Assembly (NCBI GenBank): GCA_943355005.1
Contig: CALRDV010000002.1
Location: 397 to 64,396, forward strand
Length of the DNA stretch: 64,000 nucleotides
Direction of reading: 5' to 3'
Source of the DNA: Patescibacteria group bacterium
GTDB lineage: Bacteria > Patescibacteriota > Microgenomatia > UBA1400 > MFAQ01
Under the pieces are notes generated by a model. The model was not told the origin of the DNA, ran no database searches, and saw nothing but the letters and a program-made list of their open reading frames with translations. Made by a program: the position numbers and the translations under genes. Positions 1 to 64,000 of this stretch are shown piece by piece. Positions within the stretch are counted from its first letter, which is position 1, and the number at the start of each line of letters is the position of its first letter.

Positions 1-35
1 AGTCCTATAGTTTAACGCAATTACGAACAACATAG

Positions 36-449
36 CTAGGAGCTATTTCTCGGGCCGTAGTCGTCTCGACGACTGCCAAATAACCCCCCAATCACCGCTA
101 AAACCGCCACAAGCGCCCCAATAATCTTAATCACCACTAAAAAATTTCCAGCAAGAATGAACATATATGCAAAATATATCGCCGTGATCAGTCCCACGAT
201 TATTAAAACGATAACCAAAACCATAACGACCATCATCATATTGAAAAATTTTTGTGCCCCCGCCTGAACGTCCAGAGCCTCCTTCGCATCAGTCGTATCG
301 CAATCAAACGATTTGCCAATGCAATTGCGATCATTCCAGGCGCCGTTCAGCTTTGTAATATATTTACTGCTCAACGGCACATCATACCGTTGAATACCGT
401 CGGACACAATCAAGCCATTGTCGCTACGAGCTATTATTGTCCACTTCAT
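36..449 (-). CDS. Small membrane protein with C-terminal TM helices, hypothetical. The likely start is an internal ATG at 449 with AGGAGG 7 nt upstream. The ORF track extends to 575.
   Basis: ORF on minus strand; SD AGGAGG at 459-464 (revcomp) before ATG at 447-449; hydrophobic C-terminus. Confidence 0.5.
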   Translation of the reverse strand: MKWTIIARSDNGLIVSDGIQRYDVPLSSKYITKLNGAWNDRNCIGKSFDCDTTDAKEALDVQAGAQKFFNMMMVVMVLVIVLIIVGLITAIYFAYMFILAGNFLVVIKIIGALVAVLAVIGGLFGSRRDDYGPRNSS

Positions 450-582
450 GTTAATCTGCCTCCTATCTAAATCTGAGTATTTGCCGAAATTATACATGAA
501 TAAACCCAAAAAGTCAATAATTATAGGCTCATTTGTAAACACCAGAACAATCTGAACACTCAGTACTCGAAGCACAAAAAAC

Positions 583-601
583 CCGCCTTTCGGCGGGTTT
601 T
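583..601. terminator. Bidirectional rho-independent terminator-like hairpin (AAAACCCGCCTTTCGGCGGGTTTTTT).
   Basis: GC stem with TTTCG loop, flanked by A-run and T-run; separates the 16S 3' flank from the upstream CDS. Confidence 0.6.
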
Positions 602-737
602 TTGTTTCATTAATTCAAGTGAGCAACAGCTTTTTATCATCTAAAGAGTGGCAAGAGTCAGGTGAATTGTATTTAGACACTCATTCACCAATAGTGTGGC
701 GATTTATCATCGGACTCGTGAAGTCCTTTACTCCTAG

Positions 738-2229
<1,492 letters not shown>

Positions 2230-2473
2230 AAAAAAAATTGAATAGATTTCGTCACTCTCACCACTCTTTATATGACAAAAATTGTAGAAAATATTATTCT
2301 GCTAATAAATATTCTCTGCTGTTGCTTTACTTGTTAATGAACTTGGATATTTTAACAGCCAGTTCGAGCCTCCGCAAGTATGTCTTTTTAGTGACACTTT
2401 TGAAGATCTAACCACTTTCCGAAAACCCAAATCGGTACGTTTATTTTAGCACAACTAATCTCTTACAGCATCT

Positions 2474-2499
2474 GTCATTCCTGGCTTGACCCGGAATCC
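2474..2499. repeat. Type-A palindromic element GTCATTCCTGGCTTGACCCGGAATCC.
   Basis: Inverted repeat ATTCC..GGAAT; family recurs at least 14 times in the window. Confidence 0.85.
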
Positions 2500-2512
2500 A
2501 GTCCCAACACTT

Positions 2513-2551
2513 GTCATTGCGAATCTCGTACTCGAGCTGTGGCAATCCAGG
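2513..2551. repeat. Type-B palindromic element GTCATTGCGAATCTCGTACTCGAGCTGTGGCAATCCAGG.
   Basis: Same GTCATT...AATCC frame with a longer core; 6 copies in the window. Confidence 0.85.
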
Positions 2552-2558
2552 CATTCTC

Positions 2559-2593
2559 GTCATTCCAACCGAGCACAGCGAGTGGAGGAATCT
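2559..2593. repeat. Type-C variant GTCATTCCAACCGAGCACAGCGAGTGGAGGAATC. It is the third of three stacked elements upstream of the 16S.
   Basis: Shares GTCATTCC...GGAATC termini; a related copy is at 9965. Confidence 0.7.
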
Positions 2594-2705
2594 CCCTCTA
2601 CCCACGCTCAAAAACCACCCCATAACTTGACTTTAGCCTCATTCTGTGCTAAACTCTGCCATCAATCGCCGCTAGGCGTGAACCTTAAAAAGAAAGGAGG
2701 TTTCC

Positions 2706-3473
2706 GTGAAAAGAAAAACATTTCTCTGCTGGATGAATGCAGAAGACCAGCCTTCATCGGTTATTAGTGCAAAGCTAGGCAATGCAGAAAAACCATTTTT
2801 CGTTAGATTGACCGGGGGTTGTGGCTTTATGAGCAGATCAGACGGAGAAGAATCCATAAAAGTTTTACTGGACACACTGACCGGTTTCAACGGTGTACTT
2901 CTTTACGGAGGCACGCGCGTTTACGAACCAAGCTCAAGTTCTTTGTCGGAATTTTCCGTTTTTCCAACCATTTTGGAAGTTCCTCCAATGCTTAGAAAAA
3001 TTAACAGGGGCATGATGTCTTTTGGCATCATCCCTCGGCTAACCAACGTTGAGTTCGATGCTGACCTGGGGCTGATCATCAGTAAAAACGATGAAAACGG
3101 CTTTCTAACAGTCATCCACCCCAATCAAGATATCTGCCTCGTCTTACAAAGAGACGTGGATCGAGGTTTCCCTGGAGATAAATATTGGGATATCGAGTGG
3201 CGTTTTTGTCTGGAAGTCGTTAAGTCATTCCTGGAAAATCGAAATAATTCTGGGACGGTTTTGATTTCATATAACGGAGGTGTTTCCACCGGAAAAGAAA
3301 TCGAAGCCTGGGCCAACAACAATTGGCCGGTTATTCTTTTTGAAAACAGTGGCAGAGTCACTACCGAGTTCTGTAGAAATACAGAATGGTTGGCGGCTCA
3401 CCCATCAGTTTTTGTCGCGAAATCTTCAGAAGATGCTCGCGAACAACTCACATTGTTAGGAGGTCTATCTTGA
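2706..3473 (+). CDS. Hypothetical Rossmann-like protein, possibly SLOG/LOG-like (GG-rich motifs LTGGCGFMS, LLYGGTR, NGGVSTGKE). GTG start. First of a tandem paralog pair.
   Basis: Sigma70-like promoter TTGACT(2626)-17-TAAACT; SD AAGGAGG 5 nt before GTG; 255 aa ORF. Confidence 0.6.
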   Translation: MKRKTFLCWMNAEDQPSSVISAKLGNAEKPFFVRLTGGCGFMSRSDGEESIKVLLDTLTGFNGVLLYGGTRVYEPSSSSLSEFSVFPTILEVPPMLRKINRGMMSFGIIPRLTNVEFDADLGLIISKNDENGFLTVIHPNQDICLVLQRDVDRGFPGDKYWDIEWRFCLEVVKSFLENRNNSGTVLISYNGGVSTGKEIEAWANNNWPVILFENSGRVTTEFCRNTEWLAAHPSVFVAKSSEDAREQLTLLGGLS

Positions 3474-4240
3474 ACCATAATTCACTTCTTGTAACAGTTC
3501 CTGGACCGGGCGTACATCTTCGCGTCTCAGACGCAGGTTTCCCGGCAGACATGGTCTATGTTGCCCAAAATGTCGCCGACACTTGCCGCAAACTTGGCAT
3601 CATACCCAGCGTTCATCGCATTGTTGGTGGCATGAACGTTCCAAACCCAGATGCGATGTATGATTACTTTTTGAATGCCTTTGGTGGACTTAACGGAGCA
3701 CTCATCATGAGTGGCGCCACACGTTGCCTAACAGAGTCAGGTTTCACTCCTTCTGTAGCAGAAGTTGTACCATTTGTGAAGAAGTTCTTACCCAACTCTG
3801 TTACCGCTGGTTCTTTTCCCCGCACTGAAGGCATGACTTTGTCAGGTCATGGAACCCTTTTTGTTGGGTCAGAACACACTGTCATCCCGAATCCCGAGAC
3901 CGAACATGTTGTGATCATCCAGAAAGATGGTAATGATGACTCTCTGCATGATCAGTGGAATGCGGATCTTCAGTTCTATCTCGATTACATGCAACTGCTT
4001 CGAGACGAAATGGGGTTCGTGCCGGTTCTAACAGTTTGGGAAGGTGGCGGTGTTTCAGTCAAAGAAGCCACACAGGGAAATGACCGTGGTTTCCGTGTTT
4101 GCGTGGCAGAGGGATCAGGTCGTGCTTGTAACAACCAGCTCTCACCTGCCAACTTCAATGGCAAAAATATACACCATGTTCCCTACAAAAATGGCACCCT
4201 GCAGCGGACTTTAATGCAGGCATGGAAAATCAGCAAATAA
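3470..4240 (+). CDS. Paralog of the preceding gene (about 256 aa from TTG at 3470; the ORF track starts at 3386). Same GG motifs (LIMSGATR, EGGGVSVKE).
   Basis: AGGAGG 6 nt upstream of in-frame TTG at 3470; 4-nt overlap with upstream stop suggests coupling; collinear similarity to 2706..3473. Confidence 0.55.
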   Translation: MNHNSLLVTVPGPGVHLRVSDAGFPADMVYVAQNVADTCRKLGIIPSVHRIVGGMNVPNPDAMYDYFLNAFGGLNGALIMSGATRCLTESGFTPSVAEVVPFVKKFLPNSVTAGSFPRTEGMTLSGHGTLFVGSEHTVIPNPETEHVVIIQKDGNDDSLHDQWNADLQFYLDYMQLLRDEMGFVPVLTVWEGGGVSVKEATQGNDRGFRVCVAEGSGRACNNQLSPANFNGKNIHHVPYKNGTLQRTLMQAWKISK

Positions 4241-4246
4241 AACAAA

Positions 4247-4275
4247 AGACCCCCGCAATCGCGTGGGTCTTTTTT
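4247..4275 (+). terminator. Rho-independent terminator (GACCCCCGCAATCGCGTGGGTCTTTTTTATT).
   Basis: Hairpin plus T-run directly after the stop at 4240. Confidence 0.6.
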
Positions 4276-4343
4276 ATTGATTTACCCCATTCATCCTGCT
4301 AAAATCCACGTATCGCAATTTAAAATTAAGAAAGGAGTCACCA

Positions 4344-4829
4344 ATGGCTCTAATTATCGATATGCCGAAACTACTGGAGATTCAAGCCTCTGGCTTAGCA
4401 ACCAGGGTTTGGAAGTACGCACCAACCTATTGGCGATATTCGACAAGAGAAGATGTTGAATATGGTCTTGTCAGTCGCGGTCTCAATATCAGTCCAAGAT
4501 CAGTAATTGTCCAAACCCTCGAAGGACCCAAGGAAATGGATGAAATTATTTGCATGGGTCTGGATGGAGAACTCTGGCCAACAAGTATAAAAGATTTTTG
4601 CCTTTCAAAAGTTATTTCAGATAAACCCTCCGATATTCCAGGTTGGAGACTAAGTTACAACAAGCCCGACGATCTCTGCTGGGCCATCCAGGTGGATGAA
4701 GATTTTACCGTCACGGCAGGTCACTCAAAACCCCTTTCTCAAAAAGCAGGAGCCTACCTCCTCTTCAAAGAAAAATGGGCATGGCCCGTCGCAGAACTGC
4801 TGTTCCCCCTATACTACAGACCCGTCTAA
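4344..4829 (+). CDS. Hypothetical protein, 161 aa.
   Basis: SD AAAGGAG before ATG; terminator hairpin at 4835-4859. Confidence 0.55.
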   Translation: MALIIDMPKLLEIQASGLATRVWKYAPTYWRYSTREDVEYGLVSRGLNISPRSVIVQTLEGPKEMDEIICMGLDGELWPTSIKDFCLSKVISDKPSDIPGWRLSYNKPDDLCWAIQVDEDFTVTAGHSKPLSQKAGAYLLFKEKWAWPVAELLFPLYYRPV

Positions 4830-4901
4830 AACCAACCCTCTCACGAGGGTCTTTTTTTATCAATTTGACTACCACCCCAAAAATACGATATATTGGTATA
4901 T

Positions 4902-5072
4902 ATGGCCAAAAAAGCTGCCCGAAAAACAACCAAGAAGGTTACCAAATCCACCAATGGCGCAAAACCAGTGATGAAAGCAAAGAAAGAAGAAAGCTACCTG
5001 GCTCTTCTTCTCATCATCCTAGCCGCCTCCCTCTTCTTCTTCTGGCTTGTAGTCAGCACCCAGGGAGTTTAA
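4902..5072 (+). CDS. Candidate small membrane protein, 56 aa (MAKKAARKTTKKVTK...LALLLIILAASLFFFWLVVSTQGV). Not in the ORF track because it is under 60 aa.
   Basis: Lys-rich N-terminus plus one TM helix; TTGACT(4865)-17-GATATA/TATATT promoter-like motifs just upstream; bidirectional terminator at 5094-5126. Confidence 0.35.
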   Translation: MAKKAARKTTKKVTKSTNGAKPVMKAKKEESYLALLLIILAASLFFFWLVVSTQGV

Positions 5073-5093
5073 ATAAGCATCTATTAGATATTA

Positions 5094-5126
5094 AAAAGCC
5101 CGGGCATCTGCCCGGGCTTTTTGTTA
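5094..5126. terminator. Bidirectional terminator (AAAAAGCCCGGGCATCTGCCCGGGCTTTTTGTT).
   Basis: Perfect GC hairpin flanked by an A-run and a T-run, between convergent genes. Confidence 0.7.
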
Positions 5127-5441
5127 CTCACTTCTAACAAAAGTGTGCTTGAGTGATTCCATAAAACTAATTGTTTCTTCAAAATTCAGGACTAAATAGT
5201 TTCTTGAAAACTCCAGCGTATTAAACCTTACGAGAACATCCCCCACCCAAAACTCAGACTGACCTTCATCATCCCCACCCAGCAGATCGATCAAGTCAGC
5301 CTCGTACCCCCCACCACCTTTGCCTGGACCAGCCAAAAAATTTATCTTTACTATACCCTCGATTTCCATAACCTCCACAGAACAGTTATATCCAGCATGT
5401 TTCATTTTGGGCACAAAAAGCGCCCTTTTCACCTCATTCAT
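5124..5441 (-). CDS. Hypothetical protein, about 105 aa from the internal ATG; Gly-rich segment GPGKGGGGYE.
   Basis: GAAAGGAGA SD 5-7 nt before the second ATG (MNEVKR...). Confidence 0.5.
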   Translation of the reverse strand: MNEVKRALFVPKMKHAGYNCSVEVMEIEGIVKINFLAGPGKGGGGYEADLIDLLGGDDEGQSEFWVGDVLVRFNTLEFSRNYLVLNFEETISFMESLKHTFVRSE

Positions 5442-5626
5442 CACAGTTCTCCTTTCAACGAACAAATTTTATGATTTAAATATATCATATCACAAATAAC
5501 CCTATAATACAATTCTTTTAGCCTCATCCTCATTTTTTAGCCTGAAAATCTACCTCGCGATTCATTGTACTACCCAAAGTTATATAATCTAGCTTCACCC
5601 ACTTTGAAATTCAAAGGAGATTACCC

Positions 5627-6409
5627 ATGACATTCATTTTTCATTCCGATTGCACCTGCCCCAGCTGTGGTTTCACCGGCGCAAATATCAAGATCCAAGA
5701 CTCGTATTCCAACTTCCCAAATCCCGAGGGTGTTTTTAAACTAGGGATATTTAGTCATGATGATTGTGGCTACAGCGAAGATCTAGGAAAATTTATAAAA
5801 AGAATTATCTCCGAACAGCGCGTAGGAAGTTATTCCGACAATCTTCTAAAATTAATCTACCAGAGGGAGCTTTTCCTCTCCACCACCCAGGATCACTACA
5901 AGCAGCTTGCCAAAGCGATCCAAAAAATAAATTCCCTGGTCAATGGATTTTTCTACACTACAGTCCTTACTGTCAACGACATCCCACTTGACACCACTTG
6001 CCCGCTTTGCGACGAAGTCCAACTTCAGGCAGCTGAGGATGAGATGGTCTGTAGCCATGGTCATTACAAAGTACCGGTTAAGTATTATCTCGAAGCCAAG
6101 TTAACTGCCTTGGGCTGTGAAGTCAAATCGGTTTTGGGAGATACAGAATCCACTTACGAAGTTTCCCAAGAAATATCTTTTACGCCAATAGCCAGTAGCT
6201 TCATATTACCCATATTTAGTACCGGAAAAGCCAAACTGACTAATAAGAAGATCGGCAATATTGTCTATCGTTTTCACGATGGTGAAAGAAAACTTGTCAT
6301 CAGCACAGGAGAACTTGCCGGTGCCTCTTACCTAATTTTTGTTGACTTGATCAAGTATCACTTCCAAGGTCAATTTAAAATCATTATCAAAAACGAGTCT
6401 GACTCGTAA
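5627..6409 (+). CDS. Hypothetical protein with N-terminal Cys4 zinc-ribbon (CTCPSC...CPLCDE...CSHGH).
   Basis: SD AAAGGAG; 260 aa ORF; terminator hairpins at 6427-6452 and 6461-6481. Confidence 0.6.
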   Translation: MTFIFHSDCTCPSCGFTGANIKIQDSYSNFPNPEGVFKLGIFSHDDCGYSEDLGKFIKRIISEQRVGSYSDNLLKLIYQRELFLSTTQDHYKQLAKAIQKINSLVNGFFYTTVLTVNDIPLDTTCPLCDEVQLQAAEDEMVCSHGHYKVPVKYYLEAKLTALGCEVKSVLGDTESTYEVSQEISFTPIASSFILPIFSTGKAKLTNKKIGNIVYRFHDGERKLVISTGELAGASYLIFVDLIKYHFQGQFKIIIKNESDS

Positions 6410-6480
6410 CTCTCCAAACAAACAAACCTTCCCAACCAGGAAGGTTTTTTTACAAAAAATTCCCCCGGCTAGCGGGGGTC

Positions 6481-6708
6481 TTAAAACCAAGGTAATCCAA
6501 ACAAAGGTCCTCGATATTCCAAATATTGGTTCTCAAACATATGGACACCGTTATCATAAACCTTCAAAAATGCATACAGAATCAGGTATTGCTCCAAGAA
6601 CTGAGTCACTTCTTCGGTTTTATCACAGCAAAACACCGGCTGATCCAGATATGTGACCAAAAACCTTTTTTCTTTATCTATCTCAATCACCTTAGGAGTA
6701 TCAGACAT
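6481..6708 (-). CDS. Small hypothetical protein, about 75 aa, downstream of mnmA.
   Basis: GGAGGT 5 nt before the internal ATG (MSDTPK...). Confidence 0.4.
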   Translation of the reverse strand: MSDTPKVIEIDKEKRFLVTYLDQPVFCCDKTEEVTQFLEQYLILYAFLKVYDNGVHMFENQYLEYRGPLFGLPWF

Positions 6709-6742
6709 TTTTACCTCCAATTCAGAGTACGCTCAAATCAAA

Positions 6743-7900
6743 TTATACAATTACCCCGCCACCCAAACACTCTCCGCCTTCTGTGTAGAATACTGCACTC
6801 TGTCCGGCCGCGATTCCTCGAATATCTTTATCCAGGATTATCGTCAGCCCATCTCCCATTTCCATCCCCCTTGCGCCAATTAATTCCCCACCATGACGAA
6901 TTCTCACCAAGAGATCATCCATATTCCATTTAGTTTTCGATATTTTATTTATCTCCCCCACCTCAAACTGATCCTCCATGGCGTCATCGGATTCTCCCAC
7001 CACCAATTCATTTTTTTTCGCATCTTTGGAAATCACATAAAATATTGGCGTCTCATTGTCATTGCGAGTTTCGTACTCGAACCGTGGCAATCCAGGAATT
7101 ATTTTATCCTTAGATAATTTTTTTTGAGCCGTTGGATTCATTACCCATCCACCTCTTTGTCCAATGGTATAGAACCACACTCCATCATGAGTTCCCACCT
7201 CATTTCCCTCGGTATCCAACACTTTTCCAACTTGCTTCTTTAATCTTCTGGCCAGAAATTCTTTCACTTCCACATTCCCTACGAAGCAAATTCCCTGACT
7301 ATCTTTGCGGTCGGCCACACTAAGCTTTGCTTCTTTAGCCAATTCTCGCACTTTACCCTTTTCAAAGTCTCCAAGGGGAAAAAGCACACGAGCCAGCTCT
7401 TTCTGAGTCAATTTCCATAGAAAATATGTTTGATCTTTATGTTTATCTTTCGGTATCAGAAGACGTCCCCCGGCCAGTTTTGCATAATGTCCTGTCGCAA
7501 TAAAGTCAAAGCCATTCTCCATCGCCCAGTCAAGGAAAAGTCCAAACTTAATCTCACTGTTACACAATACATCCGGGTTCGGAGTTCTCCCGGCTTCATA
7601 CTCCTCATAAAAATATTTAATCACTCTTTGGTTATATTCTTCGGAGAAATCCAAAACCTTAAAGGGAATTCCCAATTCCAAGCAAGTTTGCAAAGCCATC
7701 TGTCTATCCTCATCGGCTCTACAGCCATTTTTCTTTATCCATTCTTCCCTTGTAATACCATCTTTTTCAATCTCACTTTTCGGTGGCCAGCAATACAAGT
7801 GAACTCCAGTCACGTCATAACCCGCCTTTTTCAAAAGCAACGCACTTACGGCGCTATCCACGCCTCCGGAAATCCCTACAGCCACTTTTAATTGATTCAC
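6743..7900 (-). CDS. mnmA: tRNA-specific 2-thiouridylase MnmA (GTG start), carrying an in-frame type-B repeat insertion (peptide IIPGLPRFEYETRNDNETPIF).
   Basis: N-terminal PP-loop SGGVDS, conserved MnmA core, ORF uninterrupted through repeat 7058-7096. Confidence 0.85.
   Translation of the reverse strand: MNQLKVAVGISGGVDSAVSALLLKKAGYDVTGVHLYCWPPKSEIEKDGITREEWIKKNGCRADEDRQMALQTCLELGIPFKVLDFSEEYNQRVIKYFYEEYEAGRTPNPDVLCNSEIKFGLFLDWAMENGFDFIATGHYAKLAGGRLLIPKDKHKDQTYFLWKLTQKELARVLFPLGDFEKGKVRELAKEAKLSVADRKDSQGICFVGNVEVKEFLARRLKKQVGKVLDTEGNEVGTHDGVWFYTIGQRGGWVMNPTAQKKLSKDKIIPGLPRFEYETRNDNETPIFYVISKDAKKNELVVGESDDAMEDQFEVGEINKISKTKWNMDDLLVRIRHGGELIGARGMEMGDGLTIILDKDIRGIAAGQSAVFYTEGGECLGGGVIV
7058..7096. 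repeat. Type-B element inside mnmA (GTCATTGCGAGTTTCGTACTCGAACCGTGGCAATCCAGG).
   Basis: Repeat family member; translated in frame. Confidence 0.85.
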
Positions 7901-7937
7901 AGGCTATATTTTACGCTAAAAACACGTTCACGTTATA

Positions 7938-8624
7938 TTATAAATTTTCAAATATCACACCTAGCCCACCTTTTGGCAAAAATCTCAAATCATCAGTCAT
8001 GAACCTTGGCATATCGGCATTAATAATGTCACCGGCGGCTTCACAGCCTAAAACCGTTCTTTCTCTTAGATGTTTCCCAATTCCATTTGTACCCTGTCTT
8101 CGAACGCCCTCTTGTTGATCTTCGGCCGCCATTATCCACATTAGTTTATTCACAACAGAAAAAATTGCCTCCATCCTCACAATAGTCTCCTTTTTCCAAT
8201 CGCCACCTGGCGTCTTCCCATCACCACAATATTTGTTGGGAACAAAACCAAATCCTATTTTGGGTAATCGCTTCACATAACTTTCAATAAAGTCTTGTAT
8301 CTCGGAATCTTCAACCAAGGGTTTAACCCCCTCACCAAAAATACTTCCACCTGGCACTTTATTAAGCTCCAAGACTACTTTTTTCATCAACTCTACAATC
8401 CTTTCTTCACCAAATTTTTCAAAAACAGTTTTAGCCTGTTCACTTAGATTTGCCTTTCCTTCAATATTAGTAAAATCAATCCCTGTTTTTTTAAGTAGTT
8501 CTCTTTTCCAAACCCTCTCTGGTTCACCCAAGAAAACAACTTCACCAGTCTTTATTTTTTCCTCCACCAGGTTTCCAATGAACCTCAGTTGCTCCTTAAG
8601 CTCAGTAGGTTGTTTTTCCATCAT
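7938..8624 (-). CDS. Hypothetical protein, 228 aa; paralogous to 8674..9342 (shared ...N.L..IMAxxD... region).
   Basis: ORF; local similarity VNKLMWIMAAEDQ vs LNELTYIMASSDE. Confidence 0.5.
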   Translation of the reverse strand: MMEKQPTELKEQLRFIGNLVEEKIKTGEVVFLGEPERVWKRELLKKTGIDFTNIEGKANLSEQAKTVFEKFGEERIVELMKKVVLELNKVPGGSIFGEGVKPLVEDSEIQDFIESYVKRLPKIGFGFVPNKYCGDGKTPGGDWKKETIVRMEAIFSVVNKLMWIMAAEDQQEGVRRQGTNGIGKHLRERTVLGCEAAGDIINADMPRFMTDDLRFLPKGGLGVIFENL

Positions 8625-8673
8625 GCCAATATTATATCCCTATCAGAATCAAAACAAAAAAATCTTACAAATT

Positions 8674-9342
8674 TTAATTCTTCCCTAATACTTTTACCAA
8701 AGCCTCTAAGCCCTTATCAGAAATTCCTCTAATATGCTCTCTGTATTCAGGTGTGCCATACCTTTTAGAATTTTCAGGAAAAGTCGCTCCACCGCTCTCT
8801 AGTCCTTTAATGATTTGAGACCTCAGATTGTCTGTAGCTGAAGATTCATTTTGACGAATTTTTGCCTCAAGTTCATCTGAAGATGCCATAATATAAGTCA
8901 ATTCATTTAAAATTGACATTATCATCTCAATATTTTTAGTGGTATTTTCCTGCCAATTTCCCTCATTTTCCGCTGATAAATATTTCTGTGTCGAAAAATC
9001 AAAAACAAACTTATCCGATTGTTCTGACATAAACTGTCTAGTGAAGTCTTCAATCCCTGGCAATTTGACATCACTATAAACCTGTTTAATAACATCAATC
9101 ACCATTTCAGATGTTTTGTCTTTTCCAAATACTCTTACCAGATTTGCTGCATCCTCAGCTGCACTTCCAAAAATAATTGCCGATTCCAACTTTGCTCCAT
9201 TATCCACCATTGCAGCCCTTAAACTATTTCTTTCTGGCTCTTTTATTATTATGTCATCAGCAGCCGCAACAGCTTTCTCCATATTTTGAGCAATAAATCC
9301 TAAAGCTTCGGGTGATAACTCAACTTTTGGTTCTTGATTCAT
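8674..9342 (-). CDS. Hypothetical protein, 222 aa (paralog of the preceding gene).
   Basis: ORF; paralogous motif. Confidence 0.5.
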   Translation of the reverse strand: MNQEPKVELSPEALGFIAQNMEKAVAAADDIIIKEPERNSLRAAMVDNGAKLESAIIFGSAAEDAANLVRVFGKDKTSEMVIDVIKQVYSDVKLPGIEDFTRQFMSEQSDKFVFDFSTQKYLSAENEGNWQENTTKNIEMIMSILNELTYIMASSDELEAKIRQNESSATDNLRSQIIKGLESGGATFPENSKRYGTPEYREHIRGISDKGLEALVKVLGKN

Positions 9343-9360
9343 ATCGCAATTGTATATCCT

Positions 9361-11061
9361 TCATTTAAAAATTTCCATATTTCTCTCACACAGCTCATAC
9401 CCCGGCCTCTGCACCAGGCACTCTTCAAACTTTTTCTTCGCCTCTTCCTTTTTTCCCGTCCAAGAATAATAAAGTCCCCAGTTATTTAGTAGCTCTGGAT
9501 ATTTCGGATATATTTCATCCGCTTTCTCCATAAATTTTTTGGCATTCTCCAAATCATTCTTCATCAGATATATCGCCGCCTTATTACTCTGCGCCATCAC
9601 ACTTCCTGTCGCCACCCCACCATCATGCAAAAACAGTCTCTCTTGAGACAACCAGTCCAAATTCCTGACAAATGTCCTCCCCGCCAACAAAAATAATATT
9701 GCAATAAATATCGGTGCAGAAGAATAGCCAAACAACCGCACGGACCATGTACATGAGAGCCGAAGGGGATCCCGCTTTTCAGCGGGACGAAACAGTAACG
9801 CGGGAGTACGGTTTTTGGCGGTCTTCGAACCGATTAACATTGCAATCATCACCACCCCCAAACTAGGCAAAAACCAAAGTCTCTCTCCAAATATAGTTCC
9901 AATCGGAAACAAAATATTCCCGGTAATCAATATCGGACCCCAAAACATCACCATCCCCACCATCGTCATTCCGAGCGACCTGCCCGCTGTGGCGGGAGTC
10001 GAGGAATCCCCCTCCACCCCATCAGTCATTCCGGGCTTGACCCGGAATCTATATAAATAAATACAACTTAATGCAATCATCACCAGCCCCACCACCACCC
10101 TCCAATCAGTCCAGCTCTCCACCAACTTAATTTGGTTATACGAATAGTCATAGCTAAGATTTATTGGAAAGAGAACTTTCCCGACTCCAAAAGGAATCAA
10201 AGCTATCCCGTTTATCATTCTTTTTTCCGCACTAACAAACTTAAGAGGATTCTCCACCATCGTCGCTCTTGTTTCCATTCCACCTCCACCCAGCACCAGT
10301 AGCCTCATCATCCCAAATCCCAACATTGCCATTATCACCAGTATCATCGCCGCTGTCTTTTCACTTGCGGAAGTTCCATTCGATGACTTGTCATTCCCGA
10401 CCTGATCGGGAATCCATCCGGAGACTCCACCACCTCTAATAAATATCAAATACATTAATATCACCACTCCCACCACCGCCGTCTCTTTCGACAGCATCGC
10501 CAAAAACAAAAATAACGCACTCACATCCCATCTATTCTTAAAGTTTTCCAGAATAGCCAAAAGCATAAATCCAAGTGAAAGCATCTCCGCCCTTCCCACG
10601 ATATTATTCACCACCTCGGTATGAATCGGCATCACCACAAACACCAACGCCCCCCAAAACGCCAACTTCTCTCGCCATTTGTCATTGCGAATCTCGTAGT
10701 CGAGCCCTGCCTGCCGGCAGGCAGGTGTGGCAATCCAGGAACCATCAAGAAACTTTCTCATCACCCCATACACCAGCCAACACACCCACGAATATAGCAG
10801 CACATTACCAAGCCGAAATCCCCAAGCCCCCTTACCGGTTATTAAAGAATTCAAATAGAAACTAAAGCTCGTCATCGGTCTATACAGAGATTTCTCCTGA
10901 TCCAAATAGTAGTACGGTCTCGTCCACACTTTTATCAAGCTTTCCACTCTTCCCATCCCCGGATCTCCCGCAATCACTTTTAGGTCGTCCTGCACAAATC
11001 CACCAAAAATACTCACAAAATACAAAGCAAACGCAGATAAGAAAATTACCCAACCCTTCAT
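9361..11061 (-). CDS. Multi-pass membrane GT-C-like glycosyltransferase with C-terminal TPR repeats (TMTC/PMT-like; DD motif in first loop). The ORF stays intact across five repeat-element insertions.
   Basis: N-terminal TM helices with FVQDDLKV motif, C-terminal TPR (AIYLMKNDLENAKKF...YYSWTGKKEEAKKKF); repeat-derived peptides LDYEIRNDK, WIPDQVGNDK, KPGMTDGVEGDSSTPATAGRSLGMT. Confidence 0.65.
   Translation of the reverse strand: MKGWVIFLSAFALYFVSIFGGFVQDDLKVIAGDPGMGRVESLIKVWTRPYYYLDQEKSLYRPMTSFSFYLNSLITGKGAWGFRLGNVLLYSWVCWLVYGVMRKFLDGSWIATPACRQAGLDYEIRNDKWREKLAFWGALVFVVMPIHTEVVNNIVGRAEMLSLGFMLLAILENFKNRWDVSALFLFLAMLSKETAVVGVVILMYLIFIRGGGVSGWIPDQVGNDKSSNGTSASEKTAAMILVIMAMLGFGMMRLLVLGGGGMETRATMVENPLKFVSAEKRMINGIALIPFGVGKVLFPINLSYDYSYNQIKLVESWTDWRVVVGLVMIALSCIYLYRFRVKPGMTDGVEGDSSTPATAGRSLGMTMVGMVMFWGPILITGNILFPIGTIFGERLWFLPSLGVVMIAMLIGSKTAKNRTPALLFRPAEKRDPLRLSCTWSVRLFGYSSAPIFIAILFLLAGRTFVRNLDWLSQERLFLHDGGVATGSVMAQSNKAAIYLMKNDLENAKKFMEKADEIYPKYPELLNNWGLYYSWTGKKEEAKKKFEECLVQRPGYELCERNMEIFK
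9713..9836. repeat. Copy A of an about 90-125 bp dispersed repeat (GGTGCAGAAGA.TAGCCAA....TTTTTGGCG.GGT.TTCGAACCGAT), in frame inside CDS 9361..11061.
   Basis: Aligns with 13960-14072 and, at the termini, with 49734-49822. Confidence 0.75.
9965..10009. repeat. Type-C element GTCATTCCGAGCGACCTGCCCGCTGTGGCGGGAGTCGAGGAATCC, in frame in a CDS.
   Basis: GTCATTCC...GGAATCC termini with internal palindrome. Confidence 0.8.
10025..10064. repeat. Type-A element plus TATATAAATAA extension, in frame in a CDS.
   Basis: GTCATTCCGGGCTTGACCCGGAATC followed by TATATAAATAA, as at 12944 and 15437. Confidence 0.8.
10390..10415. repeat. Type-A element GTCATTCCCGACCTGATCGGGAATCC, in frame in a CDS.
   Basis: Identical core to the copies at 12919, 15412 and 47065. 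Confidence 0.85.
10681..10739. repeat. Type-B element with a nested 20-bp perfect palindrome (CCTGCCTGCCGGCAGGCAGG), in frame in a CDS.
   Basis: Equals the 2513 copy plus an internal palindromic insertion. Confidence 0.8.
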
Positions 11062-11189
11062 CTCTTAATTGTAATCTGAAACAATCTACTTAAGGTTTCT
11101 GTTTCCTCGTCGCCATCCTCACCTGCTCTCCAAACTCGTTACTTTACTCTTATGCAACATACCCCAATGTAACATGAATTACATATTTG

Positions 11190-11639
11190 CTACTTAAAAA
11201 TTATTTTTTCAATTCCATTACCAAAAAGTTTGTCAACCGCCTCAATCCCCTCTGCTCTTATTCTACTTTCGGCTGTTTCAGTACCAAACTTAACCTCTTT
11301 AATTGCTAATTGAAATGCATCTGTATACACACTCATTAATCGCCTAAATTCATCTTCACCATATAATGCTTTTTTTTGCTTACCCCACTCTTGATCTACA
11401 ACACACGTTTCAGCATCGGTGAAATCTCCTTTAAAAAGCAATTCAGAGGCCTTATTAGCCTTATCAACTATTTGTTTACGAGTTTCGTCTTGCGGAAAAG
11501 AATCTGGGTGCATTATTCCAATACCTGCAAAAAACGCCTCTCTCACATCTCTTTTGCTACTAAAGTCGGGTGACGCAACAATTTCATCTTGAATCTGTTC
11601 CGCAATCCCTTTATTTTCTACAACTGCATCTAAAGCCAT
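11190..11639 (-). CDS. Hypothetical protein, 149 aa.
   Basis: ORF; shares an identical about 30-bp upstream leader with the next gene. Confidence 0.5.
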   Translation of the reverse strand: MALDAVVENKGIAEQIQDEIVASPDFSSKRDVREAFFAGIGIMHPDSFPQDETRKQIVDKANKASELLFKGDFTDAETCVVDQEWGKQKKALYGEDEFRRLMSVYTDAFQLAIKEVKFGTETAESRIRAEGIEAVDKLFGNGIEKIIFK

Positions 11640-11668
11640 ACAAAAATTCTACAACAAATTACATCAAT
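11640..11668 (-). promoter_or_regulatory. Duplicated leader/promoter (revcomp GATGTAATTTGTTGTAGAATTTTTGT immediately before ATG); TAGAAT -10-like motif 6-7 nt from the start codon.
   Basis: Near-identical copy at 11912-11940 in front of gene 11681..11911. Confidence 0.5.
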
Positions 11669-11680
11669 AAACAATTTTAT

Positions 11681-11911
11681 TTATCTTCTACCTTCCGGAC
11701 TGAATCCAGGTATAGCCTCAACACTGACACTTTTACCTTCTCTTCTAAGTTGTGCATCAACGCCTATTTGATTTTCTCTATCTAGCGCCCGTCTTTCTCG
11801 CACAGCAGCAGCATCTTCCCTTAATTTTTTCTCCCAAGGGCTTAAATCATTTAACGACGCCATTCTTTCTGCATATTCCTTACGCAATTGAATAGGTCCT
11901 TTTACAGTCAT
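11681..11911 (-). CDS. Small hypothetical protein, 76 aa, Arg/Glu-rich.
   Basis: ORF preceded by the duplicated leader. Confidence 0.45.
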   Translation of the reverse strand: MTVKGPIQLRKEYAERMASLNDLSPWEKKLREDAAAVRERRALDRENQIGVDAQLRREGKSVSVEAIPGFSPEGRR

Positions 11912-11940
11912 ACAAAAATTCTACAACAAATTACATCACT
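11912..11940 (-). promoter_or_regulatory. Second copy of the duplicated leader/promoter.
   Basis: Identical 28-30 nt to 11640-11668. Confidence 0.5.
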
Positions 11941-11969
11941 TACCTAATCAGATATCTGTCATCTGAGAC

Positions 11970-12923
11970 CTACCTCACCATCTCCCTCGCCACATTTATT
12001 TCCGGGAATGCTTTTTCAAACCACTTGAATTGTGCAGTTCTATTCACTTCAAAGATTCTCCACTGCTTAGCCTCTTCATCCCAAGCCACATCCAGCCCTG
12101 CAAAATCAGCCTTAAGAACTTTCGTTGCCTCGACACTTAGTCTTTGCAATTCTGCCATCTGCTCTTTACTAAACTTCGGTTTAATTTTCGATAGCTCTTC
12201 CTGCTGAGATAGCACTTGGAACTTATCTTTTTGTCTGTGTTTCATCATCCCCAATATCTCTCCATTTAGCACCAACACTCTATACCATCTTCGTACTTTC
12301 AAAACAGGCTGAATCAAGACGTCTCCCTCACTATATTTCTGAGAAAGTTTTACCAGGCGGGTCAGTGATTCTGCTAGTTTCACATTTTTTCCATGAGATC
12401 CAAATCTCGCCTTGACCATTACCGGCACAAATTCTCCTTTCCGTTTAGATAGTATTTCCAAATATCTTTTCCATCCTCTAGCCCCACGGAAAGATACAAA
12501 CGGAATTACCGGTAGTCCCGCTTCAGCCAGCAATATTCCTTGTTCAAGTTTCCCCATAAGTGGAAACATCTTAAAGCTTTCCCCATTGATCACAGAAATA
12601 TCTCTCTCTGAATTTTTCGTTTGCTCCAAGAACTCCAAAATCACCGACTTCACCCCTAGCATACTTTCCCCACCTCTTTTAGTCGCGGCTCTCGGGATAA
12701 TCAAATCATATTCACTCAGTTTTTTTCCGGTTCCCAAATCTACAATTGGCTTACCCATCTTGCTTACACCAATTCGCACATGTTCATAGTTCACCTTATC
12801 CACGGAATATCCCAAATTACTCGCCTCTTCGGCTAATCTCTTGGGTTCATACTCCCCTCTAAATCTAGTCAATATTAATATCTTTTTCATTACTTTTCTT
12901 GATGTCGTCTTAATATCTGTCAT
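11970..12923 (-). CDS. ATP-grasp ligase, RimK/alpha-L-glutamate-ligase-like. The true start may be the internal ATG at 12890 (MKKILIL); the extreme N-terminus of the track ORF overlaps a repeat element.
   Basis: ATP-grasp signature regions (…EFVPVMVKARFGSHGKNV…, …FAGLDVAWDEE…WRIFEVN); about 300 aa. Confidence 0.7.
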   Translation of the reverse strand: MTDIKTTSRKVMKKILILTRFRGEYEPKRLAEEASNLGYSVDKVNYEHVRIGVSKMGKPIVDLGTGKKLSEYDLIIPRAATKRGGESMLGVKSVILEFLEQTKNSERDISVINGESFKMFPLMGKLEQGILLAEAGLPVIPFVSFRGARGWKRYLEILSKRKGEFVPVMVKARFGSHGKNVKLAESLTRLVKLSQKYSEGDVLIQPVLKVRRWYRVLVLNGEILGMMKHRQKDKFQVLSQQEELSKIKPKFSKEQMAELQRLSVEATKVLKADFAGLDVAWDEEAKQWRIFEVNRTAQFKWFEKAFPEINVAREMVR

Positions 12924-12958
12924 TCCCGACCTGATCGGGAATCTATATAAATAATTCC
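12919..12958. repeat. Type-A element plus TATATAAATAATTC extension.
   Basis: GTCATTCCCGACCTGATCGGGAATC TATATAAATAATTC. Confidence 0.85.
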
Positions 12959-12974
12959 TTAATTTGATTTTTAA

Positions 12975-13000
12975 TTTTTTGGCGCGGTTCGAACCGATAA
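12975..13000. repeat. Partial copy (3' terminus) of the long repeat: TTTTTTGGCGCGGTTCGAACCGATAA.
   Basis: 25/25 identity to 14047-14071. Confidence 0.7.
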
Positions 13001-13013
13001 AATATTTTGAATA

Positions 13014-13922
13014 TCATTTTGAAAATTTCTTCACACAATACTCAAGTATTAATCTCGCTGCATTGGTTTTAGTCCTCTTCTCAAACACTTTAAATTGCGG
13101 CGCCTCATTCACTTCAATTATGTAAACTTTTCCGGTTTTGGAGTCTCTCACCAAATCTGTTCCCGCCACTTCTACCCCCAGCACTTGAGCCGCTCTCTCT
13201 GCCGTCTCCACCACATCGCTTGGCAGTTCCACCACCATCGATTTACCCTGACTGCGATTCAAGATTAGCTTCTCTTCTTTTACTTGTCTCTTAAAACCTC
13301 CAATGCATTTATAGCCCACTGTCATCAACCTAAAGTCTCCATCATTTCGAATATATTCCTGAATCAAAAATCCCCTAAAAATTGGCATTTTCTTATTTTC
13401 TGCTTTTGCCTTTTCTTTTCTGTTTTCCAATACATGTTTTAGTTTTTCCAGATCACTCAGTTCTCTCACCCAAAAAGTGCCCATGCCATGCCTTCCCCCG
13501 GCCGAAAGTTTAACAATCGCTGGAAGTTCCCAATTTTTAAGTTCCCTTTCCAGATCCTTAAAGGTTTCTACGTAAGCAGATTTAGGATAAAGCACCCCGG
13601 CATCCAGCAGTTGCCAAGTCATCACAGATTTAAATCGTCTCAAGGGTCCTTCGGTTTTCAAATATTCATCTACCGCCGGGATATTATGTTTACGTGCATA
13701 AAGTTGCAGTAGTTTGCTCCATTCCAGTTCAGATCCCACAGACCGGAAGTACCAGCCATCGAAATCTCTCATATCGGTTTCTCCAAACATAATTCTGTCA
13801 CCTACCACCCGAAGTTTTCTGTACTTTACAGGCACCAGTTCAATCCCCAAATCCACCGCCTCCTCCTGGAATCTTTTTTCACTTTCATCAAACGTCAATC
13901 TATGTAGGTATGCTATTTTCAT
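13014..13922 (-). CDS. ATP-grasp ligase, RimK-like (second paralog).
   Basis: ATP-grasp motifs (…AIVKLSAGGRHGMG…, …VAGTDLVRD…YIIEVN); 302 aa. Confidence 0.7.
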   Translation of the reverse strand: MKIAYLHRLTFDESEKRFQEEAVDLGIELVPVKYRKLRVVGDRIMFGETDMRDFDGWYFRSVGSELEWSKLLQLYARKHNIPAVDEYLKTEGPLRRFKSVMTWQLLDAGVLYPKSAYVETFKDLERELKNWELPAIVKLSAGGRHGMGTFWVRELSDLEKLKHVLENRKEKAKAENKKMPIFRGFLIQEYIRNDGDFRLMTVGYKCIGGFKRQVKEEKLILNRSQGKSMVVELPSDVVETAERAAQVLGVEVAGTDLVRDSKTGKVYIIEVNEAPQFKVFEKRTKTNAARLILEYCVKKFSK

Positions 13923-13959
13923 CTCAGTTAATTAAATCATTATTAAAACATCTTTGAAG

Positions 13960-14072
13960 GTGCAGAAGACTAGCCAACAAACCGCACGGAAGCTGTACAT
14001 AGGAGCCGAAGGGAATCCCACTATTGCGGGACGAGATAGTTACGAGTGAGTACGGTTTTTGGCGCGGTTCGA
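13960..14072. repeat. Copy B of the long dispersed repeat (intergenic).
   Basis: Collinear with 9713-9836, with the same termini. Confidence 0.75.
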
Positions 14073-14095
14073 ACCGATAAGAAGTTTTCATATTT

Positions 14096-15400
14096 TTATT
14101 TTCTAATCTTTACGAGCCCTGGATCCACCACAAACTCTCTCAGGTCACGGCGCCCAATTAATAATTGTCTTCTCAAGTTTTTACGGTCAGTCACATTAGC
14201 TCTGGTTTTGATTATTCTCCCCTTAAGTTTTATTGTTAAGGCGATCAAAGATCTTTCTTCTATCCCCAAAGAATTTTTTACTTTCTTAGTCCACAGAATA
14301 TTGTCCGCAGTTAACAAACCCAGCTCTTTAGCCATCTGTGCATCAATAGAAGTACTCTTTGCCCCCGTATCAATTTTGGCCCGAATTTCTATCATCTTTT
14401 TTTTGCCATTTCTTACACTTACATTCTCAAATATCCCAATTACCGGCTTCTCTTCTCCTGTAAATTTTACCCGGCTGGCAAACTTACTAGCAAACAAAGC
14501 CTTTCCAATCTTCACACCTTTGATGGCATCATCCACTTCAAGCCCCTCAACTCTCTCCAATCTTCTCCTGAGTCCTGTCATATTAGCGAGTTGGATAGAG
14601 AGTCCAGGCTGGTCATTCAATTCCAGCACCACCGGTCCTTTTTCCTCATCAATCAGCATATCCACCGAAAGATAATTAAGCTTCGAAATCATTTGAGTTT
14701 CCACTGCCATTCTCAAAATCTGATTCCAGTAAGGTACCGAAATTCCATTCACTTTTATATTAGTGTCCGGGAAAAGTTTTACTGAAGTATTTTTGTAAAC
14801 CCCATGAGTAGTAATTCCTGTAGCCATATCAATTCCCAAGCCAATAGCCCCTTGATGAAGGTTGGCTTTTCCATTGCTTTCATCGGTCGGCAGCCTTAGC
14901 ATCGCCATCACCGGGATTTTGTTATAGACAATCACTCGAACATCGGGAGCACCTCCCACCGCGAGCTTCTTAAACTTCGGATGAATCTTAATCCTCTCCT
15001 CTATCATCGCCTTATCCGGCAGATTATTATGAGAGAATTTTCCCTCGGCAATATCCTGAGAATGTAATGTTAAATCATCGGCAGTGAGATATTTACCATC
15101 GACAGTCAGGAACAATCCCTTTTCTTTTGCGGGCTTTTTTATAAGAAGAATACCTTGACCACCAAATCCCTGAACCGGCTTGATAGCAAAACCATCTGTC
15201 AACTTAGTCCAATTAAAAGCTCTTGCTTCGTTAACATTATGAATAATTCCCAATAACCTAGGATGCCCAACATTAGCTTTCTTGAGCATTTTCTTAGTCA
15301 AAAGCTTATCATCGGCCTTTTGACGAGCATTCTTCTTATTAAAAGAAAGATAATCTGCCGATCTGGCGTTTAGTCCTAATATGTCATTAAATCTTGGCAT
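14096..15400 (-). CDS. Alpha-L-glutamate-ligase-like ATP-grasp domain fused to a C-terminal retropepsin-like putative ATP-dependent Zn-protease domain (PF05618-like, RAKIDTGAKSTSID).
   Basis: N-terminal ATP-grasp (…FAIKPVQGFGGQGILLI…, LELNDQPG); C-terminal about 140 aa with a DTGA aspartyl-protease-like motif; 434 aa. Confidence 0.65.
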   Translation of the reverse strand: MPRFNDILGLNARSADYLSFNKKNARQKADDKLLTKKMLKKANVGHPRLLGIIHNVNEARAFNWTKLTDGFAIKPVQGFGGQGILLIKKPAKEKGLFLTVDGKYLTADDLTLHSQDIAEGKFSHNNLPDKAMIEERIKIHPKFKKLAVGGAPDVRVIVYNKIPVMAMLRLPTDESNGKANLHQGAIGLGIDMATGITTHGVYKNTSVKLFPDTNIKVNGISVPYWNQILRMAVETQMISKLNYLSVDMLIDEEKGPVVLELNDQPGLSIQLANMTGLRRRLERVEGLEVDDAIKGVKIGKALFASKFASRVKFTGEEKPVIGIFENVSVRNGKKKMIEIRAKIDTGAKSTSIDAQMAKELGLLTADNILWTKKVKNSLGIEERSLIALTIKLKGRIIKTRANVTDRKNLRRQLLIGRRDLREFVVDPGLVKIRK

Positions 15401-15411
15401 TATTTTTCATT

Positions 15412-15450
15412 GTCATTCCCGACCTGATCGGGAATCTATACAAATAATTC
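15412..15450. repeat. Type-A element plus TATACAAATAATTC extension.
   Basis: GTCATTCCCGACCTGATCGGGAATC TATACAAATAATTC. Confidence 0.85.
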
Positions 15451-15451
15451 A

Positions 15452-16318
15452 TTATTTATTCAATAATTTCCGGAATCTCCAAATTTCTGATAATCTCAAA
15501 CCTTTGTATTTTCCAATCAAAATATCTACCACCAGTATCAAAATTACGGAAATTTCCGGCTGTAACAATACTTGTGTCTGTATCCAAGGAGAACTTATTA
15601 GTTTGTAAGCAATAAAAGCCAAAACTACAGTTTCAAGCGTCATGGAGACAGAAGTAGCCAAACTTCTGGTAATCTGTGCTTCGACAAAAGTTTCAGCCAA
15701 AAGTACAAAGATCATAATTGGGAAAATACCGACAGTCATCAATTTATCGAGTCCTATCATTGGCGACATGATTAAAAGTGCCAAAACAGCAATGGAAATC
15801 AGCCAAATCAAAACCGCCAGTTTAGGTAAATATGGAATCTTTATCTTCTTAATAGCCATACGTCCAAACACTGCTGCCAAAAGAATAAAAGATAGCAAAA
15901 CTAGTCCCACTACTCCACCGGTAGAAACAAAGGCCACCGAAAGTAAAGCTGGCACAATCATTCCAAAGCCACTCACACCTACCACCTGCCTCGAAAATGC
16001 CACCAAGGCTGCGACCAAAGGAAACAGGAATAAAAGCACCAAAGTGTTAGGAGAAACCCCGTCAGCCACAGCTTTTCTAATGGCGAGCTTCAAGGTGTTA
16101 CTCACCCACCAGCCGGTAACCTTTTGAGTCTTCATCAGTTTAACCAATCTATCTCCCTCTTCTTTAGGTACGGTTAAATCAATATCTGAAGGTGTTGGAG
16201 TGGCCGAAACCAAAGCTGTTGGGGAGATTACAGGCACGACAGTTTTTTCCACAGCAAAAGTTCCGAAAGGAAGAGCTAAAAACAGGAGTATTGCCAGAAA
16301 CATCGCTACTTTTTTCAT
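15452..16318 (-). CDS. Signal-peptide plus about 7-TM membrane protein. Possible partner of the ATP-grasp/Zn-protease system.
   Basis: N-terminal signal sequence, multiple hydrophobic helices; immediately upstream of and co-oriented with the ATP-grasp genes. Confidence 0.5.
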   Translation of the reverse strand: MKKVAMFLAILLFLALPFGTFAVEKTVVPVISPTALVSATPTPSDIDLTVPKEEGDRLVKLMKTQKVTGWWVSNTLKLAIRKAVADGVSPNTLVLLFLFPLVAALVAFSRQVVGVSGFGMIVPALLSVAFVSTGGVVGLVLLSFILLAAVFGRMAIKKIKIPYLPKLAVLIWLISIAVLALLIMSPMIGLDKLMTVGIFPIMIFVLLAETFVEAQITRSLATSVSMTLETVVLAFIAYKLISSPWIQTQVLLQPEISVILILVVDILIGKYKGLRLSEIWRFRKLLNK

Positions 16319-16393
16319 GTCCCATATTTTACCTCAGAATACCCTCCACCGCCACTCGTCAAGACGGCCAAAACATTCTATAGTCATATTAGG

Positions 16394-16987
16394 ATGAAAA
16401 AATCAATTTTCACCATAATTTTTGCCCTAGTTACGATTCCGGTGATTTTTATCATCGCAATCACTCTCACACACCTAAACTCCAAAGCTTTTCAAGTAGT
16501 AATTGAGCCTATTCCCCTCAAACCCACAGTTTTTGTTGAACCCACTCCAAATCCGACAATCTTTGTAAGAGAAACTCCCCAACCAACCAAAGATTTAACA
16601 ACAATCTCTCCCATACTCCCCACCACCTCCCCCGTTTCGAATATGTCGAACATCATCAGTGTCTCACCGACTCCGACTTCTACTACCAACTCCGCCCCGA
16701 CAGTTACCACAGACTCTCTCCCACCTGCAACTCTAGGAAGTTCGTATTACACCACCATCAAAGCTTCAGACAATAATCTTTCTGATACTTTAGAAATGTC
16801 TATTTCAGGTCTACCGTTTGGACTCGTCCAAGGACCATGCAGCACACCTCTTAGTGGCGGCGAAATTATTTGTACTATCACAGGAGTTCCTTTTGACTCA
16901 GGAATCTACACTATTCAACTTAAAGTTTCAGATGGTCACATCAGTAAAGTATCCAAAAATATTACTCTAATGATTAAGTCAAACTAA
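16394..16987 (+). CDS. Membrane-anchored surface protein with Pro/Thr-rich linker and C-terminal He_PIG-like (putative Ig) domain.
   Basis: N-terminal TM anchor; PT-rich low-complexity region; C-terminal YTTIKASDNN...GEIICTITGVP...IQLKVSDGH. Confidence 0.6.
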   Translation: MKKSIFTIIFALVTIPVIFIIAITLTHLNSKAFQVVIEPIPLKPTVFVEPTPNPTIFVRETPQPTKDLTTISPILPTTSPVSNMSNIISVSPTPTSTTNSAPTVTTDSLPPATLGSSYYTTIKASDNNLSDTLEMSISGLPFGLVQGPCSTPLSGGEIICTITGVPFDSGIYTIQLKVSDGHISKVSKNITLMIKSN

Positions 16988-17012
16988 ATCCCGCCTTTCG
17001 GCGGGATTTATT
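16986..17012 (+). terminator. Rho-independent terminator (AAATCCCGCCTTTCGGCGGGATTTATTC).
   Basis: GC hairpin with TTTCG loop then T-rich tract. Confidence 0.6.
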
Positions 17013-17032
17013 CTTACTAACTCTCGTTTCTA

Positions 17033-17845
17033 TTATTGTGCTTGAGAGAACATATCGTCATGCATCTCCCAGAACTTACCTTGCTCTCCTGCACACAAAG
17101 CGGCTTCAGCAGCTTTTTGAGCACTGGCATGGAAGGATAAAGGGAAACTCTTGTACTCCAAGCTAATCTTTCCGGCATACTTCTGCATTATGGCAGTCAT
17201 GGTCGGAAACGCTCTTTCACAGAAAGGACATTCAAAATCTGTAAACTCTACTACTTTGATTTTGGCATTCTTTTCACCAGATACATATCCTGGTGTCAAA
17301 TTTAACTTAACTCTTTTTCCTGCTTCACCTAAAGCAAGTGCAGCCTTGTCCCCACTACCATCTTTTAATTCGGCATCAATTACTGCTTCAAAAGAAGATT
17401 GAGGTTGCGCACCTACCAGCATTACACCATTAATGAAGAAGGATGGAGTTCCGGAAACTCCCAAATCAGCACCCTCTTTTTGTTCTACAGATACTCTGGC
17501 TGCTGTAGTGCCACCATCCAGACACTGGTCAAATTTATTTCCATCCAAGCCGAATTTCCTTGCACGCACTTTCAAACTGGCTACATCAAGCTTTCTCTCT
17601 GGAGCAGCGTTGGGATTGGCTGCGACCGGAGCAGGAGCTGTAGTACCTTGAGCTTTTTTCAATCCTTCGACTTGCGCCGACAATCTACCTATATAGAATG
17701 ATGCCACGATAAGCAGCACTATCATCATCGGAGTGTAGTATGCAGTCAGATTTTTACTACCCATTTTTGTAACTTCAGCCATCATAGTTTCGGGCATGGC
17801 CATCTGTGCCCTTGTTTTTATTTTTTTAACGGATTTTTTTACCAT
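17033..17845 (-). CDS. DsbA-like thiol:disulfide oxidoreductase (thioredoxin fold, CPFC active site) with N-terminal membrane anchor. The track ORF extends to 17944.
   Basis: FTDFECPFCERAF motif; TM helix near the N-terminus. Confidence 0.7.
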   Translation of the reverse strand: MVKKSVKKIKTRAQMAMPETMMAEVTKMGSKNLTAYYTPMMIVLLIVASFYIGRLSAQVEGLKKAQGTTAPAPVAANPNAAPERKLDVASLKVRARKFGLDGNKFDQCLDGGTTAARVSVEQKEGADLGVSGTPSFFINGVMLVGAQPQSSFEAVIDAELKDGSGDKAALALGEAGKRVKLNLTPGYVSGEKNAKIKVVEFTDFECPFCERAFPTMTAIMQKYAGKISLEYKSFPLSFHASAQKAAEAALCAGEQGKFWEMHDDMFSQAQ

Positions 17846-17956
17846 AGAGAAATGATACCAGACTATTCTTAAAATAAAAGTTTTTTCATAGACCAAACTA
17901 TTCATTGAGCTCAACACCTTGACATGTATTAAAATTAATATCATACTGAAATCACA

Positions 17957-19537
17957 ATGATTACAAAAAGTAGATCCTCCTTCGGTAGAATTCCGGCATC
18001 TCAGTTACGAACCATCTTAATTATTGTCGCCCTCGCCGTAGTCCTACCTCTCATAATATTAGCCGCTAAATATTCTCAAGATCTTCGCTCCAAAGCTTCT
18101 TACTCTTGTGTGGGCAAAGTCGATGATGTTGTCTACGATTCTCCTTGTCAAATTTCAGAAGAAGTTGAGGTTGGTCAGGGAGGAGGTAACCAAACTGGTG
18201 CTGAAGCAGGCTCTGGCAACTACCGTGTCACCAAGACGGGTACCGACCAGCCAAGAGTCAGTCCCATCATTGTCACCACATCACAGACAAACAGGATTGA
18301 TAGAATTACCAAAGGATACAAAGTTGCCGATATTAAATGTAAGGGTGGTTATACAGAAAAAATTACGAGCACCACGTGTTTGACCACCACTGCTCTTAGT
18401 GCCAAAGCTGTAAAGATTTGTAATGACCACGCCGTCTGTGACGAACCTGCTCCTGAATCATGTGGCAAAGAAATCAAGAAATACACCATGGGAGCAACCT
18501 GTCCAAATGTTTCTGATAACGGCGAAACAAAATACAAAACCATGAGCTTCACTTGTCTTGATGGTTTTTTCATGGACAATTATTCCTTAGGATCCGGCTC
18601 TTGTTCCACCTCAGAAGCACTTCTAAACTCAGCTGTAAAAGTATGTAAAGGACATCTCTTACAAACCAAAACTTTTGGAGCAAAGTGCACTTTACCTAAT
18701 ACCAATAGCGCTAGAATTGAAGTTGCTGCCAAATCCATTTCTTACACTTGTACCGATGGTTACAAATCTACCTATACACCAAGCATGTGCACATCTCAGT
18801 CTGCATTACTTGCCAAAGCCAATAGCGACTGCGGCTCCAGACTTACTTGTCCCGATACGTCACCGTCCCCCACATCACTTACCCCTAGAGCTACCAGCAC
18901 ACCTATGCCTCCTGTCACTGCAACTCCTAGTACTACACCCACCCCCACCTCAATATCTTGCAATACAATCACTGCAACCAGATACACCATTTCCGGCCCT
19001 TGTCCCCAATACCAGGACGACAGAAGTAATCTAATTTTCTATCACTGCGGTAATGAGTCTCAATCTAGAAGCTTCGGTAGTCCAGGACTGTGTTACACCA
19101 GAAGAAGTCTTATCGACAATGCCACACTTGAGTGTCGACGAACCTGCAATGCTTCAAATCCAACACCGACACCCACTGCCACAGCTACTCCGACAGCAAC
19201 TTCTACCCCACGAGTAGTAACGCTCACACCAGTAACAAATCAGTTACCGGTCTTGAAGACTGTTACGTTGTTCCACGGAAATGTAGGCAAAGCATACACA
19301 GTTAACGTTACAGCCTATGATCCAGATTCTGAGAACATGACCGTGGAATTCTCTTCATTGCCATTCGGCATTTACAATACAGGCTGTAGAGACGCTTCTG
19401 AGCCAGGGGCGATGGCAAGAATTAGCTGCAATCTCTCGGGCACACCCACAACTGAAGGCACTACCCAAATCATTGTTACACTTAAAGATGGTGTAAACGT
19501 TGTAAAAAAATCTCTTTATCTCGTAGTTGATCGATAG
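17957..19537 (+). CDS. Cys-rich secreted/anchored surface protein with PT-rich linkers and C-terminal He_PIG-like domain (paralogous domain to 16394..16987).
   Basis: Signal anchor; about 30 Cys in repeated CxxxxC contexts; C-terminal YTVNVTAYDPDSENMTVEFSSLPFG... Confidence 0.6.
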   Translation: MITKSRSSFGRIPASQLRTILIIVALAVVLPLIILAAKYSQDLRSKASYSCVGKVDDVVYDSPCQISEEVEVGQGGGNQTGAEAGSGNYRVTKTGTDQPRVSPIIVTTSQTNRIDRITKGYKVADIKCKGGYTEKITSTTCLTTTALSAKAVKICNDHAVCDEPAPESCGKEIKKYTMGATCPNVSDNGETKYKTMSFTCLDGFFMDNYSLGSGSCSTSEALLNSAVKVCKGHLLQTKTFGAKCTLPNTNSARIEVAAKSISYTCTDGYKSTYTPSMCTSQSALLAKANSDCGSRLTCPDTSPSPTSLTPRATSTPMPPVTATPSTTPTPTSISCNTITATRYTISGPCPQYQDDRSNLIFYHCGNESQSRSFGSPGLCYTRRSLIDNATLECRRTCNASNPTPTPTATATPTATSTPRVVTLTPVTNQLPVLKTVTLFHGNVGKAYTVNVTAYDPDSENMTVEFSSLPFGIYNTGCRDASEPGAMARISCNLSGTPTTEGTTQIIVTLKDGVNVVKKSLYLVVDR

Positions 19538-19560
19538 AGATTATTCGATAGTAAATACAC

Positions 19561-19592
19561 AAAAAAACTCTCCCGCGGGAGAGTTTTTTGTG
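19561..19592. terminator. Bidirectional terminator (AAAAAAACTCTCCCGCGGGAGAGTTTTTTG).
   Basis: Perfect hairpin flanked by an A-run and a T-run, between convergent genes. Confidence 0.7.
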
Positions 19593-19638
19593 TATTCATG
19601 ATTGCCAAACTCTTAGGTGGGGGCAGAAATCACCAATA

Positions 19639-22092
19639 TCAGGCAACCACAAAGTTAATTGTTTTTCCTTTAATATAAATTATCTTTTTAATTTCTCCAG
19701 CCAATAAATATTTCTCCAATTTTTCAATCTTCTTAACTGTATCTACAACAGCTTCCTCAGAGGCATCATTCTCCACTTCTATTGTCTCTCTCATTTTTCC
19801 ATTTATTTGGACAGAAATAGTTATCACATCGGTCATCAAATATTTTTCCTCAAATTTCGGAAATTCTTGAGCATGGACACTAAACTCTCCACCCAATAAA
19901 TTCCAAAGTTCTTCTGTTACAAAAGGAGCAAACGGAGCCAGCACCTTTACGACTCTGCCCAAATCTTCACTGCTTACCTCCGCTCCACTACGAAGCAACG
20001 CGTTTGTTGTCTCCATTAGTTTCGCAATTACTGTGTTGAACTTAAATTGAGACAAATCTTCTCCAGCACCTTTTATTAATTTATGAATCAACCTGGAACT
20101 CTCCAAGTCGGTAACCACATACTTTCCGGCGTTCTCAGTCACAAGCCTAAATATTTTCTCGATAAATCTTCTAACGCCCACCAGTGATCTTTCATTCCAC
20201 GCCATAGTCGAATCAAATGGTCCCATAAACATCATGTAGGTCCTCAGGACGTCCGCTCCGTAGGTTTCGGCCACTACATCGGGTACGATTACATTCCCCT
20301 TACTTTTACTCATTCTGTTGCCATCTGGTCCCAGCAGTACCCCATGAGACAGTCTCTTTTTATATGGCTCAGGATAAATTTTTGGCACCACCCCCAAGTC
20401 CCACAAGAACTGATAGATAAATCTTGAATAAAGTAAATGCAAAGTGTTATGTTCATCTCCACCCACATAGACATCCACCGGCATCCAGTACTCCATTTTT
20501 TCTTGACTGGCTAACATTTCTCTATTTTTTGGGTCACAATATCGAAGAAAATACCAGTCACTTCCGGCCCAGTTTGGCATCGTGTCGGTTTCTCTTTTTG
20601 CTTTTCCACCACAATTCGGACAAGTCGTCTCGACCCATTCTTTTATATTGGCGAGTGGTGACTCTCCTGTGTCGGTCGGCTGGTACTTCTCGACCTCCGG
20701 CAAAACCACTGGCAAATCTTTTTCTGGAACTGGTATCCACGACCCTGTCATTCCGGGCTTGACCCGGAATCCATCCCCCTCCGGTACACAATTCTCACAC
20801 CAGATCATCGGAATGGGCTCCCCCCAATAATGCTGTCTAGAAAAAATCCAATCCCTTAAGTGGTATGTCACTGCTTTTTCTCCAAAGCCCTTTTCTTCTA
20901 TAAGACTGATTATCAAATCATCCGGCACAAATTCAGAATCTATCGGCAAATTATATTTATCGGCAAAAGCCTTATCCCTATCATCGTGTGCTGGCACCGC
21001 CATAATCGCTCCGGTTCCGTAACCCATGAGAACATAATCACTTATCCAAATTGGAATTTCTTTATTGTTAAGCGGATTTACGGCATAAATTCCCGTAAAG
21101 ACGCCTGTCTTCGCTCTGGTGTCATCAGTTCGCTCAATCTCACTCCTCCCCTTCACCTCATCAAGGTATCTTTTAATGTCATTCCTGGCTTGACCAGGAA
21201 TCCATCCAATTAATTCCGAATTCTCCATCAAATGCTTCACCATCGGATGCTCCGGAGCCAATACCAAGAAAGTTGCCCCCGGTAAAGTATCCGGTCTCGA
21301 AGTAAACACCTCAAGAATATCAGTTTCACTCTTCCTCCCTGTCATTCCGGGCTTGACCCGGAATCCATCTGGAGTTTTTATTTCAAATTTTATCTTTGCC
21401 CCCTCTTTCTTCCCTATCCAATTAACCTGTGCCGCCTTAACTTTTTCGATAAAATCAGTATCTTTCAAACCTTCGAGCAATCGATCTGCATAATCCGTGA
21501 TTTTCACTACCCATTGTGAGATAGTTCTCTTTTCCGTTTCAGATCCGCATCTTTCACATTTACCATCAATCACCTCTTCATTAGCCAAACCAATTTTATC
21601 TTTGGGGCACCAATTAATCGGCATCTCTTCTTTATGAGCCAATCCTTTTTCAAAAAGTTTTACAAATATCCATTGCGTCCATTTGTAGTAGTCCGGCATT
21701 GTTGAGTTCACTTCTCTATCCCAATCAAAAGAAAATCCCAGTTTCCTCATCTGCATCCGGAAATTGTCAGTCACTTCTTTGGTTATTTCTTTTGGATTTT
21801 TTCCGCTCTTTATCGCATAGTTCTCCGTTGGAAGCCCGAATGCGTCCCATCCCATGGGGAACATCACATTTTTTCCCATCATCCTTTGGTATCGGGCATA
21901 GACATCGGCTCCAGTCATAGCAAACCCATGTCCCACATGTAGCCCGCTTCCGGATGGATAAGGAAACTCGGTCAGCATATAGAATTTTTGTTTATCTGCT
22001 TCAAAGTCCAGACCTTTATAGCCGGCAAAACCGTCATACTTACCTATCCACTTCTTCTCAATTTCCTTAAAATCATAGCTTGCCATACGCAT
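19639..22092 (-). CDS. leuS: Leucyl-tRNA synthetase with three in-frame type-A repeat insertions. The likely start is MRMASYDF (ATG at 22092 or 22086); the track ORF start at 22110 is the SD translated.
   Basis: Class I HMGH/KMSKS motifs (…PSGSGLHVGHGF…, …KMSKSKGN…), conserved LeuRS N-terminus YDFKEIEKKW; inserts GFRVKPGMTGRKSE, WIPGQARNDIKR, GFRVKPGMTGSWIP. Confidence 0.9.
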   Translation of the reverse strand: MRMASYDFKEIEKKWIGKYDGFAGYKGLDFEADKQKFYMLTEFPYPSGSGLHVGHGFAMTGADVYARYQRMMGKNVMFPMGWDAFGLPTENYAIKSGKNPKEITKEVTDNFRMQMRKLGFSFDWDREVNSTMPDYYKWTQWIFVKLFEKGLAHKEEMPINWCPKDKIGLANEEVIDGKCERCGSETEKRTISQWVVKITDYADRLLEGLKDTDFIEKVKAAQVNWIGKKEGAKIKFEIKTPDGFRVKPGMTGRKSETDILEVFTSRPDTLPGATFLVLAPEHPMVKHLMENSELIGWIPGQARNDIKRYLDEVKGRSEIERTDDTRAKTGVFTGIYAVNPLNNKEIPIWISDYVLMGYGTGAIMAVPAHDDRDKAFADKYNLPIDSEFVPDDLIISLIEEKGFGEKAVTYHLRDWIFSRQHYWGEPIPMIWCENCVPEGDGFRVKPGMTGSWIPVPEKDLPVVLPEVEKYQPTDTGESPLANIKEWVETTCPNCGGKAKRETDTMPNWAGSDWYFLRYCDPKNREMLASQEKMEYWMPVDVYVGGDEHNTLHLLYSRFIYQFLWDLGVVPKIYPEPYKKRLSHGVLLGPDGNRMSKSKGNVIVPDVVAETYGADVLRTYMMFMGPFDSTMAWNERSLVGVRRFIEKIFRLVTENAGKYVVTDLESSRLIHKLIKGAGEDLSQFKFNTVIAKLMETTNALLRSGAEVSSEDLGRVVKVLAPFAPFVTEELWNLLGGEFSVHAQEFPKFEEKYLMTDVITISVQINGKMRETIEVENDASEEAVVDTVKKIEKLEKYLLAGEIKKIIYIKGKTINFVVA
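20747..20772. repeat. Type-A element inside leuS.
   Basis: GTCATTCCGGGCTTGACCCGGAATCC; translated as PGMTG... on the minus strand. Confidence 0.85.
21178..21203. repeat. Type-A element inside leuS.
   Basis: GTCATTCCTGGCTTGACCAGGAATCC; translated WIPGQARND. Confidence 0.85.
21341..21366. repeat. Type-A element inside leuS.
   Basis: GTCATTCCGGGCTTGACCCGGAATCC. Confidence 0.85.
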
Positions 22093-22113
22093 AATTTTAA
22101 CACCCTCCATATC

Positions 22114-22150
22114 GTCATTGCGAGGAGGTACTCCGACGTGGCAATCTACC
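22114..22150. repeat. Type-B variant in the leuS 5' region (GTCATTGCGAGGAGGTACTCCGACGTGGCAATCTACC).
   Basis: GTCATTGCGA...GTGGCAATC frame. Confidence 0.75.
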
Positions 22151-22175
22151 GGCTCAACACACTATAATTACCTCA

Positions 22176-22931
22176 ATGCAAACAGTCATAGATGGAATTC
22201 TTACGAACTATGAAGTTTTCAATCCAAAGGCCAAGAGCACCCTTGTTATCCTTCATGGCTGGGGTTCATCCCTTCAGTTTTGGGTTCCCATAGCGAAAGA
22301 TCTACATCCAAATTTCAAGATTGTCCTCCTCGACCTTCCCAGTTTTGGAGCTACTTCTCCTTTGCTGGGTGACCCCAATATTCCGGACTATACTAACTTT
22401 GTTCATAGTTTTATAAAAAAAATAGAAATAGTGAAGTGCACTTTGGCAGGACACTCCTTCGGTGGTCAAATTACTTTAGATTACGCACTCAAATTCCCTG
22501 ACACCCTAGAGTCTATAATTCTTATTTCTCCTGCTGTTGTGAGAGAGAGGTCTAAAGAAGCTAAATTAAAGATTCAATTAGCCAAAATTCTAAGACCAAT
22601 TTTTTCAATCTTGCCCAGACACAGTTTTGAAAAATTTTTAGGCTGGTACACTCCCAGAGATTACAGCGATTCCACAGAATACCAAAGAGGTGTATTAAAA
22701 AAAATCGTTATTTACGACCTAAAACCTCATTTGATACGAGTAACTGTTCCTACCGATATCATCTGGGGTAGTGAGGACTTCGTCATTCCTTACATGGGAA
22801 AATACCTCGCCGAAAATATTAAAAACAGCAAGCTTCACGTAATTTACGGCGCTAACCATCTTCTATATCTAAGTCATCCTAAAAAATTAATTGAAATACT
22901 TAACGGAATATTGGAAAGAATCTATGCTTAA
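22176..22931 (+). CDS. Alpha/beta-hydrolase fold protein. Apparently leaderless: TATAAT at 22163 sits 7 nt before the ATG.
   Basis: HGWGSS and GHSFGG nucleophile-elbow motifs. Confidence 0.7.
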   Translation: MQTVIDGILTNYEVFNPKAKSTLVILHGWGSSLQFWVPIAKDLHPNFKIVLLDLPSFGATSPLLGDPNIPDYTNFVHSFIKKIEIVKCTLAGHSFGGQITLDYALKFPDTLESIILISPAVVRERSKEAKLKIQLAKILRPIFSILPRHSFEKFLGWYTPRDYSDSTEYQRGVLKKIVIYDLKPHLIRVTVPTDIIWGSEDFVIPYMGKYLAENIKNSKLHVIYGANHLLYLSHPKKLIEILNGILERIYA

Positions 22932-24315
22932 TCCGATAAAGTCACACATAACTATCCTTCAGCAAGAGGGTTACTCCACCACCCGCTTTCTTAAATGGTG
23001 GATTCGTCATCCCTTTACCTACATGATCTCGACCAAGAAACCCTTAGTTTACACTCCAAAAGTCAAAAGATTGATAAATCTCTCCTATATTATCTTTGGT
23101 TCTTTGTTAATATTCTCCACTCTAAACAAAATATTATTTGTTACACCAATTTCATTACTTATATTTTTAGTCGAACCTTTTATTTTTATTTTTGTCGCAA
23201 TTATAGTCATCACACCGTTCGAGAAGATTCATCGTAGAAGAACTATCCGCAGAATCCGTAAGGAAATTCTTGCAAACCAAAATTTGAACGTTATTGGTAT
23301 CACCGGTTCTTTTGGTAAAACTTCAGTAAAGGATTTTCTATTCACGATTCTATACAGCTATCAAGAAACCCTAAAAACTCCTGAGAGCTACAACACTATT
23401 TTTGGTATTGCCAAGGTTGTGGACTTTGAATTACTAAAGAGAACCAAAATTTTTATCTGTGAAATGGGCGCTTATATTCGTGGTGAGATCGCCGAACTTT
23501 GTCGTATCGTTCCTCCTAAGTATGCCATCCTCACTGCCATCGGTACCCAGCATCTCGAACGGTTTAAATCTCTAAAGAACACCACTCTTGCCAAATTCGA
23601 ATTAATTGACTCCGTCGACCCTAGTCATGCCTTGGTCAATCTTGATAATTCGTTTATAGCCGACCGCCTTACGGACCCCAAATATCACAGCGTCAAAACT
23701 TACTCTCTTTTTAATCCCAAAGCAGATTTCTTTGTTGAGAAATACTCTCTTTCTCCTCAAGGTCTGAGTTTCACCCTGGTTCACAAAGATTTATCCTATT
23801 CCTATACCTCTACTCTCTTTGGCACCAGTAATCTTTACAATCTCGCGGCAGCCATTTCCATGGCCATGATGCTAAAAGTCCCGAAAGCAATTATTTCTAA
23901 TCAGGTTGCCAAAATCTCTTCTTCCCCTCACCGTCTGGAATTAAAAAAGATAAACAAAGCTACGTTAATCGACAATGCTTTTTCCAGCAATGAAGAAGGA
24001 TATGCTACTTTGATAAATGATCTCTCCAAACTCCCGGGCAAAAAAGTCCTTATTACACCGGGCATTGTCGAACTGGGTATCTGTACCGTCGAAGTTCACC
24101 AAAAGCTTGGTCAACTTTCCTCTTCGGTCTTCGATAAATTTATTCTGGTCGGCAAATCTCTCCGCACTCTCAGTTTTGAGCAAGGCCTTAACTCCTCACC
24201 AAATAAATCCGTCACCTACACCTCCAACTCCACCAATCTCTGGCCCCTCATAGAAGAATTATCCAACGACTACGACTGGATCCTCCTCGAAAACGACCTC
24301 CCCGACACCTTTTAA
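22924..24315 (+). CDS. Mur-ligase-family protein (MurF-like) with an N-terminal about 120-aa transmembrane region.
   Basis: P-loop VIGITGSFGKTS, Mur ligase middle and C-terminal regions; ATG overlaps the upstream stop (ATGCTTAA). Confidence 0.65.
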   Translation: MLNPIKSHITILQQEGYSTTRFLKWWIRHPFTYMISTKKPLVYTPKVKRLINLSYIIFGSLLIFSTLNKILFVTPISLLIFLVEPFIFIFVAIIVITPFEKIHRRRTIRRIRKEILANQNLNVIGITGSFGKTSVKDFLFTILYSYQETLKTPESYNTIFGIAKVVDFELLKRTKIFICEMGAYIRGEIAELCRIVPPKYAILTAIGTQHLERFKSLKNTTLAKFELIDSVDPSHALVNLDNSFIADRLTDPKYHSVKTYSLFNPKADFFVEKYSLSPQGLSFTLVHKDLSYSYTSTLFGTSNLYNLAAAISMAMMLKVPKAIISNQVAKISSSPHRLELKKINKATLIDNAFSSNEEGYATLINDLSKLPGKKVLITPGIVELGICTVEVHQKLGQLSSSVFDKFILVGKSLRTLSFEQGLNSSPNKSVTYTSNSTNLWPLIEELSNDYDWILLENDLPDTF

Positions 24316-25460
24316 ACCTTTCCACCTTTCAGTCCTTTATTTGCAAACCCCGACAAAATATTACTTTCAAAGGTACTAATCAGTTTCTTCTTGCTTTCTT
24401 TTTCCTCAATAGCTAGCTCCACCAGCTTTGTCACCAAGTCTTTAAACTTCACCCCACTCGCTTCCCAAAGAAAAAAGGCTAGCGATCCTGGCATGGTATT
24501 TATTTCATTAAAGTAGATCTTCCCTGTTTTAGAAACCATAAAGTCCACACGGGCAATTCCCTTTCCTCCAATAGTCCGGAAAAAATCTTCAGCCTGTTTC
24601 TGAATTTTATTTATCACGTTTTTACTTTGTTTCGCGGGGATTAATCTTTGAGCTCCTGCCATCCCCTGTTGTTTTTTTTGACCTTCATATTTATCGGAGA
24701 AAGAAAGTACTTCCCCACTCGCCACCGGCTGTTCTGTGACGGAAATTGTATAAGGACCATTCCCCATGATAGAAATATTTACCTCGGCAAAATCTTTCAA
24801 ACCCTCTTCAATCATCACCCGGTTGTCATAGCAAAAAGCCACTTCGAGAGCGTCCTCCAAATCTTTTTCTTTATTTACTCTAGCTAGTCCAATACTGGAT
24901 CCAAGACCAACAGGCTTGATCATCACTGGATATTTAATTTTCTTTTTATCTTCCTTAGTTATTTTTTTGTCTTTTGTCACTAGTACATCGCCGAGTACCT
25001 CAATCCCAATCGACTTCGCTATTTTCTTGGCCAAGTATTTATCAATCTTCACCCCACTTGCGGTCACCCCGCACCCAACATAAGGAATACCATTCATCTC
25101 AAGAAGCCCTTGTAAAGTTCCATCCTCACCCCCATGTCCATGAATCACCGGGAATATTACTTCAGGCTGATTACCGGCGTCTCGATACCCGAACAATCCT
25201 TTGACCATCAGTCTTCCACCCCGTTCAGGAGACAGAAAAGCTTCTTTTCCTATTAGCGTTAGTTTCTTCAAATTCTTATAGCTCTCAGGTCTCATAAATT
25301 TTGCATTCCCCAGAAACCACTTCCCTGTTTTCGCAATGTAAAGTGGCATTACTTCATAGCCGGCTTCCTTCAGGGCATTCATCACCTGCAGTGCGGTGAC
25401 TACCGCCACATCATGCTCCGGACTTACTCCTCCATAGATTACTCCAATTTTTGTCATCAT
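24312..25460 (-). CDS. ddl: D-alanine--D-alanine ligase.
   Basis: MMTKIGVIYGGVSPEHDV…, ATP-grasp core, …HGGEDGTLQGLLE…. Confidence 0.85.
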   Translation of the reverse strand: MMTKIGVIYGGVSPEHDVAVVTALQVMNALKEAGYEVMPLYIAKTGKWFLGNAKFMRPESYKNLKKLTLIGKEAFLSPERGGRLMVKGLFGYRDAGNQPEVIFPVIHGHGGEDGTLQGLLEMNGIPYVGCGVTASGVKIDKYLAKKIAKSIGIEVLGDVLVTKDKKITKEDKKKIKYPVMIKPVGLGSSIGLARVNKEKDLEDALEVAFCYDNRVMIEEGLKDFAEVNISIMGNGPYTISVTEQPVASGEVLSFSDKYEGQKKQQGMAGAQRLIPAKQSKNVINKIQKQAEDFFRTIGGKGIARVDFMVSKTGKIYFNEINTMPGSLAFFLWEASGVKFKDLVTKLVELAIEEKESKKKLISTFESNILSGFANKGLKGGKV

Positions 25461-25466
25461 ATTATT

Positions 25467-26087
25467 TTATTCTATTAACATTCCTCTGCCGGCGAAAAAC
25501 CTTTTAAAGTCTTTTTCGGAGATCTCGAAGTTCTCCTGAGACTTTTTGTAGAAACCAGAAGGGTTATGTAAAAACAAAGACTTCTTTTCATCATCAAACC
25601 CGGTTATCAGCACGAGGTGTCCACCCTTCTTTTCTGTCAGTTCCTCTTTTTCCCGAATCGAGTGATGCACCGAAACAATAAAATAATTTCCTTTTTGTAC
25701 TTCTTTTTTGATTTTTCCGATTGTCAAAAAACGCCTCATCACCCTTGCTTTAATTCCAAAGTCTTTATCCAAAAATTTAACAAACGGGTCATAAAATAGC
25801 CCGTCAACTTTACTTCCATTTGGTTTGTATCCACCATATTTCTCACAATCTTTTGCCAGTGCTATTGTTTTATATTCCTTTTCAAATTTATCAGCAAGAA
25901 TCATTTTCAAACATGCCATACCACAGATATTCCAGCTCCACAATTCATACTCTTTCAAATTTTTCGCCCCAGACTGTTTCCATTTAGGGTCTTTCTTGGC
26001 CGATATTTTTCCTACAACGATATCCTTGACTAATTCCTGACTTTCCCATTGTGAATAATATGGAATTATTCTTAAAATCTTAGTCAT
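25467..26087 (-). CDS. Papain-like C39-type peptidase domain protein (PYYSQ…CGMACLKM motif).
   Basis: Peptidase_C39_2-like N-terminal motif; 206 aa. Confidence 0.5.
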   Translation of the reverse strand: MTKILRIIPYYSQWESQELVKDIVVGKISAKKDPKWKQSGAKNLKEYELWSWNICGMACLKMILADKFEKEYKTIALAKDCEKYGGYKPNGSKVDGLFYDPFVKFLDKDFGIKARVMRRFLTIGKIKKEVQKGNYFIVSVHHSIREKEELTEKKGGHLVLITGFDDEKKSLFLHNPSGFYKKSQENFEISEKDFKRFFAGRGMLIE

Positions 26088-27396
26088 CTACTCTTTCAAT
26101 AATTGCCCCAAGACTGGTATAAGTTTCAAAGACGTTTGGATATCTTCTTCGAAGAATATCCACTCCATGAATCTCGGTTGTCACAGGATCAGCGAGTGCC
26201 GCAATAAAGATTGCTTTACAAGCTTGAATTACACCAGGAGAAACTACCACACCGCCTCTAAACTTCACCGGACCAGTCACAATCACTCTTTCTGGATCTG
26301 AAACAAAGATATCGGCTCCCATGGCATTTAGTTCCCTCACAAACTCCAATCCAGATTCATACATCCAGTTTTTAAGCAATAGCCTCCCTTTTGTTTTACT
26401 GGCCAATACTGCCATTACAGGGATCGCGTCCACCGGGAAACCTGGCCAAGGTCTAGGATAAAGTTTTGGTAGTCCGGGAGCAGCCAAAGGCACCCCTGAA
26501 TTCACCGTATCAATTTCTAGTTCCCCGTTTCTACTAACAATTAAATCCAATCCATCTCGTTCCACTTTTACATTAAATATTTCAAACCAGTTAATCATGC
26601 CGTTTACAATTTCCGGCACATTGGCTCCCCGGATTCGAATTTTTCCATCAGTCACCGCCGCCGCTACCATGAGTCCGGCAATATCCACAAAGTCCGGACC
26701 AGGTTCATAAATCGCACCTTTTAGTTTTTTATTTCCATGAATGGTTACTTTATTCGAGCTTATTCCCTCTATTTCTGCTCCCATATTTTTTAGCATCCTC
26801 AAGAGTTCATTTACATGCGGTTCGCAAGCTGCATCGGTAATTACAAACTCAGCACCTGTCCCGGCTGCATACATCATTAAGTTTTCAGAGGCGGTAACAC
26901 TAGCTTCCAGTTGCCATATATCAAATGATTTTGCCGATTTTTTAGGAGCCGTAAATTTCACAAAGCCATCGGTATATTTAAACTCAACTCCGGCTTTATT
27001 AAAAGAATCTAGGTGAGCAGAAATAGACCTCATCCCCAAATCACATCCTCCTGGCACAGGAATTTCTGCAACCCCAAATCGAGCAAGTAGTGGTCCGGCA
27101 AACATAAGAGAAGCTCGGAACTGTCCACCAAGTACTTGATCTACCTTGTGAGAATTTACTTTCGCACAAGTTATTTTTATCTCCCCCGTCACGCTCTGAT
27201 CTATCTCCGCACCAAGCAATCTTAATATCTGAAGAATCTTTGTCACATCACTTGTGCCGGGGACATTTTTATAAGTCACCGTTTCATTGGTAAGAATTGA
27301 AGCAGGCAGTACTGCCACCAGTGAGTTCTTATTTGGAATTGGTGTTACGGTTCCTTCGAGCTTTCTCCCTCCGGTTATTTTAAGTACTCCATTCAT
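26080..27396 (-). CDS. murA: UDP-N-acetylglucosamine 1-carboxyvinyltransferase.
   Basis: About 438 aa with a MurA-like N-terminus (ITGGRKLEGTV...SKNSLV); EPSP-synthase-like fold. Confidence 0.85.
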   Translation of the reverse strand: MNGVLKITGGRKLEGTVTPIPNKNSLVAVLPASILTNETVTYKNVPGTSDVTKILQILRLLGAEIDQSVTGEIKITCAKVNSHKVDQVLGGQFRASLMFAGPLLARFGVAEIPVPGGCDLGMRSISAHLDSFNKAGVEFKYTDGFVKFTAPKKSAKSFDIWQLEASVTASENLMMYAAGTGAEFVITDAACEPHVNELLRMLKNMGAEIEGISSNKVTIHGNKKLKGAIYEPGPDFVDIAGLMVAAAVTDGKIRIRGANVPEIVNGMINWFEIFNVKVERDGLDLIVSRNGELEIDTVNSGVPLAAPGLPKLYPRPWPGFPVDAIPVMAVLASKTKGRLLLKNWMYESGLEFVRELNAMGADIFVSDPERVIVTGPVKFRGGVVVSPGVIQACKAIFIAALADPVTTEIHGVDILRRRYPNVFETYTSLGAIIERVDD

Positions 27397-27414
27397 AAAA
27401 TTTAATTAATCAAA

Positions 27415-28479
27415 TTAATAATTAAAGTCACCCATATAGATTATCTCGTCCGCTAATTCTACTCCTACAGTTTCTCTAGCCCGCTTTACTATCTCATTTC
27501 TCACGGCCAAGTAATCCTTTGCGGTCGCCGCACCAGTATTAACGATAAAGTTATGGTGTTCAGAGCTTATCATCGCTCCACCCACGTTGAAGCCTGTCAT
27601 ATTTAGAATATGCTCTACTATATATCCGGTGGCAGTCGTCGGATATCCAAGTATCTCTTTCGCCGATTCGGAAATATTTTTAAACACACACCCGGCCGAG
27701 TTTACCGGCTGGCATGACTTTCTTTTTCGCCACTCCTCTGCCACATATCTAGCCCTGTCTAAGTCTCCCTTCTTTAAAGACAAAACCACTTCCAAGACTA
27801 TCTCTCCGGTTTTTTGTATTCTCGATTTATCATATTCAAATCTCATACTCTTGGCGGGAATTTTCAAAACATCTCCTTGCTTGGTAAGAACCACTACACT
27901 GGAGACTATTTCTGAGAATACATGGCTTCCTCCGTGAATATTATTAAATACAGCCCCTCCCAAGGTACCGGGGATTCGGCTATACCACTGCAATCCGGAT
28001 ACTCCGATATCAAACATTTGCATCATGGCCACCTGAAGATTTACCCCACTATCTATTGCCACCTCAATATCCGGATATTCACTTTCGTCATAATTTAAAT
28101 CACCAAAGTCATACTTCATTGTTCCTTCCTTTGCCGCCATCCACCTCGCCTCCCCAACGACTTCGTCATTGCGAGCGTACTCGCGTGGCAATCTACCTGC
28201 ATCAGACTTTATTTCTATTTTTCCCCCTTTATTTTTTATCACCAATCCTCGAATTCCCAAGTCACTTACCAGAACATTACTTCCTCCACCTATTACTGTC
28301 ACCGGCACTCCGAATGTTCTAGCCAGTCTGACCGCTTTAATTAATTCTCCTGAATTGGTGGATTCGTAAAAATAATCGGCCGGCCCTCCGATTCTAAGGG
28401 TTGTGTGAGAAGACAAGGGCTCGTTCAGTCTCACCCTTTCCTCACCCAAGCTCTTGATTAGTCCGTCTACATTACTCAA
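27415..28479 (-). CDS. murB: UDP-N-acetylenolpyruvoylglucosamine reductase with an in-frame type-B repeat insertion (peptide GRLPREYARNDEVVGE).
   Basis: FAD-binding TLRIGGPADYFYE; C-terminal MurB domain; ORF continuous through repeat 28165-28198. Confidence 0.85.
   Translation of the reverse strand: MSNVDGLIKSLGEERVRLNEPLSSHTTLRIGGPADYFYESTNSGELIKAVRLARTFGVPVTVIGGGSNVLVSDLGIRGLVIKNKGGKIEIKSDAGRLPREYARNDEVVGEARWMAAKEGTMKYDFGDLNYDESEYPDIEVAIDSGVNLQVAMMQMFDIGVSGLQWYSRIPGTLGGAVFNNIHGGSHVFSEIVSSVVVLTKQGDVLKIPAKSMRFEYDKSRIQKTGEIVLEVVLSLKKGDLDRARYVAEEWRKRKSCQPVNSAGCVFKNISESAKEILGYPTTATGYIVEHILNMTGFNVGGAMISSEHHNFIVNTGAATAKDYLAVRNEIVKRARETVGVELADEIIYMGDFNY
28165..28198. repeat. Type-B variant inside murB (GTCATTGCGAGCGTACTCGCGTGGCAATCTACC).
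   Basis: Family termini; in frame. Confidence 0.8.
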
Positions 28480-28493
28480 GCAATCTTATTCTA

Positions 28494-30311
28494 TCAAACC
28501 ACAAGGCATGCCGCATATCTTTTCTTCAGTTCTTCTTCAATTCTCTTCTTTCCTTTATAGTCAACTCTAATCAAAACTCTGATAATAAAACTGTTTTTAT
28601 CATCAACTTTTTCAGAATTACTTCGAACGTCTCCGCCATTTTTACTTATTACAGACATTACGTCTTTTGAAATTCCAATTTTGTTCTCCCCGGTAATAAG
28701 CACTGTCGTATACATTCCAATCAAAACCCCCACCTCATCTAACTTATTTTTTATAAGTTCCAAATCAAATCCATATGCAACTTTATAATATAAATCAGAC
28801 AAACCATCCCAGCACCCCAAGCTCATCAAAAGTCTGTCTATAAGCTGAGTATCCAAGTCTCCCAAATTTAATACACCTCTTTCGCTCAAAACTTTTTCTA
28901 TCAAAATGGTTTTCCCTTTTTGTACCTCTACTTCCTTCTCAGAAAGAGCCAGCTGCCTTTCCATCATTTTTCTTGTTTCATTATTACAAAAGCTTAGCCA
29001 GTGAGCATCCGGCACTGTTTGCTGAATATCAACTACAATTTCAACAGAACTTCCAAAGGGAACCACTACATCCAAACTCATTAACTGACCATCAATTTTA
29101 ATCCCAACAGCTCTCAATCCCAGTAGAGGATTTAGTTTGTACGCTACGTCGATACCTGTGTCAGTCGGTTTCATGAACACCAATTCTTTCTTAGGGGTGA
29201 AAATAAGTTTTCGAACATATTTTTCCGGATTCTGTAGTAAATCAATTTTGTTAATACTGGCCACTCCCCAGCTATTAAAGTTTTCTTTCTTTATAGTTGT
29301 AAAACACATCTCTACATTTCCTTCATCAAATTTATAGGTATCGTGAAGTGCAGAATATCCGTTCACCGCAGGGACACCAAGATAATCATCATGTCTTCTC
29401 TTCTCAATCAAATTACCATATTTCATTCTAATAACTCCCATTGCCTTATAGCAGTTAGACAGATCTTCACTATCGACCAAGACCCTGAAACTGATTACAT
29501 CTGTAATCGCTGAAAAATTACTGGACCAAGTATTTGCCTTCATCGCCAGCTTCTTCTGCTTATTCATTATTTCCCAATAACCCCCAACTTGATGCTCCAC
29601 AATAGCGTCTATTCCGTATTTTGATAGTTCAGTTTTTATCTCCTGCTGAGTACGAAAAATAAACTCCGCGTTTAATCTCGGATCAGAGTCAATCGCTCTA
29701 CGCACTTGCCAATATTTTGCAGGTTCGACATACTGAAACGACAAATCCTCAAGAATATTTTTAACTTGCCACAAGCCAAACGATTCCGCCAAAGGAGCAT
29801 GAAATCGTAAGGTTTCCGCTGAGTTCTTCTTTTGACTCTCTGGTTTCATCCCTTCTTGCTCAAGCATGTTATGCAGTCTGTCAGCAAGTTTAATCAATGC
29901 TACGCCTGGCTCAATTATTGTTAAATTGGTAATTTTTCTAAGACTTGCAAACTCATCCCCACTCCCCTCCGCGTTCTTTAGTTTTGTCGCGCCATCCACT
30001 AGCCTTGCAACTCTTTCTCCAAACAGCTCAAGAATCATCTCAATATTAATTAAGTCTGGATGATCCTCCAAAGTGTCATGCAGTAGCCCGCCAATTACCT
30101 CATCCTCATCGGCTCCCCAACTCGACAAAATACTTGCCACAGCTACGACATGATAAACATAAGGCTCTCCACTAACTTTTCTTTTATCATCTTTATGAAT
30201 TTCTATCGCCAGTTCCAAAGCACAATTGACCCTCTCACTCAAATTCTCCCCAAACTCTTCCGGACGAGATTCATACCTGATTTTAGGTCTTAAGACAAAC
30301 TCACTCTCCAT
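28494..30311 (-). CDS. rel: Bifunctional (p)ppGpp synthetase/hydrolase, RelA/SpoT family (HD, synthetase, TGS and ACT regions).
   Basis: HD motif HVVAVASIL…LHDTLED; TGS-like VFMKPTDTGIDVAY…; 605 aa. Confidence 0.8.
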   Translation of the reverse strand: MESEFVLRPKIRYESRPEEFGENLSERVNCALELAIEIHKDDKRKVSGEPYVYHVVAVASILSSWGADEDEVIGGLLHDTLEDHPDLINIEMILELFGERVARLVDGATKLKNAEGSGDEFASLRKITNLTIIEPGVALIKLADRLHNMLEQEGMKPESQKKNSAETLRFHAPLAESFGLWQVKNILEDLSFQYVEPAKYWQVRRAIDSDPRLNAEFIFRTQQEIKTELSKYGIDAIVEHQVGGYWEIMNKQKKLAMKANTWSSNFSAITDVISFRVLVDSEDLSNCYKAMGVIRMKYGNLIEKRRHDDYLGVPAVNGYSALHDTYKFDEGNVEMCFTTIKKENFNSWGVASINKIDLLQNPEKYVRKLIFTPKKELVFMKPTDTGIDVAYKLNPLLGLRAVGIKIDGQLMSLDVVVPFGSSVEIVVDIQQTVPDAHWLSFCNNETRKMMERQLALSEKEVEVQKGKTILIEKVLSERGVLNLGDLDTQLIDRLLMSLGCWDGLSDLYYKVAYGFDLELIKNKLDEVGVLIGMYTTVLITGENKIGISKDVMSVISKNGGDVRSNSEKVDDKNSFIIRVLIRVDYKGKKRIEEELKKRYAACLVV

Positions 30312-30384
30312 GTCCAGATTTTACTCCTTTAACTTACAGCTGGATACCGCCTAACGAGCCTAAGAGACTGCTATAATCATACCC

Positions 30385-31695
30385 ATGGAACGAACACATA
30401 TTAAAGACGTCCGAGATCATCTTGGACAAGTCACTATCTCGGGATTTGCTCAAACAATAAGAAAACAGGGCGGTATCGCATTTGTGATCTTAAGAGACAT
30501 TACCGGTATCATTCAAACCGTTATTTTAAAGTCCAATACGGAAGCTTTTGAAATAATCCAAAACCTTTCACTCGAATCTGTAATCACCATCAGCGGTGAA
30601 GCAAAAACAAATGCTCAAGCCCCTGGAGGCATTGAAGTCTTAGTCGAGAGTATCGAGGTTCTTTCCAAAGCTGAACCCGAACTTCCCATCCCTGTTGATG
30701 AAAAAGGCGAAGGCGAAACCAATTTAGATACCAGAATGGATTGGCGATATCTTGATATTAGAAAACCGAAAAACGCTCTCGCTCTTAAGATTTGGACCAC
30801 TTTGGAAAATGCTTTTATCCAATTTTGTATCGAAAACGGCTTTATCGAAATTCACTCCCCCAAAACCGTCATCACCTCTACCGAATCCGGATCAGAGCTA
30901 TTTGAAATCAAATACTTTGATACCAAGGCTTTCTTGGCTCAATCTCCTCAATTCTACAAACAAATGGCCATGGCTGCCGGGTTGGAAAAAGTCTTCGAAA
31001 TCGGTCCTGTTTTTAGAGCCAATCCATCTTTTACCTCCCGTCACGATACGGAATTTACCATGTATGACATCGAAATGTCTTACATCAAGTCCCACCACGA
31101 ATTGATGGCTTTTGAAGAAAAAATGATGCATAGAATTCTCTCAGATATCAAAGATTTATATGGAGAAGAAATAAAGCAAGTTTTTGACCAAGAAGTTATT
31201 GTCCCCACACTTCCCTTCCCAAAAATTTCTTTTACAGAGGCCAAAAAAATTCTAGCCGAATTAAATATTCCAAACGAAAAGAAGGACGATTTAAGTCCGG
31301 AAGAAGAAAAAGCCATTGCCAAGTATTTTAAAGATAAGGATGATCACGATTTTGTATTTGTCTATGAATATCCTGCTTCCGGCCGAGCCTTCTATAGCAT
31401 GAGAGATGAAAACAATACTACTATCTCCAAGAGTTTCGATTTACTTTACAAAGGTTTAGAGATCACAAGTGGCGCTCAAAGAGAACACCGTTACGACGTT
31501 CTCAAAAAACAGATTGAAGATAAAGGTTTTGATTTAGTTGCCTTCGAAAGCTATCTCAACTTCTTCAAATACGGCTGTCCTCCTCACGGAGGTTTTGCTC
31601 CAGGTCCGTCCAGACTTTTAATGAAGATTCTTGGTCTCACCAACGTCCGCGAAGTTACTTTCGTTTACCGAGGTGTCAAACGTCTCACCCCATAA
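30385..31695 (+). CDS. aspS: Aspartyl-tRNA synthetase, short archaeal/eukaryal-type (436 aa). Apparently leaderless: TGcTATAAT at 30368-30376 sits 8 nt before the ATG.
   Basis: Class II motifs (…FRAE…, …GGFAPGPSRLLM…), N-terminal OB anticodon-binding domain. Confidence 0.85.
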   Translation: MERTHIKDVRDHLGQVTISGFAQTIRKQGGIAFVILRDITGIIQTVILKSNTEAFEIIQNLSLESVITISGEAKTNAQAPGGIEVLVESIEVLSKAEPELPIPVDEKGEGETNLDTRMDWRYLDIRKPKNALALKIWTTLENAFIQFCIENGFIEIHSPKTVITSTESGSELFEIKYFDTKAFLAQSPQFYKQMAMAAGLEKVFEIGPVFRANPSFTSRHDTEFTMYDIEMSYIKSHHELMAFEEKMMHRILSDIKDLYGEEIKQVFDQEVIVPTLPFPKISFTEAKKILAELNIPNEKKDDLSPEEEKAIAKYFKDKDDHDFVFVYEYPASGRAFYSMRDENNTTISKSFDLLYKGLEITSGAQREHRYDVLKKQIEDKGFDLVAFESYLNFFKYGCPPHGGFAPGPSRLLMKILGLTNVREVTFVYRGVKRLTP

Positions 31696-31711
31696 ACTTA
31701 CACCAACCTAT

Positions 31712-31737
31712 GTCATTCCTGGCTTGACCAGGAATCC
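31712..31737. repeat. Type-A element between aspS and glyQS.
   Basis: GTCATTCCTGGCTTGACCAGGAATCC. Confidence 0.85.
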
Positions 31738-31760
31738 ATTCAATAAATACTACTAAAAAA

Positions 31761-33143
31761 ATGCCAGACAAAACCAAAGAAGCCACACTCGAAAAAATTA
31801 TTTCACTCGCCAAACGTCGAGGTTTCATTTTCCCCGGCTCCGAGATCTATGGGGGTCTGGCGAATACTTACGACTTCGGTCCCTTAGGTACAGAGCTCAA
31901 GCGCAATCTCATTAACCACTGGTGGAAAACTTTCGTCACCGATCGCTCCGACATGTACGGTTTAGACACTTCAGTCCTTATGAGTCCCAAAGTCTGGGAA
32001 GCTTCGGGTCACACCGCTAATTTTACCAATGTCATGATCGACTGTCTCACTTGTCACTACCGCACCCGAGCCGATCACCTAATTGAAGACAATGTCGAAG
32101 GTCTTGGCAATGTCGAAGGTAAACCCCTGGAAGAGCTGGATAAAATTATTGGAGATAACAATATCAAATGTCCCAAATGTGGCAACAAAACCTGGACCAA
32201 GACCAGAAACTTTAATCAGTTATTCGAAACCCAAATCGGTATTATCACCGAAGGCAAATCTACTGCATATCTTCGCGGTGAACTCGCTCAGGGCATGTTT
32301 GTCGACTTCAAACAAGTTCTTGATTCCATTCACCCCAAACTTCCTTTTGGTTTAGCACAGTCAGGCAAAGCTTTCCGCAATGAGATCACTATGGGAAAGT
32401 TCACTTTCAGGACTTTGGAATTCGACCTCGCCGAATTCGAATACTTCACCAAGCCGGAAGATTGGGAAAAACATTTCGAGTACTGGAAAAAAGAAATGTA
32501 CGACTTTGCTTTATCCCTTGGTATCCCGGCCGAGAAACTTCGCTGGAGATCTCACACCAAAGAAGAGCTCAGTCACTACAGTTCCCGCACCGAAGATTTG
32601 GAGTACGAATTCCCTTGGGGTTTCAAAGAAATGTTTGGTCTCGCCTATCGCACCGATTTCGATTTGAAGAATCATATCGAAAAATCCGGAGTCGATCTTC
32701 GTTATACCGATCCTTACACCCAAGAGAAATTTATTCCCCACGTCATCGAACCCACTTTTGGTCTTTCGCGAGTTCTTACCATCATCATGATGAACGCCTA
32801 TTACGAAGACGCCGAAAAGAATCGTGTCGTCATGAAATTTCCCAAAATTCTTGCCCCCCATCAAGTCGCAGTGTTCCCTCTTGTGGGCAACAAAGAAGAA
32901 ATTGGTAATAAAGCTAAAGAAGTTTACGGACTTCTCAAAAAATCTTTCCGCACTGCGCTGGACGAAAGAGGCAACATCGGTAAGAGATACTTTACTCAAG
33001 ATGAGATTGGTACCCCTTTCTGTGTCACCATCGACTTCGATACTTTAGAGGACAACACCGTCACCGTCCGAGGCCGGGATACTATGACTCAAGAAAGAGT
33101 TAATATCTCCGACCTCGCCGATTATCTTCAAAAGAATCTTTAG
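31761..33143 (+). CDS. glyQS: Glycyl-tRNA synthetase, dimeric alpha2 archaeal/eukaryal-type.
   Basis: N-terminal …RRGFIFPGSEIYGGLANTYDFGPLG…; class II core; 460 aa. Confidence 0.85.
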   Translation: MPDKTKEATLEKIISLAKRRGFIFPGSEIYGGLANTYDFGPLGTELKRNLINHWWKTFVTDRSDMYGLDTSVLMSPKVWEASGHTANFTNVMIDCLTCHYRTRADHLIEDNVEGLGNVEGKPLEELDKIIGDNNIKCPKCGNKTWTKTRNFNQLFETQIGIITEGKSTAYLRGELAQGMFVDFKQVLDSIHPKLPFGLAQSGKAFRNEITMGKFTFRTLEFDLAEFEYFTKPEDWEKHFEYWKKEMYDFALSLGIPAEKLRWRSHTKEELSHYSSRTEDLEYEFPWGFKEMFGLAYRTDFDLKNHIEKSGVDLRYTDPYTQEKFIPHVIEPTFGLSRVLTIIMMNAYYEDAEKNRVVMKFPKILAPHQVAVFPLVGNKEEIGNKAKEVYGLLKKSFRTALDERGNIGKRYFTQDEIGTPFCVTIDFDTLEDNTVTVRGRDTMTQERVNISDLADYLQKNL

Positions 33144-34327
33144 AAGTTGTCCTTTTTCTTGAGGATCTGATCAAAAAAACGGAATGTCTTTTCTAAGGAC
33201 TCTGTTTTGATAAATTCCTTTGAACCGTGTGCAGTATTTCCTTCACCACCTCCAAACACAAGCGAAGTTGGTTTTCCCATTGCCTCCCATGCCATCTGAA
33301 GATCAAAATATCCGCTTTTACTTGAGTCTGCATATTCCGCAGTACCGACAATATCCAACGAAATATCCTCAAATTTTTTCAAAGAATTTTTATCTGTATC
33401 CCATGCGCCAAGGTCATGCGTTACCTGAACAATCTCAGGTTGAAATTCAATAGACCGATAAAATTCTTCCAAGACAGCAACTACAGTTCCGGCATTTATT
33501 TCCGGAGATACCGGTCTGATATCAATCACCATTTCTGCGATATCCGGGATCACATTTCCCGCTTGTCCCACCACAGATAACTTATTATTTACAAAAGATT
33601 TTTCTCCCTGATTGGCTCCACCTTGCAAATACGCCAAATTAATCGATGAAGTATTATCACCTTCATCCATGTCCTTGAGGTAATTTTTGACTTCCAAAAA
33701 CCCTTCAATAGCCCCTGTTATCACGTTTAATCCGGTACTTCTGGCAGCATGTCCGGATCTGCCTTTTAAACGCACCCTAAGCTCAATTAGACCACGACAA
33801 CTATTTTTGATTTGTAAATCATTACCATCAGCCGAAATTAAATATTTTGGTTTAATATCCGTGTACTTCTTCACGAAATTTTTCATCCCAAGGAAATAAT
33901 ATTCTTCATCGGCATACAGACAGATCCAATAATTATTGGCTAAAGTATTATTTTTTGCCATCATCATTAGTGAGGCAATTCCGGACTTCATATCCGTCGC
34001 TCCTCTGCCGTAAATTTTGTTGTCAATTTCCATACCGGTTAGTTGATTAATTTCTGCATTTATGGATGGTGCAACAGTATCCGTGTGGCCAACAAACAAA
34101 ATATCGGGTTCACCATTCTTGCAGATCAGATTCATTCGCCCACCGGACAACATCTGTTTTTCCACCACCAAATTAGTGTTACAGTTCATCCAGTCACCAA
34201 TAAAATCCACCAACAGATTTTCATTTTGCTTACCTGGATCCCCTTGGTAGTCCACCCACGAGGGAATGTTAATTAGATCAATGAGAAGTTTATTTAATTC
34301 TTTCATTTTATTTGTCCTTTCTTTCAA
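33140..34327 (-). CDS. M20-family metallopeptidase/deacylase (ArgE/DapE-like).
   Basis: …FVGHTDTV…, …GRGATDMKSG… motifs. Confidence 0.7.
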   Translation of the reverse strand: MKERTNKMKELNKLLIDLINIPSWVDYQGDPGKQNENLLVDFIGDWMNCNTNLVVEKQMLSGGRMNLICKNGEPDILFVGHTDTVAPSINAEINQLTGMEIDNKIYGRGATDMKSGIASLMMMAKNNTLANNYWICLYADEEYYFLGMKNFVKKYTDIKPKYLISADGNDLQIKNSCRGLIELRVRLKGRSGHAARSTGLNVITGAIEGFLEVKNYLKDMDEGDNTSSINLAYLQGGANQGEKSFVNNKLSVVGQAGNVIPDIAEMVIDIRPVSPEINAGTVVAVLEEFYRSIEFQPEIVQVTHDLGAWDTDKNSLKKFEDISLDIVGTAEYADSSKSGYFDLQMAWEAMGKPTSLVFGGGEGNTAHGSKEFIKTESLEKTFRFFDQILKKKDNF

Positions 34328-35183
34328 TAATTCTTGATGTTTCTACAGCAAACAAAGCTTTATCGGTGTTCGCCGGATCAAAAGCAACGATTTCCATCCC
34401 TCTTTTCAGATAGTTGCCAAAGTATTGAGAAGGTGAAGTTTTAATAGTTCTTCCGACTATTACTTTAGCGCCAAGCATGTTTAATCTGTCTAATCTTAAG
34501 TCAAACAGTTTACTTCCAATACCTTTTCCCCGTGTATTCTCGGCCACGGCAAAGTCCAGAAAAACCCCATACCTATTTTCTCCATAGATATCCATTAAAA
34601 CTTCGGATAAACTCATCCCCACCATATCTCCGCTAGTTAGAACTAATTCCTTATACGGAAACCTTTTGTCGGCCTGGAAAACATCACCCACCGAATACGC
34701 CGCAAAGCCTGAGCACTCCCCCGAGACATTACTTACAATTGCTATCTCTCCTCCATAACCCCCTTCCTCTCTAGGCAAAACAAACTTTGATAGCTCCTCA
34801 CCCGCACTTTCACTGGTCCAATAAGGAACCAATTCTTGGCCGTCTATATCCTGCAACATACCCATTGCTGCCATACTCCATAACATATATGGCCAATTGG
34901 GGTTGCTATAGTCCACACCGTTAAATTCTAATATTTTCTTCGTCTCCTGATAAATCCTCCCGTCATTATCATAAGTTCCGAATTGGACAGGCTTGTCAGT
35001 CCGTTTAAGGAGCTCTTTCCAAGATCCTGCCCAATAGCTGGTAGCGTAACTGCGGATAAGGTCTTGAAATTTATCCATTTCCAAAATTTCTTGTCCAAAA
35101 AACTCCACCATAAAGACCTCACCAGTCTCAATTTCTATGGTATTTTTTTGCTTACTTAATTGTTCGATATTATTTTCTTTCAT
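34308..35183 (-). CDS. Protein with C-terminal GNAT N-acetyltransferase domain.
   Basis: Acetyl-CoA binding loop …NTRGKGIGSKL…. Confidence 0.6.
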   Translation of the reverse strand: MKENNIEQLSKQKNTIEIETGEVFMVEFFGQEILEMDKFQDLIRSYATSYWAGSWKELLKRTDKPVQFGTYDNDGRIYQETKKILEFNGVDYSNPNWPYMLWSMAAMGMLQDIDGQELVPYWTSESAGEELSKFVLPREEGGYGGEIAIVSNVSGECSGFAAYSVGDVFQADKRFPYKELVLTSGDMVGMSLSEVLMDIYGENRYGVFLDFAVAENTRGKGIGSKLFDLRLDRLNMLGAKVIVGRTIKTSPSQYFGNYLKRGMEIVAFDPANTDKALFAVETSRIIERKDK

Positions 35184-35308
35184 TTTTTAATAATATTTAT
35201 TAATACAAAAAGACCCCCTGGGCGGAGGTCATATTTGCATTAATTTACGCAATAATCACCTCCGCCAATTATGGGAAAGATGATGCAAATTAATTAGAAT
35301 AATATTTC

Positions 35309-36517
35309 TCATTTTGCTTTAAGTTTTTTAATCGCGTCCGCGACAAAGACAGTTTCTTGTTCTCCGGACTTCATATTCTTTATGGAAACTTTTTTGGCCT
35401 GAACCTCATCTGCACCAATAATTGCCACATAAGGAATCCCCTTCTTATTCGCATACTTTAGTTGCTTATCCATTTTTGAATCATCTGGATACAGCTCGGT
35501 ATTTATTCCTGCAGCCCTGAAAGCTTGTGCTGTCTCCATGGCTATTACTTTCTGATCGGTGGAAAAGGCAACTACCAATACATTAGTTTTAGTCTTGGTC
35601 GTTGGTATAAGTCCCAGCATATCAGCGGCTTCCACGGTTCTATCAAAACCCATTCCAATTCCGGTTGCTGGTATTTTCAAGCCTGTTAGTCTCTCCATTA
35701 AACCATCATATCTTTCACCACCTCCGACAGAGCCGGCAGTATAGTCCTCTATCACCATTTCCCAGATTGGTCCTTGAGAATACGAAAAGGACCTAGCTAA
35801 TGTCGGTTCAAACCTGTAATACTCTTTGCCAAATCCTGATTTCTCTAAATAAGAAATTATTGTATTGATGGACTCATCCGGTTTTATGTTTAGGACTTGT
35901 TCAAAATACTTTTCGGCTTGGACTTTTCCTATCCCCTTATTAATCATATCCTGTATGACTCCGTCTCTACCGATTTTTTTTAGCTTATCGATTGCCACCA
36001 CTGCTTCATATGGTATCCCTTTCATCAAGTCACGACTGTTTAACATTACGACTGGCTTTTTAAAACCCAAACTTATATAAGTATCCAAATTTTCCGCCAT
36101 TACTTCAGCGTCAGCCGTAGGCGAGGCAACACCAAAAATATCAATATCAAACTGTGTCGGCTCACGGTAACGCCCCTTTTGAGGATTTTCAGCCCGGAAT
36201 ACCGACTGACACTGATAACGCCTGAAGGGCATTGTCAACGAGTTCAGATTATTTGCCACAAAACGACAAGTCGGCACAGTTTGGTCATACCGGAGCATGA
36301 CCTCACGCCCACCATTATCTATAAATTTATAGAAAAGCTTTTCATCTTCTCCGACCTCACCTTGAAAAAGTGAGAAAGATTCAAGTGTTGGAGTTTCAAT
36401 TGGTTCATATCCCCACCGCTCCGCCACCTCAACCATCTTGCTTTTAACCCACTGGCGCTTCCTAGCCTCTTCAGGCATAAAATCTCGAAACCCCTTTAAT
36501 GTTTGTATGTTGTTCAT
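35309..36517 (-). CDS. hisS: Histidyl-tRNA synthetase.
   Basis: …GFRDFMPEEA…, class II core plus C-terminal anticodon-binding domain; 402 aa. Confidence 0.85.
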   Translation of the reverse strand: MNNIQTLKGFRDFMPEEARKRQWVKSKMVEVAERWGYEPIETPTLESFSLFQGEVGEDEKLFYKFIDNGGREVMLRYDQTVPTCRFVANNLNSLTMPFRRYQCQSVFRAENPQKGRYREPTQFDIDIFGVASPTADAEVMAENLDTYISLGFKKPVVMLNSRDLMKGIPYEAVVAIDKLKKIGRDGVIQDMINKGIGKVQAEKYFEQVLNIKPDESINTIISYLEKSGFGKEYYRFEPTLARSFSYSQGPIWEMVIEDYTAGSVGGGERYDGLMERLTGLKIPATGIGMGFDRTVEAADMLGLIPTTKTKTNVLVVAFSTDQKVIAMETAQAFRAAGINTELYPDDSKMDKQLKYANKKGIPYVAIIGADEVQAKKVSIKNMKSGEQETVFVADAIKKLKAK

Positions 36518-36551
36518 AATCTTTATATTAATAATACCTCCTTACCCCCCA

Positions 36552-36582
36552 AAAACGAAAAATCCCGCCTGAGCGGGTTTGT
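36552..36582 (-). terminator. Terminator hairpin (minus-strand sense AACCCGCTCAGGCGGGATTTTTCGTTTTT) after gene 36714..37856.
   Basis: GC hairpin plus T-rich tract. Confidence 0.55.
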
Positions 36583-36713
36583 GACGTTTAGTTGAATAAG
36601 TACGTTAAACCAGCCCAAGTGAATGGAAAGTATGGCTACGATGAGACTTAAGTGTCACCTTATTCATAGGAGTATTCTATCATAACTGTCAAATTAGCCT
36701 CGAATTGGAAATT

Positions 36714-37856
36714 CTAAGCCACCAGTTCCAAATATTTTTCAATCGCGATAGAAAGTATCTCCAAACTTTCAACATCCACCCACTCGCCATTTTTTGCATG
36801 ATGACTTCCGGAGACTGCGGAAGTCGCCAATACTTTAGATCCATATTTATAAAAATGCCTTCCGTCAGTTGCACCATGCATGTTTAAGAAGCCTACTTCT
36901 TTTTTTAATACTTCTTCAATGGTTTTTTTCCATAGTACGACCTGATCATCATCTCGATCGGTTAGACATCCTTCACCCATGCCATGACTAATTTTCTCAC
37001 CCTCTCTCTTATTAGTCTCAGTTACTATCGTGCATTCATTATCCTCACACAGTTTTGTAAAGTCTGCGATACCTTCCTCGAAACTGAAATCTTCTAATGG
37101 CCATCTCCAGCTAAACCAAGCATCCACATCGGATGGAATTGAATTCTCTGAATTTGCACCGGTTTTAATTACAGTCAACTCGAACGTTGAATGCCAATCA
37201 TTATCTTTAGTGGCAACTGAGTACTTTTTTCTCATTTCTGAATATACGTTCAAAAGTCTATTTACCGGATTCTCTATTTCAAAAGCTCTCGATGCGTGCC
37301 CACCAACTCCACTTGCCCGAACATGAAAATGGTGCGGTGCTTTCTGAGACTCGACAATATCAAAGTCATAAGTACCGTCAGGAACAAATACCAACTCAGC
37401 TCTTAACCCTTGCTCCAGAACAAATCTTGCACCATTAAAACCACCAACCTCCTCATCTCCGGTCAACAGTAGTCCCACACTCCCATCTCCACCTTTTTCA
37501 ATGTAACTTCTCAGTGATACCATCATTGCTACATCATGTCCTTTCATATCTCCTGATCCACGGCCGAATATTTTCCCGTCTTCAAGTCTTGAAACAAATT
37601 GGTCTTCGTCGGCATCAACTACATCTATATGACCACTCAACAAAATTCTTACAGGACCACCTTCATTCGTCTCATTTATCCATAGTCTGGAAAATACTCC
37701 ATTTTTTTCAAAATCAACTACTTTTAAACCAAGTCCATCCAAATAACTACTCACCAGATCAAGTGCCGCTAAAACCTCCTTTTGATTTTTTGACTCAGAT
37801 GGTATTGAGACCAATTCTGAAGTCAATTTAACGATTAAGTCTCTTTTTTCTGTCAT
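36714..37856 (-). CDS. M20-family metallopeptidase/deacylase (second copy, ArgE/DapE-like).
   Basis: …LSGHIDVV…, …GRGSGDMKG… motifs. Confidence 0.7.
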   Translation of the reverse strand: MTEKRDLIVKLTSELVSIPSESKNQKEVLAALDLVSSYLDGLGLKVVDFEKNGVFSRLWINETNEGGPVRILLSGHIDVVDADEDQFVSRLEDGKIFGRGSGDMKGHDVAMMVSLRSYIEKGGDGSVGLLLTGDEEVGGFNGARFVLEQGLRAELVFVPDGTYDFDIVESQKAPHHFHVRASGVGGHASRAFEIENPVNRLLNVYSEMRKKYSVATKDNDWHSTFELTVIKTGANSENSIPSDVDAWFSWRWPLEDFSFEEGIADFTKLCEDNECTIVTETNKREGEKISHGMGEGCLTDRDDDQVVLWKKTIEEVLKKEVGFLNMHGATDGRHFYKYGSKVLATSAVSGSHHAKNGEWVDVESLEILSIAIEKYLELVA

Positions 37857-39325
37857 TTTAGTCTGTTAGCTATTTCTAATTCAAGATATCCAATTAACTC
37901 TTCCACTTCATTAAAGTCAGTCCAAGGGTGCATTGCTACAAATCTAAATGCTGATCTACCATTATCCACCTCATCGTTAGTCGAAACATAATAACCATAT
38001 TTTGTATCAACTGACTGTTGCACTTCTCGTACGAGCTGATTGTATATTTCCTTACTCAAATTAATATTGCCAGACAGTCCTATTAACAAGGTATTTAACT
38101 CTGGAACATGAAGCGGTCTAAGTAATTCGGAATCAAAAACTCTTTGATAACAATAACTTGTTAACTCTAGAGTATGCTCCAACAGAGCAACAATCCCTTC
38201 TTTTCCTAGAAGTTTTTCAGTAGCCCAAGTAGCCATAACCCCTGCCGAACCCATGGTTCCTTCAACTCGCGCAGCAAATCCAAAATTCCTTTCCTCCGGA
38301 TCTCCTAACAAACCTTTGTTATCTTCCGGTTGAAGATACCTTGCGCTTTTCTGAATTAAAGCATGATCTTTTCGGCTCTTAAACAAAACAGCGCCGGCTT
38401 CATATGGTACATAAAGCATTTTGTGGGGATCTATCGTAATTGAATCGGCTCTATTAATTCCCTTAAAAAGCTCAGATTTACTTGAGAGAACAAATGGCCC
38501 ACCATATGCTGCATCTACATGCAAATGACTTTTAGTAATTGCTGCCAAATTTGCCAATCCTTCTAAATCATCCACTTCAGCAGTTTCAGTTTCTCCCGCC
38601 AAGGCAATTATCGCCATTACATGTTCCCCTTTTCGGTTAATTTTCCAAATTTCTTTCTGAGCTGCTTCGATATCTGTTTTATATCCTTTTCTTGGCAGTA
38701 AAGTTAAAACCACATTCTCTGTTCCTAGTATCACACAAGCTTTATCTATTGAATAATGTCGCATATCATTTACTAGCACATGCAAAATCGTTCCTGGTTT
38801 CCAGTCCTTAGATTCTTTAAGCTGTTTAATCTTTTTTTCTCTTGCCACCCACAGTGCTGCAATATTTGCCAAAGTTCCGTCGGTAACAATATTTCCACTT
38901 GCTTCTTTCCTGTCGTATCCAAACATGTCAATTAACCAGTCGACAGCTTCTAGTTCCATCTTATGTTCAGACATTGAGACCTCCTTAACAATCGTGTTGG
39001 TATTCATATATGCACCAACTAAACTTGCCAATATACCTACCTTACCTCCCTGGGGATGAATCTGACCCATAAACTTATGATCAAATTTTCTTGTTGATGA
39101 TTCCAAAAACAAAAGTTCCCCCATTATCTCGGTCAACTTATCTGATTCTTGTAATCCACATAACCAGTTTTGAGTATTAAAATCCATTTTTTCCACATCT
39201 CCACCTGTAGCATATATTTGAGCCATCGCCCGTATTGTATCGGCACCTAACTCAGCCATTACTTCCGCAGACTCCGGATTTCTAGGATTTACGAAATACT
39301 CTCTAACCTCTTCAATTTTTTTCAT
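37853..39325 (-). CDS. PLP-dependent amino-acid decarboxylase (group II, Glu/Tyr/Asp decarboxylase-like).
   Basis: …SITIDPHKMLYVPY… PLP-lysine motif; 490 aa. Confidence 0.7.
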   Translation of the reverse strand: MKKIEEVREYFVNPRNPESAEVMAELGADTIRAMAQIYATGGDVEKMDFNTQNWLCGLQESDKLTEIMGELLFLESSTRKFDHKFMGQIHPQGGKVGILASLVGAYMNTNTIVKEVSMSEHKMELEAVDWLIDMFGYDRKEASGNIVTDGTLANIAALWVAREKKIKQLKESKDWKPGTILHVLVNDMRHYSIDKACVILGTENVVLTLLPRKGYKTDIEAAQKEIWKINRKGEHVMAIIALAGETETAEVDDLEGLANLAAITKSHLHVDAAYGGPFVLSSKSELFKGINRADSITIDPHKMLYVPYEAGAVLFKSRKDHALIQKSARYLQPEDNKGLLGDPEERNFGFAARVEGTMGSAGVMATWATEKLLGKEGIVALLEHTLELTSYCYQRVFDSELLRPLHVPELNTLLIGLSGNINLSKEIYNQLVREVQQSVDTKYGYYVSTNDEVDNGRSAFRFVAMHPWTDFNEVEELIGYLELEIANRLK

Positions 39326-39363
39326 ATTTTCTGAGATTATTAATTTTTATATTCAAATTCATT

Positions 39364-39390
39364 ACAAAAAAAGCACCCACATGGGTGCTC
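39364..39390 (-). terminator. Terminator after the tyrS-like gene (GAGCACCCATGTGGGTGCTTTTTTT on the minus strand).
   Basis: 7-bp GC stem plus T7. Confidence 0.65.
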
Positions 39391-39466
39391 ACTTTATAAA
39401 CTAATACGCAATAATAAATCATCGGTATTCAAATACTACACCTATATTAATAATTGTCAACATATT

Positions 39467-40732
39467 TTACAGAATCTTGGCATAACTCCTTTTGCCCTTC
39501 TGGATTATCCCTCCGGATGGAATAACAAAGTCAAAACTATTAATTGTTTGTTCATTAACAGACACTCCTTTGTTTAAAATTAACCGTTTTGCTTCACTTC
39601 TGGAAGGTGCAAATCCAATTTTAACCAATACACTTATTACATCTCTAACTTCCACAGAAAATTCTGGCATTTCAACTGGAACATTTTTCTCGCGCACTGT
39701 CTGTGTAAAATGTTTAAGGGCTGCCACGGCAGCCTGACCACCATGATACTGGTAAGTTAGCTCAAAGGCCAATTCCATTTTTACCTCGATTGGATTAATT
39801 TTTTCTTCTCTAAGCAAATCTATTAGCTCTCTAATTCTTTCCATCGGAATTCCGGTGCAGTGAACAAAATAATCATTCATTTCCTCATCTTTCATGCTCA
39901 TCATCTTCCCAAACATATCTATATTCGTATCCATAATATTTACTACATTCCCCCAACTCGAGCTCATTTTTCTACCATCTAATCCATTTATCAAATTCAT
40001 AGTCATCACCGATTGAGATCTTTGTCCGTATTGTCTCTGAATTTCTCTTCCGGCCAACAAGTTGTATCTTTGATCAGTTCCACCAATTTCCACATCGGCA
40101 CTAACAGCAACCGAGTCATAACCTTGCATAAGTGGGTAGAGTAACTCTCTGGCTGACACCCTTTGTCCACTTGTTAGACGGTCACGAATTATATTTCTCT
40201 GTACAAACTCTGATACTGAGAACATGTCAGCCAACCGACAAACTTCCCCAAAAGAAAGTTTACTTAACCACTCGGAATTAAAATGAACTTCTGTTTTTGA
40301 TAAATCCAATATTTTTCCACACTGCTCGGCATATGTGGCCATGTTTTGAGCTATCTTCTCGGATGTTTGCATCGCCCTACCTGTGGGTTTATCACTTGTA
40401 TCACCGACCTCGCCTGTAAAATCACCGATTATTAGTACTATTTGATGACCCAAATCTTGAAATTCCCTGAGCTTTCGCAGGGGCACAGCTCTTCCAATAT
40501 GAATGAAAGGGCTTGTTGGATCGGTTCCAAATTTAATTCTAAGTTTTTCACCACTTAACAATCTTTCTCTCAAATCATCTCCAATCACCTCATTAACACC
40601 TCTGGTCAACAACGCATCCACTCTTCTTTCCAGTTCTTTTTTTTCATCTTCCACACAACTAGGATCAAAAAAAGCTTTTTCTTTAATCATGCGCTGATAA
40701 TATTCCCTATATTTTAAAAAAGCAAGATACAA
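39467..40732 (-). CDS. Tyrosyl-tRNA-synthetase-like paralog with degenerate HIGH motif (FIHIGRA), KMSSSWGN and C-terminal S4-like domain.
   Basis: …GTDPTSPFIHIGRAVPLRKL…IIGDFTGEVGDTSDK…MQGYDS…KMSSSWGN…; 421 aa; tightly packed with three upstream genes. Confidence 0.7.
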   Translation of the reverse strand: MYLAFLKYREYYQRMIKEKAFFDPSCVEDEKKELERRVDALLTRGVNEVIGDDLRERLLSGEKLRIKFGTDPTSPFIHIGRAVPLRKLREFQDLGHQIVLIIGDFTGEVGDTSDKPTGRAMQTSEKIAQNMATYAEQCGKILDLSKTEVHFNSEWLSKLSFGEVCRLADMFSVSEFVQRNIIRDRLTSGQRVSARELLYPLMQGYDSVAVSADVEIGGTDQRYNLLAGREIQRQYGQRSQSVMTMNLINGLDGRKMSSSWGNVVNIMDTNIDMFGKMMSMKDEEMNDYFVHCTGIPMERIRELIDLLREEKINPIEVKMELAFELTYQYHGGQAAVAALKHFTQTVREKNVPVEMPEFSVEVRDVISVLVKIGFAPSRSEAKRLILNKGVSVNEQTINSFDFVIPSGGIIQKGKRSYAKIL

Positions 40733-40747
40733 AGTACTCTTTTTGAA

Positions 40748-41620
40748 CTATTTCGGACTACAAACATATGCTCCTACAATTAGAGCATGTCCTCTGGTCA
40801 AACAATCATTTAAGTCTGTACCATTTTTTAGTAAATATTCAATCATTTGTCTCGGAATTGTTTTTGACCAATCAATATCATCCATGTAGTTGCTTATCAT
40901 ATTTTCCCAAGTACTTCCATCTCCATACATCCCATACGCTCCCCAATGAATAGATGAATCTTTGGCATCAAAATGAGAATCCTTTCTATTATTTCTGGAA
41001 ATGAACCCATTTGCGACCAATGCATTCACCGAATCGATCCATTCAGAACAAGGGTTAGATTCAAAAGGGTACAGACTAACTTCTTTGGGTAGGCAATTCT
41101 TCAGAGCACCCAACATCATGGGGTTTTGAGTTCTAGTTAGTATTACAGTATCCCTGTTCCAATTGTTTTTTAAAAAATTATTCAAGCATATTTCTCCCAG
41201 CTTTCCCCCTACACCACCAGATCTAACCTTATCAGCCACACCAACAATATCCACATAATATACATTTCGACCCCTCGCATCTAGACTGTATTTTTCACCC
41301 CAAAAACCGTAAAACTTTTCTCCATCAGTTATCAAATTAATTCCGGCGTTTTGAAAGTCGACTAAACTAACTCCATTCAAACTCATGGCCTTTTGAAAAC
41401 ACGCAGATGCCAAAAGAGCTAATCCGATTTTATGTTTTACAGTTACAAAATTTTCGGATTTCAAGAAAACCACACTTAGTCCACTCAAATTACCTACTTC
41501 TAAACCTTTTTGAGAGGCTAGCTTGACTAATTCCTCTATTTCGACCAGATTACCAAGACTATCAATATCAACCACTAATTTGCTTCTTTCCATTTGGGAC
41601 TCCGAATATTCTTCCTTCAC
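40748..41620 (-). CDS. Hypothetical protein, 290 aa.
   Basis: ORF; 15-nt gap to tyrS-like, 1-nt gap to HD gene. Confidence 0.5.
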   Translation of the reverse strand: MKEEYSESQMERSKLVVDIDSLGNLVEIEELVKLASQKGLEVGNLSGLSVVFLKSENFVTVKHKIGLALLASACFQKAMSLNGVSLVDFQNAGINLITDGEKFYGFWGEKYSLDARGRNVYYVDIVGVADKVRSGGVGGKLGEICLNNFLKNNWNRDTVILTRTQNPMMLGALKNCLPKEVSLYPFESNPCSEWIDSVNALVANGFISRNNRKDSHFDAKDSSIHWGAYGMYGDGSTWENMISNYMDDIDWSKTIPRQMIEYLLKNGTDLNDCLTRGHALIVGAYVCSPK

Positions 41621-41621
41621 T

Positions 41622-42350
41622 TTATTTCAAATATTTACATTTTAGCTGATCGGATAAATTCAGGATCCATTTATCTCTCTCGTTATCCTCCAGCTTGTTT
41701 ACTATTTTGTCGGCATTCATTCCCAACCAGGCTAATTCTGATATTTCCTTCATCAACACCATCGACCTTTTAGTATCATCAAAAAACATATTTCCAGTTT
41801 CGTTTAAATTCCTAACTAAGTTATTTGCTGTTTTTGTCATCAAGTGAGATTGTCTGGTTTTAAGATGATTCCTGAGTTCATTTAAGTCACTTTCACTTTC
41901 CAAGACTCTATTTTTCAGCATATTTGTTGTTTTCCATACATGTCTCACAATTCCCAGTGACCCACATTTATCAATGGCGTCGGCGTCATGCACGATCTTA
42001 GACTCCATTGAGCGGTCTGAATTTTCATATTCATGACCAGCCACAGCATCCACTATGCTATCTTTAATATTTTCCTCAATAGGATAATTATCCAAAAACT
42101 TTCTTGTCTCAATTCCAACCCTTTTACTTTCATAGTCGCTTCCGGTGGCCAGGGATACATCATGCACCCAAGCCCCAACAATTGTCACAAAGGGGTTGCC
42201 CCCTTCCTTTTTAAGCAAAAATTTTGCTATTTTATTAACTCTAAACAAATGGGTATTGCCGTAAGATTTTCCTCCGAATGCGTCTTCCCAATCCAGCCGG
42301 ACAGCGTCTCTTCCAATCATATCAATTAGACCAATCTGTGCTTTAGTCAT
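41622..42350 (-). CDS. HD-superfamily phosphohydrolase.
   Basis: …VGAWVHDVS…, …VHDADAIDK… motifs. Confidence 0.65.
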   Translation of the reverse strand: MTKAQIGLIDMIGRDAVRLDWEDAFGGKSYGNTHLFRVNKIAKFLLKKEGGNPFVTIVGAWVHDVSLATGSDYESKRVGIETRKFLDNYPIEENIKDSIVDAVAGHEYENSDRSMESKIVHDADAIDKCGSLGIVRHVWKTTNMLKNRVLESESDLNELRNHLKTRQSHLMTKTANNLVRNLNETGNMFFDDTKRSMVLMKEISELAWLGMNADKIVNKLEDNERDKWILNLSDQLKCKYLK

Positions 42351-44643
42351 TTCTAAAAACTAGCTTAATTCCTAAGTTTAAACAAATATTCGCAAAGTGG
42401 CTTGTACGTGGAATCCTGTGGGATAAATTTATCGCAGAAATTTTATCCTTATTCCTCACCAAACATCTAAATAATTCACCTTGGAACTGATCGATATTAA
42501 TTTTATCGTCCAACATTAAGCCCACAGCAGACTCTTTTATTTCGAGGGCACCTAAATCTTGAAGATTTGATACTTTAAACCATTTCTTAGGATCTTCCTT
42601 GTGAACTTCATTTCGCTCTGATTTTGAATTTAACATTCTTAGTTGCAATATGCGGCTTCCCTTCTGATTTTCCAAAAATTCCATATCTGTCCTGCCTCCC
42701 AATACATGCTCTGCCAAAACAGACAAGTCACCAAACAGCTCAATTGTATCTTGTTTCATCCATCCGTTCGTTAATTCAGCAATGATTTCACCATCGTTTT
42801 TCTCAACCATATCAAACCTCCTATGTCCTCCAACTACATTACCTGGAGTTTCCCCGGTAAAAATTGTCCAATCATCACCATTTCCTTTTGAAAAAACTAC
42901 ACCACCTGCACCTTGATCAAACACATGTATCAGCACTGCAAAAACCGGCTCATCGGATAGACCATGAAGATGTCTGTAACTCACTGCCTTTTCCGAGAAG
43001 AATGAACACAAAACTTTTTTTATAGCTATTCCCAAATCGGCCCTTTTCACACCAACCTCACTTTCGTAAATTCCTGCAGCAGTTCCATTTACCAAGGTAT
43101 CCTCATCAAAAGAAGATGATCTTACAGCCAAGCGATCTCCGCTTACAGACATCAAAACTCGCTCAGAAATTGATTTTGGAAATTCCAACCTCTGTATCTT
43201 TTTTGTTATTTCATTGGAAATCCAAATCTTGTCTTCAATATTTACTGTCTTATTTAAAGTTGAAATCTGTTCGGCAATATTTGAATCCTTCGCCATCCAG
43301 TTATTCAAAGCCTCACTTGTAACCACCACCCCATCTCCTACCAACTCCTTTCCAAATATTTTAATAGCTTCATACAAACCGGCAGCTTTCCCTCCTACCA
43401 GGAAACGATTATTACTCTCTCCCAAGGGGATGGTCGTTTCATTTAATTCCATTTCCACCATTTTTGCCGCGATCTCAGCTACCATTCTGTTTTCTGACTC
43501 TGCCACAGTTTTTAAAAGTTGTTTTTCGATCCAATTATTTTCAAACATCCACAAAGCAAATCTACCTCTGGCTGAAGATGCATCCAAATTCGACAACTGC
43601 GGCAATATTTTTTCCAAAAACTCTTTACGGTGTCCGGGCACTATTTGGCTTGCATCGGCCAATTCTGCAATAATCTGATTTGAAGTTTCACAAACGGCTG
43701 CATATTTCCATCCGGCAGATTTATCAAAATTTTCCTGGTCTTTTTCAATTGTAGTCCAGTTTAAAAATCTAATTAAACCATTCATATCTCTGGCAATCGA
43801 AGCTAAACTCAATTCTTTTGGAAAGCCGTCGACCTTCAATAATTGATTGACTGCATCTCTCTCTTCCAAATCACCCTTTTTCCCTCCGACACTTACTGGA
43901 ATCCACTCCAATGCATTTGCGGCAAAAACAACTTGTTCGATAGTAGTACCCGCTTTTCGCGCAACTCTCATAAGAATAGCCAATTTGTCCAAATCCCGAA
44001 TATTTGAAGTTTCGGTCTCAATTGTGTTCCAGTTCAAATTGTTCCAATCTAATTTATTTGCATGCACCAAATCCCCAAGTGCAGACGGCAAAAGCATTCC
44101 TGCCATATCCAAGAACCCTCCTTGAGTATCTGAATCCTGGTCACCGGAAAAAGGATTACCGGGCGTCTCATTACCGTCACCCACCATCGCTTCAATATGG
44201 TAAAACGGAGCCGCAAAAGCAAAGGCTATTTTCAATCTCCAAAAAAGTTCTGTCAGTCTTTCATTTTTATCCTCAGGTAGCTTTCTTTCACTGAATATTT
44301 TAAATAATCTCCGATCACTTAGTTCGGATATATTTCGCCATTTTTCCAACTCTTCCCATGCCAATACCGGACTACCTTTCATCTTATTTTCCCACTCCTC
44401 TACCACCTCCCAATCCAATAAAGAAACTTCCTGATTAGATTCCAAAAAAGGTATTACTGGTACTGCCCACGTCTTAAAAATTCCAATTGTTTCTCCTGAA
44501 CCCAAAATAACTTTAAACTCATCATCTTCATCTCCAGAAAATAAGTTTACTTTTGTCACTAATCTTTTTCCTCGCTTTAGTTCAGCAATTTTTTTTTCTA
44601 CTAGACTTGAACTTCCCAATTCAATATTTTTATTTTTTTCCAT
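42343..44643 (-). CDS. Large protein with a C-terminal PEP-utilising-enzyme nucleotide-binding domain (PPDK_N/PEP-synthase-like) and an uncharacterised about 400-aa N-terminal region.
   Basis: …VGGKAAGLYEA…, …AVRSSSFDEDTLVNGTAAGIYESEVGV… (compare VRSSAxxED..SFAGQ); 766 aa. Confidence 0.6.
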   Translation of the reverse strand: MEKNKNIELGSSSLVEKKIAELKRGKRLVTKVNLFSGDEDDEFKVILGSGETIGIFKTWAVPVIPFLESNQEVSLLDWEVVEEWENKMKGSPVLAWEELEKWRNISELSDRRLFKIFSERKLPEDKNERLTELFWRLKIAFAFAAPFYHIEAMVGDGNETPGNPFSGDQDSDTQGGFLDMAGMLLPSALGDLVHANKLDWNNLNWNTIETETSNIRDLDKLAILMRVARKAGTTIEQVVFAANALEWIPVSVGGKKGDLEERDAVNQLLKVDGFPKELSLASIARDMNGLIRFLNWTTIEKDQENFDKSAGWKYAAVCETSNQIIAELADASQIVPGHRKEFLEKILPQLSNLDASSARGRFALWMFENNWIEKQLLKTVAESENRMVAEIAAKMVEMELNETTIPLGESNNRFLVGGKAAGLYEAIKIFGKELVGDGVVVTSEALNNWMAKDSNIAEQISTLNKTVNIEDKIWISNEITKKIQRLEFPKSISERVLMSVSGDRLAVRSSSFDEDTLVNGTAAGIYESEVGVKRADLGIAIKKVLCSFFSEKAVSYRHLHGLSDEPVFAVLIHVFDQGAGGVVFSKGNGDDWTIFTGETPGNVVGGHRRFDMVEKNDGEIIAELTNGWMKQDTIELFGDLSVLAEHVLGGRTDMEFLENQKGSRILQLRMLNSKSERNEVHKEDPKKWFKVSNLQDLGALEIKESAVGLMLDDKINIDQFQGELFRCLVRNKDKISAINLSHRIPRTSHFANICLNLGIKLVFRND

Positions 44644-44997
44644 TTTATTGTTTTATTTATAACAAAAAAACCCTCGTCAAACCCCAAAAATTAGGGTTGG
44701 ACAAGGGCCTTTTAAAAAAGACGATACCACCTTGTATTTGTCATCGCCGGAGCGATGACCTTCTCGAACGCTCGTTTACCCATTGGGTGACACGTTCTTT
44801 CTCTATACCGGGAGAACCCGTATCTTGTTACCAAGATCAGCTCAGGAGGGTTAATTCGACAAACAAAGTACGGTTTGCTTTCACCACCCGCAAACTCTCT
44901 AGTGTCACCTTTTCGGTCTACTTTTTCTCCTTCAACGCTTTATTGATTCATTTTAAAGAATAATCAAATGTATCACATCCAAACAAAAAGTCAATAA
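44644..44997. other. About 350-bp non-coding interval with stable hairpins (e.g. GTCATCGCCGGAGCGATGAC). Candidate ncRNA or long leader; not identified.
   Basis: No credible ORF; GC-rich stems; lies between two minus-strand genes. Confidence 0.3.
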
Positions 44998-45330
44998 TCA
45001 TGACAATACACTCATAAGCAAATTATCTCTGCGGTAGTTACGCAAATACATTGGAGAGTCTTGTTCACTTCCAAAATATGGGGGTTCCTTACCAACTCCG
45101 ACACCATCCCAAATATAAGTCTCATCGTTTAATTCAATTTTCAAAAATGAGTGCCACAATCCATACTCATATTCAACCTCTACAGTTTCAAAAACCAAGT
45201 TAATTTCACTTCTAATTAACTCTTTCATGATCAAAAAACACCATTCTCTGCACTTTCCAGGTACAGATACTAATAAAAGTTCGGGGTTTTTTGATATACT
45301 TTCTCGAAAACTACAAAACTCACTTAACAT
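44998..45330 (-). CDS. Hypothetical protein, about 110 aa. The track ORF reaches 45384 but would overlap the divergent gene's start.
   Basis: ORF only. Confidence 0.35.
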   Translation of the reverse strand: MLSEFCSFRESISKNPELLLVSVPGKCREWCFLIMKELIRSEINLVFETVEVEYEYGLWHSFLKIELNDETYIWDGVGVGKEPPYFGSEQDSPMYLRNYRRDNLLMSVLS

Positions 45331-45346
45331 ACGACTATAATATCTT

Positions 45347-47002
45347 ATGTCTGAATCCCAAAATCCAAACACTCCCCCGGCCACAGTCGAGTCCCTAGAC
45401 CTCCACGTTCGCTCCTATCGATCGGCCCTTACCAGTACTCACGAGATCACCATAAACTCCCTGACCAACTCTCACCTCAAGATGGATCCAATCTTGCATC
45501 AGTTTGGTAGCGACCCAAACAAAGTGGACGTCTCAGCCATCGTCTACTCTGTTTTACGTCTACCGGAAGAGATAGATCTGATTCAAAAAGTCATCGCAGC
45601 ACCAACTCCCGACGTATTCTCAAATCACGGTTTTGTTGATGTTCACCTCTGGCCAAACGTGAAAGCCCCCGCCAGAAGACGCAAATACCATTACGATGAA
45701 GTCAAAAGACTTCTTGCTTGTTTCATCATATCTATCTCCGACATTGATGACCTGGTAAACCTACTTATCGCTTTTCAAGTGGAGTGGAACAAGCTTCATC
45801 TCCTGCTCAAGAATCACACCATAGACGAGATACTTACCTCGGAAGAAATTGGCAATCTATCAAAAGCCTTTGGCTCTAACTTTCAAAAACGTTTTGAACG
45901 AATCAAAGATCATCCTTTAGATCTTCGTATTCAATTACTGGCTGGTTCTTGGGTGGATTATTGTAAAGCCACTCAAAAGTGGTGGAGAAGTATTTCCAAG
46001 ATTACAGATAAAAAATTAAAACTCTCCAAGAGATCCGTCTATTTTGTCAGTTCGAATAATCACAGCATTCTCAATCTTATTTCCGGCTTTGCTCTTAAGG
46101 AAAAAGAGAGCATTTTAAAATTCCTCCAAGAGAAAAAGCCTGAGCTCTATCAAGTTTACGAAGCAATCAAAAGTGGTGAGAACCATTTGCCCGAAAATGA
46201 TTTCCTCTATTTCGTCACCAAGTTCTACACTGATATCCCCGAAAACAAAGATGCGAAGAACGCTCTTGAGGAAAAAATAAAGCTTACCACTATACCTAGC
46301 TCCAAATCATTAGATATTAACACTCAAATAATCGCAGTCAAAGATCTTGCTGGTTCCAAACACCTAGATCCAAGGCTCAAAATCACCTCACCTGACAAGC
46401 TCAGTGAATCAGATGCCTTAATCTTTAACATCGACTACCCACTAGGTTTTGCCGCTTATCACATCCTTTCCGAAGTCATGGAAAATGTTCGAGAAATCAA
46501 GGGTGTCTACGTCATGGGCAAAGCTGCAGTACTCAACAGTGAAATCGGCGATATTCAAATTCCTAGATTGGTCTATGACGAACACACCGGTAATTCATAT
46601 ATTTTCCGAAATTGTTTCAACACTTTCTTCCCTTTTGTAAACAATCAAGGTTCCATTCTTACCAATCAGAAAGCTGTTTCTGTTTTGGGTACCTACATCG
46701 AGAACGAAGCTCTCATCAAAAAATACTCAGAGGACAACCTAACTGTCATAGAGATGGAGTCTGGTCCTTACCTTGAAGCCGTCAGTGAAGCCACCTTCGA
46801 TCACCGACACACCACAGACGAAACAGTGGACCTCAGCACCGCCCCATTCGACATCGGCATTGTCGACTACACCTCAGACACACCCTACTCCAAAGCCAAG
46901 AACATGGGAGTCAAAACCCTCACTTTGGACGGCCTAGAACCCACCTACTTGGCCTCTCTAGCCATCCTCCAGCGCATCATCAACCTCGAAGAATCCCGCT
47001 AA
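45347..47002 (+). CDS. Protein with an uncharacterised N-terminal half and a C-terminal PNP_UDP-type nucleoside phosphorylase/nucleosidase-like domain. Apparently leaderless: TATAAT at 45335 sits 6 nt before the ATG.
   Basis: …VMGKAAVLNSEIGDIQIP…, …VIEMESGPYLEAV… (compare MTA nucleosidase VEMEATAIA); 551 aa. Confidence 0.55.
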   Translation: MSESQNPNTPPATVESLDLHVRSYRSALTSTHEITINSLTNSHLKMDPILHQFGSDPNKVDVSAIVYSVLRLPEEIDLIQKVIAAPTPDVFSNHGFVDVHLWPNVKAPARRRKYHYDEVKRLLACFIISISDIDDLVNLLIAFQVEWNKLHLLLKNHTIDEILTSEEIGNLSKAFGSNFQKRFERIKDHPLDLRIQLLAGSWVDYCKATQKWWRSISKITDKKLKLSKRSVYFVSSNNHSILNLISGFALKEKESILKFLQEKKPELYQVYEAIKSGENHLPENDFLYFVTKFYTDIPENKDAKNALEEKIKLTTIPSSKSLDINTQIIAVKDLAGSKHLDPRLKITSPDKLSESDALIFNIDYPLGFAAYHILSEVMENVREIKGVYVMGKAAVLNSEIGDIQIPRLVYDEHTGNSYIFRNCFNTFFPFVNNQGSILTNQKAVSVLGTYIENEALIKKYSEDNLTVIEMESGPYLEAVSEATFDHRHTTDETVDLSTAPFDIGIVDYTSDTPYSKAKNMGVKTLTLDGLEPTYLASLAILQRIINLEESR

Positions 47003-47022
47003 ACAATCACTCTCAGACACTC

Positions 47023-47047
47023 GTCATTCCTGCGAAGGCAGGAATCC
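47023..47047. repeat. Type-A element GTCATTCCTGCGAAGGCAGGAATCC.
   Basis: Family termini. Confidence 0.8.
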
Positions 47048-47064
47048 ATCAAATAAACTCCAAT

Positions 47065-47090
47065 GTCATTCCCGACCTGATCGGGAATCC
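47065..47090. repeat. Type-A element GTCATTCCCGACCTGATCGGGAATCC.
   Basis: Identical to the 10390 copy. Confidence 0.85.
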
Positions 47091-47117
47091 ATATGGAACA
47101 TTTTATCAATTTTAGAT

Positions 47118-47137
47118 AGTTGGCGGGCTTCGAAACA
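47118..47137. repeat. Partial long-repeat terminus (TTGGCGGGCTTCGAAACAAG).
   Basis: Matches the GGCG.GG.TTCGAAC 3' terminus of copies A-C. Confidence 0.5.
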
Positions 47138-47156
47138 AGTAGAAATTAAAGAGATA

Positions 47157-48374
47157 TTATTTTATCAATTTCAAATACTTCCTCTTCCCGATTCTCACCA
47201 CGTTTTCCCCTGGATTTAATTCCAAGTCGGTAGTACCATCAATTCTTTTTTCATTGAGATAAATGGCTCCCTCCTTAAGAAGTGTTTTGAATTCAGTATT
47301 ACTTGTTACCATTCCATTGGCCATTGCATAAGCAACCAGCGAAGCCTCAGCACCCAAAACCGGCACGGCAAACTCCACCTTAATCACTGGTGCATCTTCA
47401 CCTGCCACTTTATTTACCACTGTTTTCTGAAAATACTCTTCTGCTTGGCTAACTGCTTCTACCCCGTGAAGCTCAGACACAATAATTTTCGCAAGTTCTT
47501 TTTTGAGATTCATGGGGTTCTCTCCTTGAGCCAAACGCTTTTTGGCTTCTTCAATTACTTCAGCCGAAGCATTAGTCCCCATTTCAAAATACACAGCCAA
47601 GACATCATCGCTCGTCGACATTATTTTTCCATATATTTCTTCAGGTGAATCCTCAATCCAGATTGCATTCCCCCAACTCTTACTCATTTTTCTCCCATCG
47701 GTTCCAGGCAAGAATCCATTTGCCATGACAAAAGATTCTTTGTTTCTAAGATTTTTTTGCAGTGTTCTGCCCGCTTGCATATTGAAGGTTTGGTCCGTAC
47801 CACCCAGCTGCAAATCTGTATCCATGATGTAACTATCGTAACCTTGCATCATAGGGTAGAACACTTCTGGGAGAGCAATTCTTTTCCCCTCTGTCCACCT
47901 CTTTTTGATCAGTTCACGGCCAATGAAGTCATTTAGCGAAAAATTTTGAGCAAGTTTTAGAACATCACCAAAATTTAATTTTGAAAGCCACTCACTATTG
48001 TGAACCACTTTCACCGTTTCAAAATCTAAAAACTTCGCTGCTTGCCTTTTGTATGTCTGGAAGTTTTCTTCAATTTGCTCGTCGGTCAAGATTGGTCTTT
48101 CTGCTTCTTTGTCTGAAGTATCTCCCACCTTTGCTGTAAAGTCCCCGATCAAAAAAGTCACATTGTGCCCCATGTCGGCCAAGATTTGGAGTTTTCTTAG
48201 AGGAAAAGCATGTCCCAAATGAATTCTTGTCGCCGTCGGATCGATTCCCAAATAGACATTCAATTTCTTGTCAGAATACAAAACTTTTTCCAGCTCATTT
48301 CGGCTAGGAATTATATTTTCAACCCCTCGGGTCAAAAAACTCTCAATTAATGCTTTCTTCTTATCTTCATCCAT
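47157..48374 (-). CDS. tyrS: Tyrosyl-tRNA synthetase (canonical HLGH, KMSKS, C-terminal S4-like domain).
   Basis: …GIDPTATRIHLGHAFPL…LIGDFTAKVGDTSDK…MQGYDS…KMSKSWGN…; 405 aa. Confidence 0.85.
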   Translation of the reverse strand: MDEDKKKALIESFLTRGVENIIPSRNELEKVLYSDKKLNVYLGIDPTATRIHLGHAFPLRKLQILADMGHNVTFLIGDFTAKVGDTSDKEAERPILTDEQIEENFQTYKRQAAKFLDFETVKVVHNSEWLSKLNFGDVLKLAQNFSLNDFIGRELIKKRWTEGKRIALPEVFYPMMQGYDSYIMDTDLQLGGTDQTFNMQAGRTLQKNLRNKESFVMANGFLPGTDGRKMSKSWGNAIWIEDSPEEIYGKIMSTSDDVLAVYFEMGTNASAEVIEEAKKRLAQGENPMNLKKELAKIIVSELHGVEAVSQAEEYFQKTVVNKVAGEDAPVIKVEFAVPVLGAEASLVAYAMANGMVTSNTEFKTLLKEGAIYLNEKRIDGTTDLELNPGENVVRIGKRKYLKLIK

Positions 48375-48391
48375 ATCAATATTCTATCATC

Positions 48392-48422
48392 GTCATTACG
48401 AAGTAATCCGTGGCAATCCAGG
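48392..48422. repeat. Type-B variant in the tyrS 5' region (GTCATTACGAAGTAATCCGTGGCAATCCAGG).
   Basis: GTCATT...GTGGCAATCCAGG. Confidence 0.75.
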
Positions 48423-48430
48423 TTTTGTAA

Positions 48431-49696
48431 TTAAATAATTCTGTTATTAACCTCATTAATAACTTTCTCGGCAAACCCCTCGAGTGTCATGACACCCAAA
48501 TCTTTTTGACCTCTTTGTCTCACCGATACTTGACCACTTTCGGCTTCTTTTTCACCGATGATTAGCATGTAAGGCACTTTCGACGCCTCAGCATTTCTAA
48601 TCTTCTTCCCTAGAGAATCAGCGTCCATGTTCAATTCCACCCTTATCCCCTTAGATTTAAGTTCTTTTACTATTTTTTGCGAATACTCCATCGTTTTTTC
48701 CGAAATAGGCAACACAGCCACTTGGAAAGGTGATAGCCACACCGGAAGCGCCCCATTAAAGTGCTCGAGTAGAAAGGCTGCAATCCTTTCAACTGCACCA
48801 ATGCTGGACCTGTGAATCACTAAAGGCAATTTTTCTTCTCCATCCTTATCCACATATTTCAGATCAAATCTCGTCGGCATGACGAAGTCATACTGAACTG
48901 TAAAGGCCGTTTCTTCTGCTCCATTAATTTTCTTCATCTGGATATCTATCTTGGGACCATAGAAAGCCGCTTCCCCTTCTGCTTCCACAAAAGCACTCTT
49001 TCTTTCATTCAAGACTTCACGCAAGATTCCCTCTGATTTATCCCAGGATTTATCATCATCAAAATATTTTTTCTTGTCATTTCTATCTCCCAAAGACAGT
49101 CTATAAGAATAATCCTCACCCATCTTAAGTCCAAATATTCCAGCCATGTACTCAATCAGTTCCAGTGCGTGAGCAATTTCCGATTTTGCCTGGACTTCAT
49201 CAGCACAGATAATATGTGCGTCTGCCAAACAAAAACTTCTTACTCGAGTAAGTCCTGTAAGCACTCCGGAAAGTTCATAACGATATAGTTTCGCCATCTC
49301 AGCAATTCGCATAGGCAGTTCGCGGTAGCTTCTTGGTTTAGACAGATAAAGTTCAAAGTGATGAGGGCAAGTCATAGGACGAAGCATAAATTCTTCATCA
49401 TCCACTTGTATCGGCGCATACATTGTCTCTTTGTAATAAGGATAATGTCCAGATTTCTTATATAAATCCAGTTTGGCAATATCAGGCGTATACACATGTT
49501 GGTAGCCCCACTCGATTTCCGTATCCACGACAAACCTCTCCAGTTCACGTCGGAAAGTGGCACCTTTAGCCGTCCAAAGTGGCAAACCTTTCCCCACCGT
49601 CTCTGAGAAAGTAAACAAATCCAGTTCCCGACCAATTACCCTATGATCTCTTGGATCTAGATTTTCTTCAACAATGTTTTTATTTTTATCTTCCAT
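48431..49696 (-). CDS. thrS: Threonyl-tRNA synthetase, minimal form (catalytic and anticodon-binding domains only; no N-terminal TGS or editing domains).
   Basis: …RDHRVIGRELDLF…, class II core, C-terminal anticodon-binding domain; 421 aa. Confidence 0.8.
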   Translation of the reverse strand: MEDKNKNIVEENLDPRDHRVIGRELDLFTFSETVGKGLPLWTAKGATFRRELERFVVDTEIEWGYQHVYTPDIAKLDLYKKSGHYPYYKETMYAPIQVDDEEFMLRPMTCPHHFELYLSKPRSYRELPMRIAEMAKLYRYELSGVLTGLTRVRSFCLADAHIICADEVQAKSEIAHALELIEYMAGIFGLKMGEDYSYRLSLGDRNDKKKYFDDDKSWDKSEGILREVLNERKSAFVEAEGEAAFYGPKIDIQMKKINGAEETAFTVQYDFVMPTRFDLKYVDKDGEEKLPLVIHRSSIGAVERIAAFLLEHFNGALPVWLSPFQVAVLPISEKTMEYSQKIVKELKSKGIRVELNMDADSLGKKIRNAEASKVPYMLIIGEKEAESGQVSVRQRGQKDLGVMTLEGFAEKVINEVNNRII

Positions 49697-49733
49697 TTTT
49701 CTTTATATTTTAATAAAAATTTAAATCGTGATA

Positions 49734-49822
49734 GGTGCAGAAGACTAGCCAAAATCGAGCGCAGGGATGCCCCCGTACTCGGAGCGAGCCGAGCACTGAT
49801 TTTGACGGGCTTCGAACCAAAC
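49734..49822. repeat. Copy C of the long dispersed repeat (conserved termini, divergent middle), upstream of thrS.
   Basis: 5' GGTGCAGAAGACTAGCCAA and 3' GGGCTTCGAACC match copies A and B. Confidence 0.65.
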
Positions 49823-50002
49823 GATTTTAATTTGCAAAACAAAAAACTACCTTAACATTTGCAGGACCCCGCCTCGTTGGCGGGGGGTTCCATCCTGCTT
49901 GCTGGTAGCCGACTTAATTAGAGCTCTGGCGCTCATTTCCTGTTCCTCCGGGTTGGTAGCCCATCACCGAAACAATTTACTTCTAATTCTATTCTACCAC
50001 TA

Positions 50003-51478
50003 TCAGTCTTTTTTCACCCTTAATGGCGGGAATAGAACACCTTCTCTACCCGAGATATCTTCCAGGAACCAGAAAAGCCTTTCTGAGTGGCCCCAGCCGG
50101 ATGTCGGTGGCATACCGTACTCCAACATTTCCACAAAGTCGGCATCGAGCATCTGTGCCTCTTCATCCCCGGCTTCTCTGTGCCCTTGCTGTTCTTCAAA
50201 TCTTTGCTTCTGATCTTCAGGGTCATTCAGCTCCGTGTACCCATTCCCCAGTTCACTACCGGCGATAATCACATGGAATCTTTCTGTTAGCTCCGCACTC
50301 TCAGGTTTACTTTTGGCAAGCGGAGACATAAACTTCGGCTCATTAATTAGATATGCTGGACCTGCAATTGTTTTTCTGATTACTTTCCAGCAGTTATCAA
50401 TCAGTCTACTTCTATTAATCGCCCCTGTCAGCGCTACTCCGTGTTTCTTGACCACAGCTAGCATTTCGGCTTCGGTGGACTTAAAGATATCAATTCCTAG
50501 TTTCTCTTTGATAATTTCCACATAATCAATCTCCTTCCAATCATCTGCCAAGTCGTACTCCATCCCTCGGCTTACAAATTTAGTTTTTCCGTAAACTTCT
50601 AGAGCAATATACCTGTAAAGCTCTTTTACCAGCTCCATATTGTCTCGATAATCTGCATACGCCCAATACCATTCACACTGGTAGTATTCAGGCAAATGCT
50701 CATCATCCATTCCCTCATTCCGAAAATTAGGACCAATCGTATAAATTTTCTCAAAACCTGCTCCAATTAGTCTCTTCTGATAGAGTTCGGTGGATATTCT
50801 CAAGAAAAAGTCCTGGTCAATCGCATTCATATGAGTCACAAATGGTTTGGCATCAGCTCCTCCGGTCACACTTTCCAATACCGGTGTTTCCATTTCAATA
50901 AACCCTTTATCTTTCAGATATTTTCTAGTCACTTCCCAAAACTTTGACTTTCTTTCAAAACGTCTCATCTTCTCCTGATCCATCAGAAGATCCAGATATC
51001 TTTTCCTAAAGGCTTCGTCTGGATCCACAATCCCAGCCCATTTATCAGGCAAGGGTAATCTTGCTTTTGTCAGTATTTTAATTTCTTTTACTTGTAGAGA
51101 GACCTCACCTGTTCTCGTTTTTACGACAACTCCTTTCGCTTGAATAATGTCACCAATATCCAAAAGTTCCAGGTCTTCAAATCCGAGAATCTGTTTTTCA
51201 TTATCAGTCGGACCCATCATGTCTTCCCGGATAAACAGCTGGATTCTCCCAGTCTGGTCTTGAATCTGACCAAAAATCAACTTTCCATGTTCCCTCCAAG
51301 CCATGATTCTTCCGGCAAGAACCATTTCTTTGCTTTCATACTTCTCGAAGTTATTTACGACCTCTTTGTTTTCGGCCTCTTTTTGAGACCTTGCAGGATA
51401 CAAATCAATACCCATGAGTTTCAGGGTATCTATCTTCTTTTCTCTTTCCTTTAGAATTTCTTCCAGTCTGCTTGCCAT
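50003..51478 (-). CDS. lysS: Lysyl-tRNA synthetase, class II.
   Basis: N-terminal OB fold, class II motifs, …ELGNGYTELNDP…; 491 aa. Confidence 0.85.
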   Translation of the reverse strand: MASRLEEILKEREKKIDTLKLMGIDLYPARSQKEAENKEVVNNFEKYESKEMVLAGRIMAWREHGKLIFGQIQDQTGRIQLFIREDMMGPTDNEKQILGFEDLELLDIGDIIQAKGVVVKTRTGEVSLQVKEIKILTKARLPLPDKWAGIVDPDEAFRKRYLDLLMDQEKMRRFERKSKFWEVTRKYLKDKGFIEMETPVLESVTGGADAKPFVTHMNAIDQDFFLRISTELYQKRLIGAGFEKIYTIGPNFRNEGMDDEHLPEYYQCEWYWAYADYRDNMELVKELYRYIALEVYGKTKFVSRGMEYDLADDWKEIDYVEIIKEKLGIDIFKSTEAEMLAVVKKHGVALTGAINRSRLIDNCWKVIRKTIAGPAYLINEPKFMSPLAKSKPESAELTERFHVIIAGSELGNGYTELNDPEDQKQRFEEQQGHREAGDEEAQMLDADFVEMLEYGMPPTSGWGHSERLFWFLEDISGREGVLFPPLRVKKD

Positions 51479-51548
51479 AGCCTTAATTTTAACATCACAT
51501 ATGCTAAACTCTAATCTAAATACTCTTTAACAACACACTGGAGGCTCA

Positions 51549-51959
51549 ATGGAACTTTCCACGATAGATGACAAGCTACTGCTCTACTTTAGTCAATTTG
51601 ACCACGGATTACTTAGCGATCCAAAGAATAATCCATTTATAAGAGTTACTTTGTACAATCTTTCCCCAATCAACCCTCACGGAAATAGTTTTTTCCGATA
51701 TGTTACCAAGCCGGGAATTCCCGCCGAACACACCGAGCTTTCGACCACGAACATGGCTGCTTCTCTAACTCTCGAGTCACTCTACCTCATGCAAAAGCCC
51801 GCAAAAGTTAGACCAATCAAAGAAAATGTTGGTACTTGTCGAGGTATAGCCATAGGAAAGAATCAGGTAATTATCATTACAGTCATCTCAAACCCTGATG
51901 ATTCTCAGTTCTTGTGCCAGACAATCATCAAAGAAATTCAAACTTTATCCGGACAATAA
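51549..51959 (+). CDS. Hypothetical protein, 136 aa.
   Basis: SD GGAGG 5 nt before ATG; strong terminator at 51968-51992. Confidence 0.5.
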   Translation: MELSTIDDKLLLYFSQFDHGLLSDPKNNPFIRVTLYNLSPINPHGNSFFRYVTKPGIPAEHTELSTTNMAASLTLESLYLMQKPAKVRPIKENVGTCRGIAIGKNQVIIITVISNPDDSQFLCQTIIKEIQTLSGQ

Positions 51960-51967
51960 CCCAAACC

Positions 51968-51993
51968 AACCCCGGTATCACCGGGGTTTTTTA
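51968..51993. terminator. Terminator hairpin (ACCCCGGTATCACCGGGGTTTTTT), shared with the end of convergent argS.
   Basis: 7-bp GC stem plus T6. Confidence 0.7.
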
Positions 51994-53703
51994 CATCTTA
52001 TCCACCGTCTCAATTCCCAGAAGTTCCAATCCACTTTTAATCGCAAGCCCGGTAACCACTACCAGTAGCAGTCTCATATTTTCTTCCGGTACCCCAATCA
52101 CCCTATTTCTGTCATAAAATCCATTAAACTTTTGAGCCAGTTCAAACAAAGTTTGGCAAACTAGATGTGGAGCATAATTCTTGGCCGCCGACTCCACCAT
52201 CTCACCTTCGCCAATTCTTAGCACCAGCCATCTGGCTAATTTTTTTTCATCTTCATTCAACATTACTTCGCCATCTCGACCGTAGTGGAGAGATCTCACA
52301 CCATCAATGCCCGCCTTTTCCAGAACCCCCTTTGTTCTAACGTAGACATACTGTAAATACGGCCCACTATTCCCTTCCATACTCAGGGCCTCTTCCCATC
52401 TAAAAACATAGTCCGATTCCGGCGATCTTCTTAATTCGTTATACTTCACCGCTCCCAGCCCAATTTTCTCCGAAATTTCTTCCGATACCCTTTCCTTGGC
52501 AATTGCTCTAGCCTCTTCACCGGCTCTATCGAGAAGTTCTTCAAGCTTTACGGTTCTGCCTTTTCTGGTGCTCATTTTTCCTTCAGGCAATGTCATCATT
52601 CCGTGCGCTACGTGCTTATATTGCACATCACCTGCTTCATTCCAAAGCTTTTTTACAATATCGAATACTTGTCGAAAGTGTAAGGTTTGTTCCGCACCCA
52701 CTTCGTATATATACAAGTCGGACTTAAGCTCAGAATCATCCAGTCTTTTTCTTATGGTTGCCAGATCCCGTGTAATGTAAGTTGTTGTCCCGTTACTTTT
52801 TTGTATCATTGCGGGCGGCATATACTCTTTTCCGTCTTTTTCAAACTTCACAATTATTGCTCCTCCTTCACCCGGTTCGGCCACACCGGACTCCACAGCA
52901 TCTTTTATTATCTCCGGCATCATGTGCTCATAAGAGCTTTCACCGTACTGGTGATCGAACTTCACCCCTAGTTTTTTATAAATCACTTCGAATTCTTTCA
53001 TAGAAACATCAATACATTGTTTCCATATCTTTCTGGCAGATTCATCTCCCTTTTCCAGTCGCGCAAAAGCTTCTCTCGCCTTATCTTTTAGCTCCGGATC
53101 TTCTTCTATTTTCTTATTAAAATCGACATAGAGCGTTTCCAGATCAGACACCAACATGCTTGACACATCCAAAGAATAATCTTCTACGGCGGCAATGATC
53201 ATCCCAAACTGTGTTCCCCAATCCCCCAAGTGGTTGTCGTTGGTCACCTCTGCTCCACAGTGCCTGTAAAGATTCATTAGCGCCTGACCAATAATCGTAG
53301 ACCTTAGGTGTCCTACCGAAAATCTTTTGGCTATATTCGGTGACGAATAGTCCACCAGCACCCGTTTGCCACTCATAAATTCACTATCGGCACAGTGCCC
53401 ATCTTTCTGAAGCATTTCATTTAATCCTTCAATTAACACCTCATCCTTAATCCAAAAATTAATAAATCCCGGACCAGCTACCTCTATTTTTTCAACCACC
53501 TCCATCAACCTTTCATTCTTGTTTATTTTTTCGACTACCTCGTTTGCTAACTCTCTCGGATTCTTTCCCAAAGTTTTAGCCATCACCATAGCAATATTCG
53601 TGGCATAATCTCCCATTTTTTCGTCACCCGGATGATCCACCGAAAAATTATGCCCTTCAAAAATTTCCTTAATCGCTTTTTGTATTGTTTCTTTTATCTT
53701 CAT
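51991..53703 (-). CDS. argS: Arginyl-tRNA synthetase.
   Basis: …SSPNIAKRFSVGHLRSTIIG…, class I core; 570 aa. Confidence 0.85.
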   Translation of the reverse strand: MKIKETIQKAIKEIFEGHNFSVDHPGDEKMGDYATNIAMVMAKTLGKNPRELANEVVEKINKNERLMEVVEKIEVAGPGFINFWIKDEVLIEGLNEMLQKDGHCADSEFMSGKRVLVDYSSPNIAKRFSVGHLRSTIIGQALMNLYRHCGAEVTNDNHLGDWGTQFGMIIAAVEDYSLDVSSMLVSDLETLYVDFNKKIEEDPELKDKAREAFARLEKGDESARKIWKQCIDVSMKEFEVIYKKLGVKFDHQYGESSYEHMMPEIIKDAVESGVAEPGEGGAIIVKFEKDGKEYMPPAMIQKSNGTTTYITRDLATIRKRLDDSELKSDLYIYEVGAEQTLHFRQVFDIVKKLWNEAGDVQYKHVAHGMMTLPEGKMSTRKGRTVKLEELLDRAGEEARAIAKERVSEEISEKIGLGAVKYNELRRSPESDYVFRWEEALSMEGNSGPYLQYVYVRTKGVLEKAGIDGVRSLHYGRDGEVMLNEDEKKLARWLVLRIGEGEMVESAAKNYAPHLVCQTLFELAQKFNGFYDRNRVIGVPEENMRLLLVVVTGLAIKSGLELLGIETVDKM

Positions 53704-53728
53704 ATTCGTTATTTTTCACTCACCATTC

Positions 53729-53769
53729 GTCATTGCGAGTTTCGGTATTCCGAACCGTGGCAATCCAGG
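53729..53769. repeat. Type-B element in the argS leader, between the T-box terminator and the start codon.
   Basis: GTCATTGCGAGTTTCGGTATTCCGAACCGTGGCAATCCAGG. Confidence 0.85.
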
Positions 53770-53771
53770 CA

Positions 53772-53983
53772 AATAATAAACCCCTCACCCAAATCAAGAC
53801 AATTAATCTTAACTCAAGTCAGGGGTCTTTCGACGGTACCACCCAGTCTTTAACTCTTTGTGCTATTACGGGCTACCCCGGCGGCATTTCCTCCGCAAGC
53901 TCAGAGACGCGACTCTCTTCACAGCTAGGTATATTTTACACCACAAAAAATCCCCCATTTCTGAGGGATTAAATATCCATTTA
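53772..53983 (-). promoter_or_regulatory. T-box riboswitch leader upstream of argS. The T-box core (minus-strand RNA) is ACUGGGUGGUACCGUCG at 53828-53850; a terminator/antiterminator region follows at about 53775-53827, and the upstream region contains an AGAGA element.
   Basis: Exact GGGUGGUACCG core match; downstream hairpin plus U-rich tract; position in front of an aaRS. Confidence 0.6.
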
Positions 53984-54247
53984 CTATTTATCTTCTGGAG
54001 CAGGAATACCACCCGGAAGTGGCAATTCAAGGACACCTCTCCCTAATGCTTGAAATATTTCTTCTTTGGTCGTATAACCTTCAATCGCATTAATCAGGTC
54101 TAAAGCAACATAAAACGGAGCCTTTTCAAGATTTTGCCGACTCAAAAAGTCTAAAGATAGACCTGCCGCATGAAGAAAGGAATATCTCTCGGATACACTT
54201 CGCATCATGTGTCTAGTTAACCAATTTTTCAACAGCCTCTTGTCCAT
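53984..54247 (-). CDS. Small hypothetical protein, 87 aa (MDKRLLKNWLTRHMMRSVSERY…); tandem paralog of the next gene.
   Basis: SD GGAGG 5 nt before ATG; terminator at 53945-53975. Confidence 0.5.
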   Translation of the reverse strand: MDKRLLKNWLTRHMMRSVSERYSFLHAAGLSLDFLSRQNLEKAPFYVALDLINAIEGYTTKEEIFQALGRGVLELPLPGGIPAPEDK

Positions 54248-54262
54248 TTTTCCTCCAAAAAC

Positions 54263-54526
54263 TCAGTTTAAGGGCAAAACAATTCCCTCAGGTAAAGGCT
54301 CGACTTTAAGAGCTTCAAAGACCACAGAACCCGCCTCTTTTCCCATCCAATCAATGATGCCATTTTGGGGACCACAAAGCTGCGAAGCAATTAACCGAGG
54401 TGAAGCATCCAAATTAAATTGCGCCAGATATCTATACTCAACTCCAACCTTCAAAAGCAACGCATATCTTTCGGATGTACTTCTCATCATGTGAGCTATC
54501 ACCAACTTCTCCAAATCTTTATCCAT
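54263..54526 (-). CDS. Small hypothetical protein, about 87 aa from the internal ATG (MDKDLEKLVIAHMMRSTSERY…); paralog.
   Basis: SD GGAGGT before ATGATG; shared HMMRSxSERY motif. Confidence 0.5.
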   Translation of the reverse strand: MDKDLEKLVIAHMMRSTSERYALLLKVGVEYRYLAQFNLDASPRLIASQLCGPQNGIIDWMGKEAGSVVFEALKVEPLPEGIVLPLN

Positions 54527-54599
54527 CATACCTCCAATCAATTTTTCAGGTTCAGATTGGAATATCATATCATTATAGGTTCAACACTACAAGATGAAG

Positions 54600-55571
54600 T
54601 TACCACCCCGAGACTTTTCCGGTTAGGAATTTCTCTGCGTCTAGGGCAGCTTGACAGCCCATACCAGCTGCAGTAATTGCTTGCTTATACTTAAAGTCAA
54701 CCACATCTCCACAGCCAAAAACTCCTTGGACTGAAGTCATTGTTGGATACCCTTCAAGCCAAACCAAATCATTTCCACAAGTAATTCCTGTCTTCAAAAA
54801 TCCCTTTTCATCCAGTTCCACTTGACCTCTAAACAAATCGGTCGCCGGAAAATGTCCAATAGCCAAGAACAATCCCTCAGTCGGCATTTCTACCAACTCA
54901 TTTGTTAATAGGTTTTTAATTTTTACCCCTTCAAGTTTTTTTACCCCTTTTACTTCCACAACTTCACTATTCCAAATAATTTTAATCTTCTGGTTTATCA
55001 GCACCCGATCTTGCATTATTTTGCTGGCTTTAAGCTCAGCCCGTCTGTGGACTAGATGTATTTCTTTTGCATATTTTGTCAAAGCAAGAGCGTCTTCCAT
55101 GGCGGCATCCCCTCCACCAACTACCACTGTCACTTTATCCTTGAAGAAAGCCGCATCACAAACAGCACAAGTACTTACTCCACGCCCCATCAATTTCTCT
55201 TCACCTAAACCCAACATCTTAGATGATGCTCCTGTAGAAATTATCACCGCTTTTGCGTGGATTTCATTCTCCCCAACCCAAACTTTTTTTACCTCCCCTG
55301 TCAGCTCAACTTTAGTCACATCTTCATAACGGACTTCGGCACCAAACTTCTTAGCCTGCGCTTCCATGCTTTGCATCAAGTCGGGCCCCAAAACACCATC
55401 CACAAATCCCGGGAAATTTTCCACAGCTGTCGTATTCATCAGTTGCCCTCCGGCTTTAATTCCGGCCAACACCAAGACAGTCAAAGTTGCCCTGGATAAA
55501 TACAAAGCCGAAGTGTATCCGCTCGGCCCACCCCCAATAATTACAGCGTCCCACAGTTTGTCTTCAACCAT
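54600..55571 (-). CDS. trxB: Thioredoxin reductase.
   Basis: FAD motif VIIGGGPSG; redox CAVC. Confidence 0.85.
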   Translation of the reverse strand: MVEDKLWDAVIIGGGPSGYTSALYLSRATLTVLVLAGIKAGGQLMNTTAVENFPGFVDGVLGPDLMQSMEAQAKKFGAEVRYEDVTKVELTGEVKKVWVGENEIHAKAVIISTGASSKMLGLGEEKLMGRGVSTCAVCDAAFFKDKVTVVVGGGDAAMEDALALTKYAKEIHLVHRRAELKASKIMQDRVLINQKIKIIWNSEVVEVKGVKKLEGVKIKNLLTNELVEMPTEGLFLAIGHFPATDLFRGQVELDEKGFLKTGITCGNDLVWLEGYPTMTSVQGVFGCGDVVDFKYKQAITAAGMGCQAALDAEKFLTGKVSGW

Positions 55572-55892
55572 TTACTTTATTGCTTTATCAATCATTTGAA
55601 TGTAGGCATCCTTGCCTCCAAAACCCACCTGTCGAGCCAATTCTTTTCCCTTCAAAAATAGTATGACGGTAGGAATACTCATCACTCCATAGTCCCCTGC
55701 TACCTTCGAGTTTGCATCTACATCCACCTTACCTACAATAATTTTACCTTCATAAGTTACGGAAAGCTCATCTACAATCGGCGATACGAGGCGGCATGGG
55801 CCACACCAGTCGGCATAAAAGTCCACCATTACCGGTTTGTCGGCTTTAAGGACGTCTGTGTTAAAGTTTTGGTCTGAAAATTTTTGAACCAT
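55572..55892 (-). CDS. trxA: Thioredoxin.
   Basis: WCGPC active site; 106 aa. Confidence 0.85.
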   Translation of the reverse strand: MVQKFSDQNFNTDVLKADKPVMVDFYADWCGPCRLVSPIVDELSVTYEGKIIVGKVDVDANSKVAGDYGVMSIPTVILFLKGKELARQVGFGGKDAYIQMIDKAIK

Positions 55893-55936
55893 TTTTTTAT
55901 TTATAAATATTAAAAATAAATTGCATTAATAAATAT

Positions 55937-56164
55937 TTAGAGAAATCTCTTCAATAATTTAGCATATTCTTCTTTGTTACAGCTGTCCATGGCGTCAGCC
56001 AAAAGTGCCTTGGCCACACTTTTAAGGGAGCTCATCGAAGCCACTACTTGGGTCACAACCGCTTCACACTTCTTATCATCGGCAATCATTTTTTCTATTC
56101 CACCCACTTGCCCTTGAATTCTTTTTAGTGCTACTTGGAGTTTTTTCTTTTCTTCAACAGTCAT
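55937..56164 (-). CDS. CsoR/RcnR-family metal-sensing transcriptional repressor (about 75 aa from the internal ATG; the track ORF extends to a TTG at 56200).
   Basis: …LKRIQGQVGGIEKMIADDKKCEAVVTQVVA… matches the CsoR core. Confidence 0.55.
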   Translation of the reverse strand: MTVEEKKKLQVALKRIQGQVGGIEKMIADDKKCEAVVTQVVASMSSLKSVAKALLADAMDSCNKEEYAKLLKRFL

Positions 56165-56201
56165 ACCTCTAATATACCCCCCATGGTATGTCCATGTCAA
56201 C

Positions 56202-56753
56202 CTAGAAATTTAAAGACAACAATCCAAAGATAATAGACACTAATATGACAAACCACCTCTTCTCTTCCGGATTCACCACCCGTTTAATTTGCCAAAACCA
56301 AAGATCAAACCTCTCGTGGTTCCAGAAATAATCAAATATCAAATCAAAAACTAAATGAATTCCTATACCCAAAATGAAACCTCTGCCAAAGCTACTCGAG
56401 ACACTTGTTACCGCTAGAAGTGCCAAAACTAAATAAACCACCAAGAACAAGAAACTTCTCATTACAAGCTCCTTCTGCTCATGTCTTTCACTTAGTAGAG
56501 TCAATACCCCCTCAGAAAATTTATTTTGACCAAACAAATCTTTTAGCCTCATTCCCAGCGCCTCATTTGGCTTCATAAGAAAGCTGTATATAAATCTATC
56601 GGTAAATACGAACAGGAACCCAATTACAGCACCCAATAGCCACCACAACAAATCCAATCCAAACACAAAATTTCTTGTTATTATCTTAAAAAGAATCAAA
56701 AAAATCAAAAAACCAAACAATACCAATTGATGCAAAGTAACTTTATCTCTCAT
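56202..56753 (-). CDS. Integral membrane protein, hypothetical.
   Basis: Multiple TM helices; 183 aa. Confidence 0.5.
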   Translation of the reverse strand: MRDKVTLHQLVLFGFLIFLILFKIITRNFVFGLDLLWWLLGAVIGFLFVFTDRFIYSFLMKPNEALGMRLKDLFGQNKFSEGVLTLLSERHEQKELVMRSFLFLVVYLVLALLAVTSVSSSFGRGFILGIGIHLVFDLIFDYFWNHERFDLWFWQIKRVVNPEEKRWFVILVSIIFGLLSLNF

Positions 56754-56796
56754 ATCTCAATTAATTCTAGCACTTCAAAGTACTCCAAAGTACTGA

Positions 56797-58044
56797 TTAG
56801 TCCCACGTCTTTATCTCCACTTGAGGCAATCTTAATTTCTTCGGAGTAACTAAAAGTAAAATTATCGCCACAATAACCATGAATACTCCCATAATTGAGA
56901 ATGTCATTCTTTCTCCTACCACCTGGGCAATTCCACCTGCCAATATCGGACCCAGAATATACGCGATGCTAATTGTCGAACTAGACAAACCCACCATATG
57001 TTTACCCTCTTTACCCATTCTCTGAACAATGTCTGAATAAACAGCATCAATCATCGGCCAAGCCACTGCAAGCGCCGTACCCGTAAGCAAAGACACCGCC
57101 AACATGAACCAGTAAGAGCTAATGACCCCCATCAAACTTAGAAATATACCGGCAATCAGCATTGATATTTCAGCAATTTTCTTTTTCCCTTTATATACAC
57201 CCCATCTTGCCACTACTACGCCGAAAATTACCATTGGAAGCATATAAAACGGCAGAAACATTCCACCCAACCAGTTTTGCTTTGCCAGATTGTCCGACAA
57301 CACTGTTCCTGTAGTCCAAAAAGTCGCATCAATGAGACCCATGACCATACTCACCATTAGTATTGGCCATACGTGTTCCAGCAATACCCACCAAAGTTTC
57401 AGCTCGCGCAAGATATTAACTTTCTCCTCATTTTGCTCTGAAGTCGTTTTTTTTGAATTTCTACCCATTACCAGCCAAATTACGTATCCCAAGAAAACAA
57501 AGAAGGCCGCCGTCAACACTGTTTCAGTATTCCCTTTTGTTAGAGCAATATAGCTCCCAATAATCGGACCCAAGAAATATGCCAAACTTCTAAAAACCCC
57601 CATTATTGCCCAAGCACCGGATCTTGCCGTTGCTGGAACCGCCTCGGAAACAAACTGTTGTCCACCAAACCCCAAAAATTCATAATAAATCCCCCATACC
57701 GCCATAGCTATCAAGAAAAACACCACCCAAGGTAAGACGATAGACCAAAGCAAAACACCACAAAACACCAAACTTGTCCCTATTGCCATCAGCATCAGCT
57801 TCCTGGTTCGAACAAGCTTGAGAAGTTGAGGAAAAACCAAGTCTGCTCCAAATCCCACCAACGATGAAAACGAGAGAATTAATCCCATTACCAAAGAACT
57901 ATGGGTAGAGTCTTGAACAAACGAAGGAACCCAATCACTCAAGATACCATCGCCCAAATATATAAAGAAAAGCATTAAGGACAAAACCAAAACTCTTCCC
58001 CAAAAACCTCCAAGCAAGTTTCCTATTTGAAATTTTCTATTCAC
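56797..58044 (-). CDS. MFS transporter.
   Basis: About 12 predicted TM helices; 415 aa. Confidence 0.65.
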   Translation of the reverse strand: MNRKFQIGNLLGGFWGRVLVLSLMLFFIYLGDGILSDWVPSFVQDSTHSSLVMGLILSFSSLVGFGADLVFPQLLKLVRTRKLMLMAIGTSLVFCGVLLWSIVLPWVVFFLIAMAVWGIYYEFLGFGGQQFVSEAVPATARSGAWAIMGVFRSLAYFLGPIIGSYIALTKGNTETVLTAAFFVFLGYVIWLVMGRNSKKTTSEQNEEKVNILRELKLWWVLLEHVWPILMVSMVMGLIDATFWTTGTVLSDNLAKQNWLGGMFLPFYMLPMVIFGVVVARWGVYKGKKKIAEISMLIAGIFLSLMGVISSYWFMLAVSLLTGTALAVAWPMIDAVYSDIVQRMGKEGKHMVGLSSSTISIAYILGPILAGGIAQVVGERMTFSIMGVFMVIVAIILLLVTPKKLRLPQVEIKTWD

Positions 58045-58080
58045 CTTTTTATCATACTAGAATTTTTTATGCCAAATTTA

Positions 58081-58127
58081 GTCATTCCGGGCTTGAATCG
58101 GCCGCTGGTACCCGAAGGGGTGAATCC
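58081..58127. repeat. Type-A element with internal insertion (GTCATTCCGGGCTTGAATCGGCCGCTGGTACCCGAAGGGGTGAATCC). It supplies the C-terminal codons and the stop of the upstream CDS.
   Basis: Family termini; overlaps the 3' end of ORF 58082..58432. Confidence 0.75.
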
Positions 58128-58432
58128 ATCCGGATTTTTCTTTCAACTATTTCCTCTTTAATTTGTTTCAGTTTCCACATAAACATTTTTCCTTTACTTC
58201 TGGCTCCGGCATCCATCACAAAACTTTTGGCCCGTTCCACCAGCTCTCTGGGGTTGCTTTTCACGATTCTCATGTATATTGCTGTGTGAGCCACGTCATC
58301 CAAAGCCAAGGCCAGCCTGTAGGCATAGTCCTGCCATTCCCTACTTATTCTCTTTTGCTTGGTCTCGTCTATCTCGTACTTATCCAAGATCTTCGTCATC
58401 GAACTAAAACCTATTTTATTCATCTTTAACAT
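58082..58432 (-). CDS. Hypothetical protein, 116 aa. Its last about 16 residues (…RMDSPLRVPAADSSPE) are encoded by a repeat element.
   Basis: ORF; the C-terminal tail maps onto repeat 58081-58127. Confidence 0.45.
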   Translation of the reverse strand: MLKMNKIGFSSMTKILDKYEIDETKQKRISREWQDYAYRLALALDDVAHTAIYMRIVKSNPRELVERAKSFVMDAGARSKGKMFMWKLKQIKEEIVERKIRMDSPLRVPAADSSPE

Positions 58433-58481
58433 TTTAACCTAAATACAAAACGTCCTGCGATAAATGTAAAATATCTTAAAC

Positions 58482-60296
58482 ATGCCAAAATTACAAAAAT
58501 CCCTATCGAGCTTTAAACAATTCCTCGTTACCTATCGTTCAACCTTAAATCTAGTGTGGCAACTAGACCGTTCATCCTTTATCAAAATAACCATCGTCAA
58601 CGCGCTCAATGGTGCATTAGTCTACCCATCTTTACTAGTCAGCAAGCTACTTATTGATTCTGTTATGGATGCCATCGTCTCTCATAATGTTGCCGGAGGT
58701 GTCAGAATGATGATATTGGCTTCGATCGGAGGACTTGTTATAGATCGCATACAGCAAGTACTTCAAGGAATCGATCGAATCCAAAGCCGAGTCCTTTCTT
58801 CGACTCTTCAAGAAAAAATTCAATTATCGATTGCTCGGAAAATTAACCAGCTACCTATTTTAGTTGCTGAAAATCCTGAGTCGAGAGATTTGATGCAAAA
58901 AGTGTTAGACAAATCAGGTAACTCTATCTGGTCATTCATCATTCCTATATCCACGCTACCAGAAATTATTTTTACCATTATCTCTACCGCCATTCCAATT
59001 TTCTCTTTCCAGCCCTGGATAGTAATTCCTTGTATTCTTCTAGCCATTCCTAACATTATTGTAAACATCGGCTCTTCCAAAGCGTGGCATGCCCTATCTG
59101 ATGAATACTCTCCCCGCTGGAGAATTTATCGAGCTTTAGAAGACTTTGCTGTCAAAGGCAAATACTTATACGAGAACAAAATTCTGGGTCACATTGAGAC
59201 ACTACTCAACAGAAGGTTAAAAATGGCAACCGAATACTATAACACCACGAAAGTAATCGAGAAAAAATATACTATTAGAGGACAGGTTCTCTCAGTTCCC
59301 CTTTCGTTATTTCAAACCGGTTCGAGACTCTATTTATACTATCTTGCCATCATTCAAACATTAACTTTAGGTACAGCAAACATTACGAGCACTGCCATTG
59401 ACCGCTTCATTGGAAACGTTAGTCGATTAATCAGACAAGCTAGCGACATTTTTCAAAACTATCTATTTATCTCCGATTATGAGCAATTTATGTCCCTTCC
59501 GGAAGAAGATCAAATCACTGGAATTAAGCTTCCAAATAATTTTTCGGAGGGCATCGAATTTAAAGATGTTTGGTTTAAATATGACCACTCACCCAATTGG
59601 ATCCTTAAAGGTGTCAGTTTCAAAGTTGATCCGACGGACAATATCGCCATAGTAGGAGAAAACGGTGCCGGAAAAACTACTCTAATCAAGCTTCTCTGCC
59701 GATTTTATGAACCTCAGAAGGGTGAAATATATGTAAACGGCCAAAATATCCAAAATTACAACCTTAAAGATTATCGTCATGCCATTTCAGCTCTCTTCCA
59801 AGACTTTGCCCAATACCCTTTTTCAGTCGAAGACAATATTCGTTTTGGAGACGTAGGAAGAAAGAAAATCAAAAAAGATATTAGGCTAGCGGCTAAGCTC
59901 ACAGGCATAACAGATTTTATTAAATCCCTTCCACTTCAATACAAAAATCCTCTTGATAAAGAATTCGAAGGCGGTATCGAACCCTCCAAAGGACTCTGGC
60001 AAAGAATTGCACTTTCCCGCATCCTCTACCGCAATGCCCAGATCTTGATCTTAGACGAACCAACCTCCAATGTTGATCCCAAATCTGAAGAAGAAATCTT
60101 TGCAGATGTTCTAAGAGTTGCCAAAGAAAAAATGATTTTCTTGGTCTCTCACCGCTTTAGCACGGTCAGGAAAGCCGACAAAATTTTGGTTCTGGAAAAT
60201 GGTCTGGCTGTAGAATATGGGTCGCACGAACAACTAATGAAACAAAACGGTCGATACAAAGAGTTGTTCTCACTACAAGCTCAAAGTTATCAGTAG
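58482..60296 (+). CDS. ABC exporter, fused permease and ATP-binding domains.
   Basis: N-terminal 6-TM region; Walker A GENGAGKTTL; Walker B ILILDEPTSNVD. Confidence 0.8.
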   Translation: MPKLQKSLSSFKQFLVTYRSTLNLVWQLDRSSFIKITIVNALNGALVYPSLLVSKLLIDSVMDAIVSHNVAGGVRMMILASIGGLVIDRIQQVLQGIDRIQSRVLSSTLQEKIQLSIARKINQLPILVAENPESRDLMQKVLDKSGNSIWSFIIPISTLPEIIFTIISTAIPIFSFQPWIVIPCILLAIPNIIVNIGSSKAWHALSDEYSPRWRIYRALEDFAVKGKYLYENKILGHIETLLNRRLKMATEYYNTTKVIEKKYTIRGQVLSVPLSLFQTGSRLYLYYLAIIQTLTLGTANITSTAIDRFIGNVSRLIRQASDIFQNYLFISDYEQFMSLPEEDQITGIKLPNNFSEGIEFKDVWFKYDHSPNWILKGVSFKVDPTDNIAIVGENGAGKTTLIKLLCRFYEPQKGEIYVNGQNIQNYNLKDYRHAISALFQDFAQYPFSVEDNIRFGDVGRKKIKKDIRLAAKLTGITDFIKSLPLQYKNPLDKEFEGGIEPSKGLWQRIALSRILYRNAQILILDEPTSNVDPKSEEEIFADVLRVAKEKMIFLVSHRFSTVRKADKILVLENGLAVEYGSHEQLMKQNGRYKELFSLQAQSYQ

Positions 60297-60794
60297 TTCT
60301 GTGATTGCTCCACCAATCACTTCATTTAATACTTTCTTTTCTTCTTTGCCAAAGTCATCCAGTACGTAATCCGCCCCCGATAGATTGGTCGGCACTTGTT
60401 TTCTGTTATCTACTCCCAGTCGAACCCGTAAGAAGTTCATCGAACCTAGATACTGCTCTACCGAATTCACTCCGTTGTGAACCTTAGGGCCCACCCCCAT
60501 CTGAATTTTTCTCTCTCCAAGCGAAATATCCAAATCATCGTGGACCACGATGACATCGGACGGAAGAAGTTTATAGAAATCCACCAGTCTTCTGACGGCT
60601 CGCCCAGAATCGTTCATAAAAGTCTGAGGCTTTACCAGCAAGAAACCATCTTTTTCCATAATTTCCGCTTCAAATTTTTTACTCATAGAAAACTTTCCCT
60701 TCTCTAGCATTCTATCGACAAAAATAAAGCCGGCATTATGCCTGGTACTTTTATATTTTTCTCCGGGATTTCCCAGTCCTACTATTAATTTCAT
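60273..60794 (-). CDS. pth: Peptidyl-tRNA hydrolase.
   Basis: MKLIVGLGNPGEKYKSTRHNAGF. Confidence 0.85.
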   Translation of the reverse strand: MKLIVGLGNPGEKYKSTRHNAGFIFVDRMLEKGKFSMSKKFEAEIMEKDGFLLVKPQTFMNDSGRAVRRLVDFYKLLPSDVIVVHDDLDISLGERKIQMGVGPKVHNGVNSVEQYLGSMNFLRVRLGVDNRKQVPTNLSGADYVLDDFGKEEKKVLNEVIGGAITELLITLSL

Positions 60795-60820
60795 TTTTTA
60801 TTATCGTTTATAATTCACTT

Positions 60821-61381
60821 GTGAAAATCACCCTTCTGGTTATTTTAACCTTACTTATCCTATTATATATACCACTAAACCGTCAGCAGCCCATTTACTC
60901 GTTCAAACTCAGCCTGGACGATCGTATTCCATTCCTGCCTTGGACAGTCTGGGTCTATTACCTCTACTACTTGGTGTTTCTAGTTAGTATTTTTCTCCTA
61001 TGGGATTCTCTTTTTATAATTCCTTACCTCACTACTCAAACAGTCAGCACAGCCATCGCCTCGCTAATCTGGAAAATTTTTCCCAACGGTGTTGTCAGGC
61101 CAAAAATAGAAAAGCTGGAAACTTACAGCCAAATAATCCTCCACCATCATTACCAATACGACAAAGACTGCAACGGTCTACCTAGCGGACATGTCATGCA
61201 AACCTTTATAGCCTGTCTTTTCCTATCAAGCCTATATCCTCAACTTTGGATTATTTTTTATTTCATCCTCCTAGCTGTTAGTTTTTCCACTCTTACTACC
61301 AAGCAGCATTACTTTGTGGACATGATTACCACCCTTTGTCTCACTCCCGCTTTGATAGAACTAAGCAAGTTGGTATTTTAA
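60821..61381 (+). CDS. PAP2-superfamily membrane phosphatase. GTG start; TATAAT at 60809 sits 6 nt upstream (leaderless-like).
   Basis: PAP2 motifs …RP…, PSGH, …HYFVD. Confidence 0.6.
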   Translation: MKITLLVILTLLILLYIPLNRQQPIYSFKLSLDDRIPFLPWTVWVYYLYYLVFLVSIFLLWDSLFIIPYLTTQTVSTAIASLIWKIFPNGVVRPKIEKLETYSQIILHHHYQYDKDCNGLPSGHVMQTFIACLFLSSLYPQLWIIFYFILLAVSFSTLTTKQHYFVDMITTLCLTPALIELSKLVF

Positions 61382-61402
61382 GCATATGTGTATAATCGAT
61401 TT

Positions 61403-62281
61403 ATGTCAGACAAGCAGCCTTTTTTCTCTATTATTATCCCGGCCCTAAACGAAGAAAAGTATCTTCCCTTATTGCTTGCAGATCTGGCGAAACAATCTTC
61501 ACAGGACTTTGAAGTTATTGTGGTAGACGGTCAGTCTACAGACAATACTGTCGAAAGGGTAAAAACCTTCAAAGACAAACTACCCTCCTTGAAGATTCTA
61601 ACCAGCAAAATTAGAAATGTTTCCGTTCAAAGGAATTTGGGGGCTGAAAATGCTACCGGCAAATACCTACTATTCAACGACGCTGACAATGGACTCCCAG
61701 AGTACTTTCTTGAAGGTGTTAAATATCAATTACACGTCAAACCGTTCGATTTGTTTACAGCTTGGTTTAACCCAGATTCTCAAGAGACACTCGATAAAGC
61801 CACCGCCACTTACATGAACATCATTATTGAAGCAGCTATGCTCTTAAATCAGCCGGCTGCTTATGGAGCTTTAATAGGATGCAAGAGGAGTATCTACAAA
61901 CACATTGGAGGCTTCAATCCGGAAGTCGGTTTTGCTGAAGATACCGAATTTGTTAACAGAGGCTACAAGAAAGGACATACCTTTGGTGTTATTCATGAAC
62001 CCAGATACGTCTATTCCTTTCGAAGATTCAGAAAAATTGGCAAACTGAAGCTTATCCAAAAATACGCCATTCTAAACCTTAAATTTCTAACAAATCAGAA
62101 GGTAGATCAAAAAAAGGAGTACCCCATGGGAGGCGGATATCTTGAAGAAGAAGCCAGGATTACTACAGATCTCACTCAGCTAATCAAATCAACCTTCAAC
62201 AAAAAAGGTAAACGAGGCAAAAAAACAAACACCATAGATCGCATCAGGGCACTTCTAAGCTTGGAAGAGAACCAGCCTTAA
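61403..62281 (+). CDS. Family-2 glycosyltransferase. Likely ATG start at 61403 with TGTGTATAAT 6 nt upstream; the track ORF starts at 61388.
   Basis: …FSIIIPALNEE…, …VIVVDGQSTDNT…, DAD motif. Confidence 0.7.
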   Translation: MSDKQPFFSIIIPALNEEKYLPLLLADLAKQSSQDFEVIVVDGQSTDNTVERVKTFKDKLPSLKILTSKIRNVSVQRNLGAENATGKYLLFNDADNGLPEYFLEGVKYQLHVKPFDLFTAWFNPDSQETLDKATATYMNIIIEAAMLLNQPAAYGALIGCKRSIYKHIGGFNPEVGFAEDTEFVNRGYKKGHTFGVIHEPRYVYSFRRFRKIGKLKLIQKYAILNLKFLTNQKVDQKKEYPMGGGYLEEEARITTDLTQLIKSTFNKKGKRGKKTNTIDRIRALLSLEENQP

Positions 62282-63243
62282 GCCAGCATAAGCTGGAGCC
62301 CCAAAAACATCACGAACACTCCTATGAGGACTGCCCCTTCCCATCTCTCCAACTTGTGCTTGGATTTAGTAAACAACCAAAACAATCCCAAGATAGTAAT
62401 CAGGAAGACTCCAGCAACCCCTCTTTGTAATCGGTCGACATAAGCAATGGGATTTATTATTGCGATAATTCCCAAGATTAGGGTTGAATTAACCACCACA
62501 CTTCCTAACACATTTCCCAGCACCAATGAAATCTCTCGTTTCTCTGACGCCACTATTGAGAGTACGAGCTCAGGCAAAGTTGTACCAATTGCAATTACCA
62601 CCATCCCAATCCAAAAAGGACTGACATTAAGTGTTGTGCTTACTCTTAACACCAAATTAATAAGCATCCACGAACTGGCGGCGAGGATTACAAAGGCCAA
62701 AAGTAAAATCATCATGTGAGCCACCCACTCGACCTTTGTTTTAATATGGTGAACTGTTTGCTTTCTTCCGGAATGTTTCAAGTGCTTAAGAGTGTTGCTT
62801 CCTCCCTTGATCGAAATATAGGCATAAACGAAGTATAAGAAAATTAACAGGATACCATCCCATCTCGACAATGTCCCATCCGATATCAAAAGGAATGGTG
62901 CCATAACCAAACCAATCGAAATCCAAAGTTCTTTAGATAAATAGTCACCTACTACAGGAATAGAGCCAAAAACCAAAGCTGCCCCACCAATGATCCAACT
63001 TAAGTTAGCCAAATTAGCTCCAATTATATTTCCAAGTGCGATCTGAGGCTGGCCATTAATAGAGCTGGCTACACCCACGAACAACTCCGGCAATGAGGTT
63101 GAAATTGCTACCAGCAAAGTAGCCAGCATCAACTTGTTTACCTTCATTTCATAAGCAATTTTTTCAAAAACATCTACCGCCACTCCGGAAGAGACTACAA
63201 GAATAATTATCAATAAAGTCCCAGTTAAAATATCCACTAACAT
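62278..63243 (-). CDS. Ca2+/cation antiporter (CaCA/YrbG-like).
   Basis: Two alpha-repeat motifs, GNIIGANLANL and GNVLGSVVVNSTLILG. Confidence 0.7.
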   Translation of the reverse strand: MLVDILTGTLLIIILVVSSGVAVDVFEKIAYEMKVNKLMLATLLVAISTSLPELFVGVASSINGQPQIALGNIIGANLANLSWIIGGAALVFGSIPVVGDYLSKELWISIGLVMAPFLLISDGTLSRWDGILLIFLYFVYAYISIKGGSNTLKHLKHSGRKQTVHHIKTKVEWVAHMMILLLAFVILAASSWMLINLVLRVSTTLNVSPFWIGMVVIAIGTTLPELVLSIVASEKREISLVLGNVLGSVVVNSTLILGIIAIINPIAYVDRLQRGVAGVFLITILGLFWLFTKSKHKLERWEGAVLIGVFVMFLGLQLMLA

Positions 63244-63270
63244 ACCTTTATTTAACCATACTTAGGCCAT

Positions 63271-63912
63271 TCACTCTACCGTTTTCTTCTTACGTTTCGA
63301 TACTTCTATCAAAATAGGCACAACTGAAATTCCAATTATAAGAACCACCATATAATGGAAATTTTCTTTAAAAAACGGTAGATTCCCAAAAGCATACCCT
63401 CCCATTAAAAACAACGTAACCCAACTAATTCCACCAATTATGTTAAAAGATATAAAGCGTCCATAATGCATCTTACTTATACCAGCCACAAAAGGAGCAA
63501 AGGTTCTTACAATTGGCACAAATCTGGCAAAAACTATCGCCTTCCCACCATGTTTTTGATAAAACTCTTCCGCCTGATCAAGATACTCTTTTTTAAAAAA
63601 CCGACTTCTTCCGTCGAACACCTTACGTTCTAGTTTATCCCCTATCCAGTAATTAACAGTGTCCCCAACCACCGCTGCGGCTACCATTAGAACATAAAGA
63701 AAGACAATATTAAAAGAACCTGAAGCCGCCAAAGCTCCTGCTGCAAATAAGAGTGAATCTCCCGGCAAAAAAGGGGTAATTACAAGTCCTGTTTCCATAA
63801 AAATTATTAAAAACAAAAGACCATAGGTTAGTGCACCATACTGAGCAATAATCACAGCCAAATTCTTATCTATATGTAAAAAAATATCTAAGAGGTTTTG
63901 CAAAATTTCCAT
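63271..63912 (-). CDS. DedA-family membrane protein.
   Basis: …TPFLPGDSLLFAAGALAASG… motif. Confidence 0.7.
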   Translation of the reverse strand: MEILQNLLDIFLHIDKNLAVIIAQYGALTYGLLFLIIFMETGLVITPFLPGDSLLFAAGALAASGSFNIVFLYVLMVAAAVVGDTVNYWIGDKLERKVFDGRSRFFKKEYLDQAEEFYQKHGGKAIVFARFVPIVRTFAPFVAGISKMHYGRFISFNIIGGISWVTLFLMGGYAFGNLPFFKENFHYMVVLIIGISVVPILIEVSKRKKKTVE

Positions 63913-64000
63913 TATTCAATTCTACCTCATCTTTTACTAAACAATGCATAATCAAAAACATACTGATACCCAACATACTTTCCTCCTTTTCCGGAAACTT

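Follow-up and report, generated by a model that had tools for sequence, protein, structure and literature searches.

One-strand CGTC-tagged hairpin repeats in Candidatus Collierbacteria as probable single-stranded DNA targets of an Ssn-type nuclease

The whole stretch of DNA analysed here (the window, 64 kb) contains about 21 genuine copies of a short hairpin element, 20 of them complete and one degenerate. Very probably, these elements are CGTC-tagged REP-type hairpin repeats resident in Candidatus Collierbacteria (CPR/Patescibacteria), and they would be recognised as single-stranded DNA by an Ssn-type nuclease. The CGTC-tagged REP family, to which Neisseria dRS3/NTS, the Ssn-related motifs (SRMs) and Rickettsia RPE-4/-6 belong, is known already and is near-universal in bacteria, and its in-frame intragenic copies are known as well; what looks new is the CPR host, the one-strand orientation, the absence of inverted dimers and the near-50% intragenic fraction.

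Composition and location of the element family

The octamer GTCATT[CG]C has 22 matches in the window, all on the + strand, while 4.3 were expected and the maximum in shuffled sequences was 8, which bears out the dispersed GTCATT…AATCC family proposed by the first-pass annotation. We also searched the full frame (GTCATTSC, then 6–50 nt, then GSAATC, with the closing stem paired) and found 22 matches on the + strand and 2 on the − strand, compared with about 1.5 per strand in shuffled sequences. The GSAATCC half by itself is not enriched in the window (22 vs 17 expected). Among the 22 sites first reported, 20 are complete elements, while those at 3224 and 22782 were rejected as chance matches because they have no 3′ arm and lie inside + strand ORFs; one copy, at 48392..48419, had been missed.

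The elements (26–56 bp) are oriented single-strand hairpins built on one plan: an unpaired Y-GTC tag, a stem whose first bases are ATT(C/G)C, a short loop or second inner stem, and an unpaired C-CA tail. The outer frame is invariant and the interior of the stem covaries. Folding confirmed that hairpins form, and the three subtypes and the A/T-rich tail are as first described: type A has an 8-bp stem and a loop of 4–5 nt (−7.3 to −8.5 kcal/mol, folded as DNA), and type B has a two-tier stem, in which a second inner stem stands on the closing stem. Both in the window and in relatives, there are copies that enclose a 20-nt GC-rich palindrome or a GGCCGYTGGTMCCCGAAGGGG module, in agreement with the earlier suggestion that elements are targets for further insertion. 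No inverted (head-to-head) dimers exist in the window, only singletons of one orientation and head-to-tail arrays, and the stacked clusters are seen at 2474-2593, 9965-10050 and 47023-47090. No T run follows the hairpins. The name MITE does not fit, since the elements lack terminal inverted repeats other than the hairpin itself, a target-site duplication is not detectable, and their size is not 70–300 bp.

All copies described below are on the + strand. A head-to-tail triplet (2474-2593) lies between the 16S gene (738-2235, −) and a + strand ORF. It opens with a type A hairpin with a TGGCTTGACCC core and one T.C mismatch (2474..2499), followed by a two-tier type B hairpin (2513..2548; closing stem ATTGC/GCAAT, inner stem CTCG/CGAG) and a type C copy (2559..2593) with an intact frame, which looks degenerate because its core is poorly paired. 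Type A copies with the tail are located at 12919..12944 (TATATAAATAATTC tail), where the RimK_N gene (11970-12923, −) has its called ATG inside the GTCAT, and at 15412..15437, 11 nt upstream of the start of an ATP-grasp gene and flanked by two − strand genes. The type A copy at 31712..31737, between two + strand aaRS genes, is the only one with + strand genes on both sides, and its orientation is still +. Between convergent genes, a type A copy with a 4-nt loop (47023..47047; CGTC-1/dRS3 geometry) and another type A copy (47065..47090) stand head-to-tail with a 17-nt spacer. This stack had been placed 5′ of an aaRS gene; actually it is 3′ of the class-Ib aaRS gene (47157-48374, −), and only the degenerate type-B-like copy GTCATTACGAAGTAATCCGTGGCAATC (48392..48419) stands 5′ of that gene, 17 nt upstream of its start. 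A short type B copy (22114..22147) precedes the called LeuRS start by 21 nt, and a type B copy (53729..53766) lies 25 nt upstream of the ArgRS start. Finally, a composite type A copy with a GGCCGCTGGTACCCGAAGGGG module and a damaged 3′ arm (58081..58127) overlaps the final codons of a 116-aa ORF.

The intragenic share of copies is near 50%, in genes that are essential. Nine copies, in LeuRS, MurB, MnmA-like and TMTC-like genes, are truly read through in frame, as had been proposed, and two different reading frames are used. The TMTC-like gene (9361-11061, −) contains a type C copy whose inner hairpin is GC-rich (9965..10009, peptide ...SLGMT), type A copies at 10025..10050 (A/T-rich tail, RFRVKPGMT) and 10390..10415 (WIPDQVGND), and a type B copy that encloses the 20-nt palindrome CCTGCCTGCCGGCAGGCAGG (10681..10736, peptide WIATPACRQAGLDYEIRND). 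LeuRS contains type A copies at 20747..20772 and 21341..21366 (both GFRVKPGMT) and at 21178..21203 (WIPGQARND). The MnmA-like ORF (6743-7900, −) holds a type B copy (7058..7093, peptide GLPRFEYETRND), and MurB (27415-28434, −) a short type B copy (28165..28194, peptide AGRLPREYARND). This tolerance for coding insertions had been called unusual; it is ordinary for the CGTC-tagged REP family, for which Di Nocera, De Gregorio and Rocco (2013, BMC Genomics 14:522) already describe in-frame genic copies.

Strand orientation, turnover and distribution

The strand split in the window is 21:0 (binomial p = 1e-6). In the relatives it is 3:0 (L002), 5–6:1 (L126) and 4:2 (L127), the majority orientation in each being the C-rich strand, and the pooled split of window and relatives is 33:3 in favour of this strand. 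The occurrence of every copy on one strand, the most striking feature of the family, was overlooked by the first-pass annotation. About 75% of the coding DNA in the window has the tagged strand as its template; what most transcripts contain is therefore the reverse complement. Across phyla, orientation follows neither local GC skew nor gene direction; one Coxiellaceae locus has a split of 4:0 on the G-rich strand, which indicates that the strand rule is lineage-specific.

Copies appear and vanish between close relatives and re-insert independently in the same tolerant protein loops, in either open frame. For example, an 83%-identical LeuRS orthologue lacks two of the three inserts, with the sites of 20747 (a 45-nt gap) and 21341 empty, and carries a different hairpin variant (WIPDQVGND) between identical flanks at the 21178 site. 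In a 71% orthologue, the loop of the 21341 insert holds a copy in the other reading frame, further orthologues contain element-derived peptides in the same loops, also in the other frame, and such peptides are found in about 10 of 120 Microgenomates LeuRS. The MurB loop of relatives is unrelated in sequence and equal in length with or without the element. Outside genes, L002 retains an orthologous, decayed counterpart of copy 15412..15437, and a different element (composite type A) occupies its spacer corresponding to copy 22114..22147. The missing LeuRS inserts together with the independent insertions elsewhere support mobility; the flanking loops themselves vary, however, so that neither a clean target-site duplication nor a precise empty site could be delimited. 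The family is dispersed, hairpin-forming, tolerant of in-frame coding insertion and apparently mobile. To our knowledge, transposition has never been demonstrated for any member of the CGTC-tagged REP family.

We scanned 185,579 species genomes, allowing any bases at the three inner stem pairs, and found the same frame in dozens of phyla and in at least 120 stretches. Copies of unrelated lineages sit at non-orthologous positions, which together with the two reading frames and the intergenic copies marks the motif as a repeat and not as a conserved coding or RNA feature, the counter-case named in the first-pass annotation. Among the matches listed, 121 of 135 copies are fully Watson-Crick paired, with more than 20 arm combinations. 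For the matches listed plus those on viral contigs, 630 of 648 free stem positions pair, and the unpaired exceptions include 13 G.T vs 1 A.C when read on the tagged strand (p=0.002); pairing is maintained on the tagged strand. In the same set, T or C precedes GTC in 198 of 216 copies and the CA tail is present in 146 of 216. The motif also exists on IMG/VR contigs, as dense arrays in some of them.

Candidate nuclease and alternative explanations

Small single-domain GIY-YIG ORFs (about 90 aa, PF01541) were found near copies in four genomes, one of which is CPR. In L016 and L079 the ORF adjoins copies in the order forward copy, gene, inverted copy; in L037 it is about 3 kb from a copy; in the CPR genome L070 a type A copy lies upstream of the gene and a canonical NTS core, inverted, downstream. 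Homologues of these ORFs are 64–89% identical across phyla. In the window and the next 10 kb (74 kb), Pfam searches of called genes and a six-frame HMM scan detected no GIY-YIG/Ssn gene. The published SRM search expression has 0 matches to the window copies, because their loop is one base longer and their stem interior is different. In Neisseria, SsnA binds the hairpin and 3′ C of the NTS (CGTCATTCCCGCGMAVGCGGGAATCYRG) and introduces a nick, a few nucleotides 5′ of GTC, in the tagged strand alone; as ssDNA, just the forward strand is cut, cleavage requires GTC, binding depends crucially on the C after the palindrome, and an RNA version of the NTS is not bound (Chenal et al. 2025, Nat Commun 16:2388). 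The positions invariant here (GTC, the ATT/AAT stem base and the C after the stem) are those that matter for SsnA cleavage or binding.

Under such a mechanism, the units would be non-autonomous elements, mobile or converting, that are active as single-stranded DNA exposed in replication and are recognised by a small GIY-YIG Ssn-type nuclease. Genic copies might survive only where the 9–19 added residues keep the frame and fall in surface loops. The restriction to one strand may come from strand-specific insertion at the fork, or from purging of copies whose cleavable strand would be the G-rich one, which stays exposed for long as the lagging-strand template.

It is unlikely that the hairpins are instead selected as RNA, acting as mRNA stabilisers, attenuators, terminators or translation modulators, with spread and orientation set by transcription. 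Most intergenic copies are 11–25 nt from start codons of − strand genes (15412, 22114, 48392, 53729), copy 12919 provides a predicted ATG, the G.T wobble preference fits a transcript of the tagged strand too, and Di Nocera et al. (2013) argue for transcription of many REPs and for their action as RNA. However, the reverse complement held by most transcripts turns G.T into A.C, copy 31712 keeps its DNA orientation between two + strand genes, a regulatory hairpin has no obvious role in the nine copies within CDSs, the hairpins are not followed by a T run, and SsnA ignores the RNA version of the NTS.

Still less probable is a passive role, in which the copies do not move themselves and serve another mobile element as landing pads or recombination sites. 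Neisseria dRS3 is a reported target of the Nf prophage recombinase, and both the nested palindromic modules and the arrays on IMG/VR contigs are in line with this idea, but no recombinase, transposase or prophage genes exist among the called genes of the 74 kb, and the arrival of copies in new protein loops in different frames would be left unexplained. Moreover, this reading is compatible with recognition by an Ssn-type nuclease and is not an alternative to it.

We regard as very improbable that these are classical REPs or MITEs whose movement depends on a tyrosine transposase of the RAYT/IS200-IS605 type, or on an IS transposase that works on terminal inverted repeats. They are short, palindromic and of high copy number, and the replication-strand orientation bias recalls IS200/IS605 single-strand transposition. 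But the tag is (Y)GTC and not GTAG, the called genes of the 74 kb include no Y1 transposase or transposase Pfam family, and outer terminal inverted repeats, target duplication and MITE size are all missing. For CGTC repeats, Di Nocera et al. (2013) found no linked RAYT. An origin of the motif by chance or from base composition, or a peptide or RNA motif conserved in place of a repeat, which would accommodate the 2 of 22 octamer matches due to chance and the unenriched GSAATCC half, is refuted by the full-frame enrichment (22 vs about 1.5 expected), the intergenic copies and two reading frames, the empty orthologous positions in close relatives and the covarying stems.

Comparison with known systems

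The window elements are closest to the CGTC REPs (CGTC-1 to -4), which, according to Di Nocera et al. (2013), have a CGTC/TGTC tag, 8–9 bp stems starting with AT, 4–5 nt loops and a CCA tail, are 20–40 bp in size, form several sequence subtypes per genome and include in-frame genic copies; type A has CGTC-2 geometry and the 47023 copy CGTC-1 geometry. By the same account, CGTC REPs were known from 5 phyla, chiefly Alphaproteobacteria and without CPR, and are mostly head-to-head dimers with negligible head-to-tail arrangement, in contrast with the same-orientation singletons and head-to-tail arrays of this CPR host. Neither the two-tier type B nor the composite copies belong to the four CGTC families as these are described there.

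The frame is identical to that of Neisseria dRS3/NTS and SRMs, GTCATTCC...GGAATC(C/T)(A/G) (Chenal et al. 2025). Like SRMs, the elements are oriented and clustered, with GIY-YIG genes near copies in other genomes, and they differ from SRMs in the loop length and stem interior mentioned above. The window copies are also intragenic and confined to a single strand, neither of which is discussed for SRMs by Chenal et al. (2025).

The comparison with RPEs made in the first-pass annotation is apt. Rickettsia RPEs (Ogata et al. 2000) are short palindromic repeats that stand in frame in functional genes and add small peptides, and according to Di Nocera et al. (2013), dRS3 is CGTC-1 and RPE-6/-4 of R. 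conorii are CGTC-1/-4, which places them in the same CGTC-tagged superfamily. The classic RPE-1 is different, being 100–150 bp long, and the RPE host is an obligate intracellular alphaproteobacterium. We know of no report of strand exclusivity for RPEs.

GTAG REPs and REPINs are likewise hairpin repeats with a tag, probably processed in single-stranded form, and differ in their GTAG tag, their inverted doublets and their HUH tyrosine transposase (RAYT), of which the window has none. Copies of IS200/IS605 have an orientation bias linked to replication.

Copy number, orientation and hairpin anatomy

LeuRS homologues assign the 64-kb window to Candidatus Collierbacteria (Microgenomates, CPR). Within it, the octamer GTCATT(C/G)C occurs 22 times, while only 4.3 occurrences are expected and 8 is the maximum in dinucleotide-preserving shuffles, and all of them (22 of 22) are on the + strand. 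When the sites were read individually, 20 of the 22 were complete units, in which a palindromic core separates GTCATT(C/G)C at the 5' end from G(G/C)AATC(C/T) at the 3' end. The 3' arm is missing from the other two (3224 and 22782), which lie within + strand ORFs and were rejected as chance background. A frame-aware scan, in which both ends had to be present with one mismatch allowed and the closing stem had to be paired, gave 22 hits on the + strand of the window and 2 weak ones on the - strand, against about 1.5 per strand in shuffles, and added a degenerate copy at 48392–48419. The dispersed repeat family described in the first-pass annotation is thus real, with 20 of its 22 sites retained, two discarded and one copy added. 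The final tally is 21 copies across the window, about one per 3 kb, with an orientation of 21:0 (binomial p ~1e-6). A search of the window for GTC followed by a perfect palindrome found no family member on the - strand, and the 3' half of the motif by itself is not enriched there. Clustered copies are arranged head-to-tail, with no head-to-head dimers in the window.

Folded as single-stranded DNA, the 12 type A copies form an 8-bp stem (ATTCCNNN/NNNGGAAT) with a 5-nt loop CYTGA (the type A copy at 47023 has a 4-nt loop), and their free energies of -7.3 to -8.5 kcal/mol (z about -3 to -4.6) bear out the hairpin that the palindromic cores had suggested at first reading. The ATT(G/C)C closing stem is also present in types B and C, which add an internal loop and a second stem; in type B the closing stem is 5 bp (ATTGC/GCAAT) and the inner stem, 4–5 bp long, covaries between copies. 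GTC is invariant in the window and is preceded by T in 12/21, C in 7/21 and A in 2/21 copies; for 216 copies elsewhere, among the matches listed, the counts at this position are 102 T and 96 C. GSAAT is followed by C, and then by CA (14/21) or TA (5/21).

Some copies are composite. A 20-nt GC-rich palindrome, CCTGCCTGCCGGCAGGCAGG, lies at 10706–10725 in the loop of the copy at 10681, and the same palindrome is nested in a type B loop near 2484 of L126, a contig of another Collierbacteria-like relative. The copy at 58081 carries a GGCCGCTGGTACCCGAAGGGG module, and such modules recur nested in the copies of related genomes; a GGCCGYTGGTMCCCGAAGGGG module is nested both in the 58081 copy and near 3869 of L002, the contig with an 83%-identical LeuRS orthologue. 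The nested CCTGCCTGCCGGCAGGCAGG and GGCCGYTGGTMCCCGAAGGGG modules resemble second-order elements for which the hairpins serve as hosts.

We also scanned 185,579 species, one genome each, with the pattern GTCATTCCNNNCYTGANNNGGAATC, which matched at least 120 stretches. The matches listed come from very diverse bacterial lineages, including Patescibacteria, Bacteroidota, Proteobacteria and Chloroflexi, and from one archaeal MAG. Among them, the six free stem positions are all Watson-Crick paired in 121 of 135 copies, with more than 20 arm combinations, and 630 of 648 free positions are paired after viral-contig matches are added. Because the non-canonical pairs on the tagged strand (the strand bearing GTC) are G.T in 13 cases and A.C in one (p=0.002), the hairpin is kept on that strand.

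Copies within genes and turnover among relatives

According to the called genes, 9 copies are located within CDSs (one in an MnmA-like gene, four in a TMTC-like gene, three in LeuRS and one in MurB), 2 overlap CDS ends and 10 are intergenic. Of the two at CDS ends, the copy at 12919 contains the predicted ATG of the RimK_N gene within its GTCAT, and the copy at 58081 overlaps a 116-aa ORF at the 3' end of the latter. All 9 intragenic copies are read through in the - strand sense without stops, which confirms the insertions into coding sequences noted in the first-pass annotation. Only two open frames are used, one ending in ...GMT (4 copies, e.g. GFRVKPGMT) and one ending in ...ND (5 copies, e.g. 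WIPDQVGND and ...TRND), and none of the nine is in the third frame, ending in TGA. For annotators, this means that the inserts extend conserved proteins with stereotyped peptides.

The three LeuRS inserts sit in variable loops in a 14-sequence LeuRS alignment. In the DNA alignment with the L002 LeuRS (83% identical), the inserts at 21341 and 20747 are absent and appear as two 45-nt gaps, so that copies are present or absent between close relatives. At the 21178 site both genomes contain a copy with identical flanks, but five positions distinguish the cores (TGGCTTGACCA versus CGACCTGATCG), two compensated pairs among them. Since both cores are common "master" variants elsewhere, the sequences make copy replacement more likely than stepwise mutation at this site. 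A 71%-identical LeuRS orthologue in the same 14-sequence alignment has its first loop occupied by a copy that uses the other reading frame, which can only be read as an independent insertion, and recognisable element-derived peptides are found in about 10 of 120 Microgenomates LeuRS. Upstream of leuS, the spacer contains a type B copy in the window and a composite type A copy in L002. No target-site duplication could be defined; the two sites that lack a copy in L002 show none. The MurB loop of relatives was rejected as a further empty site: it has equal length and unrelated sequence there.

Several other features of the window were recorded. A second, unrelated repeat of about 130–150 nt in - strand sense is present at 9695–9844, 13941–14088, 12976–13008 and 49716–49806; it starts with a tRNA-T-arm-like ATCGGTTCGAAnCCGCGCCAAAAA and ends with ...TTTGGCTAGTCTTCTGCACC, two of its copies are 84–85% identical, and one is read through within the TMTC-like ORF while the rest are intergenic. 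A T-box leader was considered for it and dropped for lack of Rfam support (no match at E<=1 in 9.6–14.2 kb). At gathering thresholds, the only Rfam match in the window is the 16S gene (738–2235, - strand), which stands alone close to the end of the contig and has three of the hairpins upstream of it. There are no tRNA genes in the 64 kb. Aminoacyl-tRNA synthetase genes are unusually concentrated in about 35 kb (19639–54000), namely LeuRS, ArgRS, HisRS, GlyRS and TyrRS by Pfam family, together with one class-Ib, two class-IIb and one class-IIa gene of uncertain specificity. Ten ORFs of 113–284 aa at 2706–9342 have no Pfam family at E<=0.01, and two 87-aa ORFs in tandem (53984–54526), with no confident Pfam assignment, lie directly upstream of the ArgRS leader copy.

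Strand bias, nuclease association and a possible mechanism

GC content of the window is about 41%, and its GC skew stays between -0.17 and -0.43 throughout without a switch, in line with the G/C strand disparity described across whole genomes in Collierbacteria and the order UBA1400 (PMC7143001). All 21 window copies have their tag on the C-rich strand. In relatives, the ratio of C-rich to G-rich orientation is 3:0 in L002, 5–6:1 in L126 and 4:2 in L127 (another Collierbacteria-like contig, with one head-to-head pair of copies), so the majority is always C-rich; pooled with the window it is about 33:3 (p ~2e-7). Since about 75% of the coding DNA in the window is on the G-rich strand, the bias could follow either replication or transcription. 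The copy at 31712, located between two + strand genes, keeps the usual orientation, and this weakly favours a strand-linked over a transcription-linked cause.

A universal strand rule was rejected. Among 124 copies from other phyla, orientation is not associated with local skew or gene direction; strongly skewed loci go either way, and a Coxiellaceae locus is 4:0 on the G-rich strand. Two viral-classed contigs, L143 (IMGVR_UViG_3300025714_000452) and L181/L151 (IMGVR_UViG_3300003667_000196), both 57% GC, contain 16 and 24+ co-oriented copies in 7–8 kb, or about one copy per 300–500 bp, with C-rich spacers and the tagged strand C-rich, and these arrays may themselves produce the local skew. No GIY-YIG gene was found in the stretches carrying them.

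In systems with Ssn-related motifs (SRMs), a cd10448-type single-domain GIY-YIG (ssn) gene is expected in the motif-bearing genome, often flanked by copies. No GIY-YIG gene was detected in the window and the next 10 kb by Pfam on called genes and the uncalled left end, six-frame regex or six-frame HMM. In other phyla, single-domain GIY-YIG ORFs of about 90 aa, assigned by Pfam PF01541 only, adjoin copies in an Elusimicrobium contig (L016), are bracketed by a forward copy and an inverted one in a Flavobacteriales contig (L079), and in a Muricauda contig (L037) lie about 3 kb from a copy. A Candidatus Peribacteria contig (L070) has an Ssn-like GIY-YIG gene (6660–6946, - strand) with a type A copy on one side and, inverted on the other, a canonical core of the NTS, the Neisseria motif cut by SsnA; the association of nuclease and motif therefore holds in CPR. 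This gene has an in-frame TGA, and either it is a pseudogene or UGA is a sense codon in that lineage. Among the best 120 matches, Ssn-like proteins of 94–96 aa are 64–89% identical between CPR (including Absconditabacterales), Ignavibacteria, Omnitrophota and Francisella. Because this unusually high identity across phyla parallels the near-identical hairpin frames, it suggests that nuclease and motif have spread horizontally together. Homologue searches seeded with the Elusimicrobium/Flavobacteriales proteins and with the Peribacteria gene gave only other phyla in the best 120 of each.

On the best reading, which we consider likely, the units are oriented ssDNA hairpins of the CGTC-REP/SRM family, presumably recognised in the Collierbacteria genome by an Ssn-type nuclease. 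Putative cutting of the forward strand as ssDNA by a cognate Ssn gains indirect support from the 13:1 excess of G.T pairs on the tagged strand. Turnover of these units, which would not be autonomous, would occur through insertion or copy replacement at a presumed ssDNA or replication step, and intragenic copies would survive only when in frame within tolerant loops. The bias might arise from strand-specific insertion, or from purging of copies whose cleavable strand is on the lagging-strand template (G-rich by the usual skew convention). We consider it possible, but rather doubtful, that the hairpins in Collierbacteria and relatives are actively mobile through a replication-strand-specific ssDNA step, with insertion or gene-conversion-like core replacement on one template strand only. 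If true, such single-template mobility would explain the 33:3 bias, the variant swap at the LeuRS site and the repeated in-frame entry into essential genes; the behaviour of the family would be tied to the odd strand disparity of UBA1400, and this lineage would be the first comparative-genomic handle on the movement of CGTC REPs and Ssn motifs.

Much less probably, the copies are passive recombination targets, which is not exclusive with the reading as nuclease-recognised ssDNA hairpins. An RNA-level function of the hairpins is possible for start-proximal copies, as several intergenic copies lie within 11–25 nt of a start codon, but most transcripts bear the non-selected strand. Mobilisation by a RAYT or as a MITE lacks both the tag and the enzymes here, with no transposase family among Pfam hits of the called genes in the window and next 10 kb. 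A chance or coding motif is refuted.

Relation to known repeat systems

Resemblance to MITEs, proposed in the first-pass annotation, did not hold: MITEs have terminal inverted repeats derived from an IS, a target-site duplication and a length of 70–300 bp, whereas these units are 26–56 bp, their hairpin is the sole inverted repeat and the L002-empty sites show no duplication. They differ from GTAG REPs mobilised by RAYTs in their tag (GTC, not GTAG). Inteins and introns were dismissed on account of the short length and the read-through of the units, and CRISPR repeats were dismissed for irregular spacing.

CGTC-tagged REPs are defined, in Di Nocera et al. 2013 (PMC3733652), by a CGTC/TGTC tag, an 8–9 bp stem starting with AT, a 4–5 nt loop and a CCA tail. 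The same authors equate CGTC-1 with dRS3 and the R. conorii RPE-6, and CGTC-4 with RPE-4, catalogue intragenic in-frame copies and note the lack of a dedicated transposase. Judged by sequence against this definition, type A fits point by point: GTC is invariant and preceded by T/C in 19 of 21 window copies, the stem is 8 bp with a loop of 5 nt, or 4 nt at 47023 (types B and C agree only partly), and a CCA-type unpaired tail is present. The family is mostly organised as head-to-head dimers, of which the window has none, but this is its typical organisation rather than a strict criterion. The comparison with Rickettsia palindromic elements (RPE) made at first reading was right, in that 9 copies are in frame in otherwise intact, conserved protein genes (LeuRS, MurB, MnmA-like, TMTC-like) and RPE-4 and RPE-6 are themselves equated with CGTC REPs.

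The Neisseria NTS, CGTCATTCCCGCGMAVGCGGGAATCYRG, contains dRS3 (Chenal et al. 2025, PMC11893778). This motif is bound and cut by SsnA, a 94-aa GIY-YIG protein, solely when it is ssDNA of the forward strand, and the cut falls a few nucleotides upstream; three bases 5' of the palindrome matter for cleavage, and the C 3' of it is crucial for binding. Ssn-related motifs adjoin ssn genes on both sides in many phyla, and Ssn is encoded in 81% of genomes with more than 200 motifs (PMC11893778). The window units have the same frame as the NTS, with GTC directly 5' and C directly 3' of the palindrome, and are hence oriented. The published SRM expression HGTCWYN(0-2)YYVSBRHN(0-5)WNVSBRGN(0-2)RNCYNB has no match on either strand of the window; the mismatch concerns the stem interior and loop length and leaves the conserved frame unaffected. 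Because that frame is identical, the expression was rejected as a membership filter, and annotators relying on it will overlook these copies.

In summary, the copies belong to a known and very widespread repeat family (dRS3 in about 2000, CGTC REPs in 2013, Ssn nucleases in 2025). The exact element sequences and peptides were not found in other papers, and Chenal et al. 2025 (PMC11893778) do not mention Patescibacteria, intragenic copies or strand bias. With about one copy per 3 kb, nearly all of them on one strand and half within essential genes, and with clear gain and loss among close relatives, the tiny CPR genome is a compact natural system for the question of whether such hairpins move via ssDNA at the replication fork. 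Compared with the known systems, the following appears to be new: the host belongs to CPR, nearly all copies are oriented on one strand and organised head-to-tail instead of head-to-head, nearly 50% of them are intragenic, in essential genes, and hairpin cores are swapped at an orthologous site.

Follow-up and report, generated by a model that had tools for sequence, protein, structure and literature searches.

A GT-C gene of Candidatus Collierbacteria (CPR/Patescibacteria), an uncultured host, is very probably genuine and functional, with four inter-helix loops into which CGTC-tagged REPs and a single palindromic element of ~120 bp have inserted, all of them read in frame. The case is the "selfish DNA in genes" phenomenon of Rickettsia in a new phylum. 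Judging from the conservation of the ORF, all five elements are in all likelihood transcribed and translated as loop extensions. The window is the whole stretch of 64,000 nucleotides that was analysed; WIN denotes a gene or sequence of the window, L- and P-numbers denote related loci and orthologs, and L016 is the closest relative. The gene and the elements inside it are as follows.

9361-11061, minus strand: GT-C gene, 566 aa, ATG start, no internal stop, intact ORF
9713-9836, plus strand: long element copy A, ~120 bp, in loop 4, encoding IGSKTAKNRTPALL..GYSSAP
9965-10010, plus strand: short element with type A clamp, enlarged interior hairpin CCCGC-TGTG-GCGGG and tag CGTC, in loop 3, encoding GDSSTPATAGRSLGMT
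10025-10062, plus strand: short element, type A, ATTCCGGG-CTTGA-CCCGGAAT plus TATATAAATAA tail, in loop 3, encoding ..IYLYRFRVKPGMT
10390-10416, plus strand: short element, type A, 27 nt, TGTC-ATTCCCGA-CCTGA-TCGGGAAT-CCA, in loop 2, encoding WIPDQVGND
10681-10737, plus strand: short element, type B, clamp ATTGC/GCAAT, tag TGTC, tail CCA, in loop 1, encoding WIATPACRQAGLDYEIRND
10706-10725, unstranded: nested perfect 20-bp palindrome CCTGCCTGCCGGCAGGCAGG within the type-B element at 10681, unique in the window

The GT-C gene and its extended loops

The host protein is a GT-C-fold membrane glycosyltransferase, TMTC/PMT-like, with DUF1736 and C-terminal TPR repeats. Two marks of GT-C membership are present: a multi-pass fold, and an acidic motif that is conserved within the first extracytoplasmic loop. 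A sequence-only reading of this DNA had described a 566-aa GT-C/TPR ORF open throughout, which holds for 9361-11061 on the minus strand, and had placed four short elements at 9965, 10025, 10390 and 10681 and a long repeat at 9713-9836, all of which were found there. The peptides that it quoted, LDYEIRNDK, WIPDQVGNDK and KTAKNRTPALLFRPAEKRDPLRLSCTWSVRLFGYSSAP, are correct translations, and the 20-bp perfect palindrome that it saw nested in the 10681 copy was located at 10706-10725.

Aligned with 27 orthologs, the protein is colinear over its full length, from residue 1 to residue 566, retains all invariant GT-C and TPR residues, and carries extra residues in four loops only. Loops 1 to 4 measure 30, 29, 34 and 48 aa in the query versus 6, 10, 14 and 13-19 aa in ~16 orthologs, and this comparison upholds the claim of five frame-preserving insertions. 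The element-coded inserts sit between hydrophobic helices and have pLDDT values below 50-60 in the predicted structure; the encoded stretches include WIPDQVGNDK, FRVKPGMTDG (FRVKPGMT), KTAKNRTPALL and KTAKNRTPALLFR. Five of the ~23 repeat elements of the window fall in the GT-C gene, which makes up 2.7% of the window (Poisson p = 4e-4).

In every element-bearing ortholog examined, the frame is open through the element and the downstream frame is restored, with element lengths of 117, 117, 117, 96, 92, 92 and 113 nt and compensating flanks. The lengths and phases of the REPs agree with stop-free frames. Copy B of the long element, which is intergenic, has stops in 5/6 frames; copy A, inside the gene, is open in 2/3 sense frames. 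Together with the open orthologs, this supports the selection for frame retention that the sequence-only reading had suggested.

Short CGTC-tagged elements in the window

The plus-strand sequences of the four short elements in the GT-C gene are GTCATTCCGAGCGACCTGCCCGCTGTGGCGGGAGTCGAGGAATCC at 9965, GTCATTCCGGGCTTGACCCGGAATC at 10025, GTCATTCCCGACCTGATCGGGAATCC at 10390 and GTCATTGCGAATCTCGTAGTCGAGCCCTGCCTGCCGGCAGGCAGGTGTGGCAATCC at 10681. By their sequence features, the short elements are CGTC-tagged REPs, a described superfamily that the sequence-only reading had not named. The pattern GTCATTSC..GVAATC gave 18 matches in the window versus 0.08 expected from shuffles, and the short elements number 19 in the window, all on the C-rich strand. 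The tag directly 5' of the stem is CGTC in 6/19, TGTC in 12/19 and AGTC in 1/19; the stem is ATTCCNNN, and the tail is CCA in 13/19, with CTA, CTC or CCC in the remainder. The 8-bp stems begin with A-T/T-A pairs (ATTCCCGA/TCGGGAAT, ATTCCGGG/CCCGGAAT and ATTCCTGC/GCAGGAAT), the clamp covaries between ATTCC/GGAAT and ATTGC/GCAAT, and folding confirms the hairpins.

Eleven plain type-A copies have a 4-5-nt loop (CCTGA, CTTGA or GAAG). This is exceeded in the six type-B copies, which retain ATTGC/GCAAT as an outer clamp, and in two enlarged type-A copies (2559, 9965), where interiors of ~20-45 nt hold further hairpins. The type-B element at 10681 folds as a branched hairpin, and its palindrome CCTGCCTGCCGGCAGGCAGG is missing from the sister type-B copies at 2513 and 7058. 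Identical copies recur elsewhere: those at 12919, 15412 and 47065 equal the 10390 element, and the LeuRS copies at 20747 and 21341 equal the 10025 element, whose TATATAAATAA tail also follows the copies at 12919 and 15412. Head-to-head dimers are absent among the 19 copies, and the groups 2474/2513/2559, 9965/10025 and 47023/47065 are all head-to-tail. No target-site duplication of the short elements was found when aligned flanks were inspected by eye. Other genes of the window carry the following in-frame copies.

7058-7094, plus strand: type-B REP in MnmA, encoding ..PGLPRFEYETRND.., at a 13-aa gap relative to the L038 MnmA ortholog
20747-20773, 21178-21204 and 21341-21367, plus strand: three type-A REPs in LeuRS, their encoded peptides compared with T. 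thermophilus LeuRS
28165-28195, plus strand: type-B REP in MurB

Each of the three LeuRS peptides matches a 9-15-residue gap relative to T. thermophilus LeuRS (1h3n). Since LeuRS, MnmA and MurB also hold in-frame REPs, the phenomenon is not special to the GT-C gene, and elements of these kinds also lie between genes. Hairpin insertions have been accepted repeatedly in loops of these essential genes and of a membrane glycosyltransferase.

All short copies (19/19) and all long copies (3/3) of the window lie on the plus strand (p = 4e-6), and the REPs of L001, L016 and L022 likewise lie on the C-rich strand. Third-codon GC skew, measured on the plus strand, is -0.42 in plus genes and -0.38 in minus genes, and this similarity indicates that the asymmetry is strand-wide, that is, replicational. 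REPs within plus-strand genes number 0 versus ~3.5 expected. Only one REP (31712) lies strictly within a plus-strand transcription unit, so replication-linked and transcription-linked orientation are poorly separated. No transposase was found next to the copies in a scan of ~20 window ORFs and 10 ORFs of related loci, including L018, L035, L036, L038 and L040.

Because the tagged strand of every copy is the lagging, C-rich strand, a strand-specific process acting on single-stranded DNA at the fork, whether RAYT/IS200-like or of another kind, might spread the elements during replication, which is the more tentative part of the mechanism. A selection filter would act on the copies that arise: those persisting in an essential or useful gene would have a net length that is a multiple of 3, a stop-free frame (two of 3 frames would be stop-free in the observed orientation) and a permissive loop as their site.

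The long palindromic element, its turnover and rival readings

The long hairpin family is RPE/MITE-like and spans 100-120 bp, with conserved arms GGTGCAGAAGnnTAGCCAA.. and ..GGTTTTTGGCGnnnTTCGAACC and a variable tip. Twenty-one copies were collected over the window and 17 other loci, 18 of them outside the window. Besides copy A, the window contains two further copies and one remnant.

12976-12998, plus strand: 3'-arm remnant, intergenic, 100% conserved in L016
13959-14078, plus strand: copy B, intergenic, between two ATP-grasp genes
49734-49822, plus strand: copy C, intergenic, between two aminoacyl-tRNA synthetase genes

The arms GGTGCAGAAGAATAGCCAAACAACCG and CGGTTTTTGGCGGTCTTCGAACC of copy A pair, and its apical hairpin is variable. 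Copy B matches copy A at 83% identity and its syntenic counterpart in L016 at 93%, while copy C has the arms of copies A and B, its ends being common with 9713-9836, and a different interior; the long repeat of the sequence-only reading is thereby substantiated. Using a pattern scan of metagenomes, 46 loci were obtained, about the chance number, and ~15 true copies were left after BLAST filtering; the element occurs in several Collierbacteria metagenomes, both intergenic and in frame. At the position matching the remnant, L019 carries a complete element of 88 nt, which lies upstream of its GT-C gene between the two corresponding ORFs of ~320 aa, this synteny being judged by gene order only. 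MnmA of L038 holds an in-frame long element as a 40-aa insert that is missing from the MnmA of the window. The presence of the long element in frame in unrelated genes (GT-C loop 4, MnmA of L038) and in intergenic DNA is a hallmark of RPEs.

No target-site duplication was found at the long element when direct repeats were sought by eye in aligned flanks, some of which just extend the palindrome (ATCGG..CCGAT). A search of Rfam, with the window at the gathering threshold and the element regions at an E-value threshold, returned only 16S rRNA and noise and matched no known RNA family, ribozyme or intron. By inspection, the long element was also rejected as tRNA-like, attC-like, a DGR template/variable repeat or a group II domain V, since the consensus motifs expected of these, or the A-specific pattern of mismatches, are lacking.

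In relatives, the long element occupies the same loop-4 site in orthologs L016, L019, L017 and L014, at 51-72% aa identity. REP-derived sequence is found in loops 1 and 3 of P0002, P0003, P0004 and P0010, and the YLYRFR motif of the 10025 element region is common to P0003, P0004 and P0010. The 10390 copy is missing in L016, where there is a clean 45+9-nt gap, and present in P0003 and P0011; loop 1 has a type-B REP in both WIN and L016, with different interiors, and REP 12919 is 100% conserved at the syntenic L016 site. Short copies have thus been gained, lost and replaced among relatives. Of 62 orthologs, roughly half have an insert of 40-87 aa in loop 4, and these inserts fall into at least 6 variant types; by this alignment evidence the long-element site is a hot spot at which different family members sit in different lineages. 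Since relatives at 51-72% identity have elements in the same loops, the "very recent invasion" that had been offered as a general reading is unsupported; what looks young is the state of individual short copies only, such as the 10390 copy.

It is hardly credible that the ORF is a pseudogene, arose by fusion of two genes, or was produced in assembly by the collapse of repeats in a metagenome bin. The contig is metagenome-assembled, repeats are a classic cause of misassembly, and the exact protein is recorded from one contig only. Against this, the ortholog alignment is colinear from 1 to 566 with the invariant residues in place, synteny with L016 spans 7 kb, no stop or frameshift is present, and L016, L019, L017 and L014 are independent assemblies from other samples with the same architecture and the long element at the same site. 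It is similarly very improbable that the elements never reach the mature protein, being taken out by intron-like splicing or by ribozyme cleavage and ligation, or passed over by translational bypassing, and that this protein is like the 470-aa orthologs. In favour of such removal, the gene is AT-rich and the elements are hairpins rich in GC, a property shared with byps; the encoded peptides show no conservation, and the frame used for the long element varies. However, open and restored frames would be needless if the elements were skipped, and bypassing is unnecessary since the frame is always open and restored here; the contrast in stops between copies A and B, the agreement of REP lengths and phases with stop-free frames and the lack of an intron or ribozyme match in Rfam also argue against removal.

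With in-frame translation as the preferred reading, a further question is whether the long hairpin has a function as nucleic acid. It appears to be maintained at that level, going by the covariation of its structure, its slow change and its independence of frame, and from the alignments it is apparently the hairpin, not its peptide, that is maintained. A stronger proposal, to which we give a modest chance, is that the hairpin is more than a tolerated selfish insert and has a function as nucleic acid, be it as a structured RNA within the mRNA or the transcript of the operon or as an ssDNA recognition site, and that it is held by purifying selection with the ORF adapted to reading through it. 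Between WIN and L016 the element is 93% identical (third positions 38/41) versus 80% for the core CDS (third positions 248/413, 60%; Fisher p = 1e-5), and between WIN and L014 it is 84% identical versus 58-68% for the flanks, the proteins being just 51% identical. The reading phase of the same nucleotides differs between orthologs, being phase 2 (IGSKTAKNRTPA..) for WIN, L016, L019 and L017 but phase 0 (FEVRQIPYSRV..) for L014. Identity is 93% within each of the orthologous pairs A-A' and B-B' versus 83-86% for paralogs, and even among copies taken from metagenomes and unrelated contexts it is ~85%. Across the aligned copies, 94.7% of the hairpin is paired, and double changes were found at 9/33 pairs versus 3.2 in shuffles (0/500), with 0-3 in slid controls. 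On the other side, P0005 and P0007, which are sister genes at 92% nt identity, differ in element variant, as do P0014 and P0017, so that replacement or recombination could explain the high similarity instead of long vertical conservation, and a simple account of vertical inheritance plus purifying selection is tempered by this. Some WIN-L016 CDS windows are equally conserved (0.92), and many orthologs are without the element or have deletion remnants only. Rfam gave no match, the orientation relative to flanking genes is mixed, and the G-U versus A-C asymmetry, with two events each way, indicates no strand. Quasipalindrome correction through template switching can also mimic compensatory change with no need of selection.

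More speculatively still, the 100-120-nt hairpin family may be a conserved trans-recognised element of Collierbacteria, a structured RNA or ssDNA site, selected inside ORFs in any open frame, and together with the one-stranded REPs may mark a mobilisation system coupled to the replication fork. If true, its enzyme would be the long-missing mobiliser of CGTC REPs and might be identifiable in these tiny genomes.

Significance and comparison with known repeat systems

For CPR annotation, it is relevant that unusual segments of low complexity (..RNDG, ..GMT and WIP.., for instance) derive from repeats, and such segments bear on statistics of protein length and "novel domains" in CPR. The loop inserts also map, in a natural setting, where a GT-C enzyme tolerates insertions. 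With one-strand orientation and a small gene complement, these are good genomes in which to seek the enzyme that moves CGTC REPs, and the frame-independent conservation of the long hairpin at the DNA level is a testable hint of function.

CGTC REPs have been described in five phyla, mostly in alpha-Proteobacteria, with CPR unmentioned, and include Neisseria dRS3 and Rickettsia conorii RPE-6 (CGTC-1) and RPE-4 (CGTC-4) (Di Nocera, De Gregorio and Rocco, 2013, BMC Genomics 14:522; PMC3733652). The published elements are mainly head-to-head dimers, which is a tendency in their arrangement and no part of the sequence definition, some families have loops of other length, and in-frame intragenic copies of the dRS3/RPE-4/-6 type were already described (PMC3733652). 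They are reported to lack a dedicated transposase. A literature search on REPs in Patescibacteria found no relevant report among the papers covered. The elements of the window share with CGTC REPs the unpaired 5' CGTC tag (often TGTC), the 8-9-bp stem starting A-T then T-A and the CCA tail, and the plain type-A copies also have the 4-5-nt loop. Also common are many dispersed copies with several subtypes per genome and no flanking transposase, and in-frame intragenic copies, at times two per ORF and in tRNA-modification genes among others. What differs here is the CPR host, the single orientation, the head-to-tail groups, the second clamp ATTGC/GCAAT, composite interiors of up to 57 nt with one nested palindrome, and the presence of four copies in the GT-C gene and of three in LeuRS.

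GTAG REPs and BIMEs with RAYT (TnpA-REP, REPtrons) are likewise short tagged hairpins of high copy number, and the single-strand, hairpin-specific mobilisation proposed for GTAG REPs would give strand-biased orientation; the tag here is instead CGTC/TGTC, and no RAYT or other Y1 transposase was present among the scanned ORFs. ERIC/IRU, Correia (CREE) and bacterial MITEs, compared by description only, resemble the long element as imperfect palindromes of ~100-150 bp with inverted-repeat ends, often in transcribed spacers, and ERIC is likewise unusually conserved between species. They differ in that the long element is without TA or other duplication in the inspected flanks and without a parent IS among the scanned ORFs, and has a modular interior and a variable apical hairpin. 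Byps (Magnusiomyces mitochondria; T4 gene 60) are also GC-rich hairpin inserts in coding sequence, but they interrupt the frame and are skipped, whereas the elements here are always open with the frame restored.

RPE-1 and related families are summarised as palindromic elements of 100-150 bp that are abundant in intergenic and coding DNA (Ogata et al., 2000, Science; 2002, Genome Res; via PMC10969869 and PMC1779305). In the same accounts, RPEs lie in frame in unrelated housekeeping genes, and some predate species divergence (PheT/RPE-7) (PMC10969869, PMC1779305). Compared by these descriptions only, the long element shares with RPEs its size, palindromy, in-frame and intergenic sites and a host-dependent bacterium with a small genome. 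As far as those descriptions go, it differs from them in being read in two frames among orthologs, with DNA more conserved than the flanking codons, and in having one site that acts as a hot spot with variant replacement.

Loop insertions in a membrane glycosyltransferase gene

The minus-strand ORF 9361-11061 has 566 open codons and encodes a protein with TMTC_DUF1736 above the Pfam cut-off and TPR repeats at its C-terminus. A protein database holds 475 homologs, those with names being Patescibacteria, and genome loci place the clade in Candidatus Collierbacteria. An alignment of 28 orthologs is colinear over the full length, with many invariant residues, including QDD right after the first helix, and the gene is judged real and intact. 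The sequence-only reading had reported five in-frame elements in this ORF, one of 124 bp and four short ones. All five were found, the short ones starting with GTCATT and ending with AATC(C) on the plus strand; the quoted peptides are correct, and the nested perfect 20-bp palindrome (10706-10725) was confirmed and is unique in the window; the observation is correct and far above chance.

Repeat elements in the window
9713-9836, plus strand: long palindrome, copy A, in the glycosyltransferase gene (loop 4)
9965, 10025, 10390 and 10681 (starts), plus strand: short elements in the same gene
13959-14078, plus strand: long palindrome, copy B, intergenic, sharing its arms with A and C
49734-49822, plus strand: long palindrome, copy C, intergenic
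12976-12998: 3'-arm remnant of the long palindrome
LeuRS gene: three in-frame short elements
MnmA gene: one in-frame short element
MurB gene: one in-frame short element

Loops 1-4 measure 30, 29, 34 and 48 aa in the query, against 6, 10, 14 and 13-19 in about 16 orthologs of 468-477 aa. The surplus residues match the element positions, lie between hydrophobic helices and coincide with low-confidence stretches of the structure model. The five segments are loop insertions.

Around this gene, the hypothetical ORFs 7938-9342 and 11190-11911 have no Pfam match and are only 35-45% identical to the syntenic DNA of the related metagenomic locus L016, against ~80% in neighbouring genes; the conserved gene thus sits between variable islets. 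Two small minus-strand ORFs, 11190-11639 and 11681-11911, have their start codons and leaders within a 36-nt direct repeat (11631-11666 and 11903-11938, 94% identical). Because the leader, in sense reading, contains TAGAAT, a -10-like box, a duplicated promoter or leader is suggested.

Class, distribution and turnover of the short elements

The short-element pattern has 18 exact matches in the 64-kb window, where shuffles lead one to expect 0.08; a looser scan gives 19 copies. Of the ~23 short and long elements, five fall inside the glycosyltransferase gene, a stretch making up 2.7% of the window (Poisson p = 4e-4). All end-aligned short copies read (C/T)GTC - ATT(C/G)C, hairpin, G(G/C)AAT - CCA, and their clamps covary as type A (ATTCC/GGAAT) or type B (ATTGC/GCAAT). 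Plain copies have a 5-nt loop on an 8-bp stem, for example ATTCCCGA-CCTGA-TCGGGAAT, with which folding agrees. CGTC-tagged REPs are defined by a CGTC, often TGTC, tag, an 8-9-bp stem opening with A-T pairs, a 4-5-nt loop and a CCA tail (PMC3733652), and by sequence the short elements fit this definition.

Alignment of LeuRS with that of T. thermophilus gave a 9-15-residue gap at each REP-coded peptide, and the MnmA REP is a 13-residue gap against MnmA of the related locus L038. In-frame insertion is therefore not peculiar to the glycosyltransferase gene. In the observed orientation a REP has a 27-nt basic unit and no stop in two of its three frames (WIPxQxxND, GFRxxxGMT), so in-frame survival is not improbable once selection purges disruptive insertions.

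Elsewhere in the window, three REPs of differing subtype, type A at 2474, type B at 2513 and enlarged type A at 2559, form a head-to-tail array at 2474-2594. It lies ~240-360 nt upstream of the 16S rRNA gene (738-2235, minus strand), in the divergent spacer between that gene and a plus-strand ORF; the array itself gives rise to a spurious 103-codon ORF. The REP at 12919-12945 provides the first ATG of the RimK-like ORF 11970-12923 (..GGAATGAC). The true start is probably a downstream Met (..VMKKILIL), because the Rimk_N domain starts at residue 14; with that start the REP, 100% conserved in L016, falls in the 5' leader. At 58081-58098, overlapping the 3' end of ORF 58082-58432, a truncated REP (GTCATTCCGGGCTTGAATCGGCC..) with its left half intact and its right half gone appears to be a decayed copy.

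The sequence-only reading had offered "very recent invasion" as one of two explanations. This holds at most for single copies, 10390 being identical to three other window copies and 10025 to two in LeuRS. In P0002, the ortholog nearest to the query (72% identity, from the syntenic locus L016), the 10390 copy is absent as a clean gap, loop 1 holds a type-B REP with an interior unlike the query's and loop 3 an unlike REP remnant, while an identical intergenic REP occupies the 12919 site. Orthologs P0003 and P0011 carry a REP at the 10390 site, and REP-type peptides (..RNDG, ..GMT, WIP..), always in antisense-type frames, occur in the same loops of many remoter orthologs. These comparisons indicate long-standing colonisation of the loops, in which copies have been gained, lost and replaced. 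Further hairpin-repeat signatures in relatives' loops (..VRSFDFAQDDEND.. in P0011 loop 1; ..LIPAFAGM in ortholog P0050) suggest that in other CPR lineages this protein family hosts additional REP families.

The long palindrome and its conservation

With one metagenome scan and BLAST filtering, the long family grew to 21 copies: the three of the window and 18 more, spread over 17 other loci. All share the arms GGTGCAGAAGnnTAGCCAAnnAACCGCACG and GAGTACGGTTTTTGGCGnnnTTCGAACC around a variable apical hairpin. They are found either in frame within genes or in tight spacers between genes, where they face either way relative to their neighbours. The predicted hairpin is 94.7% paired (12 copies), with both-side changes in 9 of 33 pairs; shuffles give 3.2 (0/500) and slid controls 0-3. 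None of the Rfam families matches it.

In L038, another Collierbacteria contig, the MnmA gene (3118-4362) has a long copy (3561-3654) in frame within its HUP domain, which gives a 40-aa insert, ..HAKNRAHTKLYRPAFGRD..; reciprocally, the window MnmA lacks this insert and carries a type-B REP elsewhere, which L038 lacks. Just past copy C, close to where the minus-strand aaRS gene 50003-51478 has its 3' end, a GC-rich hairpin (49866-49888, CCCCGCC-TCGT-TGGCGGGG) looks terminator-like; it has no relation to the repeat families.

Between the window and L016, the genic element is 93% identical (third codon positions 38/41) and the remaining CDS 80% (248/413; p = 1e-5 for the difference). Against the related locus L014, the element is 84% identical, its flanks 58-68% and the proteins only 51%, and L014 reads the same nucleotides in another phase, so that the peptide is unrelated. 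Orthologous copies (A and B with their L016 counterparts) are 93% identical, paralogs 83-86% (A and B, 83%). Together these comparisons point to the nucleic-acid hairpin, and not the peptide, as what is maintained.

Such conservation could reflect either a functional nucleic-acid element or a recombination or insertion hot spot. In the comparison with L016, some ordinary CDS windows are no less conserved than the element. Two sister genes, P0005 and P0007 (92% nucleotide identity), carry differing element variants, and their flanks diverge as well, suggesting that recombination has replaced the element. About half of 62 orthologs have long inserts at the loop 4 site, in six or more variant types, and several of the "short" loops resemble remnants left by deletion. 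P0005 and P0007 are groundwater variants (loci L017 and L064) with an unrelated ~200-nt tract around loop 4, and the P0007 variant, that of ortholog P0010, gives a recombination-mosaic appearance.

Strand orientation and comparison with known repeats

The tagged strand is the plus strand in 19/19 short and 3/3 long window copies (p = 4e-6), and REPs of L001, L016 and L022 (related loci) also lie on the C-rich strand. Third-position GC skew, measured on the plus strand, is -0.42 for genes on that strand and -0.38 for genes on the other, and the 16S gene is on the minus strand; the plus strand is therefore the lagging one throughout the window. The skew, about -0.4 whichever way the genes point, is of the replication type and unusually strong. 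The one-strand orientation would be accounted for by a strand-specific process acting on single strands at the replication fork. Against this reading, one REP only lies within a plus-strand operon, and none within plus-strand genes. No transposase was found among the scanned ORFs neighbouring copies in the window and related loci, and no dedicated transposase is known for CGTC REPs (PMC3733652).

Known biology explains the case: a real GT-C gene whose permissive loops have taken in CGTC REPs and an RPE-like long palindrome, resembling Rickettsia palindromic elements, all presumably translated. What is new lies in the details: the phylum of the host, how many elements a single gene carries, the one orientation of all copies, and a long hairpin conserved regardless of reading frame. 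Among published families, CGTC-1 corresponds to dRS3 of Neisseria and RPE-6 of R. conorii, and CGTC-4 to RPE-4, with in-frame intragenic copies on record in several species (PMC3733652). Published CGTC REPs are mostly head-to-head dimers (PMC3733652), whereas the window copies lie on one strand in head-to-tail groups; they also differ in the enlarged, internally paired interiors of type-B and some type-A copies.

Follow-up and report, generated by a model that had tools for sequence, protein, structure and literature searches.

Imperfectly palindromic, strand-polar repeats in operon spacers and genes of Collierbacteria-like CPR bacteria: a probable family of non-autonomous mobile elements

The window, that is the whole stretch of 64,000 nucleotides analysed here, comes from a tiny, uncultured bacterium of Collierbacteria type and carries three full copies of a long dispersed repeat and two remnants of its 5' arm (Table 1). 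Copy 1 lies in frame within the CDS of a TMTC-like glycosyltransferase, where translation and insert alignment confirm that it encodes ...IGSKTAKNRTPALLFRPAEKRDPLRLSCTWSVRLFGYSSAPI...; the same CDS holds several short-element insertions, every one in frame. This CDS has 341 homologs, the closest of which carry the insert, while four more distant aligned ones are without it. Copy 2 occupies the spacer between two ATP-grasp genes (site 1), 20 nt past the upstream stop codon, and its core ends 36 nt ahead of the ATP-grasp start codon at 13922. Copy 3 is located between lysS and thrS, with the core ending 37 nt ahead of the thrS start codon at 49696; the thrS product is 421 aa long and is devoid of the N-terminal part of the thrS profile. 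The first-pass annotation had placed one copy in frame in a CDS and the others shortly upstream of start codons, in agreement with these positions. It had also proposed both partial copies: the one at 12976–13000, located at site 2 (the spacer separating the second ATP-grasp gene from the third), stands, being identical to copy 2 over 25 nt, and the other is weaker, agreeing with the usual 5' arm at ~17 of 18 bases (by eye). Both are followed by a copy of one and the same 47-nt short element, at 12918–12964 and 47064–47110, respectively.

Table 1. Copies of the long element, its remnants and the associated genes in the window
Feature	Position	Core	Strand	Description
Copy 1	9698..9846	9713-9831	(-)	Full hairpin, long interior type; model match 111 bits, E 2e-30
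Copy 2	13945..14088	13959-14075	(-)	Long type, variant 5' arm GGTTCGAACCGCGCC; 103 bits, E 5e-28
Copy 3	49717..49833	49734-49818	(-)	Short interior, CUCCG-AGUA-CGGGG apex hairpin; 74 bits, E 2e-19
5'-arm remnant	12976..13000		(-)	Only 5' arm GGTTCGAACCGCGCCAAAAA and left outer arm
Weaker 5'-arm remnant	47120..47137		(-)	GTTTCGAAGCCCGCCAA, downstream of tyrS; nhmmer E 0.09
Host CDS of copy 1	9361..11061		(-)	TMTC/DUF1736-type membrane glycosyltransferase, C-terminal TPR repeats (Pfam)
RimK-like ATP-grasp gene	13014..13922		(-)	Directly downstream of copy 2
ATPgrasp_ST gene	14096..15400		(-)	Directly upstream of copy 2
thrS	48431..49696		(-)	Downstream of copy 3; TIGR00418, E 7e-148, profile positions 165-564
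mnmA	6743..7900		(-)	Empty site for the long element; loop GHYAKL-AGGR-LLIPKDKHKDQ

An unfiltered covariance model run over the whole window returned exactly the three full copies, with the remnant at 12971–13006 appearing only marginally. The same three copies had been delimited in the first-pass annotation with boundaries slightly off from the cores given in Table 1, beyond which the outer arms extend the hairpins to about the outer limits listed there. The 5' block GGTGCAGAAGAMTAGCCAA is found three times in the window (9713, 13959, and 49734), always on the plus strand, against ~0.04 expected, and 0 of 100 shuffles reach three; the 3' block is found four times (9813, 12977, 14057, and 49800), against 0.07 expected by chance. 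A repeat search of the window pairs the same stretches (repeat families D7, D8, D11, and D14, with the 12976–13000 remnant in D8). An additional 10 kb of this contig yielded no copy. The copy number is low, with three in ~74 kb of the source contig. The palindromic families seen here comprise a 45-nt family, the long element, and a family of roughly 170 nt.

Each copy consists of one long imperfect hairpin of roughly 115–190 bp; its termini GGTTCGAAG...CTTCTGCACC (minus strand) are conserved, its stem covaries, its interior modules are exchangeable, and its outer arms are AT-rich. Briefly, the termini GGTTCG...CUGCACC pair with a fixed U/C mismatch and a bulged U, the covarying stem is GAAG/CUUC, and a second stem, GCCAAAAACCGUAC/GUGCGGUUUGUUGGC, contains a conserved U·G pair. 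The interior is built of hairpin modules, in which a G-AGUA-C apex is frequent. Terminal inverted repeats are present, since GGTGCAGAAGACTAGCCAA at the left end agrees with the reverse-complemented right end, GGTTCGAAGCCCGCCAA, at ~15 of 19 positions (by eye); the arms are not hairpins in themselves, and it is the two ends that pair with each other. The fold of copy 1 spans 9698–9846 with a z-score of -5.3. Among 27 distinct copies, 86% of the stem cells pair, compared with 33–44% when the partners are slid, and both sides have changed in 18 of the 26 pairs. Double-change cells number 68, against 22.7±3.6 in shuffles (reached in 0 of 500). In L135, one of the related loci, the second stem differs among three paralogs (GGGG/CCCC, GUAG/CUAC, and GGCG/CGCC). 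Conserved termini around a variable interior, together with a conserved structure, are borne out by the covariance analysis across copies. The single U·G pair is kept in 25 of the 27 copies on the gene-sense strand; since the other mismatches are balanced (9 G·U versus 12 A·C), no RNA strand is favoured apart from this pair.

The outer arms vary by site, with related motifs recognisable by eye at several sites. Flanks are complementary within a site (-7.4 versus -3.6 kcal/mol cross-site; p 2e-6), and the outer arms are missing at most empty sites, whose spacers measure only 2–4 nt. Left flanks vary, with only a loose ...ATC preference. Comparison of filled and empty sites gives no unambiguously readable direct repeat, the flanks being AT-rich and themselves inverted-complementary, and an ATGAAAA repeat that seems to be present at site 1 was seen only once and in A-rich sequence.

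The open reading frame continues through the element in five TMTC and five MnmA orthologs, and the homologs with empty sites are without the segment. Among the TMTC orthologs, each of the three reading frames is used for the 5' arm; as the frame through the element differs between copies, conservation lies in the DNA and does not extend to the peptide (GSKTAKNRTPALLFRPAEK is an example of a peptide predicted to be encoded by the CDS copies). Judging from the sequences, the CDS copies appear to be translated as passenger peptides, and to survive only as open, in-frame insertions in loop-coding parts. A small ribozyme or an intron was rejected as an identity for the element, for no conserved catalytic core was seen and the CDS copies all keep the frame open, which fits translation, not splicing. 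A template/variable repeat of a diversity-generating retroelement (DGR) was also rejected, as the differences between copies are not confined to adenines (by eye).

True copies were found only in Collierbacteria-like CPR genomes, with 27 distinct copies at 10 independent sites. The full-element exact matches from scans of genomes and metagenomes belong to Collierbacteria MAGs or to contigs syntenic with them, and the remaining matches are due to chance; the complete 1.09 Mb MFAS01000001 genome contains one exact 17-mer only. The metagenome matches L115 (on the same contig as the viral match L144) and L120 were rejected as copies, the 19-mer being present and the rest of the element absent. Two scans of viral contigs gave chance k-mer matches only, and the model found no copy in them. 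BLAST against phage, plasmid, and 5,426 E. coli genomes (which carry ERIC and REP) detected no similarity, and a scan for intrinsic terminators found none at the elements.

A matrix of filled and empty states was compiled for five orthologous sites among the related genomes, and presence varies among close relatives at every site examined; two of the five variable sites are inside CDSs, those for the TMTC-like glycosyltransferase and MnmA. Site 1 is filled in L023/L133 and L033 and empty in L111, L118, L135, L136, and L141, whereas site 2 has full copies in L111, L118, and L135 and is empty in L133 and L033, so that the states across the two sites are not nested in one simple order. The thrS site is filled with other interior types in L070, L080, L105, L116, and L128, and the mnmA site has an in-frame element in the orthologs of L033, L118, L135, L136, and L141 and a degraded insert in L133. 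The interiors also change between close relatives: at one site, L136 and L141 are 90% identical in the flanks and only 58% identical in the element, which is of another type. The site-1 copy of L023 and the thrS-site copy of L128 share an 87-nt core at 100% identity; the two contigs come from different samples, and the proteins encoded next to the copies are ~80% identical. Orthologous sites are kept across 50–60% protein identity with compensatory changes in the individual copies, and such copies can exceed the surrounding CDS in conservation, as at the TMTC site (arms 94–97% identical versus 61–72% in the flanks); in the mnmA copies of L033 and L118, divergence outpaces that of the flanks (56% versus 75–80% identity). 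In other genomes, the same spacers are occupied by a different palindromic family.

Each of the 10 independent sites has the element on the G-rich strand. In the first-pass annotation, all copies were described as having the same orientation relative to the adjacent genes; this is the case in the window, but elsewhere the adjacent genes are on the opposite strand at three sites (L117, L122, and L126), where the element is antisense to them, and the polarity tracks the G-rich strand. Collierbacteria are reported to have one G-rich strand genome-wide (PMC7143001), and the insertion polarity of IS200/IS605 follows the lagging-strand template (PMC5027513). Behind the uniform polarity, just three sites discriminate in favour of the replication strand. 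It is also possible that the polarity reflects some other strand-tied factor, because the skew never flips in these genomes.

We consider that the family probably represents non-autonomous, hairpin-forming, imperfectly palindromic mobile DNA, specific to Collierbacteria-like CPR and akin to RPEs, REPINs, and MITEs. Comparison of related genomes shows that copies are gained and lost at defined sites, landing in very short operon spacers and loop-coding parts of genes, and that interiors are swapped between close relatives, with arm pairing maintained through compensatory changes. Taken together, the polarity, termini that are both structured and asymmetric, and the fact that no target duplication is clear suggest movement or recognition as a single-stranded DNA hairpin, which may take place on the strand exposed in replication, as with IS200/IS605 and REPINs. 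The mobilising enzyme would be encoded elsewhere, and any effects on host mRNA, such as processing or stability, would be side effects. Against this interpretation stand the low copy number, the absence of an unambiguously readable target-site duplication, and the failure to find a transposase. No transposase or HUH/Y1 gene is present in the Pfam lists of L001, L135–L141, and L150, no autonomous IS with the same ends occurs in the window or the related loci examined, and tblastn searches of ~444 kb of related DNA, part of it redundant, with IS608 TnpA and E. coli RAYT as queries gave no match below E 3. Furthermore, a purely selfish resident copy is not expected to show arms more conserved than the CDS and compensation in each copy, unless gene conversion or palindrome-templated mutation is at work.

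That same conservation could instead point to a host-beneficial cis-acting RNA hairpin in operon mRNAs, serving in processing, stability, or translation decoupling and kept by selection on RNA structure, by analogy with what has been proposed for REP/BIME, ERIC, or Correia hairpins cut by RNase III/E. The two spacer copies in the window end 36–37 nt ahead of start codons, with comparable spacing in other genomes, and the maintenance of orthologous sites with compensatory changes, the nearly invariant U·G on the gene-sense strand, and the conserved arms at the TMTC site would all be in line with such a role. It is nevertheless unlikely, since copies reside within the CDSs of two unrelated enzymes, are antisense to the neighbouring genes at L117, L122, and L126, and, at every site examined, occur in some close relatives and not in others; in addition, the balance of the remaining mismatches favours no RNA strand, and the same spacers hold the different palindromic family in other genomes. 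The leader-RNA or regulatory role raised in the first-pass annotation fits poorly for the first three of these reasons.

Alternatively, the copies could be decaying relics of one old burst, whose arms are kept symmetric by strand switching at quasi-palindromes or by inter-copy gene conversion, with neither selection nor ongoing mobility. The interior swap between L136 and L141, in which the derived termini are retained, does look like conversion, and the fast divergence of the L033 and L118 mnmA copies and the degraded mnmA insert in L133 would suit decay. This mutational explanation is, however, quite improbable in view of the identical 87-nt cores at different sites and of the states at sites 1 and 2, which are not simply nested, and it leaves the uniform polarity to be explained at the time of insertion. 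A non-mobile, DNA-level replication signal of the host, namely a strand-polar hairpin on the lagging-strand template (e.g., a priming or fork-related site), would account for that polarity at 10 of 10 sites, for compensation in both arms that conserves structure without RNA-strand bias, and for the conserved terminal mismatch and bulge motif; we regard it as very unlikely given the patchy distribution and low copy number, the sites that are empty or hold unrelated palindromic families, the interiors replaced between close relatives, and the placement within genes, which is odd for a host signal. Finally, the ideas that the element is tRNA-derived or tRNA-like (a T-arm mimic), or that a leader was simply duplicated segmentally, are refuted to all practical purposes, even though GGTTCGAA resembles a T-loop and three copies occur within 64 kb: ARAGORN finds no tRNA or tmRNA, Rfam matches nothing in the whole window at its gathering threshold, nor anything in 9500–14300 when relaxed to E<=10, no 5-bp stem surrounds a 7-nt loop at the GGTTCGAA motif, the perfect palindrome GGTTCGAACC behind the superficial T-arm resemblance noted earlier occurs in a minority variant only (the majority of copies read GGCTTCGAACC), and the flanks of the three copies are unrelated, with the 27 distinct copies at 10 sites in many genomes marking a dispersed repeat family.

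If the family is regarded as mobile DNA, its close counterparts by description include the Rickettsia palindromic elements (RPEs), which are palindromic repeats found in non-coding DNA and in frame in unrelated housekeeping genes, where the host protein tolerates the extra peptide (reviewed in PMC10969869). Both are palindromic repeats of ~100–150 bp in a small-genome bacterium, the in-frame hosts here being the TMTC-like glycosyltransferase and MnmA. The present element is set beside RPEs by description, not by sequence, and is to be taken as an RPE analogue rather than a member, because its host is a Collierbacteria-like CPR (Patescibacteria) bacterium. Unlike RPE copies, which are described as encoding a conserved peptide (PMC10969869), those found here are read in three frames with no conserved peptide, and they show strict strand polarity and swapping of interior modules. 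REPINs have conserved inverted ends and a less conserved spacer, form a long hairpin in ssDNA or mRNA, and commonly show compensatory changes (PMC3116915); the element shares with these the inverted conserved ends, the variable spacer, the compensated hairpin, and the non-autonomous nature. In contrast, REPINs are extragenic, typically number tens to hundreds of copies, hold a small REP palindrome in each end, and flank a single-copy RAYT gene, whereas the present family has a low copy number, copies in CDSs, arms that are not hairpins, and no RAYT found in the ~444 kb of related DNA.

IS200/IS605 elements are similar in the polarity tied to the lagging-strand template (PMC5027513), the structured ends with specific mismatches, and the lack of an obvious target duplication. 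They differ in having a separate subterminal hairpin at each end, whereas the ends pair mutually here, and in inserting 3' of a fixed tetra- or pentanucleotide instead of showing a loose left-flank preference; no TnpA or TnpB was found in the related DNA examined. ERIC elements occur in size variants produced by internal insertions. Like ERIC, Correia, and bacterial MITEs, whose hairpins are open to RNases, the family consists of imperfect palindromes of 100–200 bp in transcribed intergenic regions near genes with occasional intragenic copies (PMC10969869). Unlike them, it has no similarity in the 5,426 E. coli genomes and no established TA duplication. Its short length (115–190 bp), dispersed copies, terminal inverted repeats, and lack of a transposase gene recall a classical MITE; we know of no parent IS with the same ends. 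An integron attC site was rejected, as the ends read GGTTCGA... and ...CTGCACC, not RYYYAAC / GTTRRRY, and the copies occur within conserved operons and CDSs rather than cassette arrays.

A bolder proposal, which we put forward only tentatively and consider doubtful as yet, is that the family exemplifies an unrecognised kind of strand-polar, hairpin-recognised mobile DNA in Collierbacteria. The element might then be mobilised as single-stranded DNA by a possibly new enzyme, selection at the level of structure or templated repair might keep the copies foldable even in essential genes, and one recognition machinery might act on several gene-invading palindrome families that share the G-AGTA-C apex and the same strand in genomes of roughly 1 Mb.

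The streamlined genomes of CPR bacteria, ~1 Mb in size, are generally regarded as containing little mobile DNA. The element family resembles the Rickettsia palindromic elements and has not previously been described in the Collierbacteria-type group; together with at least two other families it has colonised tight operon spacers and the CDSs of conserved enzymes, paralleling the 'selfish DNA in protein-coding genes' of Rickettsia. With respect to annotation, repeats may be the source of odd peptides and of length variation in CPR proteins; with respect to protein evolution, loops tolerate the insertions, and orthologs differ in the frame in which the element is read. The uniform G-rich-strand polarity, in a lineage proposed to replicate largely one way, offers a clean natural system for the question of hairpin movement in ssDNA at the fork, and, if the bolder proposal is true, a single recognition machinery would serve the whole set of gene-invading palindromes.

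The three stretches that the first-pass annotation had proposed as a long dispersed repeat proved to be genuine copies by motif counts, repeat searching and a covariance model. The 5′ block, GGTGCAGAAGAMTAGCCAA, matches three times in the window, on the + strand each time (~0.04 expected by chance), and the 3′ block four times (0.07 expected); the repeat search groups these stretches as well (families D7, D8, D11, and D14), and an unfiltered scan of the entire window with covariance model R1 returned exactly these three copies (111, 103, and 74 bits). The window belongs to a 255-kb metagenome contig (ENA ERZ27280309), and a covariance-model search of a further 10 kb of it gave zero extra copies. 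The partial copy proposed in site 2 was confirmed by its identity to copy 2 across 25 nt, with a marginal R1 signal only (12971–13006), while that downstream of tyrS is present but is a weaker match. Because the same 47-nt short element lies ~10–35 nt past the break in both of these 5′-arm-only remnants, their sequences suggest that the short element truncated them or recombined with them.

Coordinates of the long element, its remnants and neighbouring features (window positions unless a related locus is named)
Feature	Position	Remark
Copy 1, conserved core	9713–9831	in TMTC-like glycosyltransferase CDS
Copy 2, conserved core	13959–14075	site 1 spacer
Copy 3, conserved core	49734–49818	lysS–thrS spacer
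Remnant, site 2	12976–13000	12918–13000 with short element
Remnant, downstream of tyrS	47120–47137	47064–47137 with short element
TGTCATTCC family	2470–2502, 10021–10053, 10386–10435, 12915–12964, 15408–15457, 20743–20775, 21174–21223, 21337–21386, 31708–31757, 47061–47110, 58080–58101	in frame in TMTC-like CDS at 10024–10045 and 10389–10435
TTGTCATTGCGA family	2511–2555	
TTGTCATTGCGA family	7056–7100	in frame in mnmA, peptide IPGLPRFEYETRNDN
TTGTCATTGCGA family	10679–10723	within TMTC-like gene
thrS	48431–49696	421 aa
UAUGAGUACAUA-apex family	L139:6760–6960, L138:8010–8170, L136:8195–8350	~160–170 nt
LAGLIDADG ORFs	L135:19857–21548	two ORFs near each other

Read on the minus strand of the window (G-rich and, here, also coding), every copy is a single long imperfect hairpin. 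Its outermost part consists of AT-rich outer arms (~12–17 nt), site-specific in sequence and complementary within a site, with a mean duplex energy of −7.4 kcal/mol for same-site arms versus −3.6 for left and right flanks paired across sites (p = 2e-6); by eye, several sites have motifs in common, close to AAATATCTTATC in the left arm and TTCAAAGATATTT in the right arm. Inward follow a strongly conserved foot (GGUUCG/CUGCACC pairing, interrupted by an invariant U/C mismatch and a bulged U), a short stem (GAAG/CUUC), an internal loop, and a stem of 13–14 bp (GCCAAAAACCGUAC/GUGCGGUUUGUUGGC), in which one G is bulged and 25 of 27 copies retain a U·G pair. The variable interior takes at least three forms, comprising two short types (cores of 83–89 nt), a long type (113–123 nt), and a 165-nt form that includes one more module. 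In 10 of the 27 copies the apex is a hairpin whose AGUA loop is closed by a G–C pair, and the stem of this hairpin covaries (CCUG/CAGG, CAUG/CAUG, CUCG/CGAG, CUCCG/CGGGG, and CCUGG/CCGGG).

Covariance analysis of 27 distinct copies in a model-based alignment supported a compensated hairpin. Standard pairs fill 86% of the cells over 26 modelled pairs, versus 33–44% with partners slid by 1–3 columns, 18 of these pairs change on both sides, and double-change cells number 68 versus 22.7 ± 3.6 after shuffling (0 of 500 shuffles as high), all of which are favoured by the fitting of this alignment to the structure; a separate MAFFT alignment gave the same pairing picture. Individual cases are nevertheless clear: GAAG/CUUC is replaced by GGGG/CCCC, GUAG/CUAC, and GGCG/CGCC in the three paralogous copies of L135 (L-numbers denote related genome or metagenome loci), and the short-B type has AUGUGC/GCGCAU where others have CCGUAC/GUGCGG. 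Apart from one conserved U·G, G·U and A·C mismatches are balanced (9 versus 12), so that neither RNA nor DNA, nor either RNA strand, is favoured as the folded molecule. The earlier T-arm and leader-RNA ideas found no support. The two LAGLIDADG homing-endonuclease ORFs of L135 are possibly associated with an rRNA intron.

The window has a G+C content of ~41%, a GC skew that is strong and uniform throughout, and a bacterial 16S gene; tRNA genes were not detected in it. With the 5′ block as query against public genomes and metagenomes, true copies were found among species-representative genomes in six Candidatus Collierbacteria MAGs and three contigs labelled ‘Pseudomonadales’, the other matches there being chance 17-mers, and 22 of 24 metagenome matches were true copies. 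Window proteins are 77–85% identical to those of the Collierbacteria MAGs. The three ‘uncultured Pseudomonadales’ contigs (L056, L070, and L105) look, from their gene content, like mis-binned or mislabelled CPR contigs: the ThrRS encoded by L070 and L105 shares 80–82% identity with its counterpart in a Collierbacteria MAG, and the sufT–rpiB arrangement of Collierbacteria loci recurs in L056. Nothing resembling the long element was found in E. coli, phage, and plasmid collections.

The elements reside in a conserved cluster of genes for a 7TM-transglutaminase, three ATP-grasp proteins, the TMTC-like glycosyltransferase, a hypothetical protein, and MnmA, at four sites of differing occupancy. Six genomes carry a copy at a fifth site, upstream of thrS, and among them the interior takes three different forms; the window ThrRS itself matches the thrS profile from position 165 on, and the N-terminal part found in the 597–599 aa enzymes of related genomes is absent from it.

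Occupancy of four sites in the conserved cluster
Site	Filled	Empty
Site 1, ATP-grasp A/B spacer	window, L023/L133, L033	L111, L118, L135, L136, L141
Site 2, ATP-grasp B/C spacer	L111, L118, L135; 25-nt remnant in window	L133, L033
TMTC-like CDS	window, L111, L135, L136, L141	L137, other more distant homologs
mnmA CDS	L033, L118, L135, L136, L141; degraded in L133	window, L137

At site 1, the stop-to-start distance of empty spacers is often just 2–4 nt, and therefore the outer arms came in with the element. The 87-nt site 1 core of L023 is identical to the thrS-site core of L128. Direct turnover is seen in L136 and L141, whose flanking CDSs are 90% identical and which have derived termini in common (GTTTCG...CTGCAAC), while the elements between these termini differ in both type and length, at just 58% identity. 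A third palindromic family, with the apex UAUGAGUACAUA, occupies sites 1 and 2 in genomes without the long element there, and the ATP-grasp operon spacers look like hot spots shared by several hairpin families. Two short families also occur in the window: TGTCATTCC-N12-GGAATC, with at least 11 copies in one orientation throughout and in-frame peptides such as ...VKPGMTD... and ...WIPDQVGNDK..., and TTGTCATTGCGA...GGCAATCC, whose apex CGAGTACG (minus strand) is common to many long elements.

Within the TMTC-like protein of the window, the element contributes ~42 residues flanked by two hydrophobic segments, at a place where element-free homologs have a ~7-residue loop; the insert is also present in close protein homologs and absent from those aligned at 55–59% identity. 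The MnmA insert lies past the conserved GHYAKL motif, flanked by two profile-matched blocks. The reading frames through the 5′ arm in five TMTC orthologs are 2, 2, 0, 1, and 0, giving unrelated peptides (GSKTAKNRTPALL..., FGVHKNRTSAQL..., FRTTINCGARL..., and FEVRQIPYSRVTVSS...), and the ORF is open through the element in all 10 CDS copies; hence, it is the nucleotide element that is inherited or replaced. The encoded peptide is a tolerated passenger. Most likely the element is translated, since one removed by splicing could do without an open frame.

The first-pass annotation also had all copies in the same orientation to adjacent genes, which holds in the window, where they are sense to the minus-strand genes, but not generally. 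The rule is broken at three outside sites with genes on the opposite strand: L117 (amid two genes, one for an EamA-type transporter), L122 (within an arsR–YHS/copM/copA operon), and L126 (upstream of an HMA gene). At 10 of 10 independent sites the same element form lies on the G-rich strand (flank skew, +0.12 to +0.36), with a probability of ~0.002 under random orientation, and only L117, L122, and L126 discriminate this rule from one based on transcription. Genes on the opposite strand show the skew with unchanged sign, so it is a property of the DNA strand and not of the coding strand. GC skew is negative throughout the window (1–64000; −0.07 to −0.43), + strand genes included, in agreement with the one-sided G/C disparity published for the entire Collierbacteria chromosome, which has been read as largely unidirectional replication; the polarity is to be read knowing that GC skew in these genomes never flips (PMC7143001).

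The simplest account is that the long element is a non-autonomous palindromic mobile element, and its conserved asymmetric foot resembles a recognition site. It is like IS200/IS605 in its polarity relative to the replication-exposed strand, which recalls their single-strand transposition (PMC5027513), like REPINs in combining conserved ends with a variable spacer and a compensated hairpin (PMC3116915), and like Rickettsia palindromic elements in residing in frame within genes (PMC10969869); these are likenesses, not an assignment to any of the families. Its copy number is low, and some copies lie inside genes. No RAYT/TnpA was found by tblastn with IS608 TnpA and E. coli RAYT queries in ~444 kb of partly redundant related DNA (nothing below E 3), and no unambiguous target duplication was readable in the AT-rich flanks or in the comparison of filled and empty sites. 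At the TMTC site, arms are 94–97% identical versus 61–72% for flanks, so resident copies sometimes outdo host gene conservation, and stem mutations are compensated copy by copy, as in the L135 paralogs. Two accounts would fit: the hairpin may matter to the host, as RNA or DNA, or conversion may keep overwriting the copies, or palindrome-templated mutation keep correcting them. Overwriting does occur, as the interiors exchanged between L136 and L141 show. A literature search on repeats, palindromic elements, and MITEs in Collierbacteria, Patescibacteria, or CPR found nothing relevant. The long element is a real repeat family, to our knowledge undescribed so far, and falls among the interspersed palindromic elements already known as a class from bacteria, where its combination of traits is unusual.
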